Below, piece by piece: positions 1-64,000 of a stretch of 64,000 bases of DNA. Location: the NCBI GenBank assembly GCA_963812115.1, contig CAWEUD010000043.1:123535-187534 (forward strand), written 5' to 3'. How positions within the stretch are numbered: the stretch's first letter is position 1; the number at the start of each line of letters is the position of its first letter. The notes beneath the pieces were generated by a model. It had not been told where the DNA came from and made no database searches. It saw only the letters and a program-made list of their open reading frames with translations. Origin of the DNA: an uncultured Chloroflexia bacterium (GTDB lineage: Bacteria; Chloroflexota; Limnocylindria; QHBO01). The position numbers were made by a program, and so were the translations under genes.

Positions 1-728
1 CGTCGCATGAAGACGCTCCAGACGCTGGCCAGCCGGCTGGTGACGGTCGTCTTCGCGCTCATCGCGCTGCTGATGGTCCTCTCGCAGTTCCAGGTCGACA
101 TCGGCCCGGCCATCGCCGGCTTCGGCGTGATCGGCATCGCCATCGGCTTCGGCGCGCAGACCCTGGTGCGGGACTGGCTCTCGGGGATCTTCATCGTCAT
201 CGAGAACCAGTACAGCGTCGGCGACGTGATCTCGATCGCCGGCGTGGACGGCATCGTCGAGGCCTTCAGCCTCCGACGCACTGTGCTCCGCAACCTGGAC
301 GGGACCGTCCACAGCGTGCCGAACGGTCAGATCGTGGTGGCGTCGAACATGACGCGCGGGTGGGCGCGCGTGAACCTCGACGTGTCGGTCGCCTACGACG
401 CGGATATCGAGGAGGTGTCCCGGGTGATCGATCAGGTCGGCGAGGAGATGCAGGCGGACCCGGCCTGGCAAGACAGGATCCTGGAGCCGCCGAAGGTGAT
501 GCGGGTCAACGCCCTGGGCGACTCGGCGGTGGCGCTCAAGGTGCTGGGACAGGTGCTGCCGGCCCAGCAGTGGGCGGTCACCGGGGAGCTTCGCAAGCGG
601 ATCCTCACGGCCTTCGCCCGCGAGAACATCGAGATCCCGTTCCCGCACCAGGTGCTGATCAGCCGGACTTCCAACGGCGGCCGCACGCATCCGACAGCGG
701 AGCCTGGAGCCAGGCCCGACAGCGAGGG

Positions 729-732
<4 letters not shown>
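1..732 (+). CDS. Mechanosensitive ion channel protein, MscS family; probably 5'-truncated by the window edge
   Basis: ORF 7..732 with the frame open back to nt 1. Hydrophobic TM segment followed by an MscS-like beta/C-terminal domain ([39 protein letters not shown]). Confidence 0.75.
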
Positions 733-2045
<1,313 letters not shown>

Positions 2046-2095
2046 CGGTTCGAGGATAGCACGCGCTCAGCGGGCCACGGATCTCCGCGCGAGGT

Positions 2096-2114
2096 TGCAC
2101 CAACCGCTGGTGCA
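2096..2114. promoter_or_regulatory. Perfect 7-bp inverted repeat TGCACCA-N5-TGGTGCA in the clpX/ogt divergent intergenic region; candidate operator
   Basis: Seen directly in the sequence, about 50 nt upstream of the clpX start and about 110 nt upstream of the proposed ogt start. Confidence 0.3.
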
Positions 2115-2224
2115 TGGACCACGATCGTTCCCGGACCGCGAATCACCACGATTTGGCCCCACCCACGGGGCAGAGCACCACCGACCGGCGTGAAGCGAGC
2201 GTCCTGGCGGAGAATCGTCGCGCC

Positions 2225-2755
2225 ATGCACCAGGGACCGGTGAATCATCGACCGAGACGAAGCGCCAGGAGCGCCGGAAGCGGCCGATCCGAATTGGCCT
2301 GCGCACCGCTCGATACGCCGATCGGGCGCCTGTGGATAACCGTGTCGGCCATCGGCCTCGTCAGCATCGTGCGCGGCGAGGTACCGCCGGCCGCCGTGCC
2401 GCGTGACCCCGATGCGTGCGCGTCCTCGGTTGCCCAGCTTGCGGCCTACTTCAGCGGACGCCTGCGCGAGCTCGACCTGCAGCTCGACCTGTCGAGCGCA
2501 TCGGCCTTCGATGCGGCCGTATGGCGTGCGGCACGCGAGATCCCCTACGGGCAGACGTCGTCGTACGGCGAGGTGGCGCTGATTGCTGGCCGACCCGGCG
2601 CCGCTCGCGCGGTCGGCGGCTCCATGGCGCGCTGCCCGCTGACGCCGGTCGTGCCCTGCCATCGGGTCATCCACGCGGACGGCAGCCTGGGTGGCTGGGG
2701 TGGCCAGGCCTGGATCAAACGCTGGCTGCTGGACCTGGAGCGCACAGGCGGATAG
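2225..2755 (+). CDS. ogt: Methylated-DNA--protein-cysteine methyltransferase (Ogt/MGMT)
   Basis: Active-site motif PCHRV and an N-terminal MGMT domain (LDTPIGRLWI). The long ORF 2114..2755 has been trimmed to the internal ATG at 2225, which gives a protein of about 176 aa. Confidence 0.85.
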   Translation: MHQGPVNHRPRRSARSAGSGRSELACAPLDTPIGRLWITVSAIGLVSIVRGEVPPAAVPRDPDACASSVAQLAAYFSGRLRELDLQLDLSSASAFDAAVWRAAREIPYGQTSSYGEVALIAGRPGAARAVGGSMARCPLTPVVPCHRVIHADGSLGGWGGQAWIKRWLLDLERTGG

Positions 2756-2809
2756 CCGCAACGTGCCCGGGCGACGCGCCGGCGGCCGGGGGTCCGCGAG
2801 GGACCGGCG

Positions 2810-3499
2810 TTACTTCTTCTTGGGTTCAGGCATGGGTCCGCGGCTGGCATCGGCCTCCGCGGCCTTGTCGGCGGACGGGACCGTGCCCTGCGCCTCCTGC
2901 GCCATGCTGATCAGCGACTCGGCGTGGCCGGAGAAGACCTCGTCCACCAGCCCGTACGCCTTCGCTTCCTCGCCGCTCATGAAGTAGTCGCGCTCGGAGT
3001 CCTTCTTGACCTTGTCGTACTCCTGCCCGGTGTGCTTGGCCAGGATGTGCATGAGGCGATCGGTGAGATGCAGCATCTCGCGCATCTGGATCTCCACGTC
3101 GGGGGTGTTGCCACGGAAACCACCCGATCCCTGGTGGATCATGATGCGGCTGTTCGGCAGCGCGTAGCGCTTGCCCGTGGCCCCCGCCGCCAGCAGCACC
3201 GCGCCCATGGAGGCCGCCTGGCCGATGCAGATGGTGCTCACCGGCGCCTTCAGGTACTGCATCGTGTCGTAGATCGCCAGCCCCGAGGTCACCACCCCGC
3301 CGGGCGAGTTGACGTAGAGGCTGATGTCCTTCTCCGGATCCTCGCTCTCCAGGAAGAGCAGCTGGGCGATGACCAGGTTGGCGATGTGATCCTCGATCGC
3401 ATCGCCGAGAAAGATGATGCGCTCCTTGAGGAGACGCGAGTAGATGTCGAAGGCCCGCTCGCCGCGGGCGCTCGACTCGATGACCATCGGGACCAGCAT
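2810..3499 (-). CDS. clpP: ATP-dependent Clp protease proteolytic subunit ClpP
   Basis: Sequence resembles E. coli ClpP across the catalytic region. The start is set at the internal ATG (MLVPMVIE, which matches the mature ClpP N-terminus). It is preceded by AGGAG with 7-nt spacing, lying over the tig stop codon. The longer ORF start at 3580 would overlap tig. Confidence 0.9.
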
Positions 3500-3503
3500 G
3501 CCA

Positions 3504-4874
3504 TTACTCCTGGGGGACGTCTGATTCGGAGGCTGCGTCGTCCTCGGGGGCCGATGTCGCCGTCTCCCCGGCGGATGCATCGGTCCCGAGCGCGCGCTCG
3601 ATGAGCGTGTCGACCAGTTTACGGTTGCGGATCGTCATCCGCAGGTAGCTGCGGGCGCGGCGGCTGCCGAGCGACTCGGCCAGCTTCGGGTCGTTGCCGT
3701 ACCGAGCGAGCTGCTCGTCGATCTCGGCGGTGATCTCCTCGTCGCTGGCATCGATCCCCTCTTTCTCGGCGATCGCCGACAGGACGAGCAGGACCTTCAC
3801 TCGACGGGACGCGGGTTCGCGCAGTTCGGCGGTCAGCTCCTCGGGCGACTGCTTCGAGAGCGCCAGGTACTGGTCCAGGCCGATGCGCTGCTGCGCGAGT
3901 CGATTGCGCAGCTCGTCGCGCATGATCTCGACCTCGTTGGCGATCATGACCTCAGGCAGCTCCACCGTCGCGTTCGACTCGGCGAAGTCGATGATCCGGT
4001 CGGCGTAGCTGTGGCGCGCCTCGTCCACCGCCCGGCGCTGCAGCGCGTCGCGAATCTCCGCGCGCAGCGCGTCCACCGACGCAACGTCGCCCGTCGACTT
4101 CGCGAACTCGTCGTCGACCTCCGGCAGGATCCGTTCGCGCAGGTCGAGCATCTCCACGTCGAAGTGCGCCTGCTTGCCCTGCAGCTCCTCGACACGGTAG
4201 TCGGCGGGGAAGGTGATCTCGAACCCCTTCGTGTCCCCCACCTTCAGGCCGATGAGCTGGTCCTCCCAGCCCGGGATCATGCGATCCTCGCCGACGACCA
4301 GCGGCAGCCGGTCGGCGCTGCCGCCCTCGAAGGGTTCCCCCTCGATGGTGCCGGCGAACTTCACGGCGGCCAGGTCGTCCTTGGCCGCCCCGCGGTCGTC
4401 GATCGGCCGCAGGGTCGCCTGCTCGGCCCGCAGCTCCTCGATCACGCCGTCCACCTGCTCGTCGGTGACCTCGGGCGTCTCCAGGGTGAACGGGTAGTCG
4501 GTGTAGGCACCCAGCGTCACCTCGGGCCGCACGGCGACGGTCGCCGTGAACTTCACCGCCTGACCCTCGACCACGGCCGCCGGGTCGATCTCGACCTCCG
4601 GCTGGTCGATGGGCAGGATGGTGGTCTGGTCGAGCGCCGCGTCGTAGCTCTCCCCCACCAGGTGCTCGATCGCCTCGGCGATGACCGACCCGCGACCGAC
4701 GAAGCGGTCGATCACGTGCCGCGGGGCCTTGCCGGGCCGGAAGCCGGGTACCTTCGTGCGCTCGGCGACGTGGCGGTACGCGGTGGCGAAGTGGCGGCCG
4801 ACCTCGTCGGGAGGGACCTCGATCTCGAGCTGGACCCGCGAGCCGGGCTGCGGGTTGGTGGATACGTTGACCAA
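3504..4874 (-). CDS. tig: Trigger factor (peptidyl-prolyl cis-trans isomerase)
   Basis: Full-length trigger-factor-like sequence ([19 protein letters not shown]... at the N-terminus). The 57-aa low-complexity extension up to the 5042 ATG looks spurious, and the probable start is a TTG near 4874. The start is uncertain. Confidence 0.85.
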
Positions 4875-5040
4875 GTTCTTCCTGCTGCTCCTGCGATGCT
4901 GGGGGACGCGTGCGCGAAGCGGTGAACCGTGGGGTGCGGGTCCGGGAGGTTCACTCAGTCTAGCCGACCGCCCGGGGATCGCGGTCGCCACGCGATCGGC
5001 CCTTGACCATCCTCCTCCCGGCCACGACCCTGTACGGGCC

Positions 5041-5889
5041 ATGGGGCGTATTCAGCGCAAGAGCGTCAGGGACCCGGACGAGGTTCGCGAGCTGCCAGGA
5101 CTGACGTTGAACCTGCTTCGGGTCGGGTCGCTGGAACTGGGGTACGGGACGGTGCGGCCGGGCTTCCGATGGTCTACCCACCTGCGCCAGGAGACCGATG
5201 CACCGCTCTGCCAGATCCACCATCTGCAGCTCCTGCTGTCAGGGGGATTTGCCGTCCAGATGGACGACGGCGAGTACGCGGAAGTGCAGCCGTACGAGGT
5301 CTTCGACGTTCCCCCGGGCCACGATGCCTGGGTGCTCGGAGACGAGCCGGCCGTCATCCTGGACTTCCTTGGAAACATCGAGCAGCTGGGGCGGCCCGCC
5401 AGCAAGGACCGCATCGTCACGACGCTGCTGATGACCGACATCGTCGACTCGACGGCGACCGCCAGCCGTCTCGGGGATGCGACCTGGAAGCAGAAGCTGG
5501 GCGAGCACAACCGGCTGGTCAGGTCTCGTCTCGAGCGCTACCTCGGCCAGGAGGTCAACACTACCGGCGACGGGTTCCTGGCGATGTTTGCCAGCGCCGT
5601 GGGCGCGATCCACTGTGCCGCCGCCATCCGCGACGCCGCTGCCTCGATCGGCCTGCCGGTGCGAACCGGGATCCATACCGGGGAGGTCGAGCTGCTGCCC
5701 GGCGACATCGGCGGCATCGCGGTGCACGCGGCCGCCCGCGTGATGGCGCTTGGCGGCTCATCGGAGATCATGGTGTCGTCTGCCACGCGCGGCCTGATCA
5801 TGGAGGCGGACCTGCGGTTCGAGACCCGCGGCGTCCGATCACTCAAGGGGTTGCCAATGCCGCTCGAGGTCTTCTCGCTGCTTGCCTGA
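5041..5889 (+). CDS. Cupin-domain protein fused to a class III adenylate/guanylate cyclase catalytic domain
   Basis: Cyclase homology domain sequence (LLMTDIVDSTA...GEHNRLVRSRL...NTTGDGFLAMF...RTGIHTGEV) follows an N-terminal cupin-like fold. The start is taken at the internal ATG at 5041, because the upstream part of ORF 4681..5889 is low complexity and overlaps tig. Confidence 0.8.
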   Translation: MGRIQRKSVRDPDEVRELPGLTLNLLRVGSLELGYGTVRPGFRWSTHLRQETDAPLCQIHHLQLLLSGGFAVQMDDGEYAEVQPYEVFDVPPGHDAWVLGDEPAVILDFLGNIEQLGRPASKDRIVTTLLMTDIVDSTATASRLGDATWKQKLGEHNRLVRSRLERYLGQEVNTTGDGFLAMFASAVGAIHCAAAIRDAAASIGLPVRTGIHTGEVELLPGDIGGIAVHAAARVMALGGSSEIMVSSATRGLIMEADLRFETRGVRSLKGLPMPLEVFSLLA

Positions 5890-5915
5890 AGCCCCGCGGC
5901 CCCCGTGCGCGGAGA

Positions 5916-5999
5916 TGGTGGGCGAGGCGAGATTCGAACTCGCACGTCTTGCGACACCGGCTCCTAAGGCCGGCGCGTCTGCCGTTCCGCCACTCGCCC
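5916..5999 (-). tRNA. tRNA-Leu (anticodon TAG)
   Basis: Hand-folded cloverleaf: 7-bp acceptor stem GGGCGAG/CTCGCCC, anticodon loop CTTAGGA, long variable arm, T-arm GTTCGAATC, encoded CCA. Confidence 0.8.
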
Positions 6000-6009
6000 G
6001 GCCCACATC

Positions 6010-6660
6010 CTACGAGATCGTGACTGGCGGCCTGGCCGCTACGATCGGCCGCGGTCCGACATGCCCGAGTACTCCTTCGCCGCCTCCTTGGGCGAATCGG
6101 GAGCACCCTGGCGCAGATCCAGGCCGCCGTCCGGCTTGCGACCGAGGATGAACTGGTCGACCGCCCGGCGCGTCAGCGCCGCAGTCACCAGCATCAGCGC
6201 CGCCTCGGCGGCCTTCCAGCCGGCACGCGACGGCCCCGGAGGCCCCTCGACCATCGCCTTCGCCAGCTCCTTGCGCGCCTTCTTGTTCTTCAGCGGCGCC
6301 AGGCGCCACTTGGCGACCTCCTCGGCCAGGGCGTCGCGCGCGTCGTGCGGCGCGTGGTCCCACGTCGTCGACCAGCGAGTCGACCCACTTCTTCATCGGC
6401 CTGGGAAGGGCGTCGTAGGCCTTCTCGGGCGCCGTCGGGCTGAGGCGCCGGCGGAGGAGCCGGGAGGTCCAGATCGGTCCACCGGTCACGAGGTAGAGCG
6501 CACCGGCTCCCACGCCGATGAAGAGCAGCGGGTTCTCCCGGAAGCGCGCCTTGAAGTCCAGCGCGTGGCGGACGCGCGACTGCAGCTGATCGGCGGTCTG
6601 CTCGACCTCGTTGCGCTGGGCGTCGACCTCTACCCGCGTTTCAGCAAGCGTTTCGCCCAC
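6010..6660 (-). CDS. Hypothetical membrane-anchored protein, DUF3618-like (N-terminal coiled coil plus one TM). The C-terminal half is low complexity and may be frameshifted.
   Basis: The N-terminal 110 aa look like a genuine conserved hypothetical (MGETLAETRVEVDAQRNEVEQTADQL...LLFIGVGAGALYLV). The C-terminal Gly/Arg-rich half looks like read-through. Confidence 0.5.
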   Translation of the reverse strand: MGETLAETRVEVDAQRNEVEQTADQLQSRVRHALDFKARFRENPLLFIGVGAGALYLVTGGPIWTSRLLRRRLSPTAPEKAYDALPRPMKKWVDSLVDDVGPRAARRARRPGRGGRQVAPGAAEEQEGAQGAGEGDGRGASGAVACRLEGRRGGADAGDCGADAPGGRPVHPRSQAGRRPGSAPGCSRFAQGGGEGVLGHVGPRPIVAARPPVTIS

Positions 6661-6730
6661 GTGATGTCCTCCTTCACCGCCGCGATGGTCTCCTCCGGCG
6701 GTCCGATGCGAATCTGCTTGATGCCGCGCA

Positions 6731-7189
6731 TCACGAAGACGGCCGACCAGTCCGAGCTGCAGCGCACAGCACGAAGAAGGCGGTCAGCCAGGCTGCCGTG
6801 AAGCCGAAGTAGGCGGGCACGGCGAAGATCGCGGCGGCGATCAGCAGGGCAATGATCACGAAGGCATTGACGACCCCCGCGATGGCGAAGCCGATGGCCA
6901 CCGCCACGAAGCCGGCCACGATGATGATGACCACGGCGATCTCGACCAGTGCGTCGAAGAGGGCCGCCATGGCCAGGATCAGCGCGACGTCGAGCGAGAT
7001 CAGGGCCAGGAACCCGAGCCCGGCAGCGATGCCGAGCATGATGGCCCCGTTCTTCGTCTCGGCCAGCATCTCGCCGATCTCCTGGCGGCCGCGGGTGATC
7101 TCGAGGCGAGCGAGCTGTACCAGCCCACCAACGAGGCGTCGCGCCAGCCCGGGGATGCTCTCCCGGCGCGGCTCTCCGGCTTGGGTCAT
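6731..7189 (-). CDS. Phage holin family protein (actinobacterial Holin-X-like, holin superfamily III), membrane protein
   Basis: 152 aa: LARLEITRGRQEIGEMLAETK followed by two or three TM helices, the typical Holin-X architecture. Sits in an operon with the DUF3618-like gene. Confidence 0.6.
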   Translation of the reverse strand: MTQAGEPRRESIPGLARRLVGGLVQLARLEITRGRQEIGEMLAETKNGAIMLGIAAGLGFLALISLDVALILAMAALFDALVEIAVVIIIVAGFVAVAIGFAIAGVVNAFVIIALLIAAAIFAVPAYFGFTAAWLTAFFVLCAAARTGRPSS

Positions 7190-7398
7190 CGTTCCTCCAT
7201 GGGGTGCAGCGTCATTGGCGACGCTTCCGAAAGTCTAGCAAGGCCCGGGCCGACTCCCCCGCCAGCCGTCCAGCGCGTTCCTCGGCTATCCTGCGCCTTC
7301 ATGGCGAAACGAGGACATCGGGCATCCAGCGACGCGGACGCGCCAGCGACGCGGCGCTGCACCGCCGGGTGGGCGAAGTCGGCGGACGGACGGCAGGG

Positions 7399-7948
7399 AT
7401 GGATCCGCGTGCCCTGCTCATTGGGGGCGTGCTCGTCATCGGCGCCGTGATCCTGGTGGTGGTGGTCCTCTTCGCGGGCGGTGGCAGCGGGGAGATCGGC
7501 GAGCGCCAGGTCGACCAGGGTGGCGGCCACATCGCGGATGGCAGCACGGGCGGGCCCTACAGCTCGACCCCTGCCACGTCCGGCCAGCACTGGAACACAC
7601 CTGCCAACTGGGGCGTCTACTCGCTTGCCAATCCGGCCGTCCAATCCCAGGTCATCCACAACCTGGAGCACGGCGGGATCGTGATCTGGTACCAGCCGGG
7701 GCAGACGTCGGAAGACGGACATCGCCGCCCTGACGAGCTACGTCCGGCAGCAGGTGCAGGCGGCGAAGTTCAAGGTGATCCTCTCGCCGTGGACCGGCGA
7801 GGACTTCGGCCACCCGATCGCCGTCACCGCCTGGAACTGGCTCCTCTACCAGGACAGCGCCGACGTCGACCAGATCCGCGCCTTCCTCGACGACCACTAC
7901 CAGCGTTCGCCGGAGCCCTATGGCGGGCCTGGGCAGCCCGCGGGCTGA
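7399..7948 (+). pseudogene. DUF3105 domain protein, interrupted by a +1 frameshift near 7722-7730
   Basis: One TM segment, then the DUF3105 core (HNLEHGGIVIWYQPG) in frame 1. The conserved C-terminus (KFKVILSPWTGEDFGHPIAVTAWNWLLYQD) is in frame 2, which ends at 7948. Confidence 0.7.
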
Positions 7949-8032
7949 GCGGATCCGGTCCGGACGGCGCCCCAGCCCGCGAGGTCATGGCCGCGCGGTT
8001 GGCGAACGCGCTGCCTGCCACCCGCCAGCGCC

Positions 8033-8230
8033 GACTACTTCACCGATGACGAAACCAGCGTCTTCGAAGGCGACATCAACCGGCTCGCCGCCTCGAAGAT
8101 GACAGCCGGCTGCGGACCGAAGACGTTCTGTCCGACCTCCACCGTCAGCCGAGGCGAGATGGCGACCTTCCTGCATCGCGCGCTGAGACGCCAGGCGGCG
8201 CAGGTTGACCGTCCCACCGACCTCCGGCAT
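8033..8230 (+). other. SLH-like (S-layer homology) motif remnant, in frame directly after the DUF3105 TGA stop, with no start codon
   Basis: Frame-2 translation gives DYFTDDETSVFEGDINRLAASKMTAGCGPKTFCPTSTVSRGEMATFLHRAL. This matches the SLH consensus F.D....H.A...I..L...GI..G...G.F.P...VTRAE.A..L.RAL. Confidence 0.4.
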
Positions 8231-8239
8231 CATCTCCGC

Positions 8240-8314
8240 GGGCGGCTAGCTCAACGGCAGAGCAAGTGACTCTTAATCACTAGGTTCAGGGTTCGAATCC
8301 CTGGCCGCTCACCA
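8240..8314 (+). tRNA. tRNA-Lys (anticodon CTT)
   Basis: Acceptor stem GGGCGGC/GCCGCTC, D-arm GCTCAACGGCAGAGC, anticodon stem AGTGA/TCACT around loop CTCTTAA, T-arm CAGGGTTCGAATCCCTG, encoded CCA. Confidence 0.8.
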
Positions 8315-8405
8315 ATTCCGCAACTTGGGCCCGCGGCGACGGCCGACGCCACGTCCGCCCACGCAGTCCTGCGCTCCTAGCGGTCGCCGGCGGCGGGGAC
8401 GCCCG

Positions 8406-10586
8406 TCACTTGAGCGCCACGACCTCCAGGTCGCCCTTCCGCCGGAGGATGCGGACGATCGCACCCACGGCCTGCTGCTCGAGCTCCAGGTCGATCGAGG
8501 CATCGGCTACCCGCAGACCTGCGATGCGCAGGGAATCGAGGAATGGCGGGAGCACGGCGTGGCGGAAGCGCACCTGCCGGCGCGCGGCGTCGATCTCCAG
8601 TCCAATGGCGGCCTGCAGCAGCATGAATACTGCTCCCGCCGACCACGCCTGCGGAGAGCAGGCAACGGGGTACCGAGTGGGTCCTTCGTGCTCCCGACGC
8701 GAGAACCCGCAGAAGAGCTCCGGCAGGCGGCCGAGGTCGAAGTGGCGGGCGGCATCGAACATGTCGGACAGGATGCGAGCAGCAAGCTCGGGAAACCCGT
8801 AGCGCGAGAGCCCCAGCGCCACCAAGGCGTTGTCGTGCGGCCACACCGAGCCGTTGTGATACGACATCGGGTTGTAGCGGGCCGATCCCGCCGCCACGGT
8901 GCGGACCCCCCACCCCGAGTACGAGGCGGGGCCAGTGAGCGTTTCCGCCAGGCGTTCGGCGCGCTCGGGGAGCGCGATCTCGGTCAGCAGGGCGTGCCCT
9001 GCGTTCGACGCGACCACCCGGCAAGGCCGCTTCTCTCCGTCCAGCGCCAGGACGTAGGTACCCAGCTCGTCGTCCCAGAAGGCATCGTCGAACTGCCTCC
9101 GGAGGGCCTTTGCGCGGCTGCGCAACCCGCTTGCCTGGTCGGGGCGCCCGAGCGCCTCCCGGATCTCTGCGGCACCGAGGAGCGCGGCGTACGCATAGCC
9201 CTGCACCTCGCAGAGGGCGATAGGCCCTTCGGCAAGGCGCCCATCGGCATGGAAGACCGAATCGGCCGAGTCCTTCCAGCCCTGCTGCGAGAGCCCGGCA
9301 TCGGCAGAACGCCGGTACTCGAGGAAGCCGTCGCCGTCGGGATCGCCATCGGCATCCATCCATTCGAGGGCGCGCTCCACGTGCGGGAACAGGGCGTTCT
9401 GCAGATCCAGGTCCGCCGTCTGGCGGAGGTGGGCGGCTGCGAGCATCACGAACAGCGGCGTCGCGTCCTGGCTCCCGTAGTAGCGCCCGAATGGCACCTC
9501 TCCCAACGCCGCCATCTCGCCTTCCCGCAGCTCGTGCAGGATCTTTCCCGGCGCAGCGTCCCGCTCACGATCGACCGATGGGGCCTGGGTGGCCGCAAGG
9601 AATGAGAGGACGCCGCGCGCCAGGCGGGGCTGGGCCCAGAGGCACTCGAGCGCGGTGATCAGCCCGTCGCGGCCGAACGGCGTGCTGAACCACGGGATGC
9701 CGGCGTACGGATACGGCCCGTGCGCGGTTCGCGAGGTGAGCATCGCCAGGTCGCTGGTGCTTCGATCCAGCCAATCATTGAAAATCTCGTTCGAGCTGGT
9801 GATGCGCGTCGAGCGACCCAGGATTCGGTCGTTGTGGCGCCGGGCTCGCGCAGCAGCGGACTCCCAATCCCGGGCGGCATTGGCTCGCCGACCGGATTCG
9901 CAGCGCACCACCACGTCGATGGTGGTGGCCGCGGCGTCGCGCAACTCGAGCTCGAAGCGTGCATGGGACGCGTCCAGCTCGGCGGGCGCCGGCGAAAACG
10001 CGATAAGCGTGCGGCGATCCACCCCGTCGAGGCCCCGGTACCGAACCGAGACGGTGTCGGAAGTGGCCGTCTCCGACACGATCCGGCCGCGCCTCGCCCG
10101 GCGCAGACCCCGGACCTCGAAGATGTCGGCGAAGTCAGCCCCGAACAGCAGGAGCAGGTCCATGGAGATCGGCCGGCGGGCGAAGCTGCGCACCACGAGC
10201 CGCTCGTGGCAGGCGCCGTTGAGCAGGACCTTCGACCGGCCGACGTGGACCTGGTTATGCGCGACGGCATCGGTCCCGGCCTCGTAGTCCGCGTTGGTGA
10301 GGTCGATCGAGACGCGCGCGTTGTCGGAACGTGTCGTCGCACCGAGCAGGAGCGGTGGGTGGCCGCCGAGGCGCAGGACCAGCCCGGAGAGGTGGCGAGT
10401 CCCGCGGTGGTAGATCCCCCCCTCGCCGTACGGCGAGGGGCGGATGTCGCCGAACCGATCGAAGACGGCGAAGGAGTCCCCGTCCTTGAGGACCTGATCG
10501 TGCTCCCGGTCCTGGTCCGCAACGGCGAGAACGTCGTACCGTCGGCCGGCCTCCGACGCCTCGGGATCAGAGGGGAACCGCGTCAT
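8406..10586 (-). CDS. Amylo-alpha-1,6-glucosidase family glycogen debranching enzyme (GDE_N + GDE_C)
   Basis: Sequence resembles bacterial/archaeal-type glycogen debranching enzymes along its length. The start is trimmed to the internal ATG (MTRFPSDPEA), and the gene overlaps the upstream GT4 gene by about 20 nt. Confidence 0.85.
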   Translation of the reverse strand: MTRFPSDPEASEAGRRYDVLAVADQDREHDQVLKDGDSFAVFDRFGDIRPSPYGEGGIYHRGTRHLSGLVLRLGGHPPLLLGATTRSDNARVSIDLTNADYEAGTDAVAHNQVHVGRSKVLLNGACHERLVVRSFARRPISMDLLLLFGADFADIFEVRGLRRARRGRIVSETATSDTVSVRYRGLDGVDRRTLIAFSPAPAELDASHARFELELRDAAATTIDVVVRCESGRRANAARDWESAAARARRHNDRILGRSTRITSSNEIFNDWLDRSTSDLAMLTSRTAHGPYPYAGIPWFSTPFGRDGLITALECLWAQPRLARGVLSFLAATQAPSVDRERDAAPGKILHELREGEMAALGEVPFGRYYGSQDATPLFVMLAAAHLRQTADLDLQNALFPHVERALEWMDADGDPDGDGFLEYRRSADAGLSQQGWKDSADSVFHADGRLAEGPIALCEVQGYAYAALLGAAEIREALGRPDQASGLRSRAKALRRQFDDAFWDDELGTYVLALDGEKRPCRVVASNAGHALLTEIALPERAERLAETLTGPASYSGWGVRTVAAGSARYNPMSYHNGSVWPHDNALVALGLSRYGFPELAARILSDMFDAARHFDLGRLPELFCGFSRREHEGPTRYPVACSPQAWSAGAVFMLLQAAIGLEIDAARRQVRFRHAVLPPFLDSLRIAGLRVADASIDLELEQQAVGAIVRILRRKGDLEVVALK

Positions 10587-11727
10587 CTTCTCTGGCTGAC
10601 AGCGATCGGTCGTGCTGCCGGCTTCCGTCGCTCCGCGCCTGCGGGCTGGGCGCGAAGGCACGCAGGGCGCGGACGGTCGACCTGCCGCTCGCCAGCGATG
10701 CGTCCTCGGCGATCAGCCGCTCGTAGACATCGAGATAGGCCGCGGCCATGGCGCGGACGTTGAACCGACGCTCGGCGGCGGCCCGCACGAGGCGGCGATC
10801 GAGTCCGATCACGTCGGGAAGCATCCGGACGGCTTCCTCCACGGTGTCGACGACCGCGCCAGAGACGCCCGGCTCCACGACCTCCGGCACCGAGCCGTGG
10901 CGGAAGGCCAACACCGGTGTGCCTCGGGCCATGGCCTCGACCATGACGAGGCCGAAGGGCTCCGGCCAATCGATCGGGAAGAGCAGGGCTGCCGCGCCGC
11001 CGAGGAATTCGTCCTTGCCCTCCTCGCCGATCTCGCCGACGAACTCGACGCCGGCGGCACCGAGCCTGGGCTCGATCTCCGCAGCGAAGTACGCGGCGTC
11101 CACGGCGTCGACCTTGGCGGCGATCTTCAGGGGAATACCGGTCGAGCGGGCGATCTCGATCGCGCGGTCGACGCGCTTCTCGGGACAGATGCGACCCAGG
11201 AAGGCGAGGTATCGGCCCGATTCGAAGCGTGGCTCGATGGCATCCATAGGGAGGCCGTGCGGAACGGTCGCACGCCACTGCAGCCAGGGCACCGGGGCGC
11301 GTTGGGCGTCCGAGATGGAGACCATCCGGGCCTCCCGGAACTCGGCGAAGAGGCGTTGGTAGTGCGGCAGATCCATACGGCCGTGCATGGTGGTGATCCA
11401 CGGCGTCGAGGAGCGGCGCATCAACGGCAGGTGAAGGGTGTCGAGGTGGAAGTGGATCAGGTCGTAGGCATCGGCGTCGGCGAAGACGCGCTCCACCTCG
11501 AGCATGTGCTCTGTCAGGTCGTCGCCGCCCTCGGGATCCAGCCGCAGGGCACGCTCGCGAGTGGCGATCAAGCGCGCCGTGGTCGTTGTGTCGCCGCTTG
11601 CGTACAGGGTGACGTCGTGCCCCTGCCGAACCAGCTCCTCTGTCAGATAGTGAACGACGCGTTCGGTGCCTCCATACGTCTTCGGTGGAACGCTCTCGAC
11701 GAGCGGTGAGACCTGCGCGATTCTCAT
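10567..11727 (-). CDS. Glycosyltransferase family 4 protein
   Basis: 386 aa with a GT-B fold GT4 signature (EPFGLVMVEAMARGTPVLAFRHGSVPEVV). Paired with the GDE-family gene. Confidence 0.85.
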   Translation of the reverse strand: MRIAQVSPLVESVPPKTYGGTERVVHYLTEELVRQGHDVTLYASGDTTTTARLIATRERALRLDPEGGDDLTEHMLEVERVFADADAYDLIHFHLDTLHLPLMRRSSTPWITTMHGRMDLPHYQRLFAEFREARMVSISDAQRAPVPWLQWRATVPHGLPMDAIEPRFESGRYLAFLGRICPEKRVDRAIEIARSTGIPLKIAAKVDAVDAAYFAAEIEPRLGAAGVEFVGEIGEEGKDEFLGGAAALLFPIDWPEPFGLVMVEAMARGTPVLAFRHGSVPEVVEPGVSGAVVDTVEEAVRMLPDVIGLDRRLVRAAAERRFNVRAMAAAYLDVYERLIAEDASLASGRSTVRALRAFAPSPQARSDGSRQHDRSLSAREDDAVPL

Positions 11728-11908
11728 ATCCCCCTGGTCAGCTCCATGCGGTTCGGCGATGAGGCGTATGGCATGGCGCGTGCCAGTTGCATCGCGTCGC
11801 GCGAGAGGACCGCCCCGATCCCGTGGTAGCCTTCGACGGCGACCCGGTCACGGTCTCGCACCCACGTCGGACCGCGCTCATTCGCCCCCGAAGGCCGAGG
11901 AAGACTGT

Positions 11909-13217
11909 CGTGCCCCACGTCCCAATCGAACGACACCAGCTGAGGAACGGGCTGCGCGTCGTGCTCTCACGCGGCGACCTGGCGCCGATCGTGGCGGTGA
12001 ACCTGTGGTACGACGTCGGCAGCAAGCACGAGAAGGCAGGCAAGACGGGGTTCGCCCACCTCTTCGAGCACATGATGTTCCAGGGCTCCGAACACGTCGC
12101 CAAGGGTGAGCACTTCGCCCTGGTGCAGGCCGCGGGAGGGACGCTCAACGCATCGACCTGGCTCGACCGCACCAACTACTTCGAGACGCTCCCGAGCCAC
12201 GAGCTGGAGCTCGGGCTCTGGCTCGAGGCTGACCGCCTCGCCTCGCTGCTGCCGGCGATGACCCAGGACAAGCTCGACAACCAGCGCGAGGTCGTCAAGA
12301 ACGAGCGCCGCTGGTCGGTCGACAACCAGCCGTACGGGACCTGGGACGAGAAGATCCAGGAGCTCGTCTACCCGGACGGGCATCCCTACCACCACTCGAC
12401 CATCGGCTCCATGGACGATCTCGACGCGGCGAGCCTGAGGGATGTCTCCGACTTCTTCGCGACGTACTACGCCCCGAACAACGCCGTGCTCACCGTGGCC
12501 GGCGACTTCGAGCCGGTCGCCGCCCTGGCGATGATCGAACGACACTTCGGACCGATCCCCGCCAACGCCTCGCTGCCGCCTGCCCCAGCCATGGAGGTGA
12601 CCCCACGCATCGGGCGTGAAGTTCGGGAGGTCGTCCACGACCGGGTCCCGCTTCCGCGCGTCTATCTCGCCCACCGCATGCCGGTCTTCGGCACCGATGA
12701 GTTCGAGGCGCTCATGGTCGCCGCCGATCTGCTCGGCTCCGGTCGTGCCTCGCGGATGTACCGCAGTCTCGTCAGGGAGCGGCAGCTGGCTGGCGACGTC
12801 AGCGTCTTTCCCTTCCCGATCGTGGGCGGTGCGTCGATGTTCACGCTCTGGGCCACGGCGCGCGAGGGCATCGAGGCCGATGCGCTCGAGGCCGCCCTGC
12901 TGGCCGAGATCGACCGCCTCGCGGCCGATGGTCCGTCCGACGAGGAGCTGGAGCGCGTCCGCAACCTCCATGCAGCGTCGGTGGAGTCGAGCCTGGAGCG
13001 GATCGCGGAGCGGGCCGATCGGATCTCGATGTACACCTGCCTCTTCGACGATCCGGACCGCATCAACAGCGAGGTGAGCCGCTACCTGGCGGTCGATGCG
13101 GAACGGGTCGTGGACGCGATGCGCGAGACGCTTCGGCCAGACAACCGGCTGGTCCTGACCTACCTGCCCGTCGCCGCGGAGCCGGGCGAGATACGTTCCG
13201 AGGAGGTGGTCACATGA
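11909..13217 (+). CDS. M16 family zinc peptidase (insulinase-like; active subunit with HxxEH)
   Basis: Inverted zinc-binding motif HLFEHMMFQG. The start is set at a GTG preceded by GAGGAAG. The N-terminus of the longer ORF 11787.. is low complexity. Confidence 0.85.
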
Positions 13218-14569
13218 GCCTGGCACCCAATCCGCTGCGGCCGACGCCAGGTGCACCGCGGCCGTATCGCTTCCCGGAATTCGACCGACGTCGGCTGCCG
13301 AACGGCCTGACGGTCTGGTCGGTCTCACTTCCCGGCGCCACCATGGTCAACGCTCACCTGCTGGTCGACGGCGGCGCTGCGGCGGAAGACGAGGAGCACG
13401 CGGGCGTCGCCTATCTGACCGCTCAGATGCTCACCACCGGAACGCGGCGACTCGACGCGTCCGCCTTCGCCGAGGCGACCGAGCGGCTGGGGATCGAGGT
13501 CAGCTCCGAGTCCAGCTGGGACTCCGCGCGGGCGGCGTTCCAGTCACTCCCCGAGCACCTGGAGGAAGGCTTTGGGCTGCTCGCAGAGATGATCCTGGAG
13601 CCCCGGTTCGACCCCGCGGAATTCACGCGGCTGAAGGCGGAGCGGCTGAACGACATCCTCCAGTCGCGGGCGGATCCCGGGCGATTGGCCGAGGAGATGT
13701 TCCTGCGCCACGTCTTCGATCCCGAGACCCCCTACCGGCGGCTCTCGGCCGGCACGCCGGAGAGCATCGCCGCCGTCACCCTCGACGACGTGCGAGCGCA
13801 CCACGCGGCGCACTGGCAACCGGGACTCGCGCACCTGATCGTGGCCGGAGCGGTCGATCCGGAGACGATCGAACGGCTGGCGCAGATGCGGCTCGGCGCC
13901 TGGGATGGCACCGGACCGGGGCATCGGACCTTCGAGACGCGGCCGGCCGGCGGCCGCCGGGTGGTCATCGTCGACCGTCCCGGTTCGGTCCAGAGCGAGC
14001 TGCGCATGGGGCATCCGGGCATCTCCCGCACATCGGATCGCTACTTCCCGGCCATGGTCATGGCGGCCATGCTCGGCGGCGTCTTCGGCTCGCGGCTCAA
14101 CATGCGACTTCGCGAGGAACTCGGCTACACCTACGGCGCCCGCGCGGGGTTCGATGCGCGCCGCGCGGCCGGTCCCTTCTCTGCAGCGGCCGCCGTGCAG
14201 ACCGAGGTGACCGCCGATGCGATGCGCGAGATGTTCGCGCAGCTGGAGCGGGTCAGGGCGGCCGCTCCGGAACTCGCGGAGCTTCGCGAGGTCCGTGACT
14301 TCCTGATCGGTGTGTTCCCGCTCCGCTTCGAGACGACCGGCGGTGTCGCCACGGCCATCGAGCCACTCGCCATCTACGGGCTGCCCGACGACTACTGGCA
14401 GACCTATCGTCGGCAGATCGAGGCGGTCGGACCGGACGACGTCGCCGCGGCCGCGCGGGACCTCATCCGTCCCGACGCTCTCCTCATGCTGGTGACCGGC
14501 GACGCCGCGCGCATTCGGGACGAGATCGAGGCCGCGCAGCTCGCCGAGGTGGAGGTGGTCAGCGCCTGA
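13214..14569 (+). CDS. M16 family peptidase, non-catalytic partner subunit (no HxxEH)
   Basis: 451 aa, M16-like throughout. ATGA overlap with the upstream M16 gene. Confidence 0.8.
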   Translation: MSLAPNPLRPTPGAPRPYRFPEFDRRRLPNGLTVWSVSLPGATMVNAHLLVDGGAAAEDEEHAGVAYLTAQMLTTGTRRLDASAFAEATERLGIEVSSESSWDSARAAFQSLPEHLEEGFGLLAEMILEPRFDPAEFTRLKAERLNDILQSRADPGRLAEEMFLRHVFDPETPYRRLSAGTPESIAAVTLDDVRAHHAAHWQPGLAHLIVAGAVDPETIERLAQMRLGAWDGTGPGHRTFETRPAGGRRVVIVDRPGSVQSELRMGHPGISRTSDRYFPAMVMAAMLGGVFGSRLNMRLREELGYTYGARAGFDARRAAGPFSAAAAVQTEVTADAMREMFAQLERVRAAAPELAELREVRDFLIGVFPLRFETTGGVATAIEPLAIYGLPDDYWQTYRRQIEAVGPDDVAAAARDLIRPDALLMLVTGDAARIRDEIEAAQLAEVEVVSA

Positions 14570-14581
14570 CGCGCACCCGCT

Positions 14582-16039
14582 TCAGGCGTCGTCGCGTCGC
14601 GGCCATCGGAGCAGGAACACCGCCGCCGGCGCGCGCTCCTCGAGCCGGACGATGCCACCCTGCGCCTCCATGGCGGCGCGGACGAGGTACAGGCCCAGGC
14701 CAAGGCCGCGACCGGAGTTCACGCGCTCGATGAAGAGGTGCTCCGCGACGTCGTCGCTCACCCCTGGGCCGGCGTCCCGCACCCGCAGCTCCGGTGCCAC
14801 GCCACTGCTGATCTCGACCGCGATCGGCTCGCCGTCGGTGGAGTAGCGATCGGCATTGGTGAGCAGGTTGGTGAGCGCCTGCTGGGTCAGCTGGAGATCG
14901 CCGACGACCAGCGGCTCGCCGCTGACGCTGATCTCCACCTCGCGGTCACTGCCGCTCGCCCGCAGCCGCTCCACGGATGCGGACGCGGCCTCCCGCAGGT
15001 CGAATGGCTGCAGATCGGCCTCGAGGCGGCCGGCCTCGGCGCGGGAGAAGAGCTCGAGGCGGTCGAGGATGGCGATGGCCGCGTCGACCGACTCCAGCGC
15101 GCGCTGGGCGTGCGACGAGGCGCCGGAGACGGCCGTGGTCGCGCGCGCGCCCAACTCGATGCGGGCCTTGGCCACGGCCAGCGGGTTCCGCAGCTCGTGG
15201 GCGACGAAGCTCGCGAAGCGAGAGAGTCGGCGGCGTTCGTCGACCTCCTTGCCGACATCTCGGAGGAGCAGCACGCAACCGCCGTCGGGGACCGGCGTCC
15301 CCTCGACGTCGACCAGCAGGTCCTTCCCGGACATCGGTAGGCGAATGATCATGCGGCGCCTGGTGACGGCGTCCCGGGCTTGCACCTGCGGCCAGTCGTC
15401 CATCGACAGCGGTTGCCCACGGTCGTCGCGCGGTTCCGCGAGACGACCCCACTCGTCCAGGGGACGGTCGTAGAAGCTGCGGCCGAAGGTGCGCAGCGCG
15501 GCGCGGTTCGCGTAGGTTCCCCTTCCATCGGCGGCGTAGACGATGAGCGGCTCCGGGATCGCCTCGGCCACCTCCTCGAGCCGCGTGCGCTCTCGCTCGA
15601 CCTGCTGCAGCGCGTTCTGCAGATCGCGTCGCGCCTCGTCGGCGGCGCTCCGCTCGCGATTCGCCATCTGCTCGGCGGCGACACTCATGTCCCGGGCCAG
15701 CCGGCTCTCGGTGTGCTGGCGCTCAGCGCGCATGGCCAGCAGGACGATCATCGGCGCGCCGACGACGAACAGGGTCACGCGCGCCAGGTTGGCAGCGCTC
15801 ACCAGCTCGTTCTGGACGACGATCCCCTGGGCGATCAGCGACCCGCCAGCGATGGCGTAGGTCGTGACGGCGGCGGCCGGTCCCAGCGTCAGACCGACGA
15901 GCGCGACCGCGAGCAGCGGCAGCACGGCGAACGTCGACTCCCCTGTCATCTCACCGAGCACCGCCCCGCCTGCGGCGGCCAGGGCGCCAAAGGCCACCCC
16001 GGTCAGGATGCGACCGACGCCGGTGCCGCCCAGGCTCAC
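14582..16039 (-). CDS. Sensor histidine kinase: multi-TM N-terminus, coiled coil, PAS-like, HisKA, HATPase
   Basis: C-terminal HisKA motif (FASFVAHELRNPL) and HATPase motifs (N box LTNLLTNADRY, G boxes). The proposed start is a GTG at 16039 that overlaps the TGA of the upstream J-domain gene (GTGA). The 330-aa Arg/Ala-rich extension of ORF ..17038 is rejected because it overlaps the J-domain CDS. No response regulator is adjacent. Confidence 0.8.
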   Translation of the reverse strand: MSLGGTGVGRILTGVAFGALAAAGGAVLGEMTGESTFAVLPLLAVALVGLTLGPAAAVTTYAIAGGSLIAQGIVVQNELVSAANLARVTLFVVGAPMIVLLAMRAERQHTESRLARDMSVAAEQMANRERSAADEARRDLQNALQQVERERTRLEEVAEAIPEPLIVYAADGRGTYANRAALRTFGRSFYDRPLDEWGRLAEPRDDRGQPLSMDDWPQVQARDAVTRRRMIIRLPMSGKDLLVDVEGTPVPDGGCVLLLRDVGKEVDERRRLSRFASFVAHELRNPLAVAKARIELGARATTAVSGASSHAQRALESVDAAIAILDRLELFSRAEAGRLEADLQPFDLREAASASVERLRASGSDREVEISVSGEPLVVGDLQLTQQALTNLLTNADRYSTDGEPIAVEISSGVAPELRVRDAGPGVSDDVAEHLFIERVNSGRGLGLGLYLVRAAMEAQGGIVRLEERAPAAVFLLRWPRRDDA

Positions 16040-17238
16040 GGCGAGGAGGCTCCGACCGCGGCCAGCTCCTGCCTGCCGTCGCGGCGACGCGCCTCGCGCT
16101 GCTGCCGGACGCGAGCACGGGCAAGGCGCTGCCGCGCGGCCCCGATGCGTCGGATCGGGTCTCCACCGATGCGCCGCCGATCGAGCGCCTCCGGATGCTC
16201 CCCGCGCGCAATCGCCGCCAGCAGCTCGGAGGCCCGGTCGAGCTGCCCCGCTTCGGTCAGCAGCTGCACCACGCTGAACCAGCGCGAGGCTTCGCGCACG
16301 GGCTCCCGACTGACCCGTTCCACGAGCTCGGCGGCGCGGCCGGGGTGGCCGGCACGACGGTGGGCGGAGATCGCTGCCCGGACGTCGGGGAAGCTGGCCT
16401 CCATCCCGAGCGCCTCGACGAAGTTCAGCAGCAGCTCCGCCGCCTCCGCCCGGTCCTCGGGCCTGCCGCGGCGCACGCGCTGGTCGCGGAACTCGGCGAG
16501 GAGAGCGCGCAGCTCGCGATCGACCCAGCGACGCGGAGGGCTCTCGGGCGTATACCGCTGCGCCATCTCCCGAAGGAAGCCCACGCCCCGCAGGTACGAG
16601 CCAGTGAACACGTACGCCTGGCGCATGCCGGCGCGGACGAGCGTCTCGTAGCCGCCGTCCAGGCGGAGCAGGCGCTCGAGCGTCCCCAGCCAGTCGTCGT
16701 AGCGGCCGCGTTCGCGATAGTACCCGGCTGCGTAGCGCAGCCAGTAGTGCTCGGCATGCTCGCGCCAGTCCTCGCCGGCGATGTGGTGTTCCACGATCCA
16801 GGCGCCCTGCTGCGCCGGGCCGGCCATGAAGACGTCGGCCGGGACCCGGAAGCCGGCCACGTTCCGCCACTGCGGCTGGTGCCAGCGGCTCGGCCGATCG
16901 GGCTGGATGAGTCGCGGCCGGGCGCGCGCGCGGGACGGCTCGTGGGGCTCGAGTGGCCATGGCAGCGTCGCTGCCTGTCCGCGCTCCAGGGCGTGATCGT
17001 AGTGCAGCCGGCGCAGGGGGTCGCGCAGCTCCGCCCACGCGCGGTTGAGGATCGACGTTCGCCGCGTCGCGAGGCCACCGGCAGTGCTGCGATCGGGATG
17101 GTGCCGCAGGACCGCCTCGCGGAACGCGCTCCGCAGCTCGTCGACGGTCGCGGACGGCTCGGCCCCCAGCACAGCGTAGAAATCGCGCTGCTCGAGCTGC
17201 GCGTCCCGACCCTCGTCGCCCACGGATCCACCGACCAT
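16036..17238 (-). CDS. J-domain (DnaJ N-terminal domain) protein with a large alpha-helical/TPR-like C-terminal domain
   Basis: J-domain signature DFYAVLGAEPSATVDELRSAFREAVLRHHPDR near the N-terminus. The ATG at 17238 is internal to the longer ORF 16036..18069, whose upstream part is antisense to cphB. About 400 aa. Confidence 0.7.
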   Translation of the reverse strand: MVGGSVGDEGRDAQLEQRDFYAVLGAEPSATVDELRSAFREAVLRHHPDRSTAGGLATRRTSILNRAWAELRDPLRRLHYDHALERGQAATLPWPLEPHEPSRARARPRLIQPDRPSRWHQPQWRNVAGFRVPADVFMAGPAQQGAWIVEHHIAGEDWREHAEHYWLRYAAGYYRERGRYDDWLGTLERLLRLDGGYETLVRAGMRQAYVFTGSYLRGVGFLREMAQRYTPESPPRRWVDRELRALLAEFRDQRVRRGRPEDRAEAAELLLNFVEALGMEASFPDVRAAISAHRRAGHPGRAAELVERVSREPVREASRWFSVVQLLTEAGQLDRASELLAAIARGEHPEALDRRRIGGDPIRRIGAARQRLARARVRQQREARRRDGRQELAAVGASSP

Positions 17239-17304
17239 CGGATGAGCATACGACGCCCGCTCCACGTTCGCCTCGCCACCGCCATTGGGTATGCTGCCGG
17301 GCAC

Positions 17305-18297
17305 ATGGCCGCCCAGTCTCGCCCCGGCCGTGCCCGCGCCGGGCACCTGCTGATCATCGGAGGCGCGGAGGACAAGCTGCGTCAGCGGCAGATCCTCTCC
17401 CGCTTCGTCGCGCTCGCCGGCGGCGGCGACGCGCGTATCGCGGTCATCTCGACGGCATCCTCCCTCGGCGACGAGGCGACCGACCTCTACCAGTCGCTCT
17501 TCCACCAGATGGGCGTTCCCGACGTCCGCGGCCTCCGCCCCCTGACCCGCGACGAGGCGAATGACGCAGAGGTCTGCGGTGCCCTCGACGACGCGACGGG
17601 AATCTTCATGACCGGCGGCAACCAGCTTCGCCTCTCGAGCGTGATCGGGGGCACGGCGCTCGGACGCGCCATCGTGGAACGGCACCGGCGCGGCTGCATC
17701 GTGGCGGGCACCAGCGCCGGCGCCTCGGCGATCAGCAGCCATATGGTCGCCTTCGGTACCAGCGGGCCGACCCCGAAGCAGCGCATGACGCAGATGAGCG
17801 CGGGACTGGGGCTCCTGCCGGGCGTGATCATCGACCAGCACTTCGAGCAGCGGAACCGCCTTGGACGCCTGCTCGCCCTGGTGGCCCAGTCGCCCGCCCT
17901 GCTGGGGATCGGCATCGACGAGGACACGGCAGCCCTCGTGTCGCCCGCGGGCGTGGTGGAGGTCATCGGCAAGGGATCGGTCATGATCCTCGACCCGGCC
18001 CGGATCCAGACCGATGCCTACGAGGTCAAGCGCCATCGACCGATGATGATCAGTGGCGTGGTCCTCCACTCACTGCCTTCAGGCTACCGGTTCGACCTGC
18101 GCAAGCGTCGCCTGCTGGCGCCGCTGCGTCCGGTCTCGGCCAGCGAGCGGGAGCTCGCCCAGCTAGACCGTGCCGGCGCGGTCACGCGTCGGCTCATCCG
18201 CCGCATCGCCGCGGAGGGCGCGGACGATACGGCCCCCGAGCGCGCCCGGCGTCGCGAGCTCTACGCTCGTCGCAAGGAAGAGGAGGCGAGCGAGTGA
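17305..18297 (+). CDS. cphB: Cyanophycinase (peptidase S51)
   Basis: 330 aa from the ATG at 17305 with S51 cyanophycinase motifs (HLLIIGGAED, IAVISTASS, catalytic-Ser region GTSAGASAI). The upstream part of ORF 16195..18297 is antisense to the J-domain gene. Confidence 0.85.
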   Translation: MAAQSRPGRARAGHLLIIGGAEDKLRQRQILSRFVALAGGGDARIAVISTASSLGDEATDLYQSLFHQMGVPDVRGLRPLTRDEANDAEVCGALDDATGIFMTGGNQLRLSSVIGGTALGRAIVERHRRGCIVAGTSAGASAISSHMVAFGTSGPTPKQRMTQMSAGLGLLPGVIIDQHFEQRNRLGRLLALVAQSPALLGIGIDEDTAALVSPAGVVEVIGKGSVMILDPARIQTDAYEVKRHRPMMISGVVLHSLPSGYRFDLRKRRLLAPLRPVSASERELAQLDRAGAVTRRLIRRIAAEGADDTAPERARRRELYARRKEEEASE

Positions 18298-21134
18298 CAT
18301 CGGGCCGCTCGCGCTCGAAGACGCCGAGGCCGATCTCGCGTGCCTCGGTCGCCAAGGCCGAAGCCGGGAAAGGGCGGCGCGCGCGGTCGTCGCCGGCGGC
18401 GAGCCTGCGCATCCTCGAGACGCGCGTCTACCGCGGCCCGAACTACTGGAACTACGAGCCCGCGATCAAGCTCATCGTCGACCTGGGCGTGCTCGAGGAC
18501 TTCCCTTCCAACACGATTCCCGGCTTCGTCGACGGCCTGCTCGACATGCTCCCCGGCATCGGGCAGCACTCGTGCTCCACGGGCAAGGCGGGGGGCTTCG
18601 AGCAGCGGCTGCGCGAGGGAACGTGGGCCGGGCACGTTGCCGAGCACATCGCCCTGCAGCTGCAGCGCGACGCAGGCACCGAGGTTGGTCGTGGCAAGAC
18701 CCGCAGCACCGGGGAGCCCGGACGCTACCACGTCGTCTACTCGTACGCGGAGGAGTCCGTCGGCCTGGCAGCCGGTCGCCTCGCCGTCCGAACCGTCAAC
18801 CACCTCGTCGAACCCGACCCCGACTTCGACTTCGTCGCCGATTTCGAGCGGCTCGTCCTGCTCGCCGAGCGCGCTGCGTTCGGACCCTCGACGCAGTCGA
18901 TCCTGGACGAGGCCGCGCTGCGCGACATCCCCTCCATTCGGCTCAACGAACAGTCGCTCGTGCAGCTGGGCCACGGGGTCCACCAGCGCCGGATCCGCGC
19001 CACCATGACCAGCCAGACCAGCTCGCTGGGCGTCGACATCGCGTCGGACAAGAAGCTGACGAACAAGCTGCTCGGCGGCGCCGGCGCCCCCGTGCCGCGC
19101 GCCAAGGTCGTGGGCAGCGAGGAGGACGCAGTCGCGGCGGCGATCAGCATCGGCTTCCCGGTGGCGGTCAAGCCGCTCGACGGCAACCACGGGCGCGGCG
19201 TCATGCTGAACCTGTCCGACGAGGGCGCCGTGCGAGCCGGCTACGCACACGCTCGCTCGGAATCGCGCCGCGGCGGCGTGGTGGTCGAGACGTTCCTGGC
19301 AGGCAATGACTACCGCTGCCTCGTCGTCGGCGGCACGCTGCGAGCGGTGGCACAGCGGGTGCCGGCCCACGTCGTCGGCGACGGCGAGCACTCGCTGAGC
19401 GAACTGGTCGAGCAGACCAACCTCGACCCGCGACGCGGCATCGGCCACGAGAAGGTCCTGACCCGAATCAAGGTCGACGAGGAATCGATCTCCTACGCCC
19501 GCGAGCAGGGGTTCGAGCTGAGTGACGTGCCCCCGCGCGGCGTCCGTGTCTTCCTCAAGCGCACCGGCAACATGAGCACCGGCGGGATCAGCATCGACCG
19601 GACAGAGGAGATCCACCCCGACAACGCCGAGATCGCCGAGCTGGCCGCGCGGGTGGTCGGGCTCGACATTGCCGGCATCGACTTCATCTGTCCGGACATC
19701 AGCGTCCCGGTGCGGGAAACCGGCGGCGGGATCGTCGAGGTCAATGCGGCGCCCGGGTTCCGGATGCACACCCACCCGACCGAGGGCGAGGCGCAGTACG
19801 TGGCCAAGCCGGTCATCGACATGCTCTTCCCGCCGGGTTCGCCATCGCGGATCCCGATCGTGGCGGTCACCGGCACGAACGGCAAGACGACGACGGCCCG
19901 GATGATCGCCCACGTCATGAAAGGCATGGGCCGCAAGGTCGGCATGACCTCCACCGATGGGATCTTCGTGGACGGACGGCCGGTGCGACGTGGTGACATG
20001 TCCGGGCCGCGCTCCGCCTCGACCGTGCTGCAGAACCCGAACGTCGACTTCGCCGTCTTCGAGGTGGCACGCGGCGGCATCCTGCGCGAGGGCCTCGGCT
20101 ACCAGCGCAACGACGTGGCGGTCGTCCTCAACGTGACCGGCGACCACCTTGGGCTGGGCGGGATCACCTCGCTGCGGCAGCTCGCCGCGGTGAAGCAGGT
20201 GGTCGTGGAGGCGGTCCCCCGCGACGGCGTGGCGGTGCTCAACGCCGACGACCCGCTGGTTGCGCCGATGGGGCGCCACTGCTCCGGCTCGGTGATCTAC
20301 TTCAGCATGAACGCCGAGAACGAGCTGGTGCGCCGTCAGGCCTCGCGCGGCCGGCGTGCCGTCACCCTCGAACCCGGTCACAACGGGGAGATGATCGTCC
20401 TGCGCCAGGGCCGCAAATCGATGCCGCTGGTCTGGACCCACCTCCTGCCGGCGACCTTCGAGGGCAGGGCGCGCATGAACGTCCAGAACGCACTTGCGGC
20501 GACGGCCGCGGCGTGGGCCGCCGGGGCACACCTGCACGACATCCGACAGGGCCTGCGGACCTTCACGACCAGCTACTTCATGGCGCCCGGCCGCCTCAAC
20601 GTGTTCGAGCTGGACGGCTACCGCGTGGTCGTCGACTACGCCCACAATCCGCCGGCGGTCGCGGCACTGGGAGAGTTCGTCGATTCGATGGCCAGGCCGT
20701 CGCCGGGTGGCAGCCGGCCGCTGGTGACGGGACGGCGGATCGGCGTCATCGCCACCGCGGGCGACCGGCGGGACGAGGACATCGTGGAGCTCGGCAGGAC
20801 GGCCGCGCGCTACTTCGACACGATGATCGTCCGCGAGGACGCCAATAGCCGCGGCCGCGCGCCCGGCGATACGGCTGCGCTGATCGAACGCGGCGCGCGC
20901 GAGGCGATGAGCGACGGAGCCCGCTGCGCGGAGGTGACCACCATGCTCGATGAGCTCGAAGCCACCCGCCACGCCCTGGACATGGGATCCGAGGGCGACA
21001 TCGTGGTGGTCTGCGTCGACCACGCCAACGACGTCTGGAAGGAACTGCAGCATCGACAGCACGGCGGATCGAGCGCTGGTGCCCCGGGCTTCCGGGCAGT
21101 GACCGGCCTCGCCGAGTCGGAGGTCGAGCTCTAG
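18294..21134 (+). CDS. cphA: Cyanophycin synthetase CphA (complete N, ATP-grasp G and Mur-ligase M domains)
   Basis: 946 aa: N domain (LRILETRVYRGPNYWNYEPAIKLIVDL), ATP-grasp (AVKPLDGNHGRGV, EVNAAPG), M domain P-loop VTGTNGKTTTARM. The GTG start overlaps the cphB stop (GTGA) and is preceded by GAGGAGG. Confidence 0.9.
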   Translation: MTSGRSRSKTPRPISRASVAKAEAGKGRRARSSPAASLRILETRVYRGPNYWNYEPAIKLIVDLGVLEDFPSNTIPGFVDGLLDMLPGIGQHSCSTGKAGGFEQRLREGTWAGHVAEHIALQLQRDAGTEVGRGKTRSTGEPGRYHVVYSYAEESVGLAAGRLAVRTVNHLVEPDPDFDFVADFERLVLLAERAAFGPSTQSILDEAALRDIPSIRLNEQSLVQLGHGVHQRRIRATMTSQTSSLGVDIASDKKLTNKLLGGAGAPVPRAKVVGSEEDAVAAAISIGFPVAVKPLDGNHGRGVMLNLSDEGAVRAGYAHARSESRRGGVVVETFLAGNDYRCLVVGGTLRAVAQRVPAHVVGDGEHSLSELVEQTNLDPRRGIGHEKVLTRIKVDEESISYAREQGFELSDVPPRGVRVFLKRTGNMSTGGISIDRTEEIHPDNAEIAELAARVVGLDIAGIDFICPDISVPVRETGGGIVEVNAAPGFRMHTHPTEGEAQYVAKPVIDMLFPPGSPSRIPIVAVTGTNGKTTTARMIAHVMKGMGRKVGMTSTDGIFVDGRPVRRGDMSGPRSASTVLQNPNVDFAVFEVARGGILREGLGYQRNDVAVVLNVTGDHLGLGGITSLRQLAAVKQVVVEAVPRDGVAVLNADDPLVAPMGRHCSGSVIYFSMNAENELVRRQASRGRRAVTLEPGHNGEMIVLRQGRKSMPLVWTHLLPATFEGRARMNVQNALAATAAAWAAGAHLHDIRQGLRTFTTSYFMAPGRLNVFELDGYRVVVDYAHNPPAVAALGEFVDSMARPSPGGSRPLVTGRRIGVIATAGDRRDEDIVELGRTAARYFDTMIVREDANSRGRAPGDTAALIERGAREAMSDGARCAEVTTMLDELEATRHALDMGSEGDIVVVCVDHANDVWKELQHRQHGGSSAGAPGFRAVTGLAESEVEL

Positions 21135-22744
21135 CTGCCGGCAGCCGCCACCAACTCGCCCAGCTGCTGTGGCGGGACCGCGTTGAATCCCTCGTCTCCG
21201 AGCCAGGAGAAGATTTCGCCGCGCTCGACGTGCGACATGACCGCCACGAGGTCTCCGCGCCGGGACCGCGAGAGCAGCGCCTGCAGCGCGGACAGCTCGC
21301 TGGGATGGGCCGGCATCTCGTCGCGGTAGCCGCCGTCGGCAGCACCGCGACGGAAGATCTCGTTCATCGCCTCCAGGTCCCGCCCGCGCAGGTAGTGACG
21401 CTTCTCGCAGATGACGACATCGTCGGCCCCCTGGCCGGCCAGCCGACCCAGGTTGTGCAGGACCTCATCGGTCCTGTCGCCGGCCGTGCCGAGCGCGAGC
21501 CGAACCTGACCGCGGCCGCCGACCAGCCCGCGGCAGACCTCCAGCAGCCCACGCAGCCCCGCTTCGTTGTGGGCGAAGTCGATCAGGACCAGCAGGCCAC
21601 CCCGCTCGTAGAGGTTCATCCGGCCCGGGTTGGCGACGCTGTCCTGGGTAAAGGTGCGCAGTCCCGCCCGGATCCGCGCCGGACGAATGCCCAGGGCGTC
21701 AGCCCCCGCAGCGGCAGCCAGCGCATTCGCCACGTTGTAGGTCGAGAGCCCGCCGAAGGTGACCGGTATCTCTGCCAGCGGAGCCAGCCGCAGGGGACGC
21801 CTTGCGCCGCGCAGCAGGGTCAGCCAACCGTCCTTCAGCACGGCGGCGCGACCGCCCGCTTCGAGCGCCTGGCGCACACCGTCCGCTTCCGGAGAGAGAC
21901 TGAACGCGTAGCGGGCAGCCCTCGTCCAGCGGCGCATCGCCCAGACCCGCTCGTCCTCCGCGTTGAGTACGGCCCACCCACTGCGCCGCGTGATGCGGAC
22001 GATGGCGCCCTTCACCTCGGCCAGCTCGTCGAGCGTGTCGATGCCCTGCAGTCCCAGGTGGTCGGCGCTCACGTTCGTGACGATGGAGACGTCGTTGGCG
22101 CCGTAGCCGATGCCGCGCAGGAGGATGCCGCCGCGCGCCGTCTCGAGGACGGCGAGGTCGATCCCATCCTCGGCCAGGACGCGACCGGCGCCACCGAAGC
22201 CGGTCCAGTCCCCCGCCTCCACCAACTTCCCGTCGACGAAGATGCCGTCGGAGTTCGTCATCCCAACCCGCCTGCCCGCCGTGGTGGCAATGTGGGCCAG
22301 CAGTCGGGTGGTCGTGCTCTTGCCGTTGGTCCCGGTGATCGCCACGATCGGCACGCGTGCCGCGGGGAGGCTCGGGAGCGGACCGAGCGCCATCGCCCGC
22401 AGGCCCCGCAGCTCGCGCCGTTCGCTGCTGGCACCCGCTGCGATGCGGGCCGCGGATGCCCCGACCGCCTGGGAGATCGTCCGCCGATGCCAGGGGTAGG
22501 CCACCAGGGCCCGCCGGCCGTCCGCAGATCCGCGCCGCGCGATGCGCGGCACGGGCAGGTCCAGGAGCGCGTGAAGACGCTGGACGGCCTCACCGGCGGC
22601 GACGCTCGTCTCGTCCGCCAGACCGGGCTCGATGGCGCCGAACTCGAGCTTGATCGCCGGCCGCCTGAAGAACCGGTTGGGGCCGTCGAGGACGCGCAGT
22701 TCCAGGAGCTCCACGTCGCCGTCCGAGCGCCCGTCCTGCGGCAT
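21131..22744 (-). CDS. Cyanophycin-synthetase-like Mur ligase family protein lacking the ATP-grasp domain (CphA N domain + M domain only)
   Basis: The N-terminal segment LELRVLDGPNRFFRRPAIKLEF parallels the CphA N domain. It is followed directly by the Mur-ligase P-loop ITGTNGKSTT, then DHLGLQ and a C-terminal Mur ligase domain. There is no ATP-grasp motif. The start is ambiguous (22744 MPQDG vs 22792), so coordinates are +/-1 to 48 nt. Convergent with cphA. Confidence 0.75.
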   Translation of the reverse strand: MPQDGRSDGDVELLELRVLDGPNRFFRRPAIKLEFGAIEPGLADETSVAAGEAVQRLHALLDLPVPRIARRGSADGRRALVAYPWHRRTISQAVGASAARIAAGASSERRELRGLRAMALGPLPSLPAARVPIVAITGTNGKSTTTRLLAHIATTAGRRVGMTNSDGIFVDGKLVEAGDWTGFGGAGRVLAEDGIDLAVLETARGGILLRGIGYGANDVSIVTNVSADHLGLQGIDTLDELAEVKGAIVRITRRSGWAVLNAEDERVWAMRRWTRAARYAFSLSPEADGVRQALEAGGRAAVLKDGWLTLLRGARRPLRLAPLAEIPVTFGGLSTYNVANALAAAAGADALGIRPARIRAGLRTFTQDSVANPGRMNLYERGGLLVLIDFAHNEAGLRGLLEVCRGLVGGRGQVRLALGTAGDRTDEVLHNLGRLAGQGADDVVICEKRHYLRGRDLEAMNEIFRRGAADGGYRDEMPAHPSELSALQALLSRSRRGDLVAVMSHVERGEIFSWLGDEGFNAVPPQQLGELVAAAGS

Positions 22745-22767
22745 GGCCGGCAGTATACTCACGCGCC

Positions 22768-23928
22768 ATGCCGATCCCGCCGGACCTGCCACAGGCCGTC
22801 AGGGCCCGATACCCGCGCTACCTGGCGGAGCTCGAATCCCTGGTCAACGTCGACTGCGGCTCGCACACGCCGCCTGGCGTCAATCGCATCGCGGATGCGG
22901 TGGCCGAGTCCCTCGCAGAGCTTGGAGCGAGCGTGGAGCGCCGCTCGCCGGAGCCCGGGCAGCCCCTCGGAGATCTCGTCATCGGCCGCCTCATCGGCGA
23001 GGGCTCCCGACTGCTGCTCATCGGCCACATGGACACGGTCTTCGAGCCCGGGACGGTGGCCGAGCGGCCGTTTCGGGTGGAGGGCGAACGGGCGCTCGGT
23101 CCGGGCACGAGCGACATGAAGGGCGGGCTGCTGGCGGGCCTGCACGCGGTGGCTGCGCTGCACGAGATCGGCATCCGGCCGACCATCACCTTCGTCGCGA
23201 ATCCGGACGAGGAGATCGGCTCGCCGTTCAGCACGCCGCACATCCGCGAACTGGTCCCCGAACACGATGCCGCACTGGTGCTCGAGTGTGCCCGGGCCAA
23301 CGGCGATATCGTCAGCGCACGGAAAGGCATCGCAGACCTGGAGGTCACCTTCACGGGCCGGGCCGCGCACGCGGGCGTGGAGCCGGAGAAGGGACGCTCC
23401 GCGATCCTGGCGGCTGCGCGCCAGGTCGTGGCGCTCGAGGACCTCAACGGTCGATGGCCGGGCGTCACGCTGAACGCCGGCGTGATCCGTGGTGGAACGC
23501 GCCCGAACGTGGTCGCCGCCGAGTGCCGGCTGACGCTCGATCTGCGTGCCGCGGCCGCCGACGCCTTCGATGCGGCCATGGAGGAAGTCGAGCGGCTGCT
23601 GCACTCCCCCTCCGTCGACGGCGTGCATGTCGAGCTGCAACGGCTGGCCGCGCACCCGCCGATGGAGAAGTCGCCGGCCACGGCCCGGCTGGCCGACCTC
23701 GCGCACGGCCTCGCAGCCGAGCTCGGGTTCGACCTTCGCGATGCCGCGACCGGGGGAGCGTCGGACGCCAACACCACCGCGGCCGCGGGGCTGCCGACAC
23801 TCGACGGGCTGGGGCCGATCGGGGGCGACGATCACTCTGCCGACGAGTGGCTGGACCTTTCGAGCGTCGTCCCGCGCGTGACGCTCCTCGCGGCGCTGAT
23901 AGCGTCGGCGGAGCGGGCGCTGGCCTGA
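22768..23928 (+). CDS. M20 family metallopeptidase (carboxypeptidase G2 / glutamate carboxypeptidase-like)
   Basis: 386 aa. Metal-binding motifs HMDTV, PGTSDMKGG and NPDEEIGS, and a dimerisation domain. Divergent from the G-less cphA paralog, with starts about 25 nt apart. Confidence 0.85.
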   Translation: MPIPPDLPQAVRARYPRYLAELESLVNVDCGSHTPPGVNRIADAVAESLAELGASVERRSPEPGQPLGDLVIGRLIGEGSRLLLIGHMDTVFEPGTVAERPFRVEGERALGPGTSDMKGGLLAGLHAVAALHEIGIRPTITFVANPDEEIGSPFSTPHIRELVPEHDAALVLECARANGDIVSARKGIADLEVTFTGRAAHAGVEPEKGRSAILAAARQVVALEDLNGRWPGVTLNAGVIRGGTRPNVVAAECRLTLDLRAAAADAFDAAMEEVERLLHSPSVDGVHVELQRLAAHPPMEKSPATARLADLAHGLAAELGFDLRDAATGGASDANTTAAAGLPTLDGLGPIGGDDHSADEWLDLSSVVPRVTLLAALIASAERALA

Positions 23929-23978
23929 CGGCAGCCGCGCGAGGGGGTTCGGTGAGCCCCGTGTAGAATCTGGGCTCC

Positions 23979-24428
23979 GTGAGCGATGACTTCCGCCACA
24001 GCACGCCCGTCCAGGTGCGGTTCCGCGACATCGATGCGTTCGGCCACGTGAACAACGCGGTCGTCTCCACCTACGTGGAGCTGGCGCGGGTAAGCTACCT
24101 GCGCGACGTGCTGAAGCTGGACCCGGTGGGGCCGCTGAACCGGATGCCGCTGATCCTGGGCATGATCAGGATCGACTACGAGTCTCCGATCTTCCTGGCC
24201 GACGCCGTGCAGGTCGGATCGCGCGTGGAGTGGATCGGCCGCAGCAGCATCTCGATGTCGCACCGGCTGGTTGCCGAATCCGGGCGCGACCTGGCGCGGG
24301 CGACATCGGTCCTGGTGGCGTACGACTACGGGCAGGCACGGCCCATGCCGGTGCCTGATGATTGGCGCACCGCGCTGGCCGCCCACGAGGGGCGCGCCCT
24401 GGAGCGCCCGCAGCAGGGAGAGGCATGA
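23979..24428 (+). CDS. Acyl-CoA thioesterase (hotdog fold, 4HBT/YbgC-like)
   Basis: 149 aa: RFRDIDAFGHVNNAVVSTYVELAR. GTG start. Its stop overlaps the lpd ATG (ATGA). Confidence 0.75.
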   Translation: MSDDFRHSTPVQVRFRDIDAFGHVNNAVVSTYVELARVSYLRDVLKLDPVGPLNRMPLILGMIRIDYESPIFLADAVQVGSRVEWIGRSSISMSHRLVAESGRDLARATSVLVAYDYGQARPMPVPDDWRTALAAHEGRALERPQQGEA

Positions 24429-25845
24429 CCGACGAGCGACGCTACGACCTCCTGATCCTCGGTGGCGGGATGAGCTACGTGGGCGCCATCCGCGCCGCCC
24501 AGCTCGGCCTGAAGGTGGGCCTCGTCGAGCGCGACGCGCTGGGCGGCACCTGCCTCAACCGCGGCTGCATCCCGTCGAAGGCGCTGCTCGAGACCGCCGA
24601 CCTGCTGCACCGGGTGACGGAGCAGGGCCACGAGTTCGGTCTCGCCGGCAGCGACGGCGTCTCCCTCGACTACGGCCCGCTCGGCGAGCGACGAGATGCG
24701 GTGGTCGAGAAGCACGTCCGCGGCGTCGAGTTCCTGATGAAGAAGAACGGCATCGACGTCCTGCACGGCCAGGGCACTCTCACCGGCCCGACCAGCGTGC
24801 GCGTCTCCGGGGGCGAGTCGGGCGAGCTCCAGGCGAGCGCCACCGACCTCATCCTGGCGACCGGCTCGGCGCCGCGCTCCCTGCCGGGACTGGAGCCGGA
24901 CGGCGAGCGGATCATCACCAGCGACGAGGCGCTCAAGCGCAACGACGTGCCGGCACGGGTGACGATCGTGGGGGCGGGCGCCATCGGCGTCGAGTGGGCG
25001 TCCATGTACCGCGACTTCGGCTCGGAGGTCACGCTGGTCGAGTTCCTGGACCGCGTGGTCCCCCTCGAGGACGCGGACGTCAGCAAGGAGCTGAACCGGG
25101 TCTTCCGCAAGCGCGGCATCGCGATCCACACCGCCTCGACGATCGACACCGAGAGCATCCAGCGCTCCGATGACGGGCTCACCTTCAGCGTCAAGGCCAA
25201 CGAGGGCGACAGGCGGACCGATGTAGGGGCGGACATCATCCTGGTGGCGGTCGGGCGCCGACCGCTGACCGATGAGCATCGGCCTGGAGCAGATCGACGG
25301 CCTGCAGATGGAGCGCGGCTACGTCAAGGTCGACGAGTACATGCGGACCGGCGTCCCGCACCTCTACGCCATCGGCGACATCGTGCCGGGCTTCGCCCTG
25401 GCGCACGTGGCGGCGCACGAGAGCGTGGTGGCGGTCGAGACGATCGCCGGGCACGACCCGGAGCCGGTCCGCTCGGACCTCATGCCGCGGGTCACCTTCT
25501 GCCGGCCGCAGATCGGCAGCGTGGGCCTGACCGAGGCAGAGGCGCGCGAGGCCGGCCACGAGGTGAAGACCGGCCAGTTCCCGTTCCGGGCGCTCGGCAA
25601 GGCGACCATCGTCGGCGAGATCGACGGCTTCGCCAAGTTCGTGGCCGATGCGGGCACCGGGATGCTGCTGGGCGCGCACATCATCGGCGCCGCACGCCGG
25701 CGACCTGCTGCCGGAGCCGACCCTGGCGCTGCTGGTGGAGGGGACCGCGGCCGAGATCGCCATGAGCGTCCACGCCCACCCGACGCTCCCCGAAGTCCTG
25801 GCCGAGGCCGCCATGGCGGTCGACGGCGACGCGATCCACGTCTAG
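24425..25845 (+). CDS. lpd: Dihydrolipoyl dehydrogenase (E3), with two apparent +1 frameshifts (about 25283-25290 and 25690-25700)
   Basis: The N-terminus (MTDERRYDLLILGGGMSYVGAIRAAQLG...GGTCLNRGCIPSK) is in frame 2, the middle (GIGLEQIDGLQMERGYVKVDEYMRTGVPHLYAIGD) in frame 3, and the C-terminus (HAGDLLPEPTLALLVEG...HAHPTLPEV) in frame 1. Confidence 0.8.
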
Positions 25846-25861
25846 GAGAAGGAGGCAGGCA

Positions 25862-26876
25862 GTGGCAACCACCGACACCAGGGCCCGCCACCTCGAGCTC
25901 GGCCTGACCGACGACGACGTGCTCGACATGTACCGCACGATGCTGCTGGCACGGGCCGTCGACGAGCGGATGTGGCTCATGCAGCGTGCCGGCAAGATCG
26001 CCTTCATCATCTCGGGCCAGGGCCACGAGGGGGCGCAGGTCGCCACCGCCTGGCCGCTGCGCAAGAACCAGGACTGGATGGCGCCCGTACTACCGCAGCA
26101 TCGCGTCGACGATCGCGTTCGGGATGAGCGCGGAGGACATCATCACCGCCCACCTGGCCAAGGGAGACGACGTCAGCTCCGGCGGACGCCAGATGCCGGG
26201 CCACTACGGGGCCGCGCCGTTCAACATCGTCAGCCTCTCGTCGCCGGTCGGGACGCAGGTCCTGCACGCGGTCGGGATGGCCATGGGTGCCTGGGTGCGC
26301 GGCGACGACGTGGTGGCGCTCACGACCTACGGCGAGGGGACCAGCAACCAGGGCGAGATCCACGAGGCGATGAACTTTGCCGGCGTCCACAGGCTGCCGG
26401 TCATCTTCGTCTGCGAGAACAACGGCTACGCGATCAGCGTCCCGCTCGAGAAGCAGGTTGGCGGGATGAGCGTGGCGGCGCGGGCGCAGGGCTACGGATT
26501 CCCGGGTGTTCGGGTCGACGGCTCGGACCCGCTGGCCTGCTACGCGGCCGCCAAGGATGCCCACGAGCGGGCACGTCGCGGTGATGGGCCGACCCTGATC
26601 GAGGCGCGGGTGGTCCGCCTGACCAGCCACTCCTCGGACGACGACCAGCGCCGCTACCGTGACCCCGCCGAGGTCGAGGCGCTCAAGGAGCAGGATCCGC
26701 TGGCGCGCTTCGGCGCGCAGCTGCGGAGCGCCGGCATCCTGGACGACGAGCGCGAGGACGAGCTTCGCGCGCAGATCAAGGCGGCGGTCAACGACGCCAG
26801 CCGTCGGGCGGAGGCGCGCCCGGAGCCCGATGTCTCGCAGGCCGCACGCCACGTGTACGCGGACGGGGAGGCCTGA
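25862..26876 (+). CDS. 2-oxoacid dehydrogenase E1 component alpha subunit (PDH/BCKDH-type), with a +1 frameshift near 26084-26087
   Basis: Frame 2 gives MATTDTRARHLELGLTDDDVLDMYRTMLLARAVDERM...NQDWMAP. Frame 3 continues YYRSIASTIAFGMSAEDII...TYGEGTSNQGEIHEAMNFAG (the TPP-binding region). There is an extra nucleotide inside gcgcccgtac. Confidence 0.8.
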
Positions 26877-26880
26877 GCCG

Positions 26881-27867
26881 ATGGCGACGCAGAACATCCT
26901 GGAGGCGATCCGCTCCGCCATGGACGAGGAGATGGAGCGCGACGAGCTGGTGATGGTGCTGGGCGAGGACGTGGGCAAGAAGGGCGGCGTCTTCGGGACG
27001 ACTGACGGCCTCTTCGCCAAGTACGGCGAGAAGCGGGTCCTCGACACGCCGCTGACCGAGGCCATGATCGCCGGAGCGGCCTGCGGCGCGGCGATGTACG
27101 GGCTGCGGCCCATCGCCGAGATGCAGTTCGCCGACTTCGTCTACCCCGCGTTCAACCAGATCGTCTCGGAGATCAGCCGCATGCGCTACCGATCCAACGG
27201 CACGTTCGGCCTGCCGATGGTGATCCGCATGCCGTATGGCGGCGGCGTGCACGGCGCCCTCTACCACTCGCAGTCGAACGAGGCGTACTTCACCTCGACG
27301 GTCGGGCTCAAGGTCGTGGCGCCCGGCACGCCGGCCGACGCCAAGGGACTGCTCAAGGCGGCGGTCCGCGACCCTGACCCGGTCATGTTCTTCGAGCACA
27401 AGAAGACCTACCGGCTCTTCAGGGCCGAGGTGCCCGACGGTGACCACCTGGTCCCCATCGGCGCTGCCGAGATCGCGCGCGCCGGGAAGGACCTGTCGAT
27501 CTTCTGCTACGGCTACATGCGCACCTGCGCCTTGGAGGCGGCGGAGACGCTGGCGCGCGAGGACGGCGTGGAGGCGGAGGTCGTGGACCTGCGCACGCTG
27601 CGACCGCTTGACACGGACACGGTCCTCGGCTCGGTGCGCCGCACCGGCAAGGCGCTCGTCGTCCACGAGGCGAACCGCTTCGGTGGATTCGGTGCCGAGA
27701 TCGCTGCGGAGATCGCCGAGAAGGCGTTCGAGAGCCTGGACGGGCCCGTGACGCGGCTGGCCGGACCCGAGGTTCCGGGCGTCCCCTACCACCACGACCT
27801 CGAGGAGTGGTTCATGCTGAACCCTGCCAAGATCGTGGACGCGGCGCGCGAACTCGCGGCCTACTGA
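26881..27867 (+). CDS. 2-oxoacid dehydrogenase E1 component beta subunit
   Basis: Intact 328-aa protein starting MATQNILEAIRSAMDEEMERDE, with transketolase-like pyrimidine-binding and C-terminal domains. Confidence 0.9.
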   Translation: MATQNILEAIRSAMDEEMERDELVMVLGEDVGKKGGVFGTTDGLFAKYGEKRVLDTPLTEAMIAGAACGAAMYGLRPIAEMQFADFVYPAFNQIVSEISRMRYRSNGTFGLPMVIRMPYGGGVHGALYHSQSNEAYFTSTVGLKVVAPGTPADAKGLLKAAVRDPDPVMFFEHKKTYRLFRAEVPDGDHLVPIGAAEIARAGKDLSIFCYGYMRTCALEAAETLAREDGVEAEVVDLRTLRPLDTDTVLGSVRRTGKALVVHEANRFGGFGAEIAAEIAEKAFESLDGPVTRLAGPEVPGVPYHHDLEEWFMLNPAKIVDAARELAAY

Positions 27868-27971
27868 CCGATGCTTGCCGGGCCCGGCGCTGTTCGCCAG
27901 ACTAGGACCGCAACCGACGATACCCGCCCGGCACCTGCTGCCGGTCACGAACTGAGGAGCCTGTAGAACCG

Positions 27972-29456
27972 ATGCCAACCACGATCAAGATGCCGCAGCT
28001 CGGCGAGTCGGTCACCGAGGGAACGATCGAGCGCTGGCTGGTCAAGGAAGGCGACAGCGTCGAGCAGTACGACCCGCTCTTCGAGGTCGTGACCGACAAG
28101 GTCAATGCCGAGGTGCCGTCGGAGGTCGCCGGCACCATCACCAAGATCATGGTCCCCGACGGCGAGACGGTCGCCGTCGGCACCCCCCTGGCCGAGATCG
28201 ATGCGGAGGGCGGCACCGCCCAGCCTGCCGAAGACCAGGGAGAGGCGGCCGCGGAGCAGGAGGCGCCCGCCGAGCAGGAGGCACCGGCCGAAGAGGAGCC
28301 ACCGGCCGAGCAGGAGGCGCCCGCCGAGGAGACACCGGCACCCCAGCCCCCGCCGCAGGAAGCGAACGAGCCGGCGAGTGAACCCGTGGCCGCCGCCGCC
28401 AGTTCGGAGACGAGCGGACCCCCCACCGACGCGTCGGTGCGCATGACCCCGGCCGTGCGCCGACTGGTGCGTGAGCACGAGATCGATATCAGCCAGCTGA
28501 ACGGATCCGGAGCCGGGGGACGCGTCACGCGGGACGACGTGCTGGCCTACATCGAGCGAGCGGAGCCGGGCCAGCCGCAGCCGCCCGCGCCGCCATCACC
28601 ATCGCCCGAGCAGCCAGCGCCCGCTGCGGCACAGGCAGCTCCCGTCGCAGCTCCCGCCCAGCGGCAGCAGGAGGCGGCACCCGAGCCGCAGCCACAGGCG
28701 CCGGCTGCCTCGTATACGCCGCCCTCGCCAACTCCGGCGCCGGCCGGCGGCGACCAGGAGATGCCGCTCTCGCAGATGCGCAAGGGCATTGCCGCCAAGA
28801 TGACGCGGGTCAAGCAGACCGTCCCCCACGCCTACACCGTGGTGGAGGTCGACATGGGCAACGTCGTGCGCTGGCGGGAAGCGAACCAGGCCGCCTACAA
28901 GGCGCGCGAGGGAATCGGCCTGTCGTACGTCGCCGTCGTGGTCAAGGCGGTGACCGAGACCCTGCGCCAGCATCCGACCGTGAACAGCCAGTTCGCCGAC
29001 GACAAGATCATCCTCAAGCAGGCCATGAACGTCGGCATCGCGGTCGCGGTCGACAACGGTCTGCTGGTTCCGGTCATCCACAATGCCGACCAGCTCTCGA
29101 TCAGCGGCGTGAACCACAAGGTCCAGGACCTCGCGGCGCGAGCGCGCGACAACAAGCTCAAGCTGGACGAGATCCAGGGCGGCACCTTCACGGTGAACAA
29201 CACCGGCTGGTTCGGGTCGGTCTCCTCGATGCCCATCGTCAACGCCCCCGAGGTGGCCATCCTCTCCATGGAGGCGATCGTCAAGCGCCCCATGGTCGTG
29301 ACCGTCGAGGGCGAGGACGTGATCGCCATCAGGCCGATGATGAACATGACCTGTTCGTTCGACCATCGTGTGCTCGACGGCGCGCAGGTCGGCGGCTTCC
29401 TGGCCGACGTCCGGAAGCGCCTCGAGGAGTGGGATCCCGAGACGTCCATCGGCTGA
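27972..29456 (+). CDS. Dihydrolipoamide acyltransferase (E2): lipoyl domain, peripheral subunit-binding domain, catalytic domain
   Basis: Lipoyl-attachment region (MPQLGESVTEGTIERWLVKEGDSV...VVTDKVNAEVPS), PSBD (PAVRRLVREHEIDISQLNGSGAGGRVTRDDV), and a catalytic His-containing C-terminus (DHRVLDG). Confidence 0.9.
   Translation: MPTTIKMPQLGESVTEGTIERWLVKEGDSVEQYDPLFEVVTDKVNAEVPSEVAGTITKIMVPDGETVAVGTPLAEIDAEGGTAQPAEDQGEAAAEQEAPAEQEAPAEEEPPAEQEAPAEETPAPQPPPQEANEPASEPVAAAASSETSGPPTDASVRMTPAVRRLVREHEIDISQLNGSGAGGRVTRDDVLAYIERAEPGQPQPPAPPSPSPEQPAPAAAQAAPVAAPAQRQQEAAPEPQPQAPAASYTPPSPTPAPAGGDQEMPLSQMRKGIAAKMTRVKQTVPHAYTVVEVDMGNVVRWREANQAAYKAREGIGLSYVAVVVKAVTETLRQHPTVNSQFADDKIILKQAMNVGIAVAVDNGLLVPVIHNADQLSISGVNHKVQDLAARARDNKLKLDEIQGGTFTVNNTGWFGSVSSMPIVNAPEVAILSMEAIVKRPMVVTVEGEDVIAIRPMMNMTCSFDHRVLDGAQVGGFLADVRKRLEEWDPETSIG
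28251..28340 (+). repeat. Five imperfect tandem 18-nt repeats encoding the AEQEAP-type Ala/Glu/Pro linker of E2
   Basis: gcGGAGCAGGAGGCgCCc units visible directly in the sequence. Typical flexible-linker low-complexity DNA. Confidence 0.6.
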
Positions 29457-29551
29457 GGAGGGCACAATCGGTGACCCTGAGCGAGCGGGCGTCGACCGCC
29501 GACGCGAGCGATCCGCTCGAGGGGCCATCGGCCGAGGCGCGCGATCGCGTC

Positions 29552-29569
29552 GATCCCCTGGCGGGGATC
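29552..29569. terminator. GC-rich hairpin GATCCCC-tggc-GGGGATC between the convergent E2 and alkD-like genes; possible bidirectional terminator
   Basis: Perfect 7-bp stem with a 4-nt loop. No T-run, which is common in high-GC genomes. Weak call. Confidence 0.2.
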
Positions 29570-29649
29570 CGGGCGCACTTCCCGGAGCCGGATGCGCCGG
29601 CTGGTGGGCGACGGCAACTACCGCCGGGTCGACGCGTCCGGGCGGCGCA

Positions 29650-30396
29650 TCACCTGAGCGGCCGCCGCGCGCGATAGGCGCGCATGAGGGCGGCGGCGTC
29701 GCCCTCTGGCAGGTGCTTCACCGCCTCCCGCATCGTCACGCCGGACGCCCGATCGGTGCGGGCGCCCAGCCACTGGACGACCTCGCTCGGCCGGCGCTTC
29801 CCCGCTTCGCGAAGGACCCAGCCGATCGCCTTGCGGATGAATGCCTCCTTCTCGCCAAGCATCGTGTCGGCGTAGCGCGTGAAGCGGCCCAGCGGCGCAC
29901 CGTCGCGCAGCGGACGCAGCTGCGAGAGCAGCGCCGAGCGGCGCACCCAGAAGTCCTCGTCGGCCGCCCATCGGTCCAGGACCGCGCCCGCGTCGGGAGC
30001 GCCGGCGCAGAGGGGGCCCACCACGTTGGCGGCCAGCGCGTCGACGTAGGCCCACGTGCGCGACTCGCGGATGAGCCGCTCGAGGAGCGGCAGGTCGGCG
30101 ACGCCGAGCAGCTGCCGATGGCGCTCCAGCAGGGTGACGGCCGCCATGCGTCGCTCGTGGACGGGCCGCTCCCAGAGTGCGGTCACCAATGCGACCAGCC
30201 GGTCGTGGTCGCCGATCGGCCACTCCACGGTGAAGGCGCGCACGGTCCGTTCGATCTGCGGCAAGGTGGCGCCGTGAAAGGCGAGGCTGCTCTTGAGATA
30301 CCGCTTCTCGTGCGCCGCGCGCTGCGCGGAACCCTGGACGGCGAGCTCAGCCTCCAGGGCGTCAGCGGCTGCGGCGGGATCGGTCGCCGGCTCCAT
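29650..30396 (-). CDS. DNA alkylation repair enzyme (AlkD-like HEAT-repeat family)
   Basis: 248 aa, alpha-helical repeat protein of the DNA_alkylation (AlkC/AlkD-like) family. Confidence 0.65.
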   Translation of the reverse strand: MEPATDPAAAADALEAELAVQGSAQRAAHEKRYLKSSLAFHGATLPQIERTVRAFTVEWPIGDHDRLVALVTALWERPVHERRMAAVTLLERHRQLLGVADLPLLERLIRESRTWAYVDALAANVVGPLCAGAPDAGAVLDRWAADEDFWVRRSALLSQLRPLRDGAPLGRFTRYADTMLGEKEAFIRKAIGWVLREAGKRRPSEVVQWLGARTDRASGVTMREAVKHLPEGDAAALMRAYRARRPLR

Positions 30397-30448
30397 GAAG
30401 GGAGTCTAGCGGGCGCCTGGGGGCCTTCGCGGGCACCCGGGCAGGACG

Positions 30449-31516
30449 TTGGGTAGACTCAAGGCCATGACCGATGCGCAGCGACCCGGCTTCAGCGGGC
30501 TCGACGAGCTGAGCGTCGTCACCAACCCGGTTGGCGGCCACGCGTCTCCGTCCGAGCTGATGTACCCCGGTGGCCCCGGCGTCGACGGTGGCCTGCTCGC
30601 CCCGGGCGACCCGCTGCCCGAGAACGCCGGCCCCGGCGGCCGACGGCCGGAGTGGCTGAAGGTGCGCGTGGGCGTCGGTGAGACCTACGCATCGGTCAGC
30701 CGACTGATGCGAGCAGAGGCACTCCACACGGTCTGCGAGGAGGCGCGCTGCCCGAACCAGGGCGAGTGCTGGGCGCTGGGCACGGCAACCTTCATGGTCC
30801 TCGGCTCCGTCTGCACCCGGAACTGCGGCTTCTGCGCCATCGACACCGGCCGCCCGCCGGAGACCGACACCGATGAGCCTCGCCGCGTCGGTGAGGCGGC
30901 GCGCGCCATGAACCTGAAGCACGCGGTCGTCACGATGGTCGCCCGCGACGACCTGCCCGATGGCGGGGCCGGGATCGTTGCGGAGACGATCTGCGAGATC
31001 CGGCGCCAGTCGCCAGCGACCAGCATCGAGGTCCTGATCTCGGACCTGAACGGCCGGCCCGATGACATCCGCACGGTGGTCGAGGCACGCCCCGAGATCC
31101 TGAACCACAACGTCGAGACCGTGCCGCGCCTGCAGCGCCCCGTGCGGCGCCGCGCGCGCTGGGAACGCTCCGTCTCCGTCCTCACCACCGGTCGCGCCGC
31201 GGCCCGCGAGATCGGCTACGACACCCTCGTCACGAAGACCGGGCTGATGGTGGGACTCGGCGAGACGTGGGACGAGCTGGTCGAAGCGCTGCGGCTTCTG
31301 CGCGACGCCCGGATCGACGTGCTGACCATCGGCCAGTACCTGCGTCCCTCCCGCCAGCACCTGCCCCTGCGCAAGTACTACACGCCTGCCGAGTTCATGC
31401 AGCTGCGCCGCATCGGCCTGGAGATGGGGTTCAGGCACGTGCAGTCCGGACCCCTGGTGCGCTCCTCCTACCACGCCGCCGAGCAGGTTCCGGGGCAGGC
31501 GGCCGCGGCCGTCTGA
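30449..31516 (+). CDS. lipA: Lipoyl synthase
   Basis: Two cysteine clusters: the auxiliary CEEARCPNQGEC and the radical-SAM CTRNCGFC. The start may be the ATG at 30467. Confidence 0.9.
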   Translation: MGRLKAMTDAQRPGFSGLDELSVVTNPVGGHASPSELMYPGGPGVDGGLLAPGDPLPENAGPGGRRPEWLKVRVGVGETYASVSRLMRAEALHTVCEEARCPNQGECWALGTATFMVLGSVCTRNCGFCAIDTGRPPETDTDEPRRVGEAARAMNLKHAVVTMVARDDLPDGGAGIVAETICEIRRQSPATSIEVLISDLNGRPDDIRTVVEARPEILNHNVETVPRLQRPVRRRARWERSVSVLTTGRAAAREIGYDTLVTKTGLMVGLGETWDELVEALRLLRDARIDVLTIGQYLRPSRQHLPLRKYYTPAEFMQLRRIGLEMGFRHVQSGPLVRSSYHAAEQVPGQAAAAV

Positions 31517-31536
31517 GCACCCGGGGCGACCACGCC

Positions 31537-32362
31537 ATGACCACCAGGCAGCCGATGCGCGATATCAGCGCTCCTCCCGCCGCAGCGCCGGAACCGCGCC
31601 GCCTGCGCCGACCGCGCCGCGACCTCCCGTACCGGCCGGCCAGCGACGAGCACCCGCTCCTGGCGGCGCACGGCGGGCGGCTCAGCGTCGAACGGCTCGG
31701 GACCGTTCCGTACCAGCCGACGTGGGAACTGCAGGACGAGCTGGCGCAGCAGCGTCGCGAGCGGCGCATCGGCGACCGGCTGCTGCTGCTCGAGCACTTC
31801 CCGGTCTACACCATCGGTCGCGGTGGTGACGAGGCGAACCTGCTCGCGTCCCGCGACCGGCTGCGGGAGATCGGCGCCGAGTTCGTCCGCATCGACCGCG
31901 GTGGCGACATCACCTTCCACGGGCCGGGCCAGCTGGTCGCGTACCCCATCGTCGAGCTGCACGACCCGCTCGATCTGCGCCGGTACGTTCGAGCGCTCGA
32001 GGCGGCGATCATCGACACGGCGGCGGCCTTCGGCGTGGAGGCTGAACGGGTGCCCGGCCTCACCGGGGTGTGGGTCGAGGAGCCGGCGCAAGCTGGCCGC
32101 CATCGGCGTCCGCGTCAAGCGCGGCGTCACGACCCATGGCCTGGCGCTCAACGTGAACACGGAGCTGCGCTGGTTCGACGAGATGATCCCGTGCGGCATC
32201 CCTGACAAGGAGGTCACCTCCCTCGCTCGCGAGATGGGCAGCCCCGTCCGCATGGAGCACGTCGAGGATGCACTTGCCGCCGCCCTGGCCCGGCACTTCG
32301 GTCTGCGCCTGGACGCCGGCCGCGGGGCCATTCCGGGTCCGGCCGGGGCCAGCGAGCAGTGA
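31537..32362 (+). CDS. lipB: Lipoyl(octanoyl) transferase LipB, with a +1 frameshift near 32080-32090
   Basis: Frame 1 gives MTTRQP...LLLLEHFPVYTIGRGG...ITFHGPGQLVAYPIVEL...GLTGVWVEEP. Frame 2 continues KLAAIGVRVKRGVTTHGLALNV...CGI. The catalytic Cys and Lys are present. Confidence 0.8.
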
Positions 32363-33057
32363 CAGGGCGCGACGAGGTGACCGTCGAGCGCCGCACCGGC
32401 CCGGCCGACCATGCGGCGCGCATCGAGATCGGCGCCTTCGGCCCGTGGCAGACGAACAGCTACCTGGTCTGGGACGGGCACTCGCCGCAGGCGCTGGTCC
32501 TGGATCCGGGCATGGGCGCCGCGGACCCCCTGATCGAACGCCTCTCCGCCAACGGCCTGCAGCTGCACGTCATCGGCAACTCGCACGGGCACATCGACCA
32601 CGTCTTCGACAACGCTCCGCTGAAGCGCGCCAGCGGAGCGCCGCTCGCCATCCACCCCGACGACGCCTACCGGCTGAGCCAGCCGAACAGCTACGGCTTC
32701 GAGGTCGAGCCGGTGACTGCCGAGCGCGAGCTGCGCGACGGCGAGCAGCTGCGCATCGGCGACCTCGTCTTCGACATCCTCCACACGCCCGGCCACACCG
32801 AGGGATCCGTCTGCCTCTACGAGGAGCGCCACGCCCTGCTGCTCGCGGGTGACGTGCTGTTCGCCGGCACCTACGGCCGCACCGACCTGCCCGGCGGCGC
32901 CGACGATGCCATGGTCGCCAGCCTCGCGCGGCTCGCGCGCGACCTCCCGGGCGACGTGCGGGTGCTGCCCGGTCATGGGCCGGAGACGACGCTGGAGCGC
33001 GAACGCCCATGGATGGAGCGCATCGCTCGCGCCGGCAGGCTGCTGATCCCCGGCTGA
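32359..33057 (+). CDS. MBL-fold metallo-hydrolase (hydroxyacylglutathione hydrolase-like)
   Basis: HGHIDH metal-binding motif, plus HTPGHT and a downstream Asp/His. The GTG start overlaps the lipB stop (GTGA). Confidence 0.8.
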   Translation: MTGRDEVTVERRTGPADHAARIEIGAFGPWQTNSYLVWDGHSPQALVLDPGMGAADPLIERLSANGLQLHVIGNSHGHIDHVFDNAPLKRASGAPLAIHPDDAYRLSQPNSYGFEVEPVTAERELRDGEQLRIGDLVFDILHTPGHTEGSVCLYEERHALLLAGDVLFAGTYGRTDLPGGADDAMVASLARLARDLPGDVRVLPGHGPETTLERERPWMERIARAGRLLIPG

Positions 33058-33137
33058 GCGAGCGCGCCGCGGCGAGTGCGACCTGCCGATACCGTCAGGG
33101 CTACGATGGACGCCAGCCACGACGAGGAGGAATCGGA

Positions 33138-33855
33138 ATGTCGAAGCTGCGGATCACCCGGCTGGGTCACGGCGGAGTCCTGTATCGATCCCCGGGCGAC
33201 AAGTGGGTCTGGGTCGACCGATGGACGACTGCGCCCAACTACCCCGATGCCTACCGCGAGCCGGAGCAGGTCGACGTCATCGCGCCGACCCACGGCCACT
33301 TCGACCACATCGGCGACGACGGCGTGGACGTCGTTGAGCTCGCCAAGGCATGGCGGGCAGCTGATCGCCAGCCACGAGATGAGCATCTTCTTCATCGGCA
33401 AGGGCATCGAGGGCGCGGTTGGCATGAACACCGGCGGCACGCTTCGAGGCGGCCGGCATCCGCTTCAGCATGGTCCCCGCCGTCCATTCCGGCGGCGCGA
33501 CCCTGAGCGACGTGGACCCGGCGGTGACCCGCGACCTCGGCTGCTGGGGCTGGGTCATCGAGTTCGAGGACGGCACCCGCGTCTACCACTCCGGCGACAC
33601 CGACGTCTTCGGCGACATGGCGCTGATCAGGGACCGATGGGCGCCGACCGATCGCGCGTGCTGCCCATCGGCGGCCACTACACCATGGGACCGGCCGATG
33701 CCGCGCGCGCGGTGGCGCTGTGCGGCGCGAGCACCGTCATCCCGGTCCACTACGGCACCTTCCCGATCCTGGCCGGCACGCCCGAGCGAGCTCGCCGCGG
33801 AGACCATGCGCGAAGGTGGTGGACGCTCGAGCCGGGCGAGACCTGGGAGGCCTGA
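33138..33855 (+). pseudogene. Metal-dependent hydrolase of the beta-lactamase fold (UPF0173-like), broken by at least four frameshifts
   Basis: Conserved pieces are spread over three frames: MSKLRITRLGHGGVLY...APTHGHFDHIGD; GGQLIASHEMSIFFIGKGIEGAVGMNTGGTL; MVPAVHSGGATL...GWVIEFEDGTRVYHSGDTDVFGDMALIRDRW; RVLPIGGHYTMGPADAARAVALCGASTVIPVHYGTFPILAGTP. Confidence 0.7.
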
Positions 33856-34529
33856 TGCCGGAGCGGAGATCACCGTCGCGCTCGAGGTCGGGCGAGAAGC
33901 GCGTCTTCGCCATCGCGCTGGACTGGCCCGGCTGGGCCCGCAGCGGCCGAGGCGAAGACGAGGCGCTGGAAGCCGCTGGCGGCGTACGCCGAGCGCTACG
34001 CCGCAGCCGTTGGCGAGCCGGAGCCTGGCCGATGAGCCTGCGTACGAGGTCGTCGAACGGCTGGCCGGCGAATCCGACACCGACTTCGGCGCGCCGGGCG
34101 TCGAGGCCAGCGGCGGACGACAAGGCCACTGGACGACGCCGAGCTGGAGCGTCAGGTGCGGACTGCTGCGCGCCGCATGGCGGGCCTTCGACGACGCCGC
34201 GCGCGACGCCGACGACGCATCGCTGCGGACCGGTCCGCGCGGCGGCGGCCGGGACGTGCGCGAAGATGACCGAGCCACGTGCTCGGAGGCGGAGGAGGCA
34301 TACCTCTCGAAGCTCGGCAGCCGCCGGCCTCGCCCGGTGCCCGAGGACCCCGCCGAACGCATGGCGCAGGTCCGCGAAGCCGGCATCGCCGCGCTGCGCG
34401 CCCGCGCCGCGGGAGGAGCCGGCGCAGCCGAGCCAGGTCCGCGAGCGCTGGATGCCGCGCTACTGCGTGCGCCGCTCGGCGTGGCACGCGCTCGACCACG
34501 CCTGGGAGATCCGCGATCGGATCGAGTGA
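33855..34529 (+). CDS. Hypothetical protein (DinB/DUF664-like ending?), frameshifted at least twice
   Basis: Coherent segments in two frames (GEKRVFAIALDWPGW...; AYEVVERLAGESDTDFGAPGVEASGGRQGHWTTPSWSVRCGLLRAAWRAFDDAAR...; ...RYCVRRSAWHALDHAWEIRDRIE). Confidence 0.35.
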   Translation: MPERRSPSRSRSGEKRVFAIALDWPGWARSGRGEDEALEAAGGVRRALRRSRWRAGAWPMSLRTRSSNGWPANPTPTSARRASRPAADDKATGRRRAGASGADCCAPHGGPSTTPRATPTTHRCGPVRAAAAGTCAKMTEPRARRRRRHTSRSSAAAGLARCPRTPPNAWRRSAKPASPRCAPAPREEPAQPSQVRERWMPRYCVRRSAWHALDHAWEIRDRIE

Positions 34530-34546
34530 CGCCCGTCGCAAGGGGC

Positions 34547-35127
34547 TCAGGGCCCGATGCGCAGCACCGATTCGACAACGATGTGGGCGACCAGGAGCCC
34601 CGCCACCGCGAGCGCCAGGAAGCCCACCAGCAGGTTGGCGGCACGTAGCCGGAGGCCGATGACCGCTTCGGTCGCGTCTGCCCCTGCGTCGCGTCGCAGC
34701 TCCAGGCGCAGCAGCGGGACCACGGCCGCCAGGAGCGCAACCAGGGGCGCCGCGATCAGCAGCAGGTCGAGCGGACGCATCCGGTTCATGGCCTCGTTGA
34801 CCGGCTCCATCAACGCGGAGAGGCCCGACAGGCCCAGCTCGTAGGTCAGGTACGACATACCGACGAAGATCAGCGTCGGGGCCAGGACGGCCGCGCCCGC
34901 CAGCGCCCAGCCGGTGGGATGCCGCCACGCAGGACCGATCACCATCTCAGCGCCTCCTTGCGCGATTGCGCGTCGCGCGGTACGGACACGCTCCCGAATG
35001 CCGCCGCGCGCCAGGTCCACGATGACTCGCGGGGGGCCAGGCCGGTTTCGTCGACCAGCGCCAGCAGCTCGTCGCCGTAGCGTTCGCGCCAGCGCGCGGG
35101 ATAGATGCCCAGCAGCAGCCGCTTCAT
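34547..35127 (-). CDS. Membrane protein encoded downstream of PadR (N-terminal YPARWRERYGDELLALVDE motif plus a TM C-terminus), with one frameshift near 34940-35020
   Basis: ORF 34939..35127 (MKRLLLGIYPARWRERYGDELLALVDETGL) and ORF 34547..35020 (hydrophobic TM helices) overlap in different frames. The N-terminal motif is typical of PadR-associated membrane proteins. Confidence 0.5.
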
Positions 35128-35429
35128 GCGCTCACCCGCTCAAAGCCGGCCTGGAGCGCGCTGCGCAGCGCCTCGAGCCGACGCTCCAAGACGCCCCGTC
35201 CGGCGGGCGTGATCCGGTACGGACGCCGGCGGCCCTCGGCGGGGAGCGCCTCCACCGTACCGGCCTCCTCGAGCCGGGTCAGCGCTCCGTACAGGGTCCC
35301 CGGGCCCAGCCGCACACCCGCGAAGCGCTCGACGTCGAGCAGCATGGCGTGGCCGTGCTTCGGGCCGCCGGCCAGGCTGATCAGCAGCAGCAGAGCCGGG
35401 TCGTTCTGTCCGTCAGTCCGATTGGGCAT
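35124..35429 (-). CDS. PadR family transcriptional regulator
   Basis: 101 aa winged-helix protein (LLLISLAGGPKHGHAMLLDVERFAGVRLGPGTLYGALTRLEEAG). Its stop overlaps the start of the downstream membrane protein. Confidence 0.85.
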   Translation of the reverse strand: MPNRTDGQNDPALLLLISLAGGPKHGHAMLLDVERFAGVRLGPGTLYGALTRLEEAGTVEALPAEGRRRPYRITPAGRGVLERRLEALRSALQAGFERVSA

Positions 35430-35509
35430 GGCGTGCTTCCTGTACTACGTGGCGCGTAGTATAGGCGGCATCTGCCGTCGCGCAACCCGGGCAGCCGTGA
35501 TCGGGCGGT

Positions 35510-36679
35510 TCAGCGCCAGATCGGCGCGTAGGGGTGCTGCCCGACAATGTGGTCCTCCTCCGCGAAGCGCTCGAAGCGGTATGGCCGCAGGTCGGCGACC
35601 CTGGCCTCTCCGTCGAGGATCAGCTCGGCCAGCGCCGCGCCGACGGCCGGCGCGATCTTGAAGCCGGTGCCCGAGAAGCCGCAATCCAGGTAGAAGCCCT
35701 CCGGGCCGGCCGGGCCGATGATCGGGTGCTGGTCGGGCGTGATGCCGTCCTGCCCGGAGTGAGCGCTGTGCAGCCCCGCATCTTCCATGGCCGGCAGGCG
35801 CCTGCTCAGCCGCTCGGCCGCCTTCTCCAGGAAGCCCGGCGCCGCCGCGTCGACCGGGGCGTCGGGCGAGCCGCCCAGCGGATTGCCGTCCTCCAGCGCA
35901 ACCAGCGTCAGCGAGTCTCCCTCGGGGCGCGCGTACATCGAGTTTGCGAAGTCGATGATGACCGGGTGGCGCGGCATCCGATCCGGCCGCCGGACGTAGG
36001 CGACGTCATGGCGCCAGACCTGGAGCGGCACTTCCACCCCCACCGACGCGGCCAGGGGGCCGGCCCATGCGCCAGCGGCGTTGACGACGATCGGCGCCTC
36101 GAAGCGGCCGCGGCTCGTCTCGACGCCGACCACGCGGTCGCCCTCGTGCAGGATCTCGGATGACCAGGCAGCGGGTCACGAGCCGCGCGCCACGCGCTAC
36201 GGCCGCGGTGATCAGGCTGGTGGTGGTCATGGTCGGGTCGGCGTAACCGGAGGTCGGCTCCCAGGCCGCAACCTCGACGTCGTCGACCACGGATCCCGGG
36301 CACCCGCTCGCGGACCTCGTCGGGGCCGATGAGCCGCGTGTCGATGCCCAGGCGCTGCTGCATCGCCACGTTCGCGCGCAGCTCCTCGACCTCATCGGGC
36401 GGGACCAGCTGCACGAAGCCGGTCTGCACGAAGCCCGCATCCCCGCCGACCCGCTCGCCCCAGTTGGCGAAGTAGCCGTGCGAGACCCAGGCCAGGCGCG
36501 CATCGGCCTCGACGTCGTAGTGCATGCGGACCAGGCCGCTGGAGCGCCCGGTGGCGCCGCCGGCCGCGGTGCTGCGCTCGAGGACGACGGCCTTGCATTC
36601 CGGCCGCGGCCAGGTGGAAGGCCAGCGATGCGCCATGGATGCCGGCGCCGATGATGATCGCGTCTGCTGTCTCAACCAT
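35510..36679 (-). pseudogene. FAD-dependent oxidoreductase (DAO family; sarcosine oxidase beta / glycine oxidase-like), with at least three frameshifts
   Basis: N-terminal Rossmann motif MVETADAIIIGAGIHGASLAFHLA (start ATG preceded by GGAGG at 9 nt). The middle (…GRSSGLVRMHYDVEADARLAWVSHGYFANW…) and C-terminal (…GVETSRGRFEAPIVVNAAGAWAG…GFYLDCGFSGTGFKIAP) segments are in different frames. Confidence 0.7.
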
Positions 36680-36759
36680 GGGCTGCATCCTCCATAGCGG
36701 GTGGGGGCCACCACAGGGCCGCCTGTCCTGCACCGGGCAGTGCGTTCGGCACCCTCGGG

Positions 36760-37644
36760 TCAGCGCGCGAGGTAGCTGATGTCGAAGGGTCGCGGCGCGA
36801 ATCCGAAGGCCGTCTCGAAGGCCTGGAGATCAGTGTAGTTGGGCCTGCCAAGGCTCTGGATCTGATCATGGCTGACCGGGAAGATCGGCAGGATGCGGTC
36901 GGTCACCGCGGTCAGCGCGCTGATGATCGGCAGCGGCATGTTCAGCTTCAGGCGGCGCTTGCCGGTGATCTCCATCACGCGATCGACGATCTGACGGTAG
37001 GTGAGGTAGTCCGGGCCGCCCAGCTCGTAGACGGTGCGGCCGCGGTCGGCGTCCACCAGGCAGCGCTCGATCGCTGCGGCCAGGTCGTCCACCGAGAGGG
37101 GCTGGAAGCGGGCCCGCCCGTCACCGGGAATCGCCACGATGCCCGGCGACCACCACGTCAGCGTCGTCTCGATGAGCCTGAAGAACCCGTCCCCCTCGCC
37201 GAAGAGCAGCGACGGACGCAGGATGACCCAATCGAGGTCGGAGCTGCGGACCAGCTCCTCGCCGCGCCACTTGCTGGCGAGGTAGCCCAGCTGCGGATCA
37301 TCGGTCACACCCATGGCGGACAGGTGCACGAAGCGCCGGACGCCCGCGGACGTCGCCGCCCGCACCGCGTTCGCCACGCCGCCGACGTTGATCGCCTCGA
37401 AGGTCCTGCCGCGCGTCTCGCGCGGGATCGCCACCAGGTGGACCGCTGCGTCGGTCCCTGCCAGCGCCGGCTCGAGGCCTTCGCCGGATTCGACGTCGGC
37501 TGGGTGCGCGGTGACGAGTTCGCCCCAGTCCGTGCGGCTAGCGCCGTCGCGCGACACTGCTCGAACGGCGTGCCCGGCCTCTTGGAGGCGGGCCACCAGG
37601 TGCCGGCCCACGAAGCCTGTTGCTCCGATCACCGCAACGTCCAT
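36760..37644 (-). CDS. NAD(P)H-binding SDR-family epimerase/dehydratase (NDUFA9/NmrA-like)
   Basis: MDVAVIGATGFVGRHLVARL Rossmann motif and a YxxxK region. The start is trimmed to the internal ATG. Confidence 0.8.
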   Translation of the reverse strand: MDVAVIGATGFVGRHLVARLQEAGHAVRAVSRDGASRTDWGELVTAHPADVESGEGLEPALAGTDAAVHLVAIPRETRGRTFEAINVGGVANAVRAATSAGVRRFVHLSAMGVTDDPQLGYLASKWRGEELVRSSDLDWVILRPSLLFGEGDGFFRLIETTLTWWSPGIVAIPGDGRARFQPLSVDDLAAAIERCLVDADRGRTVYELGGPDYLTYRQIVDRVMEITGKRRLKLNMPLPIISALTAVTDRILPIFPVSHDQIQSLGRPNYTDLQAFETAFGFAPRPFDISYLAR

Positions 37645-37733
37645 GCGCTCATCCTCCTCCTGAAACGTGCTACTGTCAAGGTGCACGTTATACGCACGGT
37701 GGACCGATCCGGATCACTCGCTAGAATCGGCGG

Positions 37734-38669
37734 ATGCCCCCAACGGACGAGGTCCTGGTCCACGCGCGCCAGCTGACGAAGCGCTTCGGCGACTTCACGG
37801 CCGTCGACGCGGTCGACTTCGACGTGCGCACCGGCGAGGCGTTCGGTTTCCTCGGGCCGAACGGGGCCGGCAAGACCAGCACGATGCGCATGATCGCCTG
37901 CTCGTCCCCCGTCACCAGCGGCGACCTTAGCGTGATCGGCATGGATCCGCGCCACCAGGCCCCGCAGATCAAGTCACGCCTCGGCGTGGTGCCGCAGATC
38001 GACAACCTGGACGCGGAGCTCACCGTTCGCGAGAACCTGGAGATGTACGCGCGGTACTTCGAGATCCCGCGCGAGCTCGCCCGCCAGCGCACCAGCGAGC
38101 TGCTCGACTTCGTCCAGCTCTCCGAGCGCGCGAACGACCAGGTCGACCCGCTGTCGGGCGGCATGAAGCGTCGCCTCACCATCGCGCGCTCGCTCGTCAA
38201 CGACCCGGAGATGGTGATCCTGGACGAGCCGACCACGGGCCTCGACCCGCAGGCGCGGCACCTCGTCTGGGAGCGGCTGTATCGGCTCAAGCAGCGCGGA
38301 CGGACGCTGATCATCACGACCCACTACATGGACGAGGCCGAGCAGCTCTGCGACCGGCTGGTGGTGATGGACAAGGCGAAGATCGTGGCCGAGGGTTCGC
38401 CGCGGGAGCTCATCGGCCGCTACTCCACCAGGGAGGTGCTGGAGATCCGCGTCACGGAGGCGGCGCGCGCCAGCCTGGACGGGCGCCTCGAGGGCATCGC
38501 CGAGCGGGTGGAGGAGCTGCCCGACCGCACCCTCCTCTACGTGACGGATGGCGAGGCGGCGCTCGACGCGGTCCACAAGCGCGAGATCCCGCTCGAGTCG
38601 GCGCTGGTGCGACGGTCGAGCCTCGAGGACGTCTTCCTGCGCCTCACCGGCCGGACGCTGGTCGAATGA
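37734..38669 (+). CDS. ABC transporter ATP-binding protein (NodI/DrrA-like exporter ATPase)
   Basis: Walker A GPNGAGKTST, signature LSGGMKRRL, Walker B ILDEPTTGLD. Confidence 0.9.
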   Translation: MPPTDEVLVHARQLTKRFGDFTAVDAVDFDVRTGEAFGFLGPNGAGKTSTMRMIACSSPVTSGDLSVIGMDPRHQAPQIKSRLGVVPQIDNLDAELTVRENLEMYARYFEIPRELARQRTSELLDFVQLSERANDQVDPLSGGMKRRLTIARSLVNDPEMVILDEPTTGLDPQARHLVWERLYRLKQRGRTLIITTHYMDEAEQLCDRLVVMDKAKIVAEGSPRELIGRYSTREVLEIRVTEAARASLDGRLEGIAERVEELPDRTLLYVTDGEAALDAVHKREIPLESALVRRSSLEDVFLRLTGRTLVE

Positions 38670-39460
38670 CGCTGGCCATCCAGGCAATCGCGCCCGCCGC
38701 GCGCGTCCTGCAACGCAACCTGTGGGTCTACCGCCGCAGCTGGCGGGGTTCCATCCTCGGCTCGTTCCTGACGCCGATGCTCTACCTGACCGCGATGGGA
38801 ATCGGGCTGGGCGGCCTCATCTCTCAGCGGGATACGACGGCATTCGGCGGCTACGACTACGTCCACTTCCTGGGCCCGGGGATCCTGGCGGCCACCTCGA
38901 TGCAGTCGGCGACGTTCGAGGCCAGCTTCCCGGTGATGGGTAAGATCGCCTGGCGACGCAACTACGAGGCCATGCTGGCCACGCCGCTGCAGGTCGGGCA
39001 CGTCCTGGCCGGCGAGCTGCTCTGGATCGGCTTCCGCGTCCTCACCATCTCGGTCGTCTTCCTGGTGGTGCTGACCATCTTCGGGATCCCCCGCTCGCCC
39101 ATGGCGCTGCTGGCCATCCCGTCAGCCATCCTGACCGGCCTCGCCTTCAGCTCGGCCGTGGTGGCGTTCAGCGCCACCCAGCGGAACTCCGAGGGCTTCA
39201 GCTGGCTGTTCCGCTTCGTGATCAACCCGCTCTTCATCTTCAGCGGGACCTTCTTCCCGCTCTCGGCCCTGCCGGAGCAGGTCCAGTGGGCCGCCGCCGC
39301 GACGCCGCTCTACCACGGGGTGGCGCTGATCCGCGGCACGATCCTGGACGATCCCATGTTCCTGGGTCCCTGGCCACTCCACGTGGCCTACCTCCTCGCC
39401 TTCCTTGCCGTGGGCGCCTACCTGGCCAACCGACTCCTGCAGCGCCGGCTGCTGAGCTAG
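38666..39460 (+). CDS. ABC-2 type transporter permease
   Basis: 264 aa with six TM helices. ATGA overlap with the ATPase gene. Confidence 0.85.
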   Translation: MTLAIQAIAPAARVLQRNLWVYRRSWRGSILGSFLTPMLYLTAMGIGLGGLISQRDTTAFGGYDYVHFLGPGILAATSMQSATFEASFPVMGKIAWRRNYEAMLATPLQVGHVLAGELLWIGFRVLTISVVFLVVLTIFGIPRSPMALLAIPSAILTGLAFSSAVVAFSATQRNSEGFSWLFRFVINPLFIFSGTFFPLSALPEQVQWAAAATPLYHGVALIRGTILDDPMFLGPWPLHVAYLLAFLAVGAYLANRLLQRRLLS

Positions 39461-39464
39461 ACCG

Positions 39465-40289
39465 ATGGCCGTCGTCACCCGCCGCCTTCCCTCTCCCGCG
39501 CCGATCCCCGCAGCCGTTGCATCGCTCATGCGCGCGCGGCTGCTCGTGCAGCGCAACGCGATGGTCTACCGCCACAGCTGGATCGTCATCGTCTCCGGCT
39601 TCTTCGAGCCACTCTTCTACCTGCTCGGCATCGGCTTCGGGCTGGGCACCATCATCGAGACGGTACGGATCGGACCCGGCTTCGAGATCCCGTTCGCCGC
39701 CTTCGTGGCCCCCGGGCTGCTGGCCATGTCGACCATGAACGGCGCGATCGCGGAGACGATCTTCAACGTGTTCTTCAAGCTGAACTACGAGCGGACGTAC
39801 GAGGGCATCCTGGCCACGCCGCTGGGGATCCGCGAGATTGCCATCGGCGAGCTGATCTGGTCGCTCTTCCGCGGCACGCTCTACGCCGGAGCCTTCGTCG
39901 GCGTGATGCTGGCCATGGGCCTGGTCTACTCGTGGTGGGTGGTGCTGGTGGTACCGGGCGCCATCCTGCTCGGCGCCGCCTTCAGCGCCGCCGGCCTGGC
40001 CACGACCTCGTTCCTGCGCACGGTGCAGGACTTCGACCTGCCGATGGGCCTGGTGGTGATGCCGATGTTCCTGTTCAGCGGCGTCTTCTTTCCGCTCAGC
40101 GTCTACCCCGATTGGGCTCGCTGGATCGTCGAGGCGCTGCCGCTCTACCGCGGCGTGCACCTGTTCCGTGGCCTGTCCACCGGCCTCGTGGACGCCACGA
40201 TGCTGTTCGACGTCGCCTACCTGCTGGCCTTCATGACCATCGGCCTGACGATCGCCATGCGCCAGATGGAGAAGCGCCTGGTGAAGTAG
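39465..40289 (+). CDS. ABC-2 type transporter permease (second subunit)
   Basis: 274 aa, paralogous to the upstream permease. Confidence 0.85.
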   Translation: MAVVTRRLPSPAPIPAAVASLMRARLLVQRNAMVYRHSWIVIVSGFFEPLFYLLGIGFGLGTIIETVRIGPGFEIPFAAFVAPGLLAMSTMNGAIAETIFNVFFKLNYERTYEGILATPLGIREIAIGELIWSLFRGTLYAGAFVGVMLAMGLVYSWWVVLVVPGAILLGAAFSAAGLATTSFLRTVQDFDLPMGLVVMPMFLFSGVFFPLSVYPDWARWIVEALPLYRGVHLFRGLSTGLVDATMLFDVAYLLAFMTIGLTIAMRQMEKRLVK

Positions 40290-40297
40290 GCCCCGGC

Positions 40298-40915
40298 CTA
40301 CTCGCGCCCGGTGAGCACCGGAAGCGCGGCCCGCACGTAGTCCGAGCCGGAGGCCACCGAGAGCGCGGTGGCGAGCACCATGGTCCAGTAGCCGGCGGTG
40401 AGGAACGCGGGCTCCTGGGCGAGCGACGCGAGCGGGCCGGCGGTCTGCGTGTCGAAGGCGAGCATCAGCATCCCCATCCCGAGCAGGGTCGCGAACGTCT
40501 TGCCCTTGCCCAGCGAGCGCGCGGGCATGACGACCGATGCGCTCGCCGCCACCAGCCGCACGCCCTGCACCACCAGCTCGCGGATCAGCAGCAGAGCCAC
40601 CATCCAGGTGGGCAGCAAGCCGACGTCGACCATGGCAACCAGCACGCCTGCCACCAGCACCTTGTCGGCGGTCAGGTCCATGAAGACGCCGAGCGGCGTC
40701 ACCTCGTTGCGGGCACGCGCGATCTTGCCGTCGACGAAATCTGTACTGGCCGCCAGAGCAAACGTGACGAAGGCGAGCAGGCCGGACCCGGGGAACCCGG
40801 CCAGCAGCAGCCCCGCCACGATCGGCGTGGCGGCGATGCGGCTCAGCCCCAGCAGGTTCGGCAGCGAGGTGAGGCGCGCGACCGGCTGTGACGCCCTGCG
40901 CTCAGTGCTGCGCAT
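40298..40915 (-). CDS. pgsA: CDP-diacylglycerol--glycerol-3-phosphate 3-phosphatidyltransferase (CDP-alcohol phosphatidyltransferase family)
   Basis: CDP-OH P-transferase motif region (DFVDGKIAR...GVFMDLTADKV). Confidence 0.85.
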   Translation of the reverse strand: MRSTERRASQPVARLTSLPNLLGLSRIAATPIVAGLLLAGFPGSGLLAFVTFALAASTDFVDGKIARARNEVTPLGVFMDLTADKVLVAGVLVAMVDVGLLPTWMVALLLIRELVVQGVRLVAASASVVMPARSLGKGKTFATLLGMGMLMLAFDTQTAGPLASLAQEPAFLTAGYWTMVLATALSVASGSDYVRAALPVLTGRE

Positions 40916-41558
40916 CCGTCTCCATCACCACCTTCTCGCCGATGCGTCGCTCGGTGCCGGCCCGCAGCCGGACGATGTTGTCGCGGTGCGATGCGATGAT
41001 CAGGACGCCGGCAATGCCAGCGTAGCCGACCGCGGGCCATCCGTTCAGGCCAAGCCCGGCAAAGGCCGCCGCCGCGAGCGGAGCGGCCACGCTCCCCGTG
41101 ATCGAGGCAGCCGACACGTAGCGCGTGCGCCAGATGACGAGCAGCATGAGCGGGACGAGCACAGCCACGGTCAGCGGCGTCAGGACCAGCAGGCCGCCGC
41201 CGGTCGTCGCCACGCCGCGACCGCCCCGGAAACCAATGAAGACGGACCAGTTGTGGCCCGCCACGGCGGCCAGCCCGGCGGTGGCGGCCACCCACTCCAC
41301 CGCCACGAACGCATCGGCCTGGTAGAGGAAGCGTGCAACGGCGATGGCAGCGGCGCCCTTGCCCACGTCGAGCAGGAGCACGACGGCGGCCCATGCCGGC
41401 CCGAGCGTGCGGAGGGTGTTCGTGGCGCCGGTGCGCCCCGAGCCGTGTCGGCGCAGGTCGATGCCGCCGGCCAGGCGGCCAGCGACGTTGCCGAACGGGA
41501 CGGCGCCGAGCAGGTAGGCGAGGAAGATGACGCCGGCCGCGCCCAGCGGGCCCGTCAC
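40902..41558 (-). CDS. plsY: Glycerol-3-phosphate acyltransferase PlsY
   Basis: PlsY motifs (HGSGRTGATN, FKGGRGVAT-like FRGGRGVAT). Confidence 0.85.
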   Translation of the reverse strand: MTGPLGAAGVIFLAYLLGAVPFGNVAGRLAGGIDLRRHGSGRTGATNTLRTLGPAWAAVVLLLDVGKGAAAIAVARFLYQADAFVAVEWVAATAGLAAVAGHNWSVFIGFRGGRGVATTGGGLLVLTPLTVAVLVPLMLLVIWRTRYVSAASITGSVAAPLAAAAFAGLGLNGWPAVGYAGIAGVLIIASHRDNIVRLRAGTERRIGEKVVMETDAQH

Positions 41559-41562
41559 GCGG

Positions 41563-41892
41563 TCAGCGGCTGGCGGCGGCGCGCGCCTGGAGCGATCTCA
41601 GCAGCCAGGCGAGCGCGAGCCAGGCGATGGCGACGGCTGCTCCCACGTAGAGGGCGAAGGGCATGCCGCTCGGCCACGCGATGGAGAACGAGATCAGCCC
41701 GGCGACCGCGCCACCGCCGAGCATCAGGAGCGGGAATCGGCCGCCCCAGAAGGCGAACTCGGCGCTCCGCGGTGCAGGTGGCCGCCTTCGCTGCTTCTGC
41801 GCCTTGAGCCGCTGTTGGGCACCGGCGGGCAGGGCATACGGATCCTGGTTCTTCGTCATGCGCTTGTATGCGCGTCGCTCGGCTCGTGACAT
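41563..41892 (-). CDS. Hypothetical small membrane protein (basic N-terminus plus two TM helices)
   Basis: 109-aa ORF in the same orientation as plsY and pgsA. No recognisable family. Confidence 0.4.
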   Translation of the reverse strand: MSRAERRAYKRMTKNQDPYALPAGAQQRLKAQKQRRRPPAPRSAEFAFWGGRFPLLMLGGGAVAGLISFSIAWPSGMPFALYVGAAVAIAWLALAWLLRSLQARAAASR

Positions 41893-41913
41893 CGGGGTCG
41901 AGTGTAGCGGCCG

Positions 41914-43278
41914 TCAATCGTCCTCGCGCACGCGCGGGCGCCGCGAGCCGGAGGAGCCCATGGCGCTGTGCACGTCCTCGACCTTGAGCTGGACGGGATC
42001 GGCGCCGAAGAAGGCGGTCAGCAGCCAGTCGATCCCGACGCGGACCTTGCGGTTGAAGCCCGGCGTCCGGCTCCAGTAGTAGCCACGCCACATGAACCAG
42101 GCCAGGATGCCCCGCACCTTGAACCCGAAGATGACGCCGACCCCGGTGTGGTGGCCGATGGAGGCGAGCTGGCCGAGCGGCTCGTAGCGAAACGCGTGCT
42201 GCGTTCGACCATCGATGCGGGCCAGGATGTTGTCGGCCAGCGTCTTCGCCTCCCGGACGGCGTTCTGGGCGGTCGGCGCGTAGGGTTCGTGGTCGGGCTT
42301 CGGGTTTGGGATGACGGCGCAGTCACCGATCGCCCACACGTCATCACGGCTGGTCTGCATGGTGGCCTGCGTGAGCACCCGACCGCCCTTGTCCACTTCC
42401 ACGCCGCAGTCGCGGACCACGGGCGCCGGGCGCACACCACCGGTCCACACCACCGTGCGGGTGGGGATCGTTTCGGTGCTCTCACCGTGCTGGACGACGA
42501 CCTCTCGCTCGCGGACCTCCTTGATCGCCGTCTGCAGCAGGACCCGGTAGCCGCGCCCTTCGAGCTGCCGCCGCGCGTACTCCCCCATCTCCGCGGACTG
42601 CTCACCGAGCAGCCGATCGCCGAGCTCCACGAGGACCGTCTGCACCTGCCGCTGCCCGATCTTGCGGTAGTAGCGGCGTCGCACGCGTCGCACGAAGTCC
42701 TCGAGCTCGCCGGCCGTCTCGACGCCGCTGAACCCGCCACCGCCGACGACGAACGTCAGCTGCGCGGCGCGCTCCGCCGGATCCTCCTCGAGCTCGGCGC
42801 GCTCGAACATCTCGATGATCCGGTTGCGCAGGCTGAAGGCATCGGCCAGCGTCTTCATCCCCATGGCGTACTCGTCGATGCCGGGAATGCCGAACGTGTG
42901 GGTCACGCCACCGAGCGCCAGGACGAGCCAGTCGTAGCCGAGCCGATGCAGGTCGCCGTCGCCGCCCAGGACCGTCACGACCCGCTGGTCGAGGTCGATC
43001 TGCTCGACATCGGCGGTGATGCACCAGGTGCTGGGTCGCTTCACCATGCCGCGCAGCGGCGCGACGACGTGGCGCGGCTCGAGGACGCCGGAGCACACCT
43101 CTGGCAGGAGCGGCGTGAAGAGCATGAAGTTGTCCTGGTTGACGAGCCAGATCTCCACGTCCTCGCGCTCGCCCAGGCGAGACTCGAGCGCCTTGACCGT
43201 CTCGACGCCGGCGAAACCCCCGCCGAGCACCAGGATTCTCTGCGGCCTGGGACCGGATGAAGTCGTCACGTCCGCCAT
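41914..43278 (-). CDS. ndh: Type II NADH:quinone oxidoreductase (NDH-2)
   Basis: Two dinucleotide-binding motifs ([10 protein letters not shown]; [12 protein letters not shown]). The start is trimmed to the ATG at 43278 (MADVTTSSG), because the upstream 82 codons are low complexity. Confidence 0.85.
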
Positions 43279-43369
43279 GGTGACAGGCTCGTCGAGCACT
43301 GCAAACGTCCGGCGCTGTGACCGACGCCCGATTTCGTGCCACCGCATCGGTCTGTACCATAGGCGGCCC

Positions 43370-46066
43370 ATGGACCGACCGATGCACGAGATCTTCGACC
43401 AGTTCAAGCACCAGCTCCCCGACATCGACCCCGTCGAAACGCAGGAGTGGATCGATTCGCTGGACGCGGTCGTCGACCAGGTGGGCGCCGAGCGCGCACG
43501 ATTCCTCCTCTTCAAGCTGCTCAAGCGGGCGCGGCAGCGGCAGGTTGGGTTGCCATCGCTGGTGCAGACCCGCTACATCAACACCATCTCGCCCGAACAG
43601 GAGCCGTACTTCCCCGGCGACGAGGCGATGGAGCACCGCATCCGGCGCATGATCCGCTGGAACGCGCTGGCCATGGTGCTGCGCGCGAACTCTCGCTTCG
43701 AGGGGATCGGCGGCCACCTGTCCACCTACGCCAGCGCCGCCAGCCTGTACGAGGTCGGCTTCAACCACTTCTTCCGCGGGCCCGATGGCGAAGGCAGCGG
43801 CGACCAGGTCTTCTTCCAGGGCCATGCCGCCCCCGGCATCTACGCCCGCGCCTTCCTCGAGGGGCGGCTGGACGAGGACAACCTCGACCACTTCCGCCGA
43901 GAGGCGCTGACCCCCCAGGGCCTCTCCTCGTACCCGCACCCGCGGCTGATGCCCGACTTCTGGCAGTTCCCGACGGTGAGCATGGGCCTCGGCCCCATGA
44001 ACGCGATCTACCAGGCGCGTTTCAACCGCTACCTGGCCGCGCGCGGCATCGCGGATACGAGCAGGAGCCGCGTATGGGCGTTCCTCGGGGACGGTGAGAT
44101 GGACGAGCCGGAGTCGATCGGCGCCCTCTCGCTCGCTGCGCGCGAGGGCCTCGACAACCTGGTCTTCGTCGTCAACTGCAACCTGCAGCGGCTCGACGGT
44201 CCGGTGCGCGGCAACGGGAAGATCATCCAGGAGCTGGAGGCGCTCTTCCGCGGCGCCGGCTGGCACGTCATCAAGGTCATCTGGGCCCGCGAGTGGGACG
44301 ACCTGCTGGCGCGGGACAAGGATGGCGTCCTGCTCAACAAGATGAACGAGACGCTCGATGGCGACTACCAGCGCCTCTCGGTGGCCGATGGGGCCTACAT
44401 TCGCGAGCACTTCTTCGGCCCGGATCCGCGGCTCGGTGCGCTCGTCGAGCACCTCTCCGACGAGGAGCTTGCCAAGCTGCGGCGCGGCGGCCACGACTAC
44501 CGCAAGGTCCATGCGGCCTACGCGGCGGCCGTCGAGCACGCTGGCGCACCAGTGGTGATCCTGGCCAAGACGGTCAAGGGCTGGACGCTGGGTCCCGGAA
44601 TCGAGGCCCGCAACGTCACGCACCAGGCCAAGAAGCTGACCCAGGACGAGCTGAAGGTCTTCCGCGATCGCCTTGAGCTGCCCATCCCGGACGACCAGCT
44701 CAAGGAGGCTCCCTACTACCACCCCGGAGCCGACTCGCCGGAGATCGAGTACATGCTCGAGCGACGGCGGCAGCTGGACGGCTTCCTGCCGCAGCGCTCC
44801 GTGCATCCGATGCCGCTGGCCAACGCCGCCGATGGCGCCTACCAGGAGCTCTTCGCGGGATCGGAGCGGGCCGCCTCGACGACCATGGCCTTCAGCCGCC
44901 TGGTCCGGAACCTGACACGCGACAAGCAGATCGGGGCGCGCATCGTGCCCATCATCCCGGACGAGGCGCGCACCTTCGGCATGGATCCGCTCTTCAAGGA
45001 GATCGGCATCTACAACCCGCTCGGCCAGCGCTACACGCCGGTCGACAAGGAGCTGCTGCTGTCGTACCTCGAGAAGGAGGACGGGCAGATCCTGGAGGAG
45101 GGCATCACGGAGGCCGGCGCCATGGCCGACTTCACCGCCGCCGGGACCGCCTACGCCACCCACGGCCAGCCGATGATCCCGTTCTACATCTTCTACTCGA
45201 TGTTCGGTTTCCAGCGAACCGGCGACTTCGCGTGGGCCTTCGGCGACGTCCGCGGCCGCGGCTTCATGATGGGCGCCACCGCCGGTCGCACGACGCTCAC
45301 CGGCGAGGGGCTGCAGCACGACGACGGCCACTCGCACCTGCTCGCCACCACGCTGCCCAACATCCGCGCCTACGACCCGGCCTTCGCCTACGAGCTGGCG
45401 GTCGTGGTGCGCGACGGCATCGGGCGCATGTACGGCGAGGCCGCCGAGGACGTCTTCTACTACGTCACCCTCTACAACGAGAACTGGGCGATGCCGGCCC
45501 GTCCCGATGGCGTCGACGACGGAATCCTGCGCGGGCTCTACCGCTACCGGGCCGCCGAGCGCGGGTCGCGGCGTGTCCAGCTGCTGGCGTCCGGCCCCAT
45601 CCTGCACCAGGCCCTGCGTGCCCAGGAGCTGCTCGCGGAGCGCTACGACGTGGCCGCCGACGTCTGGAGCGCTCCGTCGTTCCAGCAGCTGCGGCGAGAC
45701 GCGCTGCAGGTGGAACGCTGGAATCGGCTCCATCCCGAGAGCGAGCTGCGGGTTCCGTACCTCGTCGAACAGCTCGCCGGCACGGATGGGCCGATCGTTG
45801 CCGCCACCGACTACATGAAGGCCGTGCCGCACATGATCGCGCCGTGGCTCACCGACCGGCAGTACACCGTCCTGGGGACCGATGGGTTCGGCCGCAGCGA
45901 CACGCGCGAGGCGCTTCGCACGCACTTCGAGGTGAGTCCGGAGCAGATCGCCTACGCGTCGCTCCACGGCCTGTGCCTGACCGATCAGGGCAGCCGCGAG
46001 GAGCTGGTCCGGGCGCTAGGTGAGCTGGAGATCGACCCGGATCGGCCCGATCCGGTGCAGTCCTGA
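43370..46066 (+). CDS. aceE: Pyruvate dehydrogenase E1 component, homodimeric AceE type
   Basis: About 900 aa, AceE-like along its length (TPP-binding [10 protein letters not shown], transketolase-like domains). The start is trimmed to the ATG at 43370. Confidence 0.9.
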
Positions 46067-46078
46067 ATCGAGCCTTGC

Positions 46079-46615
46079 CTACTCCCCGGAGAGGCGCGGA
46101 ACTCGCCGCAGCCGCGTCCCGCACTCGCCGCAGAACAGGTAGGAGGCCTCCGCCAGCGAGCCACAGGTGGGGCAGTACGTGGGACCCAGCATGCCGAGCG
46201 CGGCCCGAAAGGCCGCGACGAGGGCTCGCAGCGTGCGCTCCACCACGGCCGGCAGGCCGCGACGCCGAAACCAGCCCGCCCGAGCGCCGTCGCCCTCCTC
46301 CGTGACAGCGTCGACGCCTGGTGGGGCCACGGCGCGGCGCTGCGCGACGCGGGCCCCTGGCGTCCACCCCGACAGGAAACGACTACGCGCGCGGTCGTAG
46401 GCCGCGCGCTCGGCAGGATCCGTGAGCATGTTCCGCACGGCGTTCACGACCCCCATCTCCTCATTCGCGCGCGGCGAGCGGTTACGGTCGGGGTGGAACC
46501 GGCGGGCGAGCCGCCGGCAGGCGGCCGAGACTTCCTCGCTGGAGGCTGAATCATCGAGCTGGAGGAGACGATAGACGTCGCGCTCCGGATGGTAGGGCAG
46601 CAGGCTGGGATGCAT
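46079..46615 (-). CDS. J-domain protein with a C-terminal CxxC...CxxC zinc ribbon
   Basis: J-domain (DVYRLLQLDDSASSEEVSAACRRLARRFHPDR) and C-terminal CPTCGS...CGECG. Confidence 0.7.
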   Translation of the reverse strand: MHPSLLPYHPERDVYRLLQLDDSASSEEVSAACRRLARRFHPDRNRSPRANEEMGVVNAVRNMLTDPAERAAYDRARSRFLSGWTPGARVAQRRAVAPPGVDAVTEEGDGARAGWFRRRGLPAVVERTLRALVAAFRAALGMLGPTYCPTCGSLAEASYLFCGECGTRLRRVPRLSGE

Positions 46616-46720
46616 GGGACGGGGGGATGGTAGCGGACATTGCGCACCGCCGCTCGGGCGCCATTTAACAAGCTGAGCTTCCTATTTTGCTAAGCGGGAT
46701 TGCCAATTGCGAATAAGGGG

Positions 46721-46749
46721 TTGACAACTGCATGCGCGAGCCGTATATT
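46721..46749 (+). promoter_or_regulatory. Near-consensus sigma70-type promoter: -35 TTGACA (46721-46726), 17-nt spacer, -10 TATATT (46744-46749), in an AT-rich island
   Basis: Read directly: ggggTTGACAactgcatgcgcgagccgTATATTgccg. AT-rich upstream (UP-like) tract at 46680-46720. About 50 nt upstream of a strong SD and the ATG at 46802. Confidence 0.6.
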
Positions 46750-46801
46750 GCCGTCGTACTTCACTGAACCGTAAGCGAACATCTTCAAAGTGAAGGAGCG
46801 A

Positions 46802-46960
46802 ATGGCAATGTTGGACTATCGAATGCACTACGCGGTGATGGCGACGCACGATCGCCTGCGCGCCCATCGCCAGCAGGAGATCACGCGCGACCGCGGCGTG
46901 CGGCGCATCTTCCGCCTGGTGGGCGGCCGGAGCGGCGCCCGCAGCGAATCAGGCCGCTGA
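46802..46960 (+). CDS. Small basic protein (52 aa), hypothetical; not present in the supplied ORF table (below the size cutoff)
   Basis: ATG preceded by AAGGAG at 5-nt spacing. Translation: MAMLDYRMHYAVMATHDRLRAHRQQEITRDRGVRRIFRLVGGRSGARSESGR. The stop lies 1 nt before the DUF2089 ATG. Confidence 0.5.
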   Translation: MAMLDYRMHYAVMATHDRLRAHRQQEITRDRGVRRIFRLVGGRSGARSESGR

Positions 46961-46961
46961 G

Positions 46962-47396
46962 ATGGCGCGCGACGTCATCTCCACGTGCCCCGTCTGCGAG
47001 GGCGAGCTGCTGATCACGCGTCTGCACTGCCGCAGCTGTGGCACCGCCCTCGAGGGCGAGTTCGGGGTCGGCCGCTTCGGTCGCCTCTCTCGCGAGCAGC
47101 TTGCGCTCCTGGAAAGCTTCCTAAGGGCGCGCGGCAACCTCAAGGAGATGGAGCGCGAGCTCGGCATCTCCTACCCCACCGTTCGCGGCCGCGTCGACGC
47201 GCTGGTTCGCGCGCTCGGCCTGGGCGACGGCGGGCTGCCCGCCGACGAGGACGACGAGCCGATCTCCGATGCGCAGCAGCCCGCGCCTGCTTCCGACGTG
47301 GCGGCGACACGCCGCGCGATCCTGGAGCGCCTCTCGCGCGGTGAGATCGACGCAGCCGCCGCGGCAGCCGAGCTCCGGTCGCTGGCGGAGAGCTGA
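46962..47396 (+). CDS. DUF2089 family protein (N-terminal zinc ribbon plus HTH)
   Basis: CPVCEGEL...CRSCGT zinc ribbon and the conserved LSREQLALLESFLRARGNLKEMERELGISYPTVRGRVDAL. Confidence 0.8.
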   Translation: MARDVISTCPVCEGELLITRLHCRSCGTALEGEFGVGRFGRLSREQLALLESFLRARGNLKEMERELGISYPTVRGRVDALVRALGLGDGGLPADEDDEPISDAQQPAPASDVAATRRAILERLSRGEIDAAAAAAELRSLAES

Positions 47397-47397
47397 G

Positions 47398-48385
47398 ATG
47401 GCCAGGTTCGTTCGCGTGCAGAACATCCGGCACACACTCGGCGCAGAGGGGCGTTTCGACCTGAAGGTCACCTCCGCAGACGTCCGCGTGCGCGGGAATG
47501 ATGGGGCGGACCTGAGCGTGCGGGCCACGTTCGAGATCCGCGCCGAATCCGAGCAGGAGGCCGACGAGATCTTCCGGCGCGTCCAGCTGCTGACCGAGGC
47601 CGGATCCGGGCGCGTCTCGGTCCAGGAACCGGACGGCGCGCCGTCGATGCGCGGAATGATCGACCGCCTGCTGCGCGGCCGCGGCGGCGTCGAGCTGAGC
47701 GTGGAGGTGGAGGTGCCCCAGGCTGCCGAGGTCCGGCTCGAGACCGTCTCCGGGGACGCGACCGTCGAGGGAATGCTCGGGGCGCAACGCTACACGACCG
47801 TCTCGGGCGACCTGTACCTCACCGACGCGGGCGGCAGCATGCGCGTGAACACGCGTGTCGGGCGACGTCACCGTGCGCGGTGAGCGAGCCATCTCGCTGC
47901 GCAGCGAGGCCGTTTCGGGGGACCTGAGCGTCGCGGTGCCACGCATCGAGACCTGCGCAGCCAGAGCGTCTCCGGTGACGTCGAGGTGGAGGGCGAGCTG
48001 GCACCGACGGGCGAGTTTCGCGCCGAGACGGTGAGCGGAGACGTATCGGTCGGGCTGCTGGGGGGCGCGAACCTTCGAGGTTCGCGGCATCTCGACCGAC
48101 ATCAGCAGCGACCTCGACCACCGAATCGAAGGGCGCCTGGATCGGCGGCGGGTGGTGGTCGGCAGCGGTGGTCCGACATTCGTCTTCAATTCCATGTCCG
48201 GTGACCTGAGCATCCGTCGGCCGAGGCGGGTGACGCCGTTGGCGCCGGATGCGCGACCTTCCGCTCCGACGGCGACGCTCCGGGCGCCGGACGAGGCGGA
48301 GCAGCTGGCCGTGCTGCAGGCTCTCGAGCGCGGCGAGATCGACGTGGACGAGGCGAGCCGGCGGCTGGGCGGCGGCGATGCGTGA
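47398..48385 (+). pseudogene. DUF4097 ('toastrack'/putative adhesin; LiaG/LiaX-YvlB C-terminal-like) repeat protein with at least three frameshifts
   Basis: Repeated beta-strand units ending VSGD(V/L) (…TVSGDATVEG…, TVSGDLYLTD, AVSGDLSVAV, SVSGDVEVEG, TVSGDVSVGL, SMSGDLSIRR) spread over three frames between 47398 and 48385. Confidence 0.7.
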
Positions 48386-48757
48386 CGAGCTGGGGACCAT
48401 CCTGCGCCTCGTGGCCGAGGGCAAGCTGAGCGCGGAGGAGGCCGCCCCCATCATCGAGGCGCTCCAGCGCCGGCAGGCGTACGACGCCCCGCAGGCGACG
48501 AGGCCGGCCACCGGGGTGAAGACCATGCCGGTCCCCCACGAGGACGCCGAGTGCGGATCCAGGTCACGGAGCGTGGACGTCACGTCGTGGACCTCCGCAT
48601 CCCCCTCGCGTTCGCGGCGGCCGCCGCACGGGTCGTTCCGGGGATCCCGGACACCTACGCAGCCATGATCGAGCAGGCGGTCGACAACGAGACCGCCGGG
48701 ATCATCGTCGACACCGAGGACGAAAGCGGTGACGGCGTCCTCATCAGCTTGGAGTAG
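48378..48757 (+). CDS. SHOCT/LiaX-N-terminal-like small protein, with one frameshift near 48540
   Basis: Frame A: MRDELGTILRLVAEGKLSAEEAAPIIEALQRRQ. Frame B continues …VRIQVTERGRHVVDLRIPLAFAAAAARVVPGIPDTYAAMIEQAVDNETAGIIVDTEDESGDGVLISLE. Confidence 0.5.
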
Positions 48758-48764
48758 CAGGACC

Positions 48765-51062
48765 ATGGACGTGACCACAGCCCCCGCGGCCGACGCCGCC
48801 CGGGCCTCCGGCCCCCGGCTGACGCGGCCGCTGCGGGAGCGCGACTTCCGCCTCGTGTTCGCCGGCGAGAGCATTTCGCTGCTGGGGGACCAGTTCCATT
48901 TCGTTGCCCTGGCCTGGCTGACCCTGCAGCTCACGGCCTCGGGCCTGGCGCTTGGCACGGTGCTGACCGTGGCCGCCGTGCCACGCGTCATCTTCATGCT
49001 CGTCGGCGGAGCACTCTCCGACCGGATGTCGCCGCGGACGCTGATGCTTGCTTCGAACGCGATCCGGGCCGCGGTCGTCGGCGTGGTTGCGGCGCTGGTC
49101 CTGACCGGCAACGCGCAGCTCTGGCAGCTGTACATCCTCGCCGGCATCTTCGGCATGGTCGACGCGTTCTTCTACCCGGCCATGAACACCATCGTGCCGA
49201 TGCTGGTTCGGGAGTCGCTCCTCTCTCCGGCCAACGCGCTGATCCAGGCGACGCAGCAGCTGTCCGGCCTGATCGGCCCGGCATTGGCGGGCGTCGTCAT
49301 CGCGGCCGTCGAGACCGGGCCGGCGTTTGCCATCGACGCCGTCTCGTTCGCCGTCGCGGCCGGAGCACTGCTGCTCGTCCGTGGCGGCCGACGCCTCCCC
49401 GCACAGGCCGCCGCCGAGGGCGAGCGATTGCTGGGCACGATCGGTTCCGGCGTCGCCTACGCGTGGCGCGACCCGCCCGTCCGCGCGCTGATCTTGCTGA
49501 CGGCTGCGTTCAACTTCGGGTTCATCGGGCCGATCGGCGTCGGCATTCCGTACCTCGCCGACCAGCGCTTCGGCGGCGGGGCGATCGCGTTCGGCGTGCT
49601 GATGTCCGCATTCGGCGCCGGAGCGCTCTTGGGCGCCATCCTGGCCGGCTCCCTGCGGCACGTCCCGCGGCTGGGCGCAGTGGTCATGGTCGTGGCTGCC
49701 ATCCTGGGCCTGGAGCTCGCGCTGCTCGGCATCGTGCCGAACCTGGCGCTGGCACTCCCGGTGGGCGCGACGATGGGCGTCGGGGTCGGCTTCATCAACG
49801 TCCGGGTCATCTCATGGCTGCAGGCGCGGACGCCGGAAGGCATGCGTGGCCGGGTCATGAGCCTCGCGATGCTCGGCTCGCAGGGCCTCGGCCCGTTCAG
49901 CCTCGTCGTCGCGGGTCTGCTCATCGAATTCGGGGCGGTCTCGGTCATGTTCGCGGTGGCCGGATCGATCATCGTCCTGGCTGTGCTGGCGGGAGTTCGT
50001 CATGGGGGTACCCGCGCAGATGCGCGACGAGGCAGCGTCATGACCGCGCTCGCGATCGAGGCCCGGGGACTGGTCAAGGAGTTCGAGCGCGGACGTCGCA
50101 CGACCTGGCAGCGGCTGCGCCGCAAGCCCGACCGCCGGGAGCGGTTCCGCGCCGTCGACGGCGTCGACCTGGAGGTGGCGCAGGGCGAGATCTTCGGCGT
50201 GCTGGGGCCGAACGGCGCTGGCAAGACGACGACCATGAAGATGCTGGCGACGCTCCTCGAGCCAACGGCGGGGAGCGCCCGAGTCCTCGGCCTCGACGTC
50301 GTCACCCAGGCGCGCGACGTTCGGCGCCGCATGGGGGCCGTCCTCTCCGACGGGCGCAGCCTCTACTGGAAGCTGACCGCCCGGGAGAACCTGGAGTACT
50401 TCGCCGCGCTGTACCACGTGCCGCCGGCAGAGGCCCGGGGACGCATCGACGGCGCGCTGCGCGCCGTCCGCCTGGAGGATCGCGACGAGGACTACGTGGA
50501 GCGCTTCAGCACCGGCATGCGCCAGCGGCTGGTGCTCGCCCGCGCCCTGCTCCCCGACCCGGAGCTGCTGCTGCTGGACGAGCCGACGGTCGGCCTGGAC
50601 CCACAGTCGGCGCGCGACCTTCGGGACCGCGTGCGCGAGCTGAAGGCGCAGGGACGGACGGTCCTGCTCACCACGCACTACATGGAGGAGGCCGATCAGC
50701 TCTGCGACCGGATCGCGATCGTCGACCACGGGCGCGTCGTGGCGCTGGACACGCCGGCGCGCCTGAAGCAGACGGTGGGCGCCACCGAGGTGGTGCGCCT
50801 GGAGGTCTCGCCCCTCGGGGACGGCACCTTGAACGGGCAGCTCGTTTCGCGCCTGGCGGGCGCGGGCCAGGTCGTCCAGCAGGAGCTCGGGACCGATGGA
50901 CGCCTCAGCATCACGGTCCACTGCCGCAGCGCCCGCGACTTCGTGCCGGCCGCCTTCGACGCGGCGCGCGCGGAAGCGGCGCGCATCGACCACGTCGAGG
51001 TGGTCCCGGTCACGCTGGAGGACGTCTTCATCTCGCTCACCGGCCGGGGGCTGCGAGAGTGA
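48765..51062 (+). CDS. MFS transporter (425 aa, DHA3/EntS-like) fused in frame, with no stop, to an ABC transporter ATP-binding domain (ATG at 50040)
   Basis: 12 to 14 TM MFS portion, then MTALAIEARGLVKEF…GPNGAGKTTT (Walker A), FSTGMRQRL (signature), LLLDEPTVGLD (Walker B). An ATGA lies at the junction in the +1 frame, so the fusion may be an artefact of an upstream indel. Confidence 0.7.
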   Translation: MDVTTAPAADAARASGPRLTRPLRERDFRLVFAGESISLLGDQFHFVALAWLTLQLTASGLALGTVLTVAAVPRVIFMLVGGALSDRMSPRTLMLASNAIRAAVVGVVAALVLTGNAQLWQLYILAGIFGMVDAFFYPAMNTIVPMLVRESLLSPANALIQATQQLSGLIGPALAGVVIAAVETGPAFAIDAVSFAVAAGALLLVRGGRRLPAQAAAEGERLLGTIGSGVAYAWRDPPVRALILLTAAFNFGFIGPIGVGIPYLADQRFGGGAIAFGVLMSAFGAGALLGAILAGSLRHVPRLGAVVMVVAAILGLELALLGIVPNLALALPVGATMGVGVGFINVRVISWLQARTPEGMRGRVMSLAMLGSQGLGPFSLVVAGLLIEFGAVSVMFAVAGSIIVLAVLAGVRHGGTRADARRGSVMTALAIEARGLVKEFERGRRTTWQRLRRKPDRRERFRAVDGVDLEVAQGEIFGVLGPNGAGKTTTMKMLATLLEPTAGSARVLGLDVVTQARDVRRRMGAVLSDGRSLYWKLTARENLEYFAALYHVPPAEARGRIDGALRAVRLEDRDEDYVERFSTGMRQRLVLARALLPDPELLLLDEPTVGLDPQSARDLRDRVRELKAQGRTVLLTTHYMEEADQLCDRIAIVDHGRVVALDTPARLKQTVGATEVVRLEVSPLGDGTLNGQLVSRLAGAGQVVQQELGTDGRLSITVHCRSARDFVPAAFDAARAEAARIDHVEVVPVTLEDVFISLTGRGLRE

Positions 51063-51903
51063 GCGGATCGGTCATCCTCGGCGACCTGCGCGCATTCGGC
51101 GCGGCGGCGATGAAGGAGTGGCGCCTCCTGCGCCGCTACCCGACCATGTTCATCGGGTTCCTGTTCTGGCCGATCGCGCTGCCGCTCTTCTACGTCATGC
51201 AGGCGCGCGGCTACGCGGGCGACAGCCAGGCCGCCATGGACGCGTTCGCCCAGCGCTCGGGGACGGTCGAGGTGGCCGGATTCCTGTTCCTGGGCTGGGC
51301 GGCCTACATGTGGATCAGCATGATCCTGTGGGGCCCGGGCACGGCGCTGCGCACCGAGCAGGTGCGCGGCTCGCTCGAGGCGCTCTTCATGACGCCCGTC
51401 TCGCGGCTGGTGATCCTCTTCGGGCCGATGGTCAGCCAGATCGTCTGGGCGCTCTGGATGTACGCGATGGTGGGCGGCACGATCACCCTCGTCTTCGGCG
51501 TGGAGGTCGGCCTCGCGGCAGCGCTGCGCGCCGTTGTCGTGATCGCCGTGGCCGTTCCCGCCCTGTACGGGCTCGGAGCGCTCTTCGCCGCGGTCGTGCT
51601 GCGCTTCGGCGAGGTGAGCGCGCTGGTGCAGGGCGTGCGCGGCATCTTCACCGTCTTCTGCGGCATGAGCTTCCCGATCATCGTCCTGCCCGAGTGGGGC
51701 CGGGCGGTGGCGCTGGCCCTGCCGCCCACCTACCTGATCGCCGACCTGCGGCGCGTGCTGCTGACCGGGGCCGACCTCGGCACGCTGCTCCCGGACCTGG
51801 CCGTGCTGCTGGCCTGGGCCTGGCCCTCTGCGCGCTGGCGGTCGTCGCCTTCCGCCGGACCGAGCGCTACGCCCGCCGCGGCGGCAGCCTGGCGCAGTAC
51901 TGA
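51059..51903 (+). CDS. ABC-2 type transporter permease, with one frameshift near 51830
   Basis: The GTG start overlaps the ATPase stop (GTGA). The TM-rich protein switches frames within its last 25 codons (…AWAW / GLGLALCALAVVAFRRTERYARRGGSLAQY). Confidence 0.75.
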
Positions 51904-51908
51904 AGCCG

Positions 51909-52735
51909 ATGAACGCCGAGCTGCGCGCCGCCCTGGCGATCGCGCGCAAGGAGCTGCAGATGGCCCGGCGCTACCCGCTGCAGCTGGTCAACGAGGTGCT
52001 CCAGCCGCTCTACCAGTTCCTGCTGCCCAGCCTGCTGCTGGGGGCCAGCCTTCCTGGTCGGCGGCCGCGCCATCGGCCTCGAGTCGGTCACCGGAACGGA
52101 CGACCTGGCCGGCTACCTGTTCCTCGGCATCGTGGTGAGCGGCCTGGTGGCGACGGCCTTCTGGGAGATGGCGTTCGGCCTGAAGCGCGAGATGGACGCC
52201 GGGACGCTGGAGCCGGCCTGGCTGACCCCCACGCGCCCGGAGACGCTGGTGCTGGGGCGTGCCATCTCCGGCCTGGCGGTCGCCAGCCTGGCCGGAGCCG
52301 TGCTGGTCATCATCGGCCTGACGGTCTTCGGTGCGACGGTCTCACCGGCCGTGCTGCTGGCGCTGCCCGCCCTGGTGCTGGCGCGTCTCAGCATGGTGGG
52401 CATCGGCTTCCTCGTCGCCTCGTCGGTGCTGCTGATCCGCGAGCCGAACTTCTTCGTGGACGCCACCAACTTCATGTTCTCCTCCGTGTCGGGCGTGGCC
52501 TTCCCGGTCGTCGTGCTGCCGGCGCTGCTGCAGCCGATCGCCTACCTGCTGCCCGACTACCTACGCGGTCGACCTGCTGCGGGTCTACGCCATGGGGACG
52601 CGGCCGCTGCTCGACGCCGCGCTCGAGTGGCTCGTGCTGGCCGTGATGCCCGCGCTGCTCATCTGGCTGGGCCGCGCGGTCTTCCTGCGCACCGAGCACC
52701 GGATGCGCGTTCGCGGCACGCTCGGCCAGCACTGA
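51909..52735 (+). CDS. ABC-2 type transporter permease, with two frameshifts (near 52050 and near 52560)
   Basis: MNAELRAALAIARKELQMARRYPLQLVNEV… continues in a second frame (…FLVGGRAIGLESVTGTDDLAGYLFLGIVVSGL…) and a third (…AVDLLRVYAMGTRPLLDAALEWLVLAV…). Confidence 0.7.
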
Positions 52736-53028
52736 CGACGGCGCCGACGACCGCCGGCGAGACGGCAGACAGCGGGTCGCGGCGGATGGTTGAATAGGCG
52801 GCCGAATGCCAAACGAACCACCGCGCCGCCCACGGGGGACCGAGGAGCGCCGCGTCGATCCCCTGCTGGAGGTCCGCGAGAAGCGGCGCGGCAAGCGCCC
52901 CGGCGACTCGTACGTCCGCATCGTTCGGCCCTTCGAGGACGAGTTCGAGCGATCCGATGAAGGGACGCTGATCGCATCGGAGAAGACGATCCTCGACCGC
53001 AGCGGATGGACCGCGGGCGCTGCGCGGC

Positions 53029-54887
53029 ATGCGCACCGCGCTCATCGGCCGGCCGATCTCGTCGGAGCGCGAGGAGCACGAGCGCCTCACCAAGCTGAAG
53101 GCCATGGCGGTCTTCTCCAGCGACAACATCAGCTCCAGTCCGCCTACGGCCCCGAGGAGATCATGCGCGTGCTGGCCCTGACCGGGGACGGCGGCCCTCA
53201 TCGCTGACCGTCCCGCTGGCGGCGCTCATCATCGTGATGCTGGCGATCGTCTCGCTCTCCTACCGCCAGACGATCAAGGCCTACCCCAACGGCGCCAGCA
53301 GCTACATCGTCGCCGGCGACAACCTGGGCGACGACGCCGGCATCCTGGCCGCATCGGCGCTGCTCATCGGTTACGTGGTGACGGTGGCGGTCTCCGTTTC
53401 GGCCGGCGTGGCGGCCATGACCTCGATCATCCCGGAGCTGTTCGACTACCGCGTCTACATCTCCGTGGCCGCGGTGGCGCTGCTCATGCTCGGCAACCTG
53501 CGCGGCATCCGCGAGTCGGGGACGATCTTCATGGCGCCCACCTACCTCTACATCACGGTGATGCTGGGGATCGTGGTGCTCGGATTCGGCCGCATGCTCT
53601 TCGGCGGCGGCCTGCCCCAGTACGACGGTCCCGCCGGCTGGAGCGAGCAGCTGGAGAGCGCCGGCGCGGCGCTCGGGCTCTTCCTGGTCCTGCGCGCCTT
53701 CTCGCAGGGCGCGGTGGCCCTGACCGGCGTGGAGGCGATCTCGGACGGCGTTCCGGCATTCAAGCCACCCGAGTGGCAGAACGCGCGCACCACGCTGACC
53801 TGGGCGGCGGCGATCTTCGGCATCATGTTCCTGGGCATCGCCGTGCTGGCCACGGCTTCCGGCATCGTCCCCGACCCCGACGAGCAGCAGACCGTGCTCT
53901 CCATGCTGGTTCGGCAACATCGCCGGATCGGGCTCGATCCTGATCCTGGCCCAGGTGGCCACGGCGCTGATCCTGGTGCTGGCCGCCAACACCAGCTTCG
54001 CCGACTTCCCGCGCCTCTCGTCCTTCCTGGCGCGCGACGGCTTCCTGCCGCGCCAGTTCGCCTTCCGCGGCGAGCGCCTGGCCTTCACCACCGGGATCGT
54101 GGCCCTCTCCGGCCTGGCGATCGCCTGCTGATCGTCGTCTTCCAGGCGAGCGTCTCCGGCCTGATCCCGCTCTACACGCTGGGCGTCTTCATCGCCTTCA
54201 CGCTGTCGCAGGGCGGCATGCTGATGCGCTGGTATCCGGCGGCGCGAGCGGGGATGGCGGCAGGGGCATGGCGATCAACGGCCTGGGCGCGCTCACCACG
54301 TTCGTGGTGATGCTGGTGGTCGGCTCATCCAACTTCTTCGCAGGGCGCCTGGCTGGTGGTGCTCCTGGTGCCGATGATGATGGCTGCTGCTCTCCGCCAT
54401 CCGGCGTCACTACCGCAGCCTGGAGCGGCAGCTCGAGCTCGACCGCATCCCCGAGGGCCGCGAGATAGCCGCCGAGCCGCTGGTGATCGTGCCGATCGCG
54501 CGGCTCGACCGCACGGCGCGCCAGGCGATCGCCTTCGCCAACTCGATCAGCGACCACGCCACGGCGGTCCACATCACCAACGACCCCGATTCGGCCAGCG
54601 AGCTGCGGGCGCGCTGGCCGGAGTGGGCCGGCAAGACGGAGCTGGTGGTGGTCGAGTCGCCGTATCGCGCCCTGGTCGGACCGCTGCTGCGCTACATGGA
54701 CGCGCTGCAGGCGCAGGATCCCGACCGCCCGGTGGTGGTGGTCCTCTCCGAGGTGGTGCCGCGGCACTGGTGGGAGAACCTGCTGCACAACCAGACCGCG
54801 CTGCGGCTCAAGCTGCGCCTCTTCAGCCGCCCGAACACCATCGTGGCCGACGTCCCCTACCACGTCGCAAAGGCCGCCGAAGGCTGA
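53029..54887 (+). pseudogene. APC-family permease of the KimA/YdaO type (N-terminal LIGRPISSEREEHERLTKLKAMAVFSSD motif, C-terminal cytoplasmic domain), broken by at least five frameshifts
   Basis: Start MRTALIGRP at 53029 in frame 1. The TM core is in ORF 53234..54310 (frame 2), and the C-terminal domain is in ORF 54483..54887. Confidence 0.7.
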
Positions 54888-54892
54888 GCGCG

Positions 54893-56132
54893 CTAGGCGA
54901 CGAACTCCAGCACGTTGATGGCGTAGATGCCGTAGGCGTGGACGACCACGCCGATGACCACCGCCGCCACCAGCCAGCCCGATGCACGCTCGCGGTAGGC
55001 CCAGCCAAGCAGGAGCATGATCACCGGCATGGCGTCCAGCGCGAAGCGGTAGCCGAACTGGGCGAAGCCCCACGAGCCGTGCATCACGTCGGGCAGCAGG
55101 ATCAGACCCGACGCTGGCCATGCGCCACGGGCACCAGCGGCTCGCGATCGCGGACGCGCCAGGCGGCCGCGGCCCAGAACAGGAACGGCGCTGACAGGGT
55201 GAACGACAGGCCGGTGATGTTCGGCCGCAGGAAGGGCGCCGCATCGACCCAATCGAAGCTCTGCAGCAGGATCGCGTACAGGTGGCGCGGGATGTAGAGC
55301 GGCGAGACGAGGCCGTGGCTGAACCACGGCTCATCGGTCACCACGCCGGACTCGCCCGACGGGATGCGGGCGTAGCCGAAGTCGAACGGCGAGCCGAAGC
55401 GGGCCAGGTTGTACCAGGCCAGCACCAGCGCCGGCAGGGCCAGGCCGGCGAGCAGCACAGCTGCGCGCGCGTCGGGCGACGCCAACCGTCGGCGTAGAAC
55501 GCCAGCAGGAGCGGCAGGGCCAGGCCGGTCGGCAGCCGGGAGCCGGCGGCCAGCCCCAGCAGGAGCCCGGCGGCCGCGGGCCAGCGGCGGCTGAGCGCGA
55601 CGTGCAGCGCCAGCAGCAGGAAGAAGACCGCCACCGTCTGCGCGAACAGGTGCGTCCCCGCCATGCCGGCGACCCACCAGTGCGTGGTGAAGGCAAAGCC
55701 AATGGTCAACAGCTGCCGCGCGCGGAACTCGACGCCGATGCGGCCGAGCAGCCAGAAGACGAGGGCGACGTTCGCCGCGCCGATGACCGCCGATGTCGCA
55801 TTCGAAGCCACCTCGCCAGCTCCGAGGAGGTTGGCCAGCGCGACGGCCGGCATGAGCAGGACGGCGGGCACCGGCGGGAAGGGCGAGTACTGCCCGCCGT
55901 CCGGCGCGGGGATCAGCTCCAGCCACGGACGATCGACCGGGATCGAGAGGCGGCCGTGCAGGAAGGCGTCGGCCAGCGGCACGAACGAGTCGCCTCCCGC
56001 AGTGGTGGGGCCGGTGAGCCAGTAGCTGATGAACGCCAACGCGGTGAGGACCGCGCCGGCGACCAGTTCCGGGGTCAGGCGGTCGGCAAACGTGCGCGGC
56101 AGAGGCGTATCGGCGACGGCTCCGGTGCTCAC
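54893..56132 (-). pseudogene. GT39/PMT-ArnT-like integral-membrane glycosyltransferase, with two frameshifts
   Basis: Three overlapping minus-strand ORFs (55338..56132, 55102..55926, 54893..55327) together encode a protein with about 11 TM helices and an N-terminal DxD-less loop typical of GT-C enzymes. Confidence 0.55.
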
Positions 56133-56195
56133 CGGCCGGCCGGGTGCACGGGCTCGGTCATGCGGTCTCGCATGATACGTGGCGGTTGTGGTCGC

Positions 56196-56696
56196 CTACT
56201 CGGTGATCGGCTCCAGCCGGAAGTAGTCTCCCTCCGCCAGGATGTGGCGGCGGGCAGCGCGATACAACAGGTTGCCGGGGAACGGCTGCTGCGTCCCGGT
56301 GACCAGGATCGCGGCGTCCCGCTCCGGCCCGGGTCCCAGCCGCATCGCCTGTAGGGAGATCCGGTCACCCGGCCGCCGCTCGACCACTGCCTCACCCGCG
56401 GCCGCCAGGTTCTTCGTCCACGCGGTCCGGCCGTTGGGATGCCCCACGTACCAGTGCCCGTCGACGGTGAGCATACCGGCGAGGATGGGCCTTGGCTTCC
56501 CGCTGCGCCGGCCCCGAATGTGGATGCGGGCCGTGATCCCCAGCCAGCCCATCCGCCAGAAGGGCCGGATCAGCGGGTCGAGGCGCGCGAGAAGCCAGTA
56601 GACGCCGCGAAGGACGAGGTGCCAGAAGCGGGATCGGCGGCGGCGCGATCCGTCACACGGCTTCATGCCGCGGGTCTCCTGCATCTCCTGCGCCAA
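56196..56696 (-). CDS. Nitroreductase-family deazaflavin (F420)-dependent oxidoreductase-like protein (DUF385, Ddn-like)
   Basis: …ITARIHIRGRRSGKPRPILAGMLTVDGHWYVGHPNGRTAWTKNLAAAGEAVVE matches the DUF385/Ddn split-barrel core. Confidence 0.6.
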   Translation of the reverse strand: MAQEMQETRGMKPCDGSRRRRSRFWHLVLRGVYWLLARLDPLIRPFWRMGWLGITARIHIRGRRSGKPRPILAGMLTVDGHWYVGHPNGRTAWTKNLAAAGEAVVERRPGDRISLQAMRLGPGPERDAAILVTGTQQPFPGNLLYRAARRHILAEGDYFRLEPITE

Positions 56697-56775
56697 CGGT
56701 CCGGGCAGCGGTGCTCACTCCATCCGCCGCGTGACCTCTCCCCGCGAAGAGCGCTGCTCCGACAACACGGGGTAA

Positions 56776-56851
56776 TGGCGCGCCTGGCAGGAGTCGAACC
56801 CGCAACCTTCTGATCCGAAGTCAGATGCTCTATCCATTGAGCTACAGGCGC
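56776..56851 (-). tRNA. tRNA-Arg (anticodon TCG)
   Basis: Reverse complement GCGCCTGTAGCTCAATGGATAGAGCATCTGACTTCGGATCAGAAGGTTGCGGGTTCGACTCCTGCCAGGCGCGCCA: 7-bp acceptor stem, anticodon loop CTTCGGA, encoded CCA. Confidence 0.8.
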
Positions 56852-56919
56852 ACGACCGGTCGCGTCAGGCGACCCCGGCAGGCATTCTAGCCGCCGTCGA
56901 ACGCACGAGCGACCGCTGC

Positions 56920-57747
56920 TCAGGACGAGGTGGCGCGCTCCGCGACGGGAATGGCGTCGGCGGGGCCGGAATCGCTGGCGGCACCGGCGTCCCGCAACAG
57001 CAGGCGGGAGATATGCCACAGACGTCCGTCGCGCTGCAGAATCTCGGCCTCCGCAGACGCCGTGAAGTGGCTGCCGTCGGCCGCACGCAGCATCACGTCA
57101 CCATTCCAGCGGCCGTCCGCGAGATAGCGGTTCCACGTGGCCTCCGTCCATTCCACCGCGTGAGCCACGATGTCGGCCACCCGCAGCGAGCGAAGCTCCT
57201 GTGCCTCGAGCCCCAGGAGACGCAGCGCGGCGCGCGACGCATCCAGCAGTCGGGATTCCTCGTCCGCCACCAGAACCAGATCGCCGTCGCCCCAGAGCGG
57301 CGCCGGGCGCCGCTCCAGCAATCGCGCCACCGCCTGCTCCAGGTCCTCGATGCCGAACGGTATCTCGAGTGCCGCGAGCAGGGCATCCGACTCGATCGCT
57401 TCGGCTTCGCCTCGCAACGCCTGCAGGTCGGCGGAGCAGATCAGCAGCGGGACCTGCTGGAGCAGCGGATCTGAGCGCACGGGTGCCAGCCACTGCCAGC
57501 CTTCCGGGTCGCGGCCACCGCCCTGGAGTCCCAGGTCGAGGACAATCACGTCCGGCCGCGTCTCGGCGATGGCGCTCGCCTCCAGGCCGTCGCCGGAGAG
57601 CGCGGTGACCTCGTACCCCGCCAGCTGCAGGATCTCGGTGACCACCGATCGCAGATCGACATGTCCCTCCACCAGCGTGATACGGGCCGATGTGCGAGTT
57701 GAAACGTCACCTTCCACGGCAACCTCCGCTGAGCCGTCGCGAGACAT
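56920..57747 (-). CDS. Response-regulator receiver domain protein with a C-terminal PAS domain (no DNA-binding output)
   Basis: REC-like region (…PDVIVLDLGL…LLICSAD…) followed by a PAS-like fold (…LVLVADEESRLLDASRAALRLLGLEAQEL…NGDVMLRAADGSHF…). Confidence 0.6.
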   Translation of the reverse strand: MSRDGSAEVAVEGDVSTRTSARITLVEGHVDLRSVVTEILQLAGYEVTALSGDGLEASAIAETRPDVIVLDLGLQGGGRDPEGWQWLAPVRSDPLLQQVPLLICSADLQALRGEAEAIESDALLAALEIPFGIEDLEQAVARLLERRPAPLWGDGDLVLVADEESRLLDASRAALRLLGLEAQELRSLRVADIVAHAVEWTEATWNRYLADGRWNGDVMLRAADGSHFTASAEAEILQRDGRLWHISRLLLRDAGAASDSGPADAIPVAERATSS

Positions 57748-57767
57748 GCAAGGACGCTACCCTGTTT

Positions 57768-57804
57768 CACCATATGTCTTCCGTCATACATCTTACATAT
57801 GGTG
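57768..57804. promoter_or_regulatory. Perfect 9-bp inverted repeat CACCATATG-N19-CATATGGTG in the divergent intergenic region between the REC-PAS and Crp/Fnr genes
   Basis: Read directly from the sequence. It occupies most of the 77-bp intergenic spacer. Confidence 0.4.
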
Positions 57805-57824
57805 CCAGGTGGTAGGGTTATTGC

Positions 57825-58559
57825 GTGGCTGTCCTGTCGCGCGATATCCGACACAACGTCATCCTGTCCGCCCTCCCGGAGCACGAGTTCTCGCGGGTTG
57901 CGGCAGACCTTCAGCCCGTGAGCCTGGAGCGCGGCTCCGTCCTGGAGCGCGAGGACTCCGAGATCGACTACGTCTACTTCCCCGTCACGGGCATCGCCTC
58001 CCTGCTGGCGGTGAGCCCCGACGGCGAATCGGTCGACACGACCATGGTCGGGCGGGAGGGGATGACCGGCCTGGCCGTCTTCCTGGGCACCGGGCAGATG
58101 CCGGTTCGCACCATCGTCCAGGTGTCGATGACCGGCGCACGCCTTCCCGCGGCGGCGCTCCGTGCAGAGCTGGAGCACGCGGGCAAGCTCCTGAGCCTGC
58201 TGCAGCGCTACACCCAAGTGGTGATGGTGAGCATGGCGCAGCTCATCCTCTGCAACCGGGCGCATCCACTCGACCAGCGCGCGGCGCGCTGGTTGCTGCA
58301 GGCTCACGAACGCGTCGAGGAGAGCCCGTTCGGCGTGACCCAGGAGTTCCTGGCGGAGATGATCGGCGTGCAGCGACCATCGCTCTCGGTGATCGTGCGT
58401 CAGTTCAAGGATGCGGGGCTGATCACCTACTCTCGCGGAAGCGTCCGCATCCTCGACGCCAAAGGGCTGCTGAACCGGGCGTGCAGCTGCATCACGGTCA
58501 TCCATGAGGAGGAACGGCGGCTCAAGGAGACGGCGGAGCACTACCGCCTGGGAACCTGA
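57825..58559 (+). CDS. Crp/Fnr family transcriptional regulator
   Basis: cNMP-binding beta-barrel plus a C-terminal HTH (…EFLAEMIGVQRPSLSVIVRQFKDAGLI…). Confidence 0.8.
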   Translation: MAVLSRDIRHNVILSALPEHEFSRVAADLQPVSLERGSVLEREDSEIDYVYFPVTGIASLLAVSPDGESVDTTMVGREGMTGLAVFLGTGQMPVRTIVQVSMTGARLPAAALRAELEHAGKLLSLLQRYTQVVMVSMAQLILCNRAHPLDQRAARWLLQAHERVEESPFGVTQEFLAEMIGVQRPSLSVIVRQFKDAGLITYSRGSVRILDAKGLLNRACSCITVIHEEERRLKETAEHYRLGT

Positions 58560-58594
58560 CCGCCCCCAGGGCGGCCCCATGGGAAACGCGCGGG

Positions 58595-58774
58595 CTAGTC
58601 GCGACCTGTGGACGGGCGGCTGACTGCCGGCTCAGTTCGCGAAACAAGGGCGGCCAAGCCCACGCCGAGTGCGATCAGCAGCACCCCCGCAAGATCCTGG
58701 GTGGAGGCGACGACGACCGTCAGGCCCAAGGCGGAGATGGCGAATCCGGCGATCAGTCCGAGCGCAGCACGCAT
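58595..58774 (-). CDS. Hypothetical small membrane protein (two TM helices); only the internal ATG version is credible
   Basis: MRAALGLIAGFAISALGLTVVVASTQDLAGVLLIALGVGLAALV. The upstream part of ORF ..58939 is Arg/Trp-rich and overlaps the PPC gene. Confidence 0.3.
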   Translation of the reverse strand: MRAALGLIAGFAISALGLTVVVASTQDLAGVLLIALGVGLAALVSRTEPAVSRPSTGRD

Positions 58775-58886
58775 GATGCCCTCCCGAGCGGTCCACCGGC
58801 GGCAGCTCGCCGGCTGAGCAACCATCGTGCGATGCCGGTTGGGCGTTGGGCGAGTGGCCCGATAGGGCCACCCGGCCCCGTACCAA

Positions 58887-59336
58887 CTACCAGAGCGCCA
58901 GGCCGGTGACCTCGTCGGGCGTCCGCACCAGATCGACACCGGTCATCTCGCGAATCGTGACCTCCGCGACCCAGACCTCGCAGCCGGCGAGCAGATGCCC
59001 GCCCACCGTGCCGCCGCTGCGGTCGGAGAAGTCGGCATGCGCGTGCAGGAAGGGCGTGCCGTCCCGCAGCGAGATGTTCCCGGCGAAGCCGCTCAGCTCA
59101 TGGTGGGAATCGCTCGAGTTCTCGACGTAGCGCTTGGCCTGCTGGTCGTAGTACGCGAACGCCGAGTGCTGCACGGCGCCGACCACGCTGACCCAGGCTG
59201 CGGAGACGTCGCGCTCGGCGCAGAACGCCTCGATCTCGCGTACGAGGTCACTGCCCGTCGCCAGCCGTCCCACGAAGGTCCGGCCAGGCTTCGCTTCCCA
59301 GAAGCGTGATTCCATGAGCTCTGTCTCTCCTCTCAC
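58887..59336 (-). CDS. PPC-domain (DUF296) protein
   Basis: …FVGRLATGSDLVREIEAFCAERDVSAAWVSVVGAVQ…LSGFAGNISLRDGTPFLHAHADFSD…GGHL matches the PPC/DUF296 fold. The GTG start overlaps the FtsX-permease stop (GTGA). An alternative ATG lies at 59315. Confidence 0.7.
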   Translation of the reverse strand: MRGETELMESRFWEAKPGRTFVGRLATGSDLVREIEAFCAERDVSAAWVSVVGAVQHSAFAYYDQQAKRYVENSSDSHHELSGFAGNISLRDGTPFLHAHADFSDRSGGTVGGHLLAGCEVWVAEVTIREMTGVDLVRTPDEVTGLALW

Positions 59337-61879
59337 TCGAAGTGCTTGAGCGCGCCGGTCACCGACATCCGAGCGGCCGAGCGCGCCGGGTAGATGCCGG
59401 CTGCGGACGCAATCGCGATGCCGAGCAGCACCACCGCGCCCATGATCGCCCAGGGCACCGAGAGGCCGGCGGCGAAGTCGCCGGGCGCGCCCAGCGACAC
59501 GGCGGCCCAGGCGACCAGCATCCCGACGCCCACGGCCACCAGCCCGCCGACCGTGCCGATGATGGCGGCCTCCGTCACGACCATGGCCTGCACCTGTGCC
59601 ATCGTCATGCCATGAGAACGCAGGATCGCGATCTCGCGCGAGCGCTCGACCACCCCCATCGCCAGCGTGTTCACGATCCCGAGGCCTCCGATCAGGACGG
59701 CCAGCAGCGCCAGCACATCGAACAGGCCGATCAGGCGGTTCAGCGAGCGACCCAGCTCATCCGCGAGGGAGGCCGCGGTCAATGGCTCGGCGGAGAGGCT
59801 CGCGGCCGTGGCCTCTACCTCCTGCTGGTACGCAGCGGGGCTGACGCCCTCGCGAGGGATCAGGGCCCAGAGCTCGGCGGTCGTCCCGCCAAAGACATCG
59901 CGGGCATCGGCCAGGCTGACGAGCAGTGCACCGTCCGCGGTTCGCGTCGGCAGCGAGTAGGCCACGATCCCGGCCACGCGGAACGCCGTCACGTCCCCGC
60001 CCGGCTGCGCCAGCGGCAGGGCGTCCCCTACCGCAAGCCCATCGCGGAGCGCCACCGGCTCCGGCACCAGGACAGCATGACCGGCGCGCAGCGCCTCGAA
60101 CGCCGCTCCGCGCCGGCCCTCCACGAAGATCAGCGCGCCCTGGTCCTGGTAGACGGTCGGATCGATGCCCGCCACCCATGCCTCGCGCGTCGCGCCAGCC
60201 GCACCATCGGGCAGGACGACGGCCGGAACCTCAACGATGGGCGTCGCCGCGCGCGTTCCTCCGATCGCCTCCATGCGCGGGCGCAGGTTCTCCACCTCGT
60301 CGGCCACGGTGAGGCGGATGGCGTAGCCACCGGGCAGGATGGAGCTGACCCAACGGTCGGCCGTGGCGCGGGCGCTGGCCGAGACCGCACTCAGGGCAAC
60401 CACGGCGGCCAGCCCAATGACCAGCGCACCGACCGTCAGGCCCGTCCGGACCCGGTCTCGCGCCAGGTTGGCGCGGCCCAGCAGGCCCTGCGCGCCGAAG
60501 AACCACTCGAACGGTCGGCCGACCAGCGCTGCCAACGGCTGCAGTAGGAAGCCAACGGCCACGGCGCCGAAGAGCAGGATTGCCGCAGCGACGAGCAGGG
60601 CTGCGGGCGACTGGTCACCGCGATCGAGCGGGTAAGCCACGAGCGCCACGACCAGGGCCAGCATTACCAGCCCGGCGATCGCAGGTAGCCGGTCCCGAAG
60701 CCGGCGGGCAGGGCCGCTGGAGGGCCGCAGCGCTTCGAGCGGCGAGACGCGCGCGGCCGCGAAAGCGGGTAGCAGCGAGGCGCCGACCGTGACCCCGGCG
60801 CCGATCACAAACGCGAGCGCCATGGCGCCGGCATTCACCGGCGCACCGGTGACGAGCAGCGCCCGCGTGCTGCGCAGGAACACGATCAGCAGCACCGCGA
60901 CCAACGCACCGAGCGCGATGCCGAGGATGCCGCCGGCCACCGACAGCACGGCGCCCTGCCGCAGGAAGAGGCCGAGGACCTGGCGCGACGTGGTCCCGGC
61001 CGCGCGAAGCAGGCCGATCTCGCGGATGCGCTCGCTCACCGTCATGGCCAGCGTGTTGGCGACCAGGAAGGCGCCGACCGCGACGGCGACCAGGCTGAAG
61101 AGGAAGGCGATGCCGGAGAACCCGGCCTGCGCCCGCGTCAGCTGTGCCTCTTCATCGGCCACCGTCTCGACCACGAAGGGTTCGCCCAGCGTCGCATCCA
61201 GCGCCGCCTGAACTTCATCCACGTGACCGTCGCCCACCTGGAGATCGACGTATCGGACGGGGACGGGCACGTCGAACGCCTCGGCGAGGAACCCGCGGTT
61301 GAGTACCACCACCGACCCGGACGAGAGTGCGCCGAAGCCAACATCATCGAGGAGGCCGATGATCCTGAGCGGCGGCACCTCGGGGCGGTGGCCGTCGAGG
61401 ATCAACTCATCGTCGATGGCGAATCCATTGTCGTAAGCCCATCGTGCGTTCACCAGCACTCCGTTGGGGACTCCCTGATCGAGGAATGTGCCCCCGACGA
61501 GGTGCGTGGGGCGAATTCGCGCCTCGTCAGGGGCGTCCAGGCCGACCAGCAGGACAGGGAAGACGCGGTCGTTGGCGCTCGGCGTGGTGCTGACCACACC
61601 CCGGCGCTGGGCAACGGCGGCTGCATTCATGACGCCGGGCACCTGTCGCAGCGAGCTAACCGCGCGGGGCGTGAAGCCACTGCCGTCGAAGGCCCGGACC
61701 CGCAGGTCCGCCGAGCCGTAGAGCTCCTGCGCGGCGCGCCGCACCGCATCCGTGGTGGCCTGGCTGGCGACGAGCGTGGCTGCCAGGATGGCGACGCCCA
61801 TGGCGACGCCGATCACCGTCAGGGTCGTGCGTAACGGCCGGGCGGCCAGGCTGCGCCAGGCCAGGCCGCCGAATCTCAT
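59333..61879 (-). CDS. ABC transporter permease with duplicated FtsX domains (MacB/YtrF-like, 848 aa)
   Basis: Two FtsX-type 4-TM modules, each preceded by a large extracytoplasmic domain. Intact. Confidence 0.85.
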   Translation of the reverse strand: MRFGGLAWRSLAARPLRTTLTVIGVAMGVAILAATLVASQATTDAVRRAAQELYGSADLRVRAFDGSGFTPRAVSSLRQVPGVMNAAAVAQRRGVVSTTPSANDRVFPVLLVGLDAPDEARIRPTHLVGGTFLDQGVPNGVLVNARWAYDNGFAIDDELILDGHRPEVPPLRIIGLLDDVGFGALSSGSVVVLNRGFLAEAFDVPVPVRYVDLQVGDGHVDEVQAALDATLGEPFVVETVADEEAQLTRAQAGFSGIAFLFSLVAVAVGAFLVANTLAMTVSERIREIGLLRAAGTTSRQVLGLFLRQGAVLSVAGGILGIALGALVAVLLIVFLRSTRALLVTGAPVNAGAMALAFVIGAGVTVGASLLPAFAAARVSPLEALRPSSGPARRLRDRLPAIAGLVMLALVVALVAYPLDRGDQSPAALLVAAAILLFGAVAVGFLLQPLAALVGRPFEWFFGAQGLLGRANLARDRVRTGLTVGALVIGLAAVVALSAVSASARATADRWVSSILPGGYAIRLTVADEVENLRPRMEAIGGTRAATPIVEVPAVVLPDGAAGATREAWVAGIDPTVYQDQGALIFVEGRRGAAFEALRAGHAVLVPEPVALRDGLAVGDALPLAQPGGDVTAFRVAGIVAYSLPTRTADGALLVSLADARDVFGGTTAELWALIPREGVSPAAYQQEVEATAASLSAEPLTAASLADELGRSLNRLIGLFDVLALLAVLIGGLGIVNTLAMGVVERSREIAILRSHGMTMAQVQAMVVTEAAIIGTVGGLVAVGVGMLVAWAAVSLGAPGDFAAGLSVPWAIMGAVVLLGIAIASAAGIYPARSAARMSVTGALKHFE

Positions 61880-61884
61880 GGGCC

Positions 61885-62631
61885 CTACAGTCCGAGGCCG
61901 GCCAGGCGCGCGATCAGCGGACGCGCCTCGTGGTCGCGTCGACGCCCCAGCTCGATCTCGTCCAGGACTGTGCCGTCCTGCACGACCAGGACTCGATCTG
62001 CGTAGGCAGCGGCCTGCGCGGCGTGCGTCACCAGCACGATCGTCTGACCAAGCCGGTCACAGGAGTCCCAGAGGAGGTCCAGGATCTCGATGCCGGTGGT
62101 GTAGTCGAGGTTCCCCGTCGGCTCGTCTGCAAGCAGGATCGCCGGACTGGTGGCCAGCGCTCGCGCCAGGGCTACGCGCTGCTGCTCGCCGGCGGATAGC
62201 TGATCGGGCCGGTGGGCCGCTTTGCTGGCGAGGCCCACCAGCTCCAGCAGCTCGTCGACGCGCTCCCGGTGCTGGGCAAGCGTGCCGCCGGCGATGATGA
62301 AGGGGAGGGCAACGTTCTCCGCCACGTTCAGCAGGGGGATCAGGTTGAAGAACTGGAAGACGAAGCCCGTCTTCGCCCGACGCGTCAACGTTGCGGCCTC
62401 ATCGTCCAGCTCGCTGATGTTGACCCCATCGATCATCACCTGCCCGCTGGTGGGGCGATCGAGGCCACCCAGCAGGTGGAGCATGGTCGACTTGCCCGAC
62501 CCGGAGCTGCCCATGATGGCCAGAAACTCGCCCTGCGCCACGGAGAGCGAGACGCCCCGCAGAACCTCCACCGATCCGAGACCGATTTGGTAGCGCTTGA
62601 CCAGGTCGCGCGCCTCAAGGATGGCCGGCAT
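61885..62631 (-). CDS. ABC transporter ATP-binding protein (MacB/LolD-type)
   Basis: Walker A GSSGSGKST, signature LSAGEQQRV, Walker B LLADEPTGNLD. Confidence 0.9.
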   Translation of the reverse strand: MPAILEARDLVKRYQIGLGSVEVLRGVSLSVAQGEFLAIMGSSGSGKSTMLHLLGGLDRPTSGQVMIDGVNISELDDEAATLTRRAKTGFVFQFFNLIPLLNVAENVALPFIIAGGTLAQHRERVDELLELVGLASKAAHRPDQLSAGEQQRVALARALATSPAILLADEPTGNLDYTTGIEILDLLWDSCDRLGQTIVLVTHAAQAAAYADRVLVVQDGTVLDEIELGRRRDHEARPLIARLAGLGL

Positions 62632-62679
62632 GCGGGAGCAGTCTAGTCGGATGTCACCCGGCGGGATGCCGCGTCCGGT

Positions 62680-63591
62680 CTAGAGGAAGTACGAAAGGAG
62701 CGATCCGAGAACGGTCTCGAAGATGCCGCTCGATGGAGATTCGCTCGCCTCCACGCGCAGCGATTCCCCGCTCGCCACCTCGACCGGCGGTTCCGTCGCC
62801 CCATCGAGGCTGCGAATTCGCGCCAGGGCGTGCTCAGCAGATGCCACTGCCGGCTGGGCCGCCACCAGGAGCGCTCCCCCGTCCAGCGGCTGGCTGGCAC
62901 GCGGCGCGGCGGGCGTCGCCACCCGCTGCACCGCGACCGCCGGGGCCGCGGTGGGCGCTGGCGCCGACGGAGCCGTTCCCCCGCCGGACCGTGGTGGCGG
63001 TGGCGTGGTCGTCGACGGTGGCGGTGGCGTGGTCACTGTCGCCGCCTGCATGAACAGCTCGGTGTAGAAGCGCGGGTTGCGCTGCTGGCCGAGGAAGTTG
63101 ACATTGTCGGCCGCGTAGGCTCCGACCCCGCCGTGCGTCCAGGACGGTTCCAGGACGTTGGCGCGGTGGCCCGGCGAGTTCATGAATCCCTCGTGGATGG
63201 CCACCGGCGAATCCGAATCGGTGTAGCCGTTGTTCCAGCCGATGTTCTCGCCGCCCCACTTGTACCGCAGCCCGTTGGTGTCGTACCAGTGATAGACCTG
63301 GTACGAGGTCCCCAGGATCACGTGGTCGAAGTAGCTTCGCTCGACCTGGTCCTTGCTCCGCCATCGGGCCAGCGAGACGAGCGTTCCATTCTGCTGGAGG
63401 GCTCGCAGGCCGTTGTTCACGCGCGCGCCGTTCATCAGCTGCCAGAGCGTCGCCTCGGCGCTGCCCTGGTTCCAACCGGTTGCCGGCGACGGGGCCCACG
63501 CCAGGAGGGCGGCCGCCATGAACGCGGTCCCGGCCAGGGCTGCAGCCCGGCGCAGGGCTCCCACCCCGTGGTTCTCGCGGTGTCGCGTCAT
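62680..63591 (-). CDS. Secreted CAP/SCP/PR-1 domain protein with a Pro/Thr-rich linker and a C-terminal tail
   Basis: Signal peptide (MTRHRENHGVGALRRAAALAGTAFMAAALLAWA), then the CAP core (…YFDHVILGTSYQVYHWYDTNGLRY…HEGFMNSPGHRANVL…GGVGAY…). The start is trimmed to the internal ATG. Confidence 0.7.
   Translation of the reverse strand: MTRHRENHGVGALRRAAALAGTAFMAAALLAWAPSPATGWNQGSAEATLWQLMNGARVNNGLRALQQNGTLVSLARWRSKDQVERSYFDHVILGTSYQVYHWYDTNGLRYKWGGENIGWNNGYTDSDSPVAIHEGFMNSPGHRANVLEPSWTHGGVGAYAADNVNFLGQQRNPRFYTELFMQAATVTTPPPPSTTTPPPPRSGGGTAPSAPAPTAAPAVAVQRVATPAAPRASQPLDGGALLVAAQPAVASAEHALARIRSLDGATEPPVEVASGESLRVEASESPSSGIFETVLGSLLSYFL
62993..63034. repeat. Two copies of the 18-nt unit GGTGGCGGTGGCGTGGTC separated by GTCGAC (encodes the TTPPPP-STTTPPPP linker on the minus strand)
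   Basis: Read directly from the sequence. Confidence 0.6.
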
Positions 63592-63766
63592 GCCAAGCTC
63601 CGGTCCTGCGTCGTGAAAGATCCTCCTCACCGTAGCCTCCGGGAACGGCCATAGCACTAGCGCTGTGGTCCGGGTAGGGGGCATGACTCCGACCCACGCG
63701 GGTACCACCGGCGGATGGGAGGATCGGCCCAACATGGGTGGCACGCCGATTGCGCGAGCAGCGGTC

Positions 63767-64000
63767 ATGAGCGAATCAATCGGGCGTCATCGATGGGCCA
63801 TCGCCGAGGGCTACATCCCATCAGGCAGCACCGGCCCGGACGGGACCATGACCAGCCACGAGACCGCCAGCATCCTCAACGCCGGTGAGTCCGACGCGCA
63901 CGTCGAGATCTGGATCTACCATGCCGATCGCGAGCCCGTCGGGCCCTACCGGGTGACGGTCGGGGCCCGGCGCACGGCCCACATCAGGTTTAACGACCTG
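63767..64000 (+). CDS. Sensory-rhodopsin-transducer-like (ASRT/DUF1362 family) protein, 3'-truncated by the window end
   Basis: Translation MSESIGRHRWAIAEGYIPSGSTGPDGTMTSHETASILNAGESDAHVEIWIYHADREPVGPYRVTVGARRTAHIRFNDL matches the ASRT beta-sandwich family. It is not in the ORF table because it runs off the window. Confidence 0.65.
   Translation, partial: MSESIGRHRWAIAEGYIPSGSTGPDGTMTSHETASILNAGESDAHVEIWIYHADREPVGPYRVTVGARRTAHIRFNDL

Follow-up and report, generated by a model that had tools for sequence, protein, structure and literature searches.

A J-domain protein gene overlapping an orphan PAS histidine kinase gene beside the cyanophycin genes of a Limnocylindria bacterium

Members of the class Limnocylindria (Chloroflexota) are abundant, uncultured bacteria of soil and freshwater. 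In the window considered here (the whole 64-kb stretch of DNA that was analysed), two overlapping genes on the reverse strand, encoding a J-domain protein (J) and a membrane-anchored PAS histidine kinase (HK), are flanked by a divergently transcribed cyanophycinase gene (cphB), itself followed by a cyanophycin synthetase gene (cphA1), and by a convergent pair of M16 peptidase genes (Table 1). A previous reading of this DNA, based on its letters and open reading frames (the sequence-only reading), had recognized that the stop codon of J overlaps a GTG start codon of HK; the sequence at this point (...cgcc GTGA gcc...) agrees, and its spacing suggests a translational-coupling junction between the two genes. 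The same reading had placed an M16 peptidase gene on the opposite strand as the downstream neighbour of HK, which is indeed the position of the second gene of the pair, and had doubted that the kinase open reading frame could extend as far as 17038. We likewise reject this 818-aa frame (14582..17038), which overlaps the J coding sequence out of frame and is a high-GC artefact. Neither J nor HK matches any PADLOC model for anti-phage defence.

Table 1. Genes, domains and sequence signals of the J-HK locus (positions in the window)
Feature	Position	Strand	Details
M16 peptidase pair (M16a, M16b)	11787..13217 and 13214..14569	+	convergent with HK, downstream of HK
HK, membrane-anchored PAS histidine kinase, CDS	14582..16039	-	485 aa, GTG start; orphan
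HATPase_c catalytic domain of HK (residues 381-470)	14630..14899	-	PF02518, 55.5 bits, above cut-off
HisKA/DHp domain of HK (residues 272-337)	15029..15226	-	PF00512, 33.5 bits, cut-off 26.9
Predicted signalling helix (~104-160) and cytoplasmic PAS (~153-261) of HK	15257..15730	-	PAS_8, 33.2 bits; AF2
Four predicted TM helices of HK (residues ~6-103)	15731..16024	-	loops of 2-7 residues; hydropathy and AF2
GTGA junction	16036..16039	-	J stop TGA overlaps HK start GTG by 4 nt
J, J-domain protein, CDS	16036..17238	-	400 aa; translation and Pfam DnaJ
Predicted TPR-like all-helical solenoid of J (residues ~158-397)	16048..16767	-	basic last helix; AF2 model
J-domain of J (residues 19-81)	16996..17184	-	PF00226; HPD at residues 47-49
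-10-like hexamer TATGCT	17245..17250	-	6 nt before J ATG
-10-like hexamer TATGCT	17290..17295	+	9 nt before cphB ATG (17305)
cphB, cyanophycinase	17305..18297	+	divergent from J; TIGR02069, 258 bits, cut-off 126.6
cphA1, cyanophycin synthetase	18294..21134	+	follows cphB; TIGR02068, 1153.8 bits, cut-off 850

Domain architecture of the two proteins

The N-terminal J-domain of J aligns with the complete DnaJ profile (profile positions 1-63 of 63, 46.4 bits against a cut-off of 27.8), and its HPD motif (H47-P48-D49) is invariant in 25 aligned homologues. J thus has in common with CbpA and DnaJ (class A/B) a canonical J-domain with HPD, but differs from them in having no G/F region, no zinc finger and none of the class A/B C-terminal domains. 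Sequence matches in the PDB (the J-domains of Sis1, DnaJ and CbpA) are confined to residues ~13-87, and the DnaJ and CbpA equivalog models reach only residues ~16-87, scoring 25-37 bits against cut-offs of 377-619; DnaJ (TIGR02349, 37.1 bits vs. a cut-off of 377) and CbpA (NF007618, 28.3 bits vs. 403) both match in the J-domain part only. Because these models and PDB matches stop at the J-domain, we classify J as a class C (type III) J-domain protein, one that appears restricted to Limnocylindria. More than 690 homologues were retrieved, the best 120 of which are at least 70% identical to J and all of the Limnocylindria type, and relatives are encoded by 141 GTDB species representatives. The names ‘curved DNA-binding protein CbpA’ and ‘predicted Zn-dependent protease’, which JGI gives to J homologues, are over-annotations. 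J is predicted to be soluble, hydropathy revealing no TM segment (maximum KD19 0.91). The 64-kb window contains no DnaK gene, although the genome should carry one at another site.

That a helical C-terminal domain follows the J-domain in this 400-residue protein, as noted in the sequence-only reading, is confirmed by the Pfam DnaJ match together with the AF2 model, in which the C-terminal domain comprises 14 helices (pLDDT ~85-94 over residues 170-390). When this model was compared with the PDB using Foldseek, the top matches were designed TPR/PPR solenoids (E >= 2e-3, TM 0.2-0.33); only generic TPR/PPR/14-3-3 solenoids were recovered, and none at E <= 1e-3. A Pfam search of the C-terminus (E <= 10) gave nothing above cut-off, the best TPR models remaining below threshold (TPR_WDR35, 19.4 bits vs. 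a cut-off of 27; TPR_14, 14.5 bits vs. 23.5). A precomputed PF14559 match is present in a few J homologues. Searching 1.84 billion representatives with HMMER, we recovered 39 clusters for this domain, mostly fragments or frame-shifted calls, from its own family; as judged from these matches, the domain family is confined to the Limnocylindria lineage. The solenoid is presumed to be a client- or partner-binding domain.

For HK, the public gene call of an identical protein (P0159, 100% identity) is likewise 485 aa. A start at ATG 15949, proposed earlier as an alternative, was rejected: it would delete TM helix 1, which is encoded upstream of this codon, and since this helix is kept at the protein level in orthologues, ATG 15949 is not the start of HK. 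The region that anchors the kinase in the membrane has four hydropathy (Kyte-Doolittle) peaks, centred at residues ~20, 47, 66 and 92, which correspond to AF2 helices at 6-32, 35-52, 54-74 and 82-103, and the protein has no extracytoplasmic domain. Among orthologues, the hydrophobic pattern of the TM region is conserved and its sequence variable. Pfam (E <= 10) found nothing above cut-off in the TM region of the window HK; two orthologues carry a precomputed match to PF13493 (DUF4118). The AF2 model (mean pLDDT 80 for the whole protein) continues the last TM segment into an unbroken helix (82-160), followed by a PAS fold (165-261), and a PAS_8 match above cut-off covers residues 153-206. This signalling helix/PAS portion is the best-conserved part of the sensor region, with blocks that include LEEVAEAIPEPLIVY and NRAALRxFGRSF.

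The phospho-acceptor of the kinase, His281 (codon 15197..15199), lies in a block, F278-V-A-H281-E-L-R-N-P-L287, that is invariant in 26 orthologues, and the N, G1 and G2 boxes are intact, with N391, N395, D422, G424, G426, G445, G447 and G449 invariant in the orthologue alignment. By these motifs HK is a HisKA-class sensor histidine kinase with an intact DHp/CA core. The overall order proposed previously (three or four TM helices, coiled coil, PAS, HisKA, HATPase) is therefore correct; the TM helices number four, and a signalling helix leads to the PAS domain.

Conservation of the pair and its promoters

We compared the locus with 93 related loci from the class Candidatus Limnocylindria, all of them in metagenome-assembled genomes; 79 are informative for the presence of HK. 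The gene order J-HK is widely kept, HK following J directly in 58 of the 79. A 4-nt ATGA or GTGA overlap joins the two genes in 26 of these 58 loci, 46 of the 58 have a gap of no more than 14 nt, and the junction is tight even across lineages in which HK identity is only ~55-65%. A search from the kinase side likewise found HK orthologues directly adjoining J, on its downstream side, and none away from J in the sampled loci. Synteny, which the sequence-only reading had named as the first check of its proposal, is thus conserved, and that reading had made its proposal depend on the kinase not starting at ATG 15949 and on the pairing being conserved in relatives; the GTG start and the conserved pairing both stand. 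We conclude that J-HK is a real, conserved and tightly coupled two-gene operon, with co-transcription suggested by the spacing of the genes.

HK is absent from the remaining 21 of the 79 informative loci, which comprise a single large clade and about four scattered cases, and likewise from 3/3 sampled loci of the J subclade that diverges most. Four configurations occur downstream of J: HK, HK plus a HisC-like aminotransferase gene, the aminotransferase gene only, or neither. J itself looks the same with or without the kinase. The HPD motif is 100% conserved in J of both HK-containing and HK-less loci, no fixed residues of J are specific to either group, and the divergence of J relative to that of CphB (dJ/dCphB) is 1.41 for HK-less pairs vs. 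1.59 for HK-containing pairs. Because J is unchanged in relatives that do not have HK, the pairing is optional: on this comparative evidence J is a core gene of the lineage, maintained independently of HK, and HK is an optional add-on, so that the pair is not a dedicated chaperone-kinase machine. The implication of the earlier reading that J serves as a dedicated accessory of HK accordingly fails, J being kept under the same constraint where HK is missing.

The same reading had remarked on the absence of a response regulator near HK, and this extends well beyond the immediate neighbourhood. The sole receiver-domain gene of the 64-kb window, encoding a REC-PAS protein (57747..56920), is ~40 kb from HK; no REC-like match occurs in the 93 related loci, which extend up to 8 kb to either side of J, and the Pfam gene tables for loci L001-L006 and L087-L093 list no receiver domain. 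Orphan kinases are common, so a missing neighbouring response regulator is not unusual, and the response regulator of HK is presumably encoded elsewhere.

A scan for consensus sigma-70 promoters and terminators (14300-17500) returned nothing, including inside the J gene, which favours a single J-HK operon. The position of the J ATG is aligned in 78/78 loci, and a TANNNT hexamer stands 6-8 nt before it in every one of them (background chance 0.4%), just as TANNNT stands 6-10 nt before the cphB ATG in 78/78 loci. These conserved -10 boxes are visible only through comparative alignment. The J-side hexamer is kept in one locus (L038) that has no cph genes upstream. Boxes so conserved and so close to the start codons imply leaderless mRNAs for both divergent units, and the J-HK mRNA is probably bicistronic and leaderless.

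Possible roles of the pair

The explanation that we favour, with confidence a little above even, is that the locus encodes a lineage-restricted class C J protein with a TPR-like domain, together with an accessory, orphan PAS kinase that is co-translated with it. J would be driven from its own -10 box, which immediately precedes the start codon and is arranged back-to-back with the promoter of cphB-cphA1; its HPD-bearing J-domain would bind DnaK and set off the hydrolysis of ATP, and the choice of client or partner would fall to its solenoid. HK would be translated by termination-reinitiation at GTGA, and would hence be made only with J and in proportion to it, as a kinase composed of a four-TM membrane anchor, a signalling helix, a cytoplasmic PAS domain and a DHp/CA core. 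Where it is present, HK may be one client or partner of J/DnaK, and chaperone action on its cytoplasmic PAS/helix region may tune kinase output in the way that DjlA/DnaK acts on Rcs; it is from this analogy that we infer a link from DnaK to HK via J. Against it, J and HK show no co-evolution beyond what their common phylogeny would give (see below), and since collinearity in this class extends over a ~15-kb block, the adjacency of the two genes is weak evidence when taken by itself.

Alternatively, though this is rather unlikely, J could be a co-chaperone that serves cphB-cphA1(-cphA2), for example by bringing DnaK to the large CphA1 oligomer or to cyanophycin granules, the back-to-back promoter region allowing co-regulation and HK, where it occurs, adding sensing of nitrogen or amino-acid status. 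J and cphB are back-to-back in 78 loci, across the whole family and down to ~53% J identity, their -10 boxes, separated by only ~50 bp in the window, follow the same conserved pattern, the HisC-like aminotransferase gene overlaps the HK stop in many relatives, and in a mirror-tree comparison J distances correlate with those of CphA1 and CphA2 (partial r = 0.23-0.25). However, the adjacency of J and cphB does not point specifically to a link, because collinearity in the class extends over the entire ~15-kb block and the flanking genes (Pyr_redox, 4HBT, M20 and the M16 pair) are equally conserved in order. J and CphB distances are negatively correlated (partial r = -0.19), a 1.4-kb insertion separates J from cphB in L065, J-HK keeps a promoter of its own in L038, where cph genes are missing upstream, and literature searches yielded no titles or abstracts that connect a J protein with cyanophycin. 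Of the tie to the divergent cyanophycin genes that the sequence-only reading had considered, the adjacency thus holds up, in 78 loci, and the specificity does not.

It is also unlikely that the two genes are merely unrelated neighbours, HK having been inserted behind, or lost from, a constitutive housekeeping J gene whose promoter it borrows, with the overlap a product of genome compaction. The patchy distribution of HK, the optional aminotransferase and the four downstream configurations would fit this, as would the 4-nt overlaps found also at cphB/cphA1, M16a/M16b and HK/aminotransferase. So would the mirror-tree result for J and HK, which gives no excess co-evolution (partial r = -0.01) by a crude method that does not exclude an interaction; J correlates most strongly with M16b (partial r = 0.40). 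Yet the J-HK junction has stayed tight despite the divergence of HK, HK is never away from J in the sampled loci, and in L038 the two genes have moved, or stayed, as a pair.

We consider distinctly unlikely a dedicated chaperone-kinase module of obligate partners, in which J would recruit DnaK to HK for membrane insertion, folding or signalling: the overlapping or near-abutting junction conserved in 58 loci, the invariable place of HK after J in the kinase-side search and the intact J-HK(-aminotransferase) unit of L038, despite the absence of cph genes there, speak for it, but it is largely refuted for J by the retention of J without HK (21/79 loci and 3/3 of the deepest subclade), by the same constraint, invariant HPD and lack of group-specific changes in the J of HK-less genomes, and by the absence of excess J-HK co-evolution.

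Very doubtful, finally, is a route by which titration of DnaK by unfolded proteins, as in starvation or stress, would alter the grip of J/DnaK on the PAS/helix region of HK and so act through an unlinked response regulator on the adjacent cyanophycin genes, HK-less species keeping J for one or more other clients; if true, it would wire proteostasis load to a nitrogen reserve in a lineage that has no cultured model.

Comparison with known J proteins and kinases

To our knowledge, no J-protein input to two-component signalling other than DjlA-Rcs has been well studied, and Hsp70-dependent control of such signalling has so far been known mainly from DjlA overproduction in Escherichia coli; should J act on HK as in our favoured explanation, the locus would be a natural, operon-encoded instance of it. 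Literature searches for an operon of a J-domain protein and a histidine kinase found none in titles or abstracts, DjlA-Rcs being the sole relevant result. DjlA activates Rcs only if its J-domain is active and DnaK and GrpE are present, and it weakens the interaction between IgaA and RcsD (PMC11709261). The likeness to our favoured explanation is that a class C J protein and DnaK alter a membrane kinase phosphorelay via cytoplasmic PAS-like regions (PMC11709261). DjlA and J nevertheless have no sequence relationship beyond the J-domain. DjlA is membrane-anchored, with a TerB-like middle domain and a C-terminal J-domain, whereas J is soluble and carries its J-domain at the N-terminus, followed by the TPR-like solenoid. 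The J and HK genes overlap, whereas djlA shares no operon with rcsC or rcsD. Assignment of J as a DjlA-type protein was rejected (NF006948, 19.9 bits vs. a cut-off of 162; no TM segment; N-terminal J-domain).

In combining a J-domain with a helical-repeat domain, J resembles the eukaryotic class C proteins DNAJC3/P58IPK and DNAJC7, in which such a domain is thought to bind clients or partners and pass them to Hsp70, and P58IPK is a weak fold match of J (2y4t_A, rank 44, E = 3.7e-2). The likeness in fold is generic (TM <= 0.33), however, with no Pfam TPR above cut-off and a C-terminal domain that occurs in Limnocylindria only. The J-domain of P58IPK is C-terminal, so that its domain order is the reverse of that of J.

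HK resembles PhoR-type kinases in its TM anchor, cytoplasmic PAS, DHp and CA domains, the PhoR model aligning with residues 148-462. The PAS domain of PhoR receives its signal via a helical accessory protein, PhoU, rather than from an outside ligand. HK differs from PhoR in having four TM helices instead of two, and no pst, phoU or PhoB gene is nearby; its identification as PhoR was rejected (TIGR02966, 78.9 bits vs. a cut-off of 334.2).

The comparison delimits a J-protein family that is restricted to this lineage and has a putative helical client domain of its own, corrects the start site of HK and shows the kinase to be an optional passenger. For the annotation of Limnocylindria genomes, the leaderless divergent promoter signature should itself be useful.

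The J protein and its family

The J protein has the layout that the sequence-only reading had described (400 residues, an N-terminal J-domain and a long helical C-terminus); the J-domain is canonical and the helical domain lineage-private. The J-domain is complete (Pfam, residues 19-81; 46.4 bits vs. a cut-off of 27.8), and its HPD motif (residues 47-49) is invariant among aligned J homologues. Bacterial models for DnaJ, CbpA, DjlA and HscB match the protein via this domain only, far under their cut-offs, and PDB sequence matches end at residue ∼87; on these sequence grounds it belongs to class C (type III) of the J proteins. Hydropathy analysis reveals no hydrophobic segment. In an AlphaFold2 (AF2) model, residues ∼160-395 form a stack of 14 helices (pLDDT ∼85-94), which Foldseek matches to generic TPR/PPR-like solenoids only, none at E ≤ 1e-3; no Pfam repeat model scores above threshold. 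JGI annotations name orthologues ‘curved DNA-binding protein CbpA’, ‘predicted Zn-dependent protease’ or ‘TPR repeat protein’. As the CbpA model reaches just 28.3 bits (cut-off 403), and Pfam and NCBIfam detect nothing but the J-domain and weak TPR matches, the CbpA and Zn-protease labels look like over-annotations.

The protein has several hundred close homologues, and a relative is encoded by 141 GTDB species representatives, the best 80 of which were fetched with their flanks. An exhaustive HMMER search for the C-terminal domain among 1.84 billion representative proteins returned only 39 clusters, the majority being fragmentary or frame-shifted calls that belong to this same family, so that by this search the domain represents a new family restricted to this lineage (Limnocylindria). 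The window has a G+C content of ∼70% and is most closely related to metagenome-assembled genomes from Candidatus Limnocylindria, a class of Chloroflexota. For related loci L019, L022, L031, L049, L058 and L068, whose contigs bear this syntenic block specific to Limnocylindria, MAG records give Methylomirabilota, Steroidobacteraceae or Zixibacteria as the source, probably through binning or taxonomy errors in public assemblies.

The histidine kinase and its junction with the J gene

The TGA that ends the J gene (16038..16036) overlaps the GTG start of the kinase gene (HK; 16039..16037), as had been proposed from the sequence. The 818-aa ORF listed to 17038, already doubted there beyond ∼16040, is rejected as a high-GC artefact; the public call for the identical protein (P0159) is 485 aa. 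That call and the protein-level conservation of the upstream first TM helix also rule out the alternative start at ATG 15949, which the same reading had raised against its own proposal.

Pfam identifies PAS_8, HisKA and HATPase_c domains, and hydropathy and the AF2 model (mean pLDDT 80) agree on the architecture: four N-terminal TM helices with very short loops, then, in the model, an uninterrupted helix up to residue ∼160 and PAS (165-261), DHp (262-335) and CA (344-478) folds, confirming the anticipated membrane PAS kinase. All 26 aligned orthologues share unchanged H-box, N, G1 and G2 motifs, and catalytic competence of the kinase is therefore expected. Across these orthologues the TM helices keep their hydrophobic pattern alone, and the best-conserved sensor element of this membrane-anchored protein is the cytoplasmic PAS domain.

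The synteny comparison proposed by the sequence-only reading covered 83 non-redundant loci (HK status uninformative in 4): HK follows J in 58 and is absent in 21. The identical 4-nt ATGA/GTGA overlap recurs in 26 of the 58, and the gap is ≤14 nt in 46; HK orthologues at 57-62% identity, looked up from the kinase side, again lie directly after J. J and HK thus form a conserved pair that, from this arrangement, is very probably co-transcribed and translationally coupled. A HisC-like aminotransferase gene, absent from the window and from its closest relative (L007), is an optional third gene or takes the place of HK. In many relatives (10726-11853 in L001; about 27 other loci) the start of this HisC/CobD-like PLP enzyme gene and the HK stop share 4 nt, so that J, HK and aminotransferase make up one operon; certain HK-less genomes have it immediately after J.

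The absence of a cognate response regulator near HK, also noted previously, holds more widely: the 93 related loci, covered for up to 8 kb on either side of J, contain no receiver-domain gene, and the only one in the 64-kb window (REC-PAS) lies ∼40 kb from HK, with no link found between them.

Flanking genes and divergent promoters

Features of the window (strand relative to the forward sequence)
Feature	Coordinates	Strand	Remarks
J protein, 400 aa	17238..16036	-	translation
HK, 485 aa, GTG start	16039..14582	-	translation
cphB, cyanophycinase	17305..18297	+	divergent from J, 66 nt away; above equivalog cut-off
cphA1, cyanophycin synthetase	18294..21134	+	divergent from J; above equivalog cut-off
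CphA2-like truncated cyanophycin synthetase, 553 aa	22792..21131	-	Mur-ligase M and C domains only; convergent with cphA1
M20 ‘glutamate carboxypeptidase-like’ hydrolase	22768..23928	+	304 bits vs. cut-off 349
GDE/MGH1-like glycoside hydrolase (751-aa ORF) and GT4 glycosyltransferase (386 aa)	8406-11727	-	beyond M16 pair
Pyruvate dehydrogenase E1-like	43016..46066	+	
J-domain protein, 178 aa, C-terminal zinc-ribbon	46615..46079	-	DnaJ 53.2 bits
REC-PAS protein	57747..56920	-	Response_reg 30.7 bits (just over cut-off), PAS_9

The CphA2-like protein is 41.6% identical to the C-terminal half of CphA1, and since the cphA2-like/M20 order is kept in relatives, the M20 hydrolase is a candidate for the dipeptidase that serves these cyanophycin genes. 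On the other side, HK converges on two M16 peptidase genes (gap 12 nt). The glycoside hydrolase and GT4 genes beyond them, also present in relatives, place carbon-reserve-type genes beside the nitrogen-reserve (cyanophycin) genes.

In all loci that include the upstream region, cphB and J are divergent neighbours; the exceptions are L038, which lacks cph genes, and L065, where 1.4 kb is inserted between the two. Alignment of the cphB-J intergenic region (window 17239-17304) across 78 loci shows an invariant J ATG; 6-8 nt ahead of it, 78/78 loci carry a TANNNT hexamer, which reads TAGACT, TATCCT or TATGCT. TATGCT-like hexamers precede the cphB ATG by 6-10 nt, likewise in 78/78, where chance would place such a TANNNT in about 0.4% of loci. 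A -10-like hexamer this close to an ATG is a classic signature of leaderless transcripts, and the conserved hexamers thus imply two putative leaderless promoters, arranged back to back and separated by just ∼50 bp. Neither the length nor the sequence of the stretch between the boxes is constant, no conserved operator is evident across the 78 loci, and a strict sigma-70 consensus scan of the region, J interior included, gave no match. L038 keeps TAGACT-7 nt-ATG before J despite a different upstream gene, indicating that the J promoter is autonomous.

Relation of the J protein to kinase and cyanophycin genes

HK-less loci form one large clade and about four scattered cases on the J-protein tree. 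In the J subclade that has diverged furthest (J proteins ∼53% identical to that of the window), 3/3 long contigs examined have cph-J-M16 order without a kinase. J diverges at the same rate relative to its neighbours with or without HK (dJ/dCphB 1.41 in HK-less vs. 1.59 in HK-containing pairs; dJ/dCphA1 1.70 vs. 1.64), HPD shows 100% conservation whether or not HK is present, and no residue is fixed differently between the two groups. At the level of sequence conservation, these comparisons show that J is maintained independently of HK, which is dispensable for J; the suggestion that J serves as a dedicated Hsp70 route to this kinase is not sustained.

We envisage that J would use its solenoid to bring DnaK (no gene for which was found in the 64-kb window) to its client or clients. 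Where present, HK would be an accessory client or partner, and termination-reinitiation at GTGA would keep its synthesis in step with that of J. By acting on the PAS domain or helix on the cytoplasmic side, J/DnaK could tune kinase output, which would pass to a regulator encoded elsewhere. The sole well-studied parallel is DjlA: together with DnaK and GrpE, its J-domain loosens the interaction between IgaA and RcsD and thereby switches on the Rcs phosphorelay (PMC11709261). The window protein is at most DjlA-like in working: DjlA family membership is rejected, as it has no TM anchor, its domain order is opposite and it scores below the cut-off of the DjlA model.

Alternatively, J may be a co-chaperone dedicated to cyanophycin metabolism, as the near-universal back-to-back arrangement would fit; that adjacency is however inseparable from the general collinearity of a ∼15-kb block, and L038 weakens this reading. 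That J and HK are unrelated neighbours on a shared promoter fits in part, given the patchy gene content and a mirror-tree correlation that, in a crude test controlling for the other five neighbours, is absent (partial r = -0.01), but sits poorly with the persistently tight junction. An obligate chaperone-kinase module is contradicted by the HK-less genomes.

The components that J and HK represent, a class-C J protein and an orphan PAS kinase, are ordinary in kind, and no description of their operonic pairing was found in the literature searched. We suggest only weakly that the pairing matters functionally, and consider it quite improbable that chaperone load is an input to a kinase governing the cyanophycin reserve. 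The window also encodes another non-canonical J protein, small, with weak Zn_ribbon_3 and DUF7577 matches, beside the pyruvate dehydrogenase E1-like gene.

Follow-up and report, generated by a model that had tools for sequence, protein, structure and literature searches.

Cyanophycin is a polymer in which bacteria store nitrogen. Its synthetase 1 (CphA1) is encoded in ~6% of complete bacterial genomes, and cphA1 and the cyanophycinase gene cphB are clustered in 81% of the genomes that have both (PMC10206079). In the N domain of CphA1, the motif Cx19HxxEH marks a metallopeptidase site that generates primers, and it is found in 83% of CphA1s; a D585A/H586A double mutant of the M domain is inactive (PMC9262961), and K499, T500, T522, and E558 are catalytic residues of the same domain (PMC9427784). 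Truncated CphA paralogs have also been described. CphA2 of cyanobacteria, which consists of an N domain, a G domain, and a truncated, inactive M domain, polymerises β-Asp-Arg dipeptides (PMC10273328). In addition, Füser and Steinbüchel (2007) distinguished "cyanophycin ligase-like" Groups VII and X, tabulated in Table S2 of PMC3646047, in which a second CphA-related gene lies beside or near cphA, as for Colwellia psychrerythraea YP_268602 by CphA YP_268601, Francisella tularensis YP_170102 by YP_170103, and further pairs in Janibacter, Kribbella, and Nakamurella. The β-Asp-Arg or β-Asp-Lys dipeptides that cyanophycinase releases from the polymer are hydrolysed by IadA (an amidohydrolase), IaaA (an Ntn hydrolase), or CphZ (M14/AstE-AspA). 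According to Sharon and Schmeing, several clades must have isoaspartyl dipeptidases that await discovery, and the candidate families that they name are S9, M14, and cocaine-esterase-like proteins; M20 is not among them.

Here, we analyzed a locus in a stretch of 64,000 nucleotides (the window) from an uncultured member of the Chloroflexota with a GC content of ~70%. Because the nearest homologs of the locus proteins are named Candidatus Limnocylindria or Limnocylindrales, we assign the source to the Chloroflexota and not to the cyanobacteria; the first-pass annotation had suspected a non-cyanobacterial host, and the closest relatives are indeed Candidatus Limnocylindria MAGs. The source genome is of a soil/freshwater Chloroflexota type. 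Our literature search returned no mention of cyanophycin in the class Limnocylindria. All genes that had been proposed for 17305-23928, together with the gene pair upstream, are present (Table 1), and since their matches exceed curated thresholds they are not chance open reading frames. Comparison of loci revealed that cphB, cphA1, a G-less CphA paralog (hereafter N-M), and a gene for an M20 peptidase are kept together across relatives. This four-gene core argues that cphA1 is not a stray gene here, in agreement with the first-pass annotation. On balance, we lean toward a reading in which these four genes form a conserved cyanophycin module of Limnocylindria-class Chloroflexota, including the roles proposed below for M20 and N-M.

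Table 1 Features of the cyanophycin locus and its upstream flank (positions counted from the first letter of the window).
Feature	Position	Strand	Basis
Sensor histidine kinase, 485 aa, PAS_8 + HisKA + HATPase_c	14582..16039	-	Pfam
J-domain protein, ~400-409 aa, divergent from cphB	16036..17265	-	PF00226, HPD motif
TATGCT, putative -10-like hexamer, 9 nt 5' of cphB ATG	17290..17295	+	Inferred by sequence reading
cphB, cyanophycinase (peptidase S51), 330 aa	17305..18297	+	TIGR02069, PF03575, PDB 7uqv match
GTGA, cphA1 start codon over cphB stop codon	18294..18297	+	Seen in sequence
cphA1, three-domain cyanophycin synthetase 1, 946 aa	18294..21134	+	TIGR02068, Pfam
Cx19HxxEH (C94...H114-V-A-E-H118), CphA1 N domain	18573..18647	+	Regular expression on translation
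CTAG, shared stops of convergent cphA1 and N-M	21131..21134	.	Seen in sequence
N-M "half-synthetase", G-less CphA paralog, 537 aa from ATG (MPQD...)	21131..22744	-	Profile, structure model
Two remodelled Mlid loops of N-M: E447-K-R-H-Y-L-R-G-R455; S504-H-V-E-R-G509	21218..21406	-	Alignment to MurE/CphA1
N-M M-domain catalytic core: TGTNGK (aa 137-142), Mg-binding Glu201 in LETARGG, Asp228-His229 in ADHLG	22052..22336	-	Conservation
Palindrome AGTATACT, 23-bp gap between divergent N-M and M20 starts	22752..22759	.	Seen in sequence
M20A di-zinc metallopeptidase, carboxypeptidase-G2 type, 386 aa	22768..23928	+	Pfam, 1cg2 alignment

The cphB-cphA1 core is ordinary, and the N-M paralog is the informative part of the locus. 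As in the cphA1-cphB clusters of Acinetobacter baylyi and Desulfitobacterium hafniense (PMC10206079), a three-domain CphA1 adjoins an S51 cyanophycinase. CphB matches TIGR02069 over all 250 model positions (258 bits, cutoff 126.6), PF03575 (90.1 bits), and the solved cyanophycinase 7uqv (217 bits). GTSAGAS (aa 135), DQHF (aa 177), and DEDT (aa 205) are conserved with 7uqv, and the segments GTSAGAS, IDQHFEQRNRLGRL, and GIDEDTA align to it identically or conservatively, with the catalytic residues in place; we take these segments to supply the catalytic Ser, His, and Glu and the Arg-rich specificity segment of published CphB structures. CphA1 matches TIGR02068 at 1153.8 bits (cutoff 850) over model positions 1-861 of 862, and its N (~aa 38-199), G (~aa 200-515), and M (~aa 516-946) domains are marked by PF18921 (59-172), RimK/ATP-grasp (~250-356), Mur_ligase_M (525-740), and Mur_ligase_C (766-907), in agreement with the full three-domain synthetase of the first-pass annotation. 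A public gene call identical to the CphA1 product exists. The catalytic residues of the M domain are present, with TGTNGK at 526-531 and DHLG at 617-620, and because the N domain contains the Cx19HxxEH site, this CphA1 is predicted to be primer-independent. The locus differs from other non-cyanobacterial clusters in its order (cphB, then cphA1), its 4-nt overlap, and its two extra conserved genes, as well as in a C-terminal extension of ~60 aa in CphB and a basic N-terminal extension of ~37 aa in CphA1.

The GTG start of cphA1 lies within the cphB TGA, as had been noted, and this 4-nt overlap is kept in 11 related loci (L001-L004, L007-L011, L013, and L015) and is also found in L048 and L070, indicating a putative translational coupling of cphB and cphA1. 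No Shine-Dalgarno sequence is visible before cphB, and the cphB mRNA may therefore be leaderless; a consensus promoter scan was empty at the -10-like hexamer upstream of it. Co-transcription of cphB and cphA1 had been taken to suggest a dynamically regulated reserve system, but their pairing is the normal arrangement (PMC10206079), needs no special explanation, and is no sign of unusual regulation. The proposed co-transcription does not extend to N-M, which is convergent with cphA1 with overlapping stop codons and so is not co-transcribed with cphBA. The same stop overlap is present in L001, the intergenic space between the two genes is zero, and a scan for terminators found no terminator-like site at this junction. 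Convergent genes with overlapping stops could mean antagonistic expression of N-M and cphBA.

Upstream of cphB, the divergent J-domain/histidine kinase pair reported earlier is present. The J-domain protein matches PF00226 (DnaJ; 46.4 bits, residues 28-90), its translation displays the HPD motif, and its gene has an alternative ATG start at 17238; the ortholog in L001 is 409 aa long. The kinase matches HATPase_c (54.1 bits), HisKA (32.3 bits), and PAS_8 (31.4 bits). Its mechanical open reading frame of 818 aa is over-extended at the 5' end, the ortholog in L001 being called at 485 aa, and its GTG start overlaps the stop of the J-domain gene as GTGA at 16036-16039, suggesting translational coupling here as well. 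Synteny of this pair is restricted to close relatives (N-M at least 63% identical). Because the pair is missing from more distant clusters in which the other four genes are retained, its regulatory link to the cyanophycin genes is weak.

N-M bears out the convergent G-less CphA paralog recognized in the first-pass annotation. A CphA-type N domain (~aa 10-125; 22370-22717) is followed by a full Mur-ligase M domain (~aa 130-537). We took the ATG at the 22744 end used by public gene calls as the start, the mechanical open reading frame reaching to 22792. The match to TIGR02068 is confined to model positions 476-848 (379 bits, under the cutoff of 850), confirming the absence of the G domain, and Pfam detects no ATP-grasp domain in the protein. 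In a PDB profile search, the M domain matches residues 486-854 of SuCphA1 at 318.9 bits, and it is 41-42% identical to the M domain of the adjacent CphA1. The AF2 model of the full protein (pLDDT 83.7) has CphA1 M domains as its top Foldseek matches, and K142, E201, D228, and H229 are at least 85% conserved both in the N-M family and in CphA1. The N-terminal profile aligns to the CphA1 N domain with an hhalign probability of 98% (E 1e-13 to 4e-15); modelled alone (pLDDT 89), this domain has only CphA1 or CphA2 among its top 14 Foldseek matches, including the CphA2 structures 8fxh, 8fxi, and 7ta5. It is a reduced CphA-type N domain without the HxxEH peptidase site, in which AAGEA replaces HxxEH and ~40 aa with the Cys are deleted while the conserved Arg-rich helices are kept.

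Lacking a G domain and matching TIGR02068 only in part and below its cutoff, N-M was rejected as a CphA1. It was also rejected as a CphA2: CphA2 is likewise a truncated CphA paralog, in which the N domain is non-catalytic and a single ligase activity is left, but N-M is its mirror image, lacking the G domain and combining an N domain with a full-length M domain (Mcore, Mlid, and a complete set of catalytic residues). Assignment as MurE or MurF was rejected because TIGR01085 scores 99.8 bits against a cutoff of 257.3 and the N-terminal domain is CphA-type rather than UDP-MurNAc-binding. N-M shares the central and C-terminal Mur-ligase domains with E. coli MurE (1e8c), and the P-loop, GDR, and the Arg of the DNPR motif align; however, it scores ~74 bits against MurE compared to 319 bits against CphA1, and the D and N of DNPR are replaced. 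Finally, the idea that the G-less gene arose from a duplicated cphA by loss of the middle part and is now decaying and without function is effectively refuted by the conservation of N-M, and we give it next to no credence. The reading frame is intact with a GC3 of 0.88, similar to the neighboring genes, the AF2 model is confident, and full-length homologs of 510-620 aa, in which the catalytic residues do not vary, number in the hundreds, occur in several phyla, and form at least ~70 clusters at 50% identity. The layout of N domain followed by M domain in ~510-620 aa is common to 69 representatives at 50% identity and to the window protein.

The gene context ties N-M to cphA1. Among 50 loci with a stand-alone N-M gene, 46 have cphA1 within the retrieved flank (39 convergent and 7 tandem) and 37 also have cphB; these loci span Chloroflexota, Actinomycetota, Gammaproteobacteria, Myxococcota, and Rhodothermales. 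The CphA1s that adjoin N-M keep Cx19HxxEH (35/38) and the DH pair (37/38), which argues that N-M does not compensate for a defective partner. In a neighbor-joining tree, N-M proteins stand apart from the M domains of CphA1, a single split accommodating 182 of 202 sequences.

The N-M family probably corresponds to Groups VII and X of Füser and Steinbüchel (YP_268602, YP_170102, and ZP_00995358 among them), which likewise comprise a second CphA-related gene by cphA; this link rests on Colwellia homologs and on adjacent accession numbers in the published tables. Cultured strains of Colwellia, Cognaticolwellia, and Vibrio have proteins of 565-620 aa that likewise combine Mur_ligase_M and Mur_ligase_C without a G domain, and N-M-like genes of an uncultured Marinomonas (L061), other Proteobacteria, Myxococcota, and Rhodothermales group with N-M in the tree; in L061 and L083 they come after cphA1. 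The window N-M is 32-37% identical to the proteobacterial branch and differs from it in being convergent with cphA1, not tandem, and, also in comparison to the actinobacterial clusters, in being paired with an M20 gene. We found no biochemical or functional study of any N-M-like member in the literature.

What reaction N-M might catalyze is suggested by the residues that it keeps and those that it has changed. Because the M-domain catalytic residues and the N domain are kept while the G domain and the peptidase site are lost, N-M would most likely join an amino acid to a free β-carboxylate of Asp in a cyanophycin chain or a fragment thereof. Both Mlid loops have been rebuilt. Loop 1 aligns to the DNPR motif of MurE (hhalign; motif verified on 1e8c), an equivalence that depends on profile alignment, the CphA1 and N-M alignments being one residue out of register with each other. 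Of 85 CphA1 sequences, 69 have Asp at the counterpart of position 448 and 79 have Asp or Glu at that of 505, whereas the N-M family has K, T, L, or N at 448 and H, L, or Q at 505, and an inserted Tyr451 is found in 92/117 N-M sequences. The window protein carries the complete N-M signature (E/D176, W/Y180, G185, R210, no Asp448, and Tyr451) as E176, W180, G185, R210, K448, and Y451. Given that the MurE-type amino-acid-binding loops are rebuilt and the acidic residues of CphA1 lost, the amino acid or the acceptor used by N-M is probably different from that of the CphA1 M domain. Position 448 varies within the family and may therefore not be a tight specificity determinant.

Another possibility is that the reaction of N-M does not differ from that of the CphA1 M domain, so that Arg or Lys is added to the β-carboxylate of the terminal Asp and no new product arises; it would then be a booster, auxiliary, or CphA1-docking subunit that speeds the Arg step or rescues chains released after the G step. 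The retained catalytic residues and N domain, the sequence identity to the neighboring CphA1 M domain, the RGR that follows the specificity loop and is invariant in both groups, and the tight linkage of N-M and cphA1 are all consistent with this idea. We nevertheless regard it as rather unlikely. Charge changes relative to CphA1 recur at positions 176, 210, 425, 428, 448, and 505, and both Mlid loops have an insertion; the split in the tree points to an old functional divergence; and as the M domains of the partner CphA1s are intact, redundancy would need another rationale.

The M20 protein is divergent from N-M, as had been described, and matches PF01546 (107.8 bits) and the dimerisation domain PF07687 (84 bits). 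Its best NCBIfam match is PRK06133, glutamate carboxypeptidase, at 304.5 bits against a cutoff of 349, and it is under the curated cutoff of every NCBIfam model; it is a relative, not an assigned member, of PRK06133. With carboxypeptidase G2 (CPG2) of Pseudomonas sp. RS-16 (1cg2; E 6e-52, residues 9-378) it shares the dimerisation domain and all metal and catalytic motifs, GHMDTV, SDMKGG, PDEEIGS, LECAR, and DDHS aligning to the CPG2 motifs, and these include what we take to be the di-zinc ligands (His, Asp, Glu, Glu, His) and the catalytic Glu. The genomic context differs, being cyanophycin and not folate. An identical public gene call exists for M20 as well. The gene is divergent from N-M within 1.2 kb in 26 of the 43 loci with enough flank, down to 39% N-M identity, and this adjacency makes M20 a candidate β-Asp-X dipeptide hydrolase. 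Such a role would be that of IadA, IaaA, and CphZ, no genes of which type were found within ~15 kb on either side of the locus. M20 was rejected as a homolog of these enzymes because only M20-family models match, and its fold and family (M20A) are unrelated to theirs; similarly to CphZ, it would have been recruited from among enzymes that cleave N-acyl amino acids, and the M20 gene is clustered with cphA and cphB. CPG2, the nearest characterised relative, cleaves C-terminal glutamate and not arginine, which counts against the dipeptidase role. The annotation's "M20 dipeptidase-like" gene is therefore upheld as an M20 gene, its dipeptidase role being a proposal from gene context for a CPG2-type enzyme. 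By the same token, the locus described as complete does contain all of its genes, while its completeness hinges on M20 being a β-Asp-Arg dipeptidase.

M20 is missing from the N-M clusters of Actinomycetota, Thermomicrobiales, and Proteobacteria and is therefore not an obligate partner of N-M. This absence in other phyla and the scores below all curated family cutoffs would fit a scenario in which M20 has no part in cyanophycin metabolism and is either an ArgE/DapE/CPG2-like housekeeping amidohydrolase that is adjacent by chance or the first gene of a downstream operon; in the window, as in close relatives, genes for a thioesterase and the E3, E1α, E1β, and E2 proteins of a 2-oxoacid dehydrogenase follow M20 directly and in the same direction. 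We consider this scenario unlikely, because in the 16 most distant M20/N-M loci of Chloroflexota (N-M 39-51% and M20 50-59% identical) M20 remains divergent from N-M although the thioesterase and dehydrogenase genes are gone, and in L021 and L024 a RidA-family gene follows M20 instead.

The short gap between the divergent N-M and M20 starts contains a palindrome, AGTATACT, that, on either strand, gives a -10-like TATACT box at 7-8 nt from the respective ATG and could serve as a shared promoter element. The box, [GA/AA]TATACT, is conserved in L001-L007 and L015, and distant loci have TAGACT 6-9 nt 5' of the M20 ATG. This arrangement would also suit a separate small-molecule pathway that merely lies near the cyanophycin genes, in which N-M joins free amino acids into a β-aspartyl-like dipeptide (a compatible solute, primer, or exported compound), M20 hydrolyses it, and neither acts on the polymer. 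CPG2-type enzymes work on small N-acyl amino acids, and in L011 and L013 (Actinomycetota) N-M lies directly 3' of genes for a class-III aminotransferase and an MFS_3 exporter-type transporter, which would fit the export of a small product better than the making of a polymer. However, N-M keeps a CphA-type N domain with Arg-rich helices, and in CphA1 the N domain binds the polymer (PMC9262961, PMC9427784); moreover, the near-obligate adjacency to cphA1 across five phyla is hard to explain in this way. We therefore find a pathway apart from the polymer quite improbable.

Altogether, we favor a model whereby the four genes would act on cyanophycin. CphA1, having all three active sites including the primer-generating N site, would polymerise Asp and Arg into cyanophycin, and CphB, made from the same mRNA by way of the GTGA overlap, would cut the polymer to β-aspartyl dipeptides; these two steps rest on curated, experimentally characterised families, whereas we infer those of M20 and N-M. 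M20 would most likely split N-(β-aspartyl)-amino-acid dipeptides to free amino acids, supplying the third step that IadA, IaaA, or CphZ carries out elsewhere. N-M is proposed to be an ATP-dependent enzyme of the Mur-ligase type that carries out only the side-chain half-reaction of cyanophycin synthesis, and it keeps the CphA N domain, which together with Mcore would form the polymer groove. In this model, N-M and M20 are two conserved, uncharacterised helper genes beside an ordinary gene pair for cyanophycin synthesis and breakdown.

Every gene that the first-pass annotation had placed in this cluster, namely cphB, cphA1, a convergent G-less CphA paralog (N-M), a divergent M20 peptidase gene and an upstream J-domain/kinase pair, is real, as judged from curated family scores, domains and public gene calls. 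The public calls include products identical to the 946-aa CphA1, the 537-aa N-M protein and the 386-aa M20 protein, all on a 189.7-kb contig, which fixes the boundaries of these three genes; at the ~70% GC of the window, mechanical ORF lists are full of spurious frames. The proposed overlap of the cphA1 GTG start with the cphB stop is likewise borne out as GTGA, and the same 4-nt overlap is kept in 11 related and two unrelated loci. CphB aligns with the solved cyanophycinase 7uqv across the whole catalytic domain (217 bits) and retains GTSAGAS, DQHF and DEDT. The N domain of CphA1 carries the Cx19HxxEH motif (C94...HVAEH118) and its M domain the P-loop Lys and the Asp-His pair, mutation of which inactivates the M domain. 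Cx19HxxEH marks the primer-generating N-domain peptidase and occurs in 83% of CphA1s (PMC9262961). With all these elements present, the protein is predicted to be a functional, primer-independent synthetase. CphB has an Arg/Glu/Ala-rich C-terminal extension of ~60 aa beyond the TIGR02069 model and CphA1 a basic N-terminal extension of ~37 aa ahead of its model start; the homologs in L001, a close relative, match the two proteins in length.

Features of the cyanophycin cluster and its flanks in the window
Feature	Coordinates	Strand	Description
Left flank	1-11571		Housekeeping: MscS-type channel, ClpX, ClpP, trigger factor, adenylate/guanylate cyclase domain protein, tRNA-Leu, tRNA-Lys, GDE_N_bis/MGH1-like glycoside hydrolase, GT1-family (Glycos_transf_1) glycosyltransferase
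M16 pair	11910-14569		Tandem insulinase-type peptidase genes just past the kinase gene
Histidine kinase	14582-16039	-	PAS/HisKA/HATPase_c; coupled to J-domain gene
Second GTGA	16036-16039		Couples J-domain gene to kinase gene; same device as cphB-cphA1
J-domain protein	16036-17265	-	HPD motif
Gap before cphB	17266-17304
cphB	17305-18297	+	TIGR02069 cyanophycinase equivalog, 258 bits (cutoff 126.6)
cphA1	18294-21134	+	TIGR02068, 1153.8 bits (cutoff 850); N, ATP-grasp and Mur-ligase domains
CphA1 N-terminal extension	18294-18404	+
CTAG	21131-21134		Overlapping stops of cphA1 and N-M
N-M	21131-22744	-	G-less CphA paralog
N-M/M20 gap	22745-22767		23 bp between divergent starts
M20	22768-23928	+	Carboxypeptidase-G2 (CPG2)-type M20A; PDB 1cg2 match, E 6e-52
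Downstream genes	23979-31516	+	4HBT thioesterase, 2-oxoacid dehydrogenase E3, E1α, E1β and E2, lipoyl synthase; a DNA-alkylation-repair gene on the opposite strand

The core by itself is commonplace. The gene cphA1 occurs in 6% of complete bacterial genomes and is clustered with a cyanophycinase gene in 81% of the genomes that have both (Sharon and Schmeing, PMC10206079), and a cphB-cphA1 operon outside cyanobacteria thus needs no special explanation. The close homologs that bear names belong to Candidatus Limnocylindria or Limnocylindrales (Chloroflexota).

The accessory gene N-M encodes an N+M half-enzyme. Only positions 476-848 of TIGR02068 match the protein, the N-M family profile aligns with residues 486-854 of SuCphA1 at 318.9 bits against ~74 bits for MurE, and the best structural matches of an AlphaFold model (pLDDT 83.7) are CphA1 M domains. 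The first 125 residues have no Pfam match, PF18921 included; BLASTP gave only a 41-aa match (E 1e-4), and a plain MAFFT alignment with CphA1 put the N-terminus onto the end of the G domain. We reject that placement because both profile-profile alignment and a structure search with the domain by itself lead to the CphA N domain: a profile of the family N-termini aligns with CphA1 residues 31-199 (98% probability, E 1e-13 to 4e-15), and the isolated domain, modeled at pLDDT 89, retrieved CphA1 or CphA2 chains as all of its top 14 matches in the whole PDB (E 9e-5 to 7e-3). This domain is without ~40 residues of its CphA1 counterpart, the motif Cys among them, and HxxEH has become AAGEA, so that it cannot be the metallopeptidase; the helices that follow are kept. 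The catalytic residues, P-loop Lys142, Glu201 and Asp228-His229, are conserved family-wide, and all parts required for the side-chain half-reaction are present; on this conservation we reject the idea that N-M is a pseudogene. The N+M arrangement is the opposite of CphA2, which consists of N, G and a truncated, inactive M domain (PMC10273328).

The putative amino-acid pocket of N-M looks rebuilt. As a reference we used the DNPR motif (D413-R416) in the C-terminal sequence of E. coli MurE, checked on 1e8c and then profile-aligned to N-M and CphA1; in MurE, this loop and a second one bind the incoming amino acid. The Arg of DNPR corresponds to an invariant Arg in both CphA1 and N-M. At two positions just upstream of it, CphA1s have Asp (69/85) and Asn or Asp (63/85) while N-M proteins have Lys, Thr or Leu and His or Arg, with an alignment register that is uncertain by one residue. 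A Tyr is inserted in this loop in 92 of 117 N-M proteins and is lacking in 78 of 85 CphA1s. In the second loop, near the GKGHE segment of MurE, the Asp or Glu of 79/85 CphA1s is replaced by His, Leu or Gln and accompanied by an insertion. Further family-wide charge changes lie at positions 176, 210, 425 and 428, and position 448 varies inside the family. A strict search found no position conserved differently at ≥80% in both groups, a result explained by the inclusion of ~17 truncated CphA1 fragments mislabeled as N-M; the signature residues were therefore obtained by locus-by-locus inspection. From these loops we infer that N-M does not bind arginine as CphA1 does.

N-M is part of a broad family. 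An exhaustive search of 1.84 billion representatives returned 1,290 matches at E up to 1e-30, and 69 of the best 150 are 500-620 aa long and have 100-230 residues ahead of the P-loop. In a neighbor-joining tree of M domains, one split parts 100 of 117 N-M-labeled sequences from 82 of 85 CphA1s; several of the N-M-labeled exceptions show the signature residues of CphA1 and are apparently truncated ORFs of that enzyme. We scanned synteny in a single genome for each GTDB species and in two metagenome contigs, which yielded 50 loci carrying N-M as a stand-alone gene; they belong to Chloroflexota, Actinomycetota, Gammaproteobacteria, Myxococcota and Rhodothermales. The fetched flank contains cphA1 in 46 of them (39 convergent, seven tandem) and cphB in 37; among the four without cphA1, L017 and L051 are cut by a contig end, whereas L012 and L066 have flank with no cphA1 in it. 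The earlier interpretation of the locus is partly supported: it is a genuine and conserved cyanophycin module, with a commonplace core pair. We also reject a compensatory role, in which N-M would make up for a CphA1 whose M domain is dead or whose primer site is missing: the DH pair is intact in 37 of 38 partner CphA1s and Cx19HxxEH in 35 of 38, just as in unpartnered CphA1s, so that N-M is not replacing a defective partner.

Some loci depart from this picture in detail. In two Actinomycetota MAGs (L011, 1416-6658; L013, 104-4478), genes for a class-III aminotransferase and an MFS_3 (EntS-like) transporter directly precede N-M in the same direction and the M20 gene is not there, which hints that the family may serve different pathways in different phyla. 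In the long-read MAG contigs L002, L008 and L083, cphA1, cphB or M20 appears as several pieces that lie in different frames, probably because of assembly indels and not because the genes are true pseudogenes; the pieces gave a few false calls of stand-alone M domains.

The gene has been seen before. In the 2007 classification of Füser and Steinbüchel, as reproduced in the tables of PMC3646047, the Group VI CphAs (Colwellia, Francisella, Congregibacter, NOR5-3) adjoin a Group VII "cyanophycin ligase-like protein" with consecutive accessions, and the actinobacterial Group IX CphAs have a Group X protein nearby. The proteobacterial branch of N-M includes cultured Colwellia, Cognaticolwellia and Vibrio strains, in which the protein bears no annotation beyond "Mur ligase (family protein)" or "hypothetical". 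Given the Colwellia homologs and the order cphB, cphA1, N-M-like gene in L083, Groups VII and X are likely the N-M family. In the full-text literature open without subscription, we found no paper describing the N+M architecture or assigning an activity to N-M, linking an M20 enzyme to cyanophycin or reporting cyanophycin in Limnocylindria; nor did the literature searched contain a characterization of G-less or truncated CphA paralogs or of Francisella cphB. The name "CphA3" is in use for Aeromonas β-lactamases.

The second accessory gene encodes an M20 protein in which all metal-ligand and catalytic motifs align with 1cg2, and which scores under every curated NCBIfam cutoff (best, PRK06133, 304.5 bits against 349). 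Of the 43 loci whose flank is long enough, 26 have the gene divergent from N-M at ≤1.2 kb, an arrangement that persists to an N-M identity as low as 39%. The downstream gene order of the window is conserved only in relatives with ≥63% N-M identity; in the 16 most distant of the 26 loci the thioesterase and 2-oxoacid-dehydrogenase genes are absent, and two of these (L021 and L024) have a RidA-family gene in that place. Because M20 stays beside N-M in these distant loci, its conserved partner is the cyanophycin module, and the view of M20 as the mere first gene of a dehydrogenase operon is weakened. In L021 and L024, which are distant Chloroflexota clusters, this RidA/YjgF (Ribonuc_L-PSP) gene lies 3' of M20 (6296-6688 and 6324-6713, respectively) and a GT87 glycosyltransferase-like gene is divergent from cphB, where the window has the J-domain gene.

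What M20 might hydrolyze is suggested by analogy. No IadA, IaaA or CphZ-type gene lies within ~15 kb. Chemically, β-Asp-Arg is an N-acylated amino acid whose C-terminal carboxylate is free, the kind of substrate on which CPG2, ArgE and DapE relatives act, and CphZ, a known specific hydrolase, was itself recruited from the desuccinylase/aspartoacylase family. On these grounds we propose M20 as a candidate hydrolase of cyanophycin dipeptides, although the Actinomycetota, Thermomicrobiales and Proteobacteria have no such gene in their N-M clusters. The locus had been called complete; the genes for synthesis and the CphB step are indeed present, but completeness hangs on this candidate.

The compact gene arrangement suggests how these genes may be expressed. 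In the gap between the divergent starts of N-M and M20, the palindrome AGTATACT can be read from either ATG, at a distance of 7-8 nt, as a -10-like box (TATACT), suggesting one box common to both genes in a putative promoter role. Close relatives keep a similar box (L001-L007 and L015 among the regions compared), and in distant loci (within L019-L046) TAGACT stands a short way ahead of the M20 ATG. Such -10-like hexamers (TATACT or TATGCT; TAGACT in distant loci) lie 7-9 nt ahead of the cphB, M20 and N-M starts, and no Shine-Dalgarno sequence is visible before any of the three, which suggests leaderless mRNAs. At the other end of N-M, its stop overlaps that of cphA1, as it does in L001, with no terminator-like structure at the junction; the two convergent transcripts must therefore overlap, leaving room for antisense or transcriptional interference. 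A consensus promoter and terminator scan over 14-30 kb found nothing, and Rfam and tRNA scans found nothing within the cyanophycin cluster.

Upstream, the J-domain/kinase pair is present and divergent as described, but its association with the cluster is weak: together with the M16 peptidase pair, it is syntenic in close relatives only, and we reject both pairs as cluster members. A distant resemblance of the CphA1 N domain to M16 has been described; the M16 pair and the cyanophycin genes are probably unrelated.

A bolder and, in our judgment, rather unlikely reading is that N-M and the CPG2-like M20 would form a write/erase pair for a non-arginine side-chain residue, perhaps an acidic or neutral amino acid. 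It draws on the exchange of the conserved acidic residues of the CphA1 pocket in N-M and on the closest characterized relative of M20, which removes a C-terminal glutamate. If true, the product would be a mixed-side-chain, cyanophycin-like polymer with a tunable nitrogen-to-carbon content, and CphA2, the G-only enzyme, would have its M-only counterpart in N-M.

Limnocylindria are an abundant, uncultured soil and freshwater class of Chloroflexota, and the cphB-cphA1 pair adds little except extending cyanophycin storage to them. It is the two accessory genes that give the finding its value. Many cyanophycin-encoding clades are without a known dipeptidase for the last degradation step (Sharon and Schmeing, 2023), and the conserved CPG2-type M20 gene offers a new candidate family for it. 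N-M is widely distributed, previously listed yet uncharacterized, and carries what looks like a rebuilt substrate pocket. A second CphA-like gene has been listed beside cphA since 2007 in Colwellia, Francisella and actinobacteria, and now in Chloroflexota; the N+M architecture with its intact ligase site gives that gene a concrete biochemical hypothesis, for which cultured hosts exist. Since side-chain composition governs the solubility of cyanophycin, N-M, if it alters polymer composition, would be of interest for engineering cyanophycin as a biopolymer.

Follow-up and report, generated by a model that had tools for sequence, protein, structure and literature searches.

What can a relative of cyanophycin synthetase do for a cell when it carries an N domain and a Mur-ligase (M) module but no ATP-grasp (G) domain, and when its gene lies beside a complete cphA? 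This question is raised by a locus in a 64,000-nucleotide stretch of DNA from an uncultured Chloroflexia bacterium, referred to here as the window. The initial annotation had described such a gene as convergent to an intact cphA, and the neighbor is indeed complete, scoring 1154 bits on TIGR02068 with the Pfam N, ATP-grasp, and Mur M and C domains all present; the stop codons of the two genes overlap by 4 nt (Table 1). The cphB product scores 257 bits on TIGR02069 (cutoff 126.6). Full-text searches of the cyanophycin literature returned only CphA1 (N-G-M) and CphA2 (N-G-truncated M), and no N-M architecture, in line with the suspicion that it had gone undescribed. The N-M protein is apparently a conserved relative of cyanophycin synthetase that is new to the literature, and its probable role is in modifying, not producing, the nitrogen-storage polymer.

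Table 1. Features of the N-M locus, with coordinates in the window
Feature	Coordinates	Strand	Remarks
cphB (cyanophycinase)	17185..18297	+	Start approximate; stop overlaps cphA start; Peptidase_S51
cphA (CphA1), complete	18294..21134	+	N with Cx19HxxEH, ATP-grasp G, intact M; convergent with N-M gene
N-M protein CDS, 537 aa (most likely start)	21131..22744	-	ATG 22744, stop 21131-21133; mechanical ORF reaches GTG 22792 (553 aa)
Mlid (Pfam Mur_ligase_C)	21233..21625	-	GDRTD; EKRHYLRGR replacing CphA1 'EDxxxRGR' / MurE 'DNPR' motif
Mcore (Pfam Mur_ligase_M)	21707..22339	-	P-loop TGTNGKS (22316-22336), E201, D228-H229, K245
Linker, aa 119-132, short, low-confidence	22349..22390	-	In place of the ~330-aa CphA1 G domain; AF2 pLDDT < 50 at aa 119-126
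Degenerate CphA-type N domain, aa 10-118	22391..22717	-	Without Cx19HxxEH; ~35 aa shorter than CphA1 N domain
GPNRFF loop, aa 21-26	22667..22684	-	Counterpart of SuCphA1 hydrophobic loop G11-I17 (GPNYWSI)
TATACT, likely -10 box	22752..22757	-	7 nt 5' of N-M ATG
M20 metallopeptidase, glutamate-carboxypeptidase-like	22768..23928	+	Divergent from N-M gene

Gene boundaries and domain composition

The open frame spans 553 codons on the reverse strand (21131..22792) and begins with GTG. This frame stands as initially described but its length of 553 aa does not, as the true start is most likely the ATG at 22744, given that public protein collections contain the exact 537-aa product and that a conserved TATACT lies 7 nt 5' of this codon. 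TATACT or CATACT immediately precedes the start ATG in each of the 78 orthologous loci examined, almost always at a spacing of 7 nt as judged by eye, and the sequence flanking the hexamer varies between them. It is likely the -10 promoter box of the gene, and its position would imply a leaderless or near-leaderless mRNA. Between 20900 and 23000, a two-hexamer consensus promoter scan found no full sigma-70 site and a terminator scan detected no terminator. The start codons of the N-M gene and the divergent M20 gene are separated by 21 nt. Of the Limnocylindria loci that extend upstream, nearly all have the M20 gene beside the N-M gene, and it also lies upstream in L081, L085, L136 and L167.

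Only Mur_ligase_M (aa 152-362; 66.1 bits, cutoff 24) and Mur_ligase_C (aa 390-520; 43.6 bits, cutoff 28.4) are recognized by Pfam. Both exceed their gathering scores, which places the protein in the Mur ligase superfamily with the complete Mur-ligase part originally claimed for it. The reported absence of ATP-grasp was likewise confirmed: no such domain was matched by Pfam, whereas the neighboring CphA matches RimK, ATP-grasp_5 and CPSase_L_D2, and the TIGR02068 match is limited to model positions 476-848, at 379 bits against a curated cutoff of 850. CphA1 (TIGR02068; PDB 7LG5, 7WAC, 7LGM, 7LGN) possesses a G domain of ~330 aa, in place of which the N-M protein has only the linker, aligned to the CphA1 lead-in PSRIPIVAVTG; without a G domain it cannot extend an Asp backbone. 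A G domain hidden by a frameshift was also sought and none was found, as stops close the frame, the DNA upstream belongs to the M20 gene, and almost all relatives among the matches listed are 533-600 aa long.

MurE and other Mur ligases (PDB 1E8C, 2WTZ) are among the closest known systems, but a generic MurE or MurT identity does not fit the scores. MurE models give about 100 bits, compared to 379 for TIGR02068, and the protein does not show the MurE combination of a TIGR01085 score at or above cutoff, a UDP-binding N-terminal domain and a DNPR/DNPA motif; for MurT the values are 31.9 and 20.4 bits, with an NCBIfam cutoff of 800. The M module shares 42% identity with its counterpart in the neighboring CphA. 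The AF2 model of the protein (pLDDT 83, pTM 0.79) finds its best Foldseek matches in CphA1 M domains (E 1e-34 to 1e-35), with MurE at E 1e-20.

The N-terminal parallel with CphA drawn in the initial annotation appears from the alignments to be real but weak. BLASTP aligns aa 29-60 with aa 40-80 of CphA at E = 0.001, and hhalign pairs family N regions with CphA1 N domains at Prob 95.5-96.6% (P 1e-8 to 5e-10 over 105-125 columns; P 0.5 for the reversed control). A Pfam scan of the protein and 10 distant members gave no PF18921 match even at E <= 1, and a whole-family profile run against PDB sequences matched CphA1 over the M module alone. An hmmsearch of 1.84 billion representatives with an N-region profile uncovered distant N-M members, and its 108 matches included no canonical CphA1 of ~900 aa, so a plain HMM search does not bridge the two kinds of N domain. 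The region is laid out as strands 11-19 and 30-37, helix 42-60, strands 69-72 and 78-84, and helices 88-103 and 108-118. Its longer CphA1 equivalent contains, in the primer-independent subtype, the Cx19HxxEH metallopeptidase site. This site is present in the neighboring CphA1, unlike in the N-M protein, whose N region contains neither Cys nor HxxEH, the aligned helix being GEAVQRLHALL. The GPNRFF loop sits within the best-conserved N-terminal stretch common to the family and CphA1, and in SuCphA1 the corresponding loop packs against the M domain (PMC9262961). Most family N regions are acidic (net charge -6 to -19), as are CphA1 N domains, and only Limnocylindria and Actinomycetota-type members have neutral or basic ones; the idea of a charge-reversed N domain for binding bare poly-Asp was rejected because of this acidity.

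Distribution and linkage to cphA

A scan confirmed 172 relatives, and over 200 additional clusters of similar lengths were listed by the protein searches. Their hosts are uncultured Chloroflexota and Actinomycetota, from lineages (Limnocylindria, Thermomicrobiales and Actinomycetota) that are abundant in soil and freshwater but uncultured; among the matches listed, every named relative came from a MAG and none from a cultured host. A metagenome scan with generic patterns recovered mostly CphA1 and MurE, with family members at 6 of 80 loci.

Among the Limnocylindria loci (the best 80 of the 172 relatives), cphA lies directly downstream in 76, and the other four contigs end first. Of 14 loci from members less than 50% identical, 10 have both cphA and cphB no more than 10 kb away, in arrangements that are convergent, tandem, split by a peptidase gene, or at a distance of 8.8 kb. 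Co-occurrence of orthologs with cphA and cphB, suggested as a check in the initial annotation, is seen at nearly all close loci and most distant ones, but at four of the 14 the 10 kb on either side contain no cphA. For L084, one of the four, the gene probably lies slightly past the flank, and another, L083, carries genes for an M14 carboxypeptidase and a peptide ABC transporter in its place. These four loci, the recurrent M20 neighbor, and a specificity motif unlike that of CphA1 would suit a Mur-type ligase working outside cyanophycin metabolism, on a peptide, a cell-envelope component or another polyamide, with its proximity to cphA being historical. Such a role is rather improbable, as cphA-cphB linkage recurs with differing gene orders in three subgroups set apart by deep branches, the CphA-type N domain is kept, and the M modules of the family and CphA1 group apart from 14 other Mur ligases in 200 of 200 bootstraps. 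A rough tree, rooted with an outgroup, places the family as the sister group of all CphA1 M domains sampled. A tentative further reading is that N-M is the ancestral architecture, from which CphA1 would have been derived by ATP-grasp insertion. The family is old and widespread, and not a local oddity.

The N-M gene is under purifying selection, with a dN/dS of 0.15 relative to its closest ortholog (0.07 for N, 0.18 for M). At least one apparent frameshift occurs elsewhere in the window, in an lpd-like gene, and the N-M gene could in principle be a functionless artefact or decaying remnant, either a cphA duplicate minus G or a frameshifted full-length gene. This reading is exceedingly improbable and effectively refuted by the conservation data, namely the number of relatives of similar length, the low dN/dS, the retention of all catalytic residues, and a clade that lies outside all sampled CphA1. 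Moreover, in every locus examined by tblastn with the G domain as query, cphA was the sole match.

A second cphA-like gene beside cphA is also seen in the betaproteobacterial tandem cphA/cphA' pairs, both copies of which are known to encode full-length N-G-M proteins, unlike the N-M gene. In Tetrasphaera MAGs, a longer and a shorter, less expressed cphA lie in series beside cphB (PMC10687191); this shorter copy is a candidate member of the N-M family. Tight linkage to cphA, a conserved catalytic set, and the inter-protomer contacts that CphA1 Mcore makes with Gcore (PMC9427784) could point to an accessory subunit, in which the N-M protein would form a hetero-oligomer with CphA1 via Mcore contacts and either raise the ratio of M to G sites or regulate polymerization, instead of working as an independent enzyme with a substrate specificity of its own. 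This arrangement is unlikely. The N-M gene has its own conserved predicted promoter and is transcribed convergently to cphA, some loci have no cphA nearby, and the N-M protein evolves faster, being 65-75% identical in the same genome pairs in which cphA is 76-88% identical.

Catalytic and specificity residues of the M module

Sixty positions are invariant across 25 representatives of the family and 13 CphA1 M domains alike, and the P-loop, Mg ligands and D-H pair of CphA1 are matched in the N-M protein. This shared set includes P-loop K142, E201, D228-H229, K245, N340, R375, D389/H392/N393, GDR and RGR. D228/H229 correspond to SuCphA1 D585/H586, mutation of which inactivates the M domain (PMC9262961), and roles have been described for Te K499, T500, T522 and E558 of the CphA1 M domain (PMC9427784). 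By sequence, the ATP/Mg/acyl-phosphate catalytic set is intact in these representatives, and the M module is complete and apparently active.

The residues that would set specificity are less well kept. Replaced in the family are the CphA1-invariant residues Su D523, S542, R566, E607, R767, R778, D781, F793 and D801, of which R566 has a shifted counterpart and D801 occupies the aligned position of the D in DNPR of MurE. At the Mlid motif, CphA1 reads [ED]-D-x-x-x-R-G-R and the N-M family x-[TKS]-x-x-Y-L-R-G-R. A second Mlid site reads GDRRD in CphA1 and GDR[TPSG]D in the family; the change from GDRRD to GDRTD was dropped as a clean discriminator because one CphA1 (L086) has GDRSN, and the position is suggestive only. 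With CphA1-invariant residues replaced at the equivalent of the MurE DNPR motif, Arg specificity is doubtful, and the initial assumption that the M module adds Arg is not supported; D801, R778, D781, R566, S542 and D523 are among the residues systematically replaced.

The acceptor-side differences at D523, S542 and the shifted R566 bear on a further explanation, in which the N-M protein would ligate an amine onto free Asp or a short beta-Asp peptide, with beta-Asp-X dipeptides or primers for CphA1, or else a separate small metabolite, as the product. CphA1 does need a primer, minimally (beta-Asp-Arg)-Asp (PMC9262961), and the primer-generating peptidase site is gone from the family N domain. 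Nevertheless, a small-molecule ligase seems quite unlikely here, as the neighboring CphA1 with its Cx19HxxEH site is predicted to be primer-independent, and a retained N domain of the polymer-anchoring type speaks for a polymer as substrate.

Proposed function and implications

The best explanation, to which a probability of roughly 0.55 is assigned, is that the N-M protein is a stand-alone ligase that works in trans on the side chains of cyanophycin-type polymers. Activity on polymer made by the neighboring CphA, already envisaged in the initial annotation, is the mechanism best supported by the intact catalytic residues and by cphA-cphB linkage that persists across distant lineages. The stripped-down N domain, devoid of its peptidase site, would anchor the polymer, and the CphA-type Mur-ligase module fused directly behind it would use ATP to phosphorylate a free Asp side-chain carboxylate and then ligate an amine onto it, thereby performing the M-domain half-reaction in trans. 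Around the amino-acid pocket, several CphA1-invariant residues have been exchanged, and the canonical addition of Arg to C-terminal Asp may therefore not apply, either in the amine used or in the exact acceptor. Side-chain decoration would in this way be tuned or completed, without duplication of CphA1. The M domain of the neighboring CphA1 is intact, so the N-M protein does not stand in for a defective one.

Several observations weigh against this in-trans ligase: the host cell already has a complete CphA1, four of the 14 distant loci have no cphA close by, the N-domain homology is missed by Pfam and plain profile searches, and the loss of CphA1-invariant residues means that the substrate could differ substantially. 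A more specific and tentative proposal, with the odds somewhat against it, is that the family constitutes a third and functionally distinct cyanophycin-type class, a dedicated trans-acting ligase that adds a non-Arg residue to CphA1 chains or decorates bare Asp on them. If so, the storage polymer of soil Chloroflexota and Actinomycetota would be chemically distinct.

CphA2 (PDB 7TA5) combines an N domain and an active G domain with a truncated, inactive M domain, and polymerizes beta-Asp-Arg dipeptides (PMC10273328). The N-M protein, with M complete and G absent, is the mirror image of this reduction and would supply the missing complementary form beside CphA1 and CphA2, one in which side-chain ligation is naturally split from backbone synthesis. 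It would offer a simple system for N/M cooperation on polymer, and those who engineer cyanophycin composition, including solubility and Lys or other side chains, would have an interest in an M-type ligase that stands alone and carries an altered specificity motif. Automatic annotation labels family members as 'Mur ligase family protein' or, misleadingly, 'cyanophycin synthetase', and annotation-based surveys of cphA may be inflated as a result.

Domain architecture

Two architectures are distinguished in papers on cyanophycin synthesis, namely CphA1 (N-G-M) and CphA2 (N-G followed by a truncated, inactive M domain) (PMC10273328). The N-M protein differs from CphA2 in having a complete Mur-ligase (M) module and no ATP-grasp (G) domain, and from CphA1 in lacking both G and the Cx19HxxEH motif of the N domain. 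In the 553-aa numbering, Pfam recovers only Mur_ligase_M (aa 152-362) and Mur_ligase_C (aa 390-520), with no ATP-grasp match, and TIGR02068 scores 379 bits, restricted to model positions 476-848. Because MurE models reach only ~100 bits and BLASTP aligns the whole M module with that of the neighbouring CphA at 42% identity, the ligase module is judged to be CphA-type rather than that of a generic Mur ligase.

A cryptic ATP-grasp domain, or a longer gene disguised by a frameshift, was looked for and rejected: the frame is bounded by stop codons, the DNA 5' of it belongs to an M20 peptidase gene, almost all listed relatives are 533-600 aa long, and a tblastn query with the CphA G domain matches cphA alone in each of 80 related loci. 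A linker of 14 residues, of low model confidence, stands in place of G, after which the protein rejoins the exact CphA1 M-domain lead-in, P-x-R-[IV]-P-I-V-A-[VI]-T-G-T-N-G-K. The N+M architecture proposed in the initial annotation is upheld.

Plain searches are nearly blind to the N-terminal part. BLASTP yields a short second match (target aa 29-60 to CphA aa 40-80, E = 0.001), the Pfam scan finds no PF18921 in the target or in distant members, the family profile leaves this part unmatched among PDB sequences, and the 108 matches of an N-region profile among 1.84 billion representative proteins include no canonical CphA1. When 29 family N regions are compared profile to profile with 66 CphA1 N domains (four PDB enzymes, the window's CphA and the CphA1s of related loci), however, 105-125 columns align with Prob 95.5-96.6% and P 1.4e-8 to 5e-10, against P 0.5 for the reversed control. 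The best shared loop reads GPNRFF or GPNLFL versus GPNYWSI, a hydrophobic loop that packs against the M domain in SuCphA1 (PMC9262961); deleting the GPN motif leaves the register of the remaining alignment unchanged (P 4e-4). The suggested kinship with the CphA N domain is thus supported by these alignments. The family N domain is ~35 residues shorter in the alignment, and the missing residues include the Cys and HxxEH helix of Cx19HxxEH, the metallopeptidase site by which most CphA1s generate their primers and which the neighbouring CphA1 retains. This CphA1 also carries a basic extension of ~35 residues (SRSKTPRPISRASVAKAEAGKGRRARS..., 18294-18410) ahead of its canonical N domain; a similar Lys/Arg-rich extension, along with Cx19HxxEH, is found in an Actinomycetota CphA1 (locus L081).

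A full-text literature search returned no description of an N-M-only enzyme, and neither NCBIfam nor Pfam holds a dedicated model. The architecture thus appears undescribed so far, as first supposed, although a passing mention is possible in older surveys (Krehenbrink 2002; Fuser and Steinbuchel 2007) or in the 2021 CphA1 structure paper. Tetrasphaera MAGs contain "longer" and "shorter" cphA copies in series beside cphB, the shorter with lower expression (PMC10687191), and the shorter might be a member of this family. The finding is of clear interest to specialists and easily testable.

Family history and gene neighbourhood

Scanning one genome per species gave 172 relatives, the best 80 of which are 64-91% identical and come nearly all from Candidatus Limnocylindria / Chloroflexota MAGs; in the closest locus (L001) the N-M protein is 91% and CphA 96-97% identical. 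The N-region profile reached far more distant full-length members (537-585 aa) of unchanged Pfam content, as well as a family-like protein of 371 aa (P0187) whose P-loop, GTRGSRA, has lost the Lys, either a variant that is degenerate or inactive, or a fragment. Seeding with distant members gave at least 120 clusters from MAGs of Thermomicrobiales, Chloroflexia and Actinomycetota, nearly all 540-600 aa long and annotated as "Mur ligase family protein", "Mur ligase", "hypothetical protein" or, at JGI, "cyanophycin synthetase". Among the relatives listed, no cultured host was found.

Family members can be as little as 37% identical to each other, a spread similar to that of the CphA1 M domains sampled. 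Neighbour joining with 14 other Mur ligases as outgroup unites family and CphA1 in one clade in 200/200 bootstraps; within it, 199/200 recover the CphA1 M domains of cyanobacteria, gammaproteobacteria, Chloroflexota and Actinomycetota as monophyletic, and 131/200 the family. As far as a rough distance tree of limited sampling can indicate, the family would therefore have branched away earlier than the sampled CphA1s did from one another, and a recent local deletion was rejected as its origin. With dN/dS against the closest ortholog of 0.15 overall (0.07 in the N part, 0.18 in the M part), both parts are under purifying selection. The reading frame has the codon-position G+C pattern of real genes in a window of ~70% G+C. 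That the gene is a pseudogene or an artefact of assembly can in effect be dismissed.

As initially described, the gene is convergent with a complete cphA. This arrangement recurs, with cphA directly downstream, in 76 of the 80 Limnocylindria loci, the contigs of the other four ending just past the N-M gene, and cphB follows cphA wherever the contig reaches it. Linkage within these loci alone could be inherited gene order, and therefore 14 loci with members <50% identical and enough flanking DNA were examined. Both cphA and cphB lie within 10 kb in 10 of them; no cphA was found within that distance in L083, L084, L085 and L167, although that of L084 is probably just outside the flank, judged against L169. 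Since the linkage outlasts rearrangement across phyla, it points to a function shared with cyanophycin metabolism, if not obligatorily so.

Features of the window and arrangements in related loci
Feature	Position	Strand	Remarks
PAS histidine kinase, two adjacent M16 (insulinase-type) peptidase genes	11763-17038		upstream of cphB; recur in most Limnocylindria loci reaching that far
cphB, cyanophycinase	precedes cphA		TIGR02069, 257 bits
cphA, complete	18294-21134	+	TIGR02068, 1154 bits; Pfam Cyanophycin_syn N domain, ATP-grasp, Mur_ligase_M/C; downstream of N-M gene
N-M gene, 553 codons	21131-22792	-
cphA/N-M stop codon overlap (4 nt)	21131-21134
TATACT hexamer region of N-M gene	22742-22770	-	compared with upstream DNA of L001-L080
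M20 peptidase	22768-23928		divergent from N-M gene; nearest: glutamate carboxypeptidase
Thioesterase gene, then 2-oxoacid dehydrogenase cluster	beyond M20 gene
Split gene, first ORF	24362-25765		Pyr_redox_2 profile positions 1-243
Split gene, second ORF	25272-25907		different frame; Pyr_redox_2 positions 246-290, Pyr_redox_dim
cphA, distant loci	L086, L087, L089, L135, L136, L170		directly convergent with N-M gene
cphA, distant locus	L168		convergent, small ORF between
cphA, distant locus	L081		separated from N-M gene by S8/S53 peptidase gene
cphA, distant locus	L093	same as N-M	tandem
cphA, distant locus	L169		8.8 kb away after rearrangement
M20 neighbours elsewhere	L081 5949-7181; L085 6286-7506; L136 ~8020-9144; L167 1156-2349
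N-M gene, then M14 carboxypeptidase and complete oligopeptide/dipeptide ABC transporter	L083 12213-19454		ENA metagenome contig, no cphA nearby

The M20 peptidase (best match PRK06133, 304 bits, below the 349-bit cutoff) recurs beside the N-M gene in Limnocylindria and Actinomycetota-type loci, some without cphA nearby, and a functional link with the ligase is possible. XdhC-like and NTP-transferase genes form a block with it in the Actinomycetota-type loci. L083, L084, L086, L169 and L170, which belong to a subgroup with Thermomicrobiales/Chloroflexia MAGs as its named members, have an Rce1-like (CPBP) intramembrane protease gene immediately upstream of the N-M gene on the same strand; parB precedes it in four of these, and in L083 other genes intervene.

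Catalytic residues and proposed role

CphA1 lengthens the chain at its end with Asp through the G domain; the carboxylate of the new side chain is then phosphorylated by the M domain, which joins Arg to it. N and M alone would be capable of the second half-reaction only, and the N-M protein is for this reason most likely a side-chain ligase linked to cyanophycin, acting in trans on cyanophycin-type chains from the neighbouring CphA1. It would not compensate for a dead M domain in that enzyme, as this domain is intact.

Across 25 family representatives (65% identity clusters) and 13 CphA1 M domains, 60 positions carry the same residue in both groups at a conservation of 90% or more. Among them are K142 of the P-loop, E201 as Mg ligand (TeCphA1 E558), K245, N261, N340, R375, D389/H392/N393, G422-D423-R424, R453-G454-R455 and D228-H229, equivalent to SuCphA1 D585/H586, the double mutation of which was used to inactivate the M domain (PMC9262961). 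Given these matches, the protein should be an active ATP-dependent amide ligase. As alternatives to the trans-acting role, it might serve as an accessory subunit complexed with CphA1, as a small-molecule ligase making a dipeptide or primer, or as a ligase shifted to another substrate.

In the substrate pocket, by contrast, (near-)invariant CphA1 residues (SuCphA1 D523, S542, R566, E607, R767, R778, D781, F793 and D801) are systematically replaced: S542 by Gly, R566 by Leu with an Arg shifted one position, and E607 mostly by Arg. The MurE motif DNPR decides which amino acid is added. In an alignment including MurE-like sequences, it corresponds to [ED]-D-x-x-x-R-G-R in CphA1 and x-[TKS]-x-x-Y-L-R-G-R in the family, in which the Arg is kept, the CphA1-invariant Asp is absent and an invariant Tyr is inserted. 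This altered block is counted as evidence for a difference from CphA1 in the amine that comes in or in how it is held. The GDRRD position is only suggestive as a discriminator, because one CphA1 (L086) has GDRSN. The side-chain ligase remains the best reading on catalytic set and linkage, possibly with amine or acceptor preferences unlike those of CphA1; the Arg specificity initially envisaged is doubtful owing to the replacements.

Start site and flanking signals

The start most likely lies at ATG 22744 instead of that of the 553-codon reading, giving a 537-aa product that already exists, unnamed, in public collections. Directly 5' of the ATG, TATACT (CATACT in six loci) is present in 78/78 orthologous loci examined, by eye 7 nt away in nearly all, with variable flanking bases. 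It is read here as a putative conserved -10 box of a leaderless or near-leaderless transcript, by inference only, as a consensus two-hexamer scan of the region gave no full sigma-70 site. The M20 ATG (22768) is 21 nt from that of the divergent N-M gene, and each promoter must therefore sit within the other gene. At the convergent end, no terminator-like hairpin was found in a scan of 20900-23000, so that transcription of either gene would continue through its neighbour in antisense orientation.

The locus occurs twice (L012 and L013) in one MAG (MFD04944.bin.1.213), and both copies have the same DNA 5' of the start. Matches to cphA and cphB are broken up in L013, suggesting either that this duplicate is decaying or that there is a fault in the assembly. 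Within the window, a dihydrolipoyl-dehydrogenase-like gene is apparently split by a frameshift near 25270-25290, and is either a pseudogene or the product of an assembly indel.

Follow-up and report, generated by a model that had tools for sequence, protein, structure and literature searches.

Clustered single-base frameshifts in conserved genes of a soil Chloroflexota metagenome contig: probable consensus errors rather than gene decay

Introduction

Pseudogenes under reductive evolution, of which Mycobacterium leprae offers an example, are marked by deletion bias, indels of mixed sizes, nonsense codons and an elevated level of nonsynonymous change. In leaf-nodule Burkholderia symbionts, they can carry several frameshifts per gene while the orthologues are intact, and curated bacterial pseudogenes have insertion:deletion ratios of 0.76-0.94 and a broad spectrum of indel sizes (PMC6054270).

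Frameshifts can also enter a genome during its assembly. Long-read assemblies with less than about 40x coverage are known to carry frame-breaking indels, and the errors that persist in polished nanopore or HiFi consensus are mostly associated with homopolymers (PMC9262707, PMC12007338). The nanopore assembly profiled in PMC12007338 contained mostly deletions. In IDEEL-type tests, such errors appear as single-base indels that split full-length conserved genes (PMC9262707, PMC12007338).

Here, we analyzed a stretch of 64,000 nucleotides (the window), part of a 189.7-kb metagenome contig, in which conserved genes are repeatedly interrupted by changes of reading frame. The organism is a soil Chloroflexota of the 'Candidatus Limnocylindria' type with free-living relatives, and not a reduced lineage, contrary to the streamlined or host-restricted lifestyle considered in the original prediction. 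The window shares several frameshifts per gene and intact orthologues with bacterial pseudogenes, but shows none of the four hallmarks of real pseudogenes listed above. As in long-read assemblies with gene-fragmenting errors, its events lack support in the relatives, probably vary with local data quality and have counterparts of the same kind in a related assembly. It departs from the textbook error of polished nanopore or HiFi data in that insertions make up 43 of the 49 events, with no event in a run longer than three bases.

Results

Census and clustering of the frameshifts

Same-strand frame switches were sought across the window with a codon-usage Viterbi approach, adopted after a GC3 frame plot had proven too noisy in its assignment of strands; about 30 switches without a stop codon were found. 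Proteins from a syntenic relative with 90% identity (L081/L082) were then aligned to the window by a frameshift-aware method, which placed 45 events. To these were added the event at 49998 in the MFS transporter (via a second relative, L098), those at 7714 in the DUF3105 gene and at 6348 in an unnamed gene, and one near 35019 in a PadR-associated membrane protein. The region from 0 to 20 kb was covered by codon statistics and by L083, which spans 6.0-9.2 kb. Pooling all methods, we count about 49 frame-breaking indels in otherwise well-conserved genes. The at least 30 frame switches originally predicted thus stand and are exceeded, and their coordinates were accurate to within about 10 nt. In the frame-corrected translations, single continuous Pfam matches span the junctions in lpd, E1 alpha, lipB, the MBL-fold hydrolase, the FAD oxidoreductase, the DUF4097 protein, the amino-acid permease (AA_permease), the DUF3105 protein and both ABC-2 permeases. 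The affected genes are listed below.

6042..6760, minus strand: unnamed conserved gene; +1 at about 6348 (Viterbi switch; one L083 ORF maps to two window frames)
7357..7945, plus strand: DUF3105 gene; +1 at about 7714, A to AA (Pfam across the junction; L083 frameshift-aware and DNA alignment)
24425..25842, plus strand: lpd, dihydrolipoyl dehydrogenase; +1 at 25277 (C) and 25692 (G) (Pfam; relative alignment)
25862..26873, plus strand: E1 alpha; +1 at 26084, CC to CCC (Pfam; relative alignment)
31603..32359, plus strand: lipB; +1 at 32078-32083, about 32080 (LplA-B_cat Pfam match across the junction; relative alignment)
33138..33852, plus strand: MBL-fold hydrolase (Lactamase_B_2/3); six insertion events at 33348, 33442, 33650 (+2), 33787, 33806 and 33822
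33855..34526, plus strand: hypothetical protein (221 aa in the relative); about 10-11 insertion events (relative alignment)
34550..35127, minus strand: PadR-associated membrane protein; frameshift at about 35016-35022, +2 or -1 (frameshift-aware alignment)
35513..36679, minus strand: FAD-dependent oxidoreductase (DAO family); +1 at 36161 (T), 36291 (G) and 36598 (T)
47398..48382, plus strand: DUF4097 protein; +1 at 47854, -1 at 47948, +1 at 48070 (Pfam; relative; L098 agrees)
48378..48754, plus strand: SHOCT-like protein; -1 at 48465 (both relatives)
48765..50040, plus strand: MFS transporter; +1 at 49998 (L098 alignment)
51059..51900, plus strand: ABC-2 permease a; -1 at 51812 (Pfam; both relatives)
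51909..52732, plus strand: ABC-2 permease b; +1 at 52047 and 52552 (Pfam; both relatives)
52806..54885, plus strand: APC-family (KimA-like) amino-acid permease; 11 insertion events at 53016, 53137 (+2), 53184, 53200, 53915, 54120 (+2), 54236, 54264, 54343, 54386 and 54867 (Pfam; both relatives)
54896..56129, minus strand: GT39-like membrane protein; +1 at 55109, +1 at 55122, -1 at 55460 (both relatives)

All genes named in the original prediction are frameshifted. Its minimum counts for the MBL-fold hydrolase (four), the permease (five), the FAD oxidoreductase and the DUF4097 protein (three each) are reached or surpassed, while the GT39-like gene has three events by both relatives instead of two. 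The hypothetical gene at 33855-34526 is the densest patch, with events at about 1.4% of its bases, a count that is uncertain because its identity to the relative is only 73%. In the PadR-associated membrane protein, homologues of about 190 aa align in one stretch to residues 1-192. A 777-aa ORF at 48729-51062 appears intact and carries MFS_3 and ABC_tran Pfam domains; it is a fusion, made by the frameshift, of the MFS transporter with the downstream ABC ATPase, which in L098 are separate genes of 425 and 340 aa. A +1/-1 pair at 57807/57820 in a Crp-like gene, seen against L081, was absent against L098 and was set aside as a difference in the start region.

The events are far from uniformly distributed (variance/mean ratio 4.7-5.7, p < 1e-25), as had been predicted. 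The two clusters originally proposed, at 33.1-36.7 and 47.4-56.1 kb, hold as regions of clustering, but the structure is finer, with five clusters at 25.3-26.1, 32.1, 33.3-36.6, 47.9-48.5 and 50.0-55.5 kb. Event density is about 0.3% of positions across the patches, with a peak of about 1.4% in the interval 33.3-34.5 kb. Elsewhere in the window, about 30 kb of coding sequence contained none of the frame-breaking indels, and the longest coding stretch free of them measures 9.0 kb. Cluster edges fall inside genes: all three events of the GT39-like gene lie in the half adjoining the permease, and the sole event of ABC-2 permease a is at residue 235 of 264. Extra bases are also present between genes within the clusters (25857, 33111 and 51903). 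The indel positions thus follow the sequence coordinate and not gene function. No simple relation was found between frameshift density and either divergence from the relative or GC content.

Direction and sequence context

Nearly all events involve a single nucleotide, and 43 are of the insertion type, 5 are deletions and 1 is ambiguous, in line with the predicted predominance of +1 shifts. Among the 45 aligned events, the 40:5 ratio of insertions to deletions departs strongly from an insertion fraction of 0.48 (binomial P = 9e-9). Intergenic indels outside the clusters run in both directions. The 36 inserted bases that could be mapped (14 G, 11 C, 6 T and 5 A) match the composition of the genome, and 15 of the 36 extend a neighbouring base, compared with about 49% expected by chance in our own calculation. 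The insertion sites showed no association with homopolymers (the longest resulting run being three bases), no motif, methylation-like or other (at most 0.14 bit per position), and no 4-mer that stood out after all 256 were tested (best z about 3.4). For the 16 events with an unambiguous position within the codon, the insertion slots are evenly spread, with 6 at 3|1, 6 at 1|2 and 4 at 2|3.

Comparison with relatives

The comparison with closely related genomes, proposed in the original prediction, was run on two independent syntenic relatives, L081/L082 (90% nucleotide identity) and the JGI metagenome contig L098 (87%), and both have the affected genes intact. L098 reproduces every indel site between 47.8 and 55.5 kb and adds the MFS event. 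Homologues of the permease are 647-704 aa long in 120 of 120 cases. The separate AceE-type E1, predicted to be intact, is indeed so in the relative alignment. A scan of genome contigs with AceE returned no syntenic close relatives, the best matches being short contigs of 83% and 76% identity. The relative does not continue beyond 20.3 kb in the upstream direction, as contig_67878 has no close copy of the glycogen debranching enzyme. Among the sequences found, the nearest share about 90% identity with the window, none of them from the same population. Judged from these alignments, the indels are derived in the window and specific to its assembly.

Identity to the relative is mosaic, ranging from 78 to 99%. 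The related assembly has +1 insertions of its own, at positions 17000, 18170 and 11865 of L082, in genes that are intact in the window, and these errors sit in a segment 98-99% identical to it. Genuine decay also occurs in the relative: there, an internal deletion of about 1.07 kb has reduced the MFS gene to a remnant of 73 aa, a form of decay that differs from the indels of the window. Two of the clusters border on islands that vary between strains, one with the PadR pair and the other with the MFS gene, and a biological hotspot could be an equally fitting reading of this.

Tests for gene decay

About 4,200 frame-corrected codons contain no in-frame stop, although 2.3% of random substitutions in the affected genes would create one. 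The ratio dN/dS, which the original prediction proposed to check, gave no sign of decay: the pooled values are 0.169 for affected and 0.127 for intact genes. Individual values are 0.11 for lpd (97.9% amino-acid identity to the relative, no stops), 0.09 for E1 alpha, 0.06 for the FAD oxidoreductase and 0.12 for the permease; the MBL-fold hydrolase is 91% identical in amino acids to the relative and also free of stops. In a set of 61 homologues, the permease with its 11 frameshifts shows 6 residues that no other member has, against a median of 4 for the rest, and breaks no otherwise invariant column. By these measures, selection on the affected genes is not relaxed, and there is no evolutionary trace of gene death.

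Discussion

Origin of the frameshifts

Direction, sequence context, decay tests and relatives support the regional consensus error put forward in the original prediction, and the frameshifts are very probably consensus errors of the deposited assembly rather than mutations of the organism. The consensus would contain spurious extra bases in patches of kilobase scale and be clean between them, the patches most likely having had very few supporting reads, or poor polishing, in a long-read assembly. Each extra base would shift the reading frame, and genes that the living population carries in intact form would come out of gene calling split or fused. The window fits raw-read-like noise at very low depth better than it fits systematic basecalling error. 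A nanopore origin with Flye and Medaka, a workflow used in PMC12313526, is only a guess, prompted by the 'contig_N' record name of the relative.

The second explanation originally offered, genuine local pseudogenisation, would have lpd, E1 alpha, lipB and others inactivated in a lineage losing functions. The frameshifts are indeed present in the deposited sequence, the database gene calls of the contig are fragments (P0362, P0424), many affected genes are plausibly dispensable, and a second E1, of the AceE type, is intact. Nevertheless, insertions stand to deletions at about 8:1, whereas real pseudogenes show a ratio of about 0.8. As a rule, substitutions are about 5-10 times as frequent as indels, so that some 45 indels should come with hundreds of substitutions and, at the share of stop-creating changes given above, 5-10 stops, of which there are none. 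The dN/dS of affected genes does not exceed that of many intact neighbours, and even the permease lacks an excess of private amino-acid changes. Furthermore, one gene can hold up to 11 events while its neighbours hold none, the cluster edges disregard gene boundaries, and the relatives are ordinary soil bacteria. We therefore consider real decay very improbable, and the predicted inactivation of the lipoylated 2-oxoacid dehydrogenase operon is contradicted with it. Slightly less probable still is a genuine and very recent burst of mutagenesis, localised and biased towards insertions, for instance by error-prone repair synthesis or gap-filling over kilobase tracts, which would have broken about 15 genes of a soil Limnocylindria cell line before substitutions accumulated. 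Such a burst would account for the kilobase-scale clustering and the missing substitution signal, and two clusters do lie near strain-variable islands. However, we know of no bacterial process that adds single bases regardless of context, at 0.3-1.4% of sites across kilobases, and leaves no substitutions beside them. The sampled population would also have to consist of a cell with about 15 broken genes, and the related assembly shows single events of this type in different genes, which points to the method and not to the history of one lineage.

The source of the extra bases within the assembly is a separate matter. A collapse of strains that kept both alleles of a polymorphic site as adjacent bases, itself a sub-type of the assembly-error explanation, would account for the excess of insertions, for their position outside homopolymers and for the genome-like composition of the inserted bases, and it would agree with the mosaic identity to the relative and with the relative's own errors in a nearly identical segment. 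Yet the density of frameshifts does not rise or fall with identity to the relative, and the insertion slots are not concentrated beside third codon positions, where strain polymorphisms mostly fall; the version in which both alleles of synonymous polymorphisms are kept was rejected on this uniform codon-phase distribution. We regard strain collapse as unlikely, if less so than either biological scenario. Programmed recoding, in which ribosomal frameshifting or transcriptional slippage rescues the affected genes, has in its favour the frameshifts in conserved genes and nothing further. It is refuted by the site contexts, none of which contains a slippery motif or a long homopolymer, and stands against up to 11 shifts per gene and orthologues without a shift in the relatives; its probability is negligible.

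Implications

With consensus error as the preferred explanation, the frameshifts flag a problem of data quality and carry no biological message. Through this contig, public protein collections receive broken and wrongly joined proteins, for example one membrane protein cut into halves of 132 and 62 aa and the MFS-ATPase 'fusion'. Such errors can be strongly local, and a contig-wide quality score would therefore hide them. Where reads are not at hand, artefact can be told from decay by the direction of the indels, the context of their sites, the number of nonsense codons, dN/dS, private substitutions and a comparison with two relatives. Overall, the 2-oxoacid dehydrogenase/lipoate operon, the permease, the ABC-2 transporter and the other affected genes should be treated as intact in this organism, and neither streamlining nor host restriction should be inferred from their frameshifts.

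Frame breaks and their counterparts in relatives

Coding frames were segmented with a codon-usage Viterbi model, for which the window's own long ORFs served as training set. Frame switches with a stop only a few bases away were taken as true gene ends and set apart from switches without a stop. This filter left about 30 candidate frameshifts, all located at 6.3-7.7, 25.3-36.6 and 47.9-55.5 kb. Once the frame segments were joined, Pfam matches ran unbroken over the junctions (lpd, E1_dh, LplA-B_cat, Lactamase_B_2/3, DAO, DUF4097, AA_permease_2, DUF3105 and ABC2_membrane). The corrected lpd product matched Pyr_redox_2 at residues 8-333 and Pyr_redox_dim at 354-462, and corrected E1alpha matched E1_dh at 30-330, across the junction. 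This continuity shows that the sequence genuinely contains the frame breaks.

Proteins of a syntenic relative (L081/L082) were aligned to the window DNA by a frameshift-aware dynamic programme. Over the 36.2 kb of coding sequence covered, this gave 45 events: 37 with one extra base (+1), 3 with two (+2) and 5 with a missing base (−1). With L098, a second syntenic relative, as the reference, all events at 47.8-55.5 kb were recovered and one more was found, a +1 towards the 3' end of an MFS transporter gene, at 49998. Others were a +1 at 7714 in DUF3105 and a +1 at 6348 in an unnamed gene (confirmed against the short relative L083). Altogether, some 49 events were catalogued, of which 43 are insertion-type, 5 are deletions and 1 is ambiguous. 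For the hypothetical gene at 33855-34526 the count is uncertain, since the relative's copy is only 73% identical. The frame breaks that the original prediction placed in conserved genes are confirmed, and its positions were accurate to about 10 nt.

The G+C content is about 70% along the entire window, and the closest matches of its proteins are soil metagenome sequences labelled Candidatus Limnocylindria or Chloroflexota. Two of its proteins have copies of 100% identity in the databases, both on one 189,703-bp contig deposited at NCBI and ENA. The frame-corrected permease has 120 homologues (647-704 aa; top identity 89%), one of which sits on the 347,857-bp contig ERZ25039549 contig_67878. 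This contig, compared via two overlapping pieces (L081 and L082), is collinear with window positions 20,318-64,000 at about 90% nucleotide identity, and L098, an independent relative from JGI metagenome 3300064525, is collinear with 45,016-63,999 at 84-87%. In this comparison to related genomes, which the original prediction had proposed, the broken window genes present on contig_67878 were each called there as a single full-length ORF, and their counterparts in L098 are also intact. On contig_67878 the exceptions are the MFS gene, reduced to a remnant by a deletion, and the PadR-associated pair, which is missing.

Identity to contig_67878 is mosaic (95-99% at 24.0-26.5, 37.5-39.5 and 51.0-52.0 kb; 78-92% elsewhere), and dS is 0.05-0.13 in lpd, E1alpha and ABC-2 a versus 0.3-0.4 in most genes, which suggests recombination between the two lineages. 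The E2 lipoyl-domain protein differs from that of contig_67878 by in-frame lengths of 27 nt and 3 nt in an Ala/Pro-rich linker (28332-28334 and 28647-28699), which is ordinary linker variation and no frameshift. Three tRNA genes lie in the window:

5916-5999, tRNA-Leu (tag)
8240-8314, tRNA-Lys (ctt)
56776-56851, tRNA-Arg (tcg)

The tRNA-Arg marks the start of a more divergent region, which a short unaligned gap separates from the second frameshift cluster; identity per 500 bp is 71-88% in this region versus 85-97% immediately upstream.

Assembly error versus gene decay

The non-uniform distribution claimed for the frameshifts was confirmed by a variance/mean of 4.7 (p ~1e-35) for events per 500-bp bin of coding sequence; 54 of the 72 bins held no event and one held 12. 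The longest event-free coding stretch spans 9.0 kb, despite a mean rate of 1.24 events per kb, and events are densest at 33.3-34.5 kb, where about 1.4% of positions carry an extra base. Cluster borders fall within genes, and spacers inside clusters also carry extra bases.

Insertions outnumbered deletions 40:5 among the 45 aligned events (binomial probability 9e-9 if a fraction of 0.48 were insertions). In contrast, curated pseudogenes of Burkholderia, another high-G+C group, have insertion:deletion ratios of 0.76-0.94, with indels of sizes 2 and 3 each one third as frequent as size 1 (PMC6054270). Outside the clusters, intergenic indels between the window and its relative run in both directions. 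The inserted bases (G14, C11, T6, A5) resemble the genome composition, 15 of 36 lengthen the adjacent base (about 49% expected by chance), and the longest run after insertion is 3. No sequence motif was detected around the insertion sites, with at most 0.14 bit of information at any position.

Genuine pseudogenisation, the other explanation considered in the original prediction, would leave further traces in the affected genes. Substitutions are normally several-fold commoner than indels, and at any normal ratio 11 genuine indels in a gene would be accompanied by roughly a hundred neutral substitutions. When 61 homologues are compared, the permease, with its 11 frameshifts, shows 6 residues unique to it (median of the others, 4), and it breaks none of the columns that are otherwise invariant. 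No in-frame stop codon occurs in the 36.2 kb compared, although 2.3% of random substitutions in the hit genes would yield one. The pooled dN/dS of the hit genes, also proposed as a check, is 0.169 versus 0.127 in intact genes (lpd 0.11, E1alpha 0.09, FAD oxidoreductase 0.06, permease 0.12). The events are window-specific, context-free insertions without an evolutionary footprint. Judged from sequence, the six tests (direction, context, nonsense codons, constraint, private changes, and geometry/replication) agree in favouring consensus error and disfavouring pseudogenisation, and we consider the frameshifts very probably to be assembly errors.

Such errors probably arose in stretches where very few reads underlay the consensus or where polishing was missed; read-length-scale depth fluctuations in a low-abundance soil metagenome member would give kilobase-scale patches. 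A near-finished consensus from nanopore-only assemblies takes about 40x coverage (PMC9262707), and in one large survey of soil MAGs assembly was by Flye and polishing by a single Medaka round (PMC12313526). In their insertion bias and their lack of homopolymer association, the window events depart from the way residual long-read errors are usually described. A variant of the artefact explanation, strain collapse with both alleles of a polymorphic site kept, is not supported by the codon-phase test, in which the insertion slots were spread evenly across phases.

Consequences for gene content

The +1 insertion at 49998 accounts for an apparent 777-aa MFS and ABC ATPase ORF at 48729-51062; in L098, a 425-aa MFS gene meets a separate 340-aa ATPase gene in an ATGA overlap. 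On contig_67878, a deletion of about 1.07 kb within the MFS gene left a 73-aa remnant (L081 7012-7233, corresponding to 48.76-50.04 kb of the window), in which the N-terminal part runs directly into the final few codons. Unlike the frameshifts, this is a clear case of real gene loss, the only one in the comparison, and it illustrates the form that such loss takes in this group. The PadR regulator and the membrane protein associated with it (34550-35430), missing from contig_67878, form a strain-variable island that lies centrally within the first frameshift cluster.

The membrane protein shifts frame at 35016-35022, and a full HMMER search gave homologues of about 190 aa whose alignments cover residues 1-192 of the corrected product without a break. 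The two halves of this frameshifted protein (34550-35127) are separate protein library entries, P0362 (132 aa, 100% identity to the window) and P0424 (62 aa, 94%). It follows that the frameshifts are present in the deposited contig, which seeds truncated proteins into databases. The related assembly has isolated +1 insertions of its own (L082 17000, 18170 and 11865), in an ABC ATPase, an ABC-2 permease and the lipB 3' end, all three intact in the window (37734-39460 and 32087-33057). One of them fuses lipB with the downstream MBL-fold gene, called as 484 aa.

Inactivation of the lipoylated 2-oxoacid dehydrogenase operon, raised in the original prediction, was not borne out, as the hits in it are most probably assembly errors. 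On the sequence evidence, this operon should be regarded as functional.
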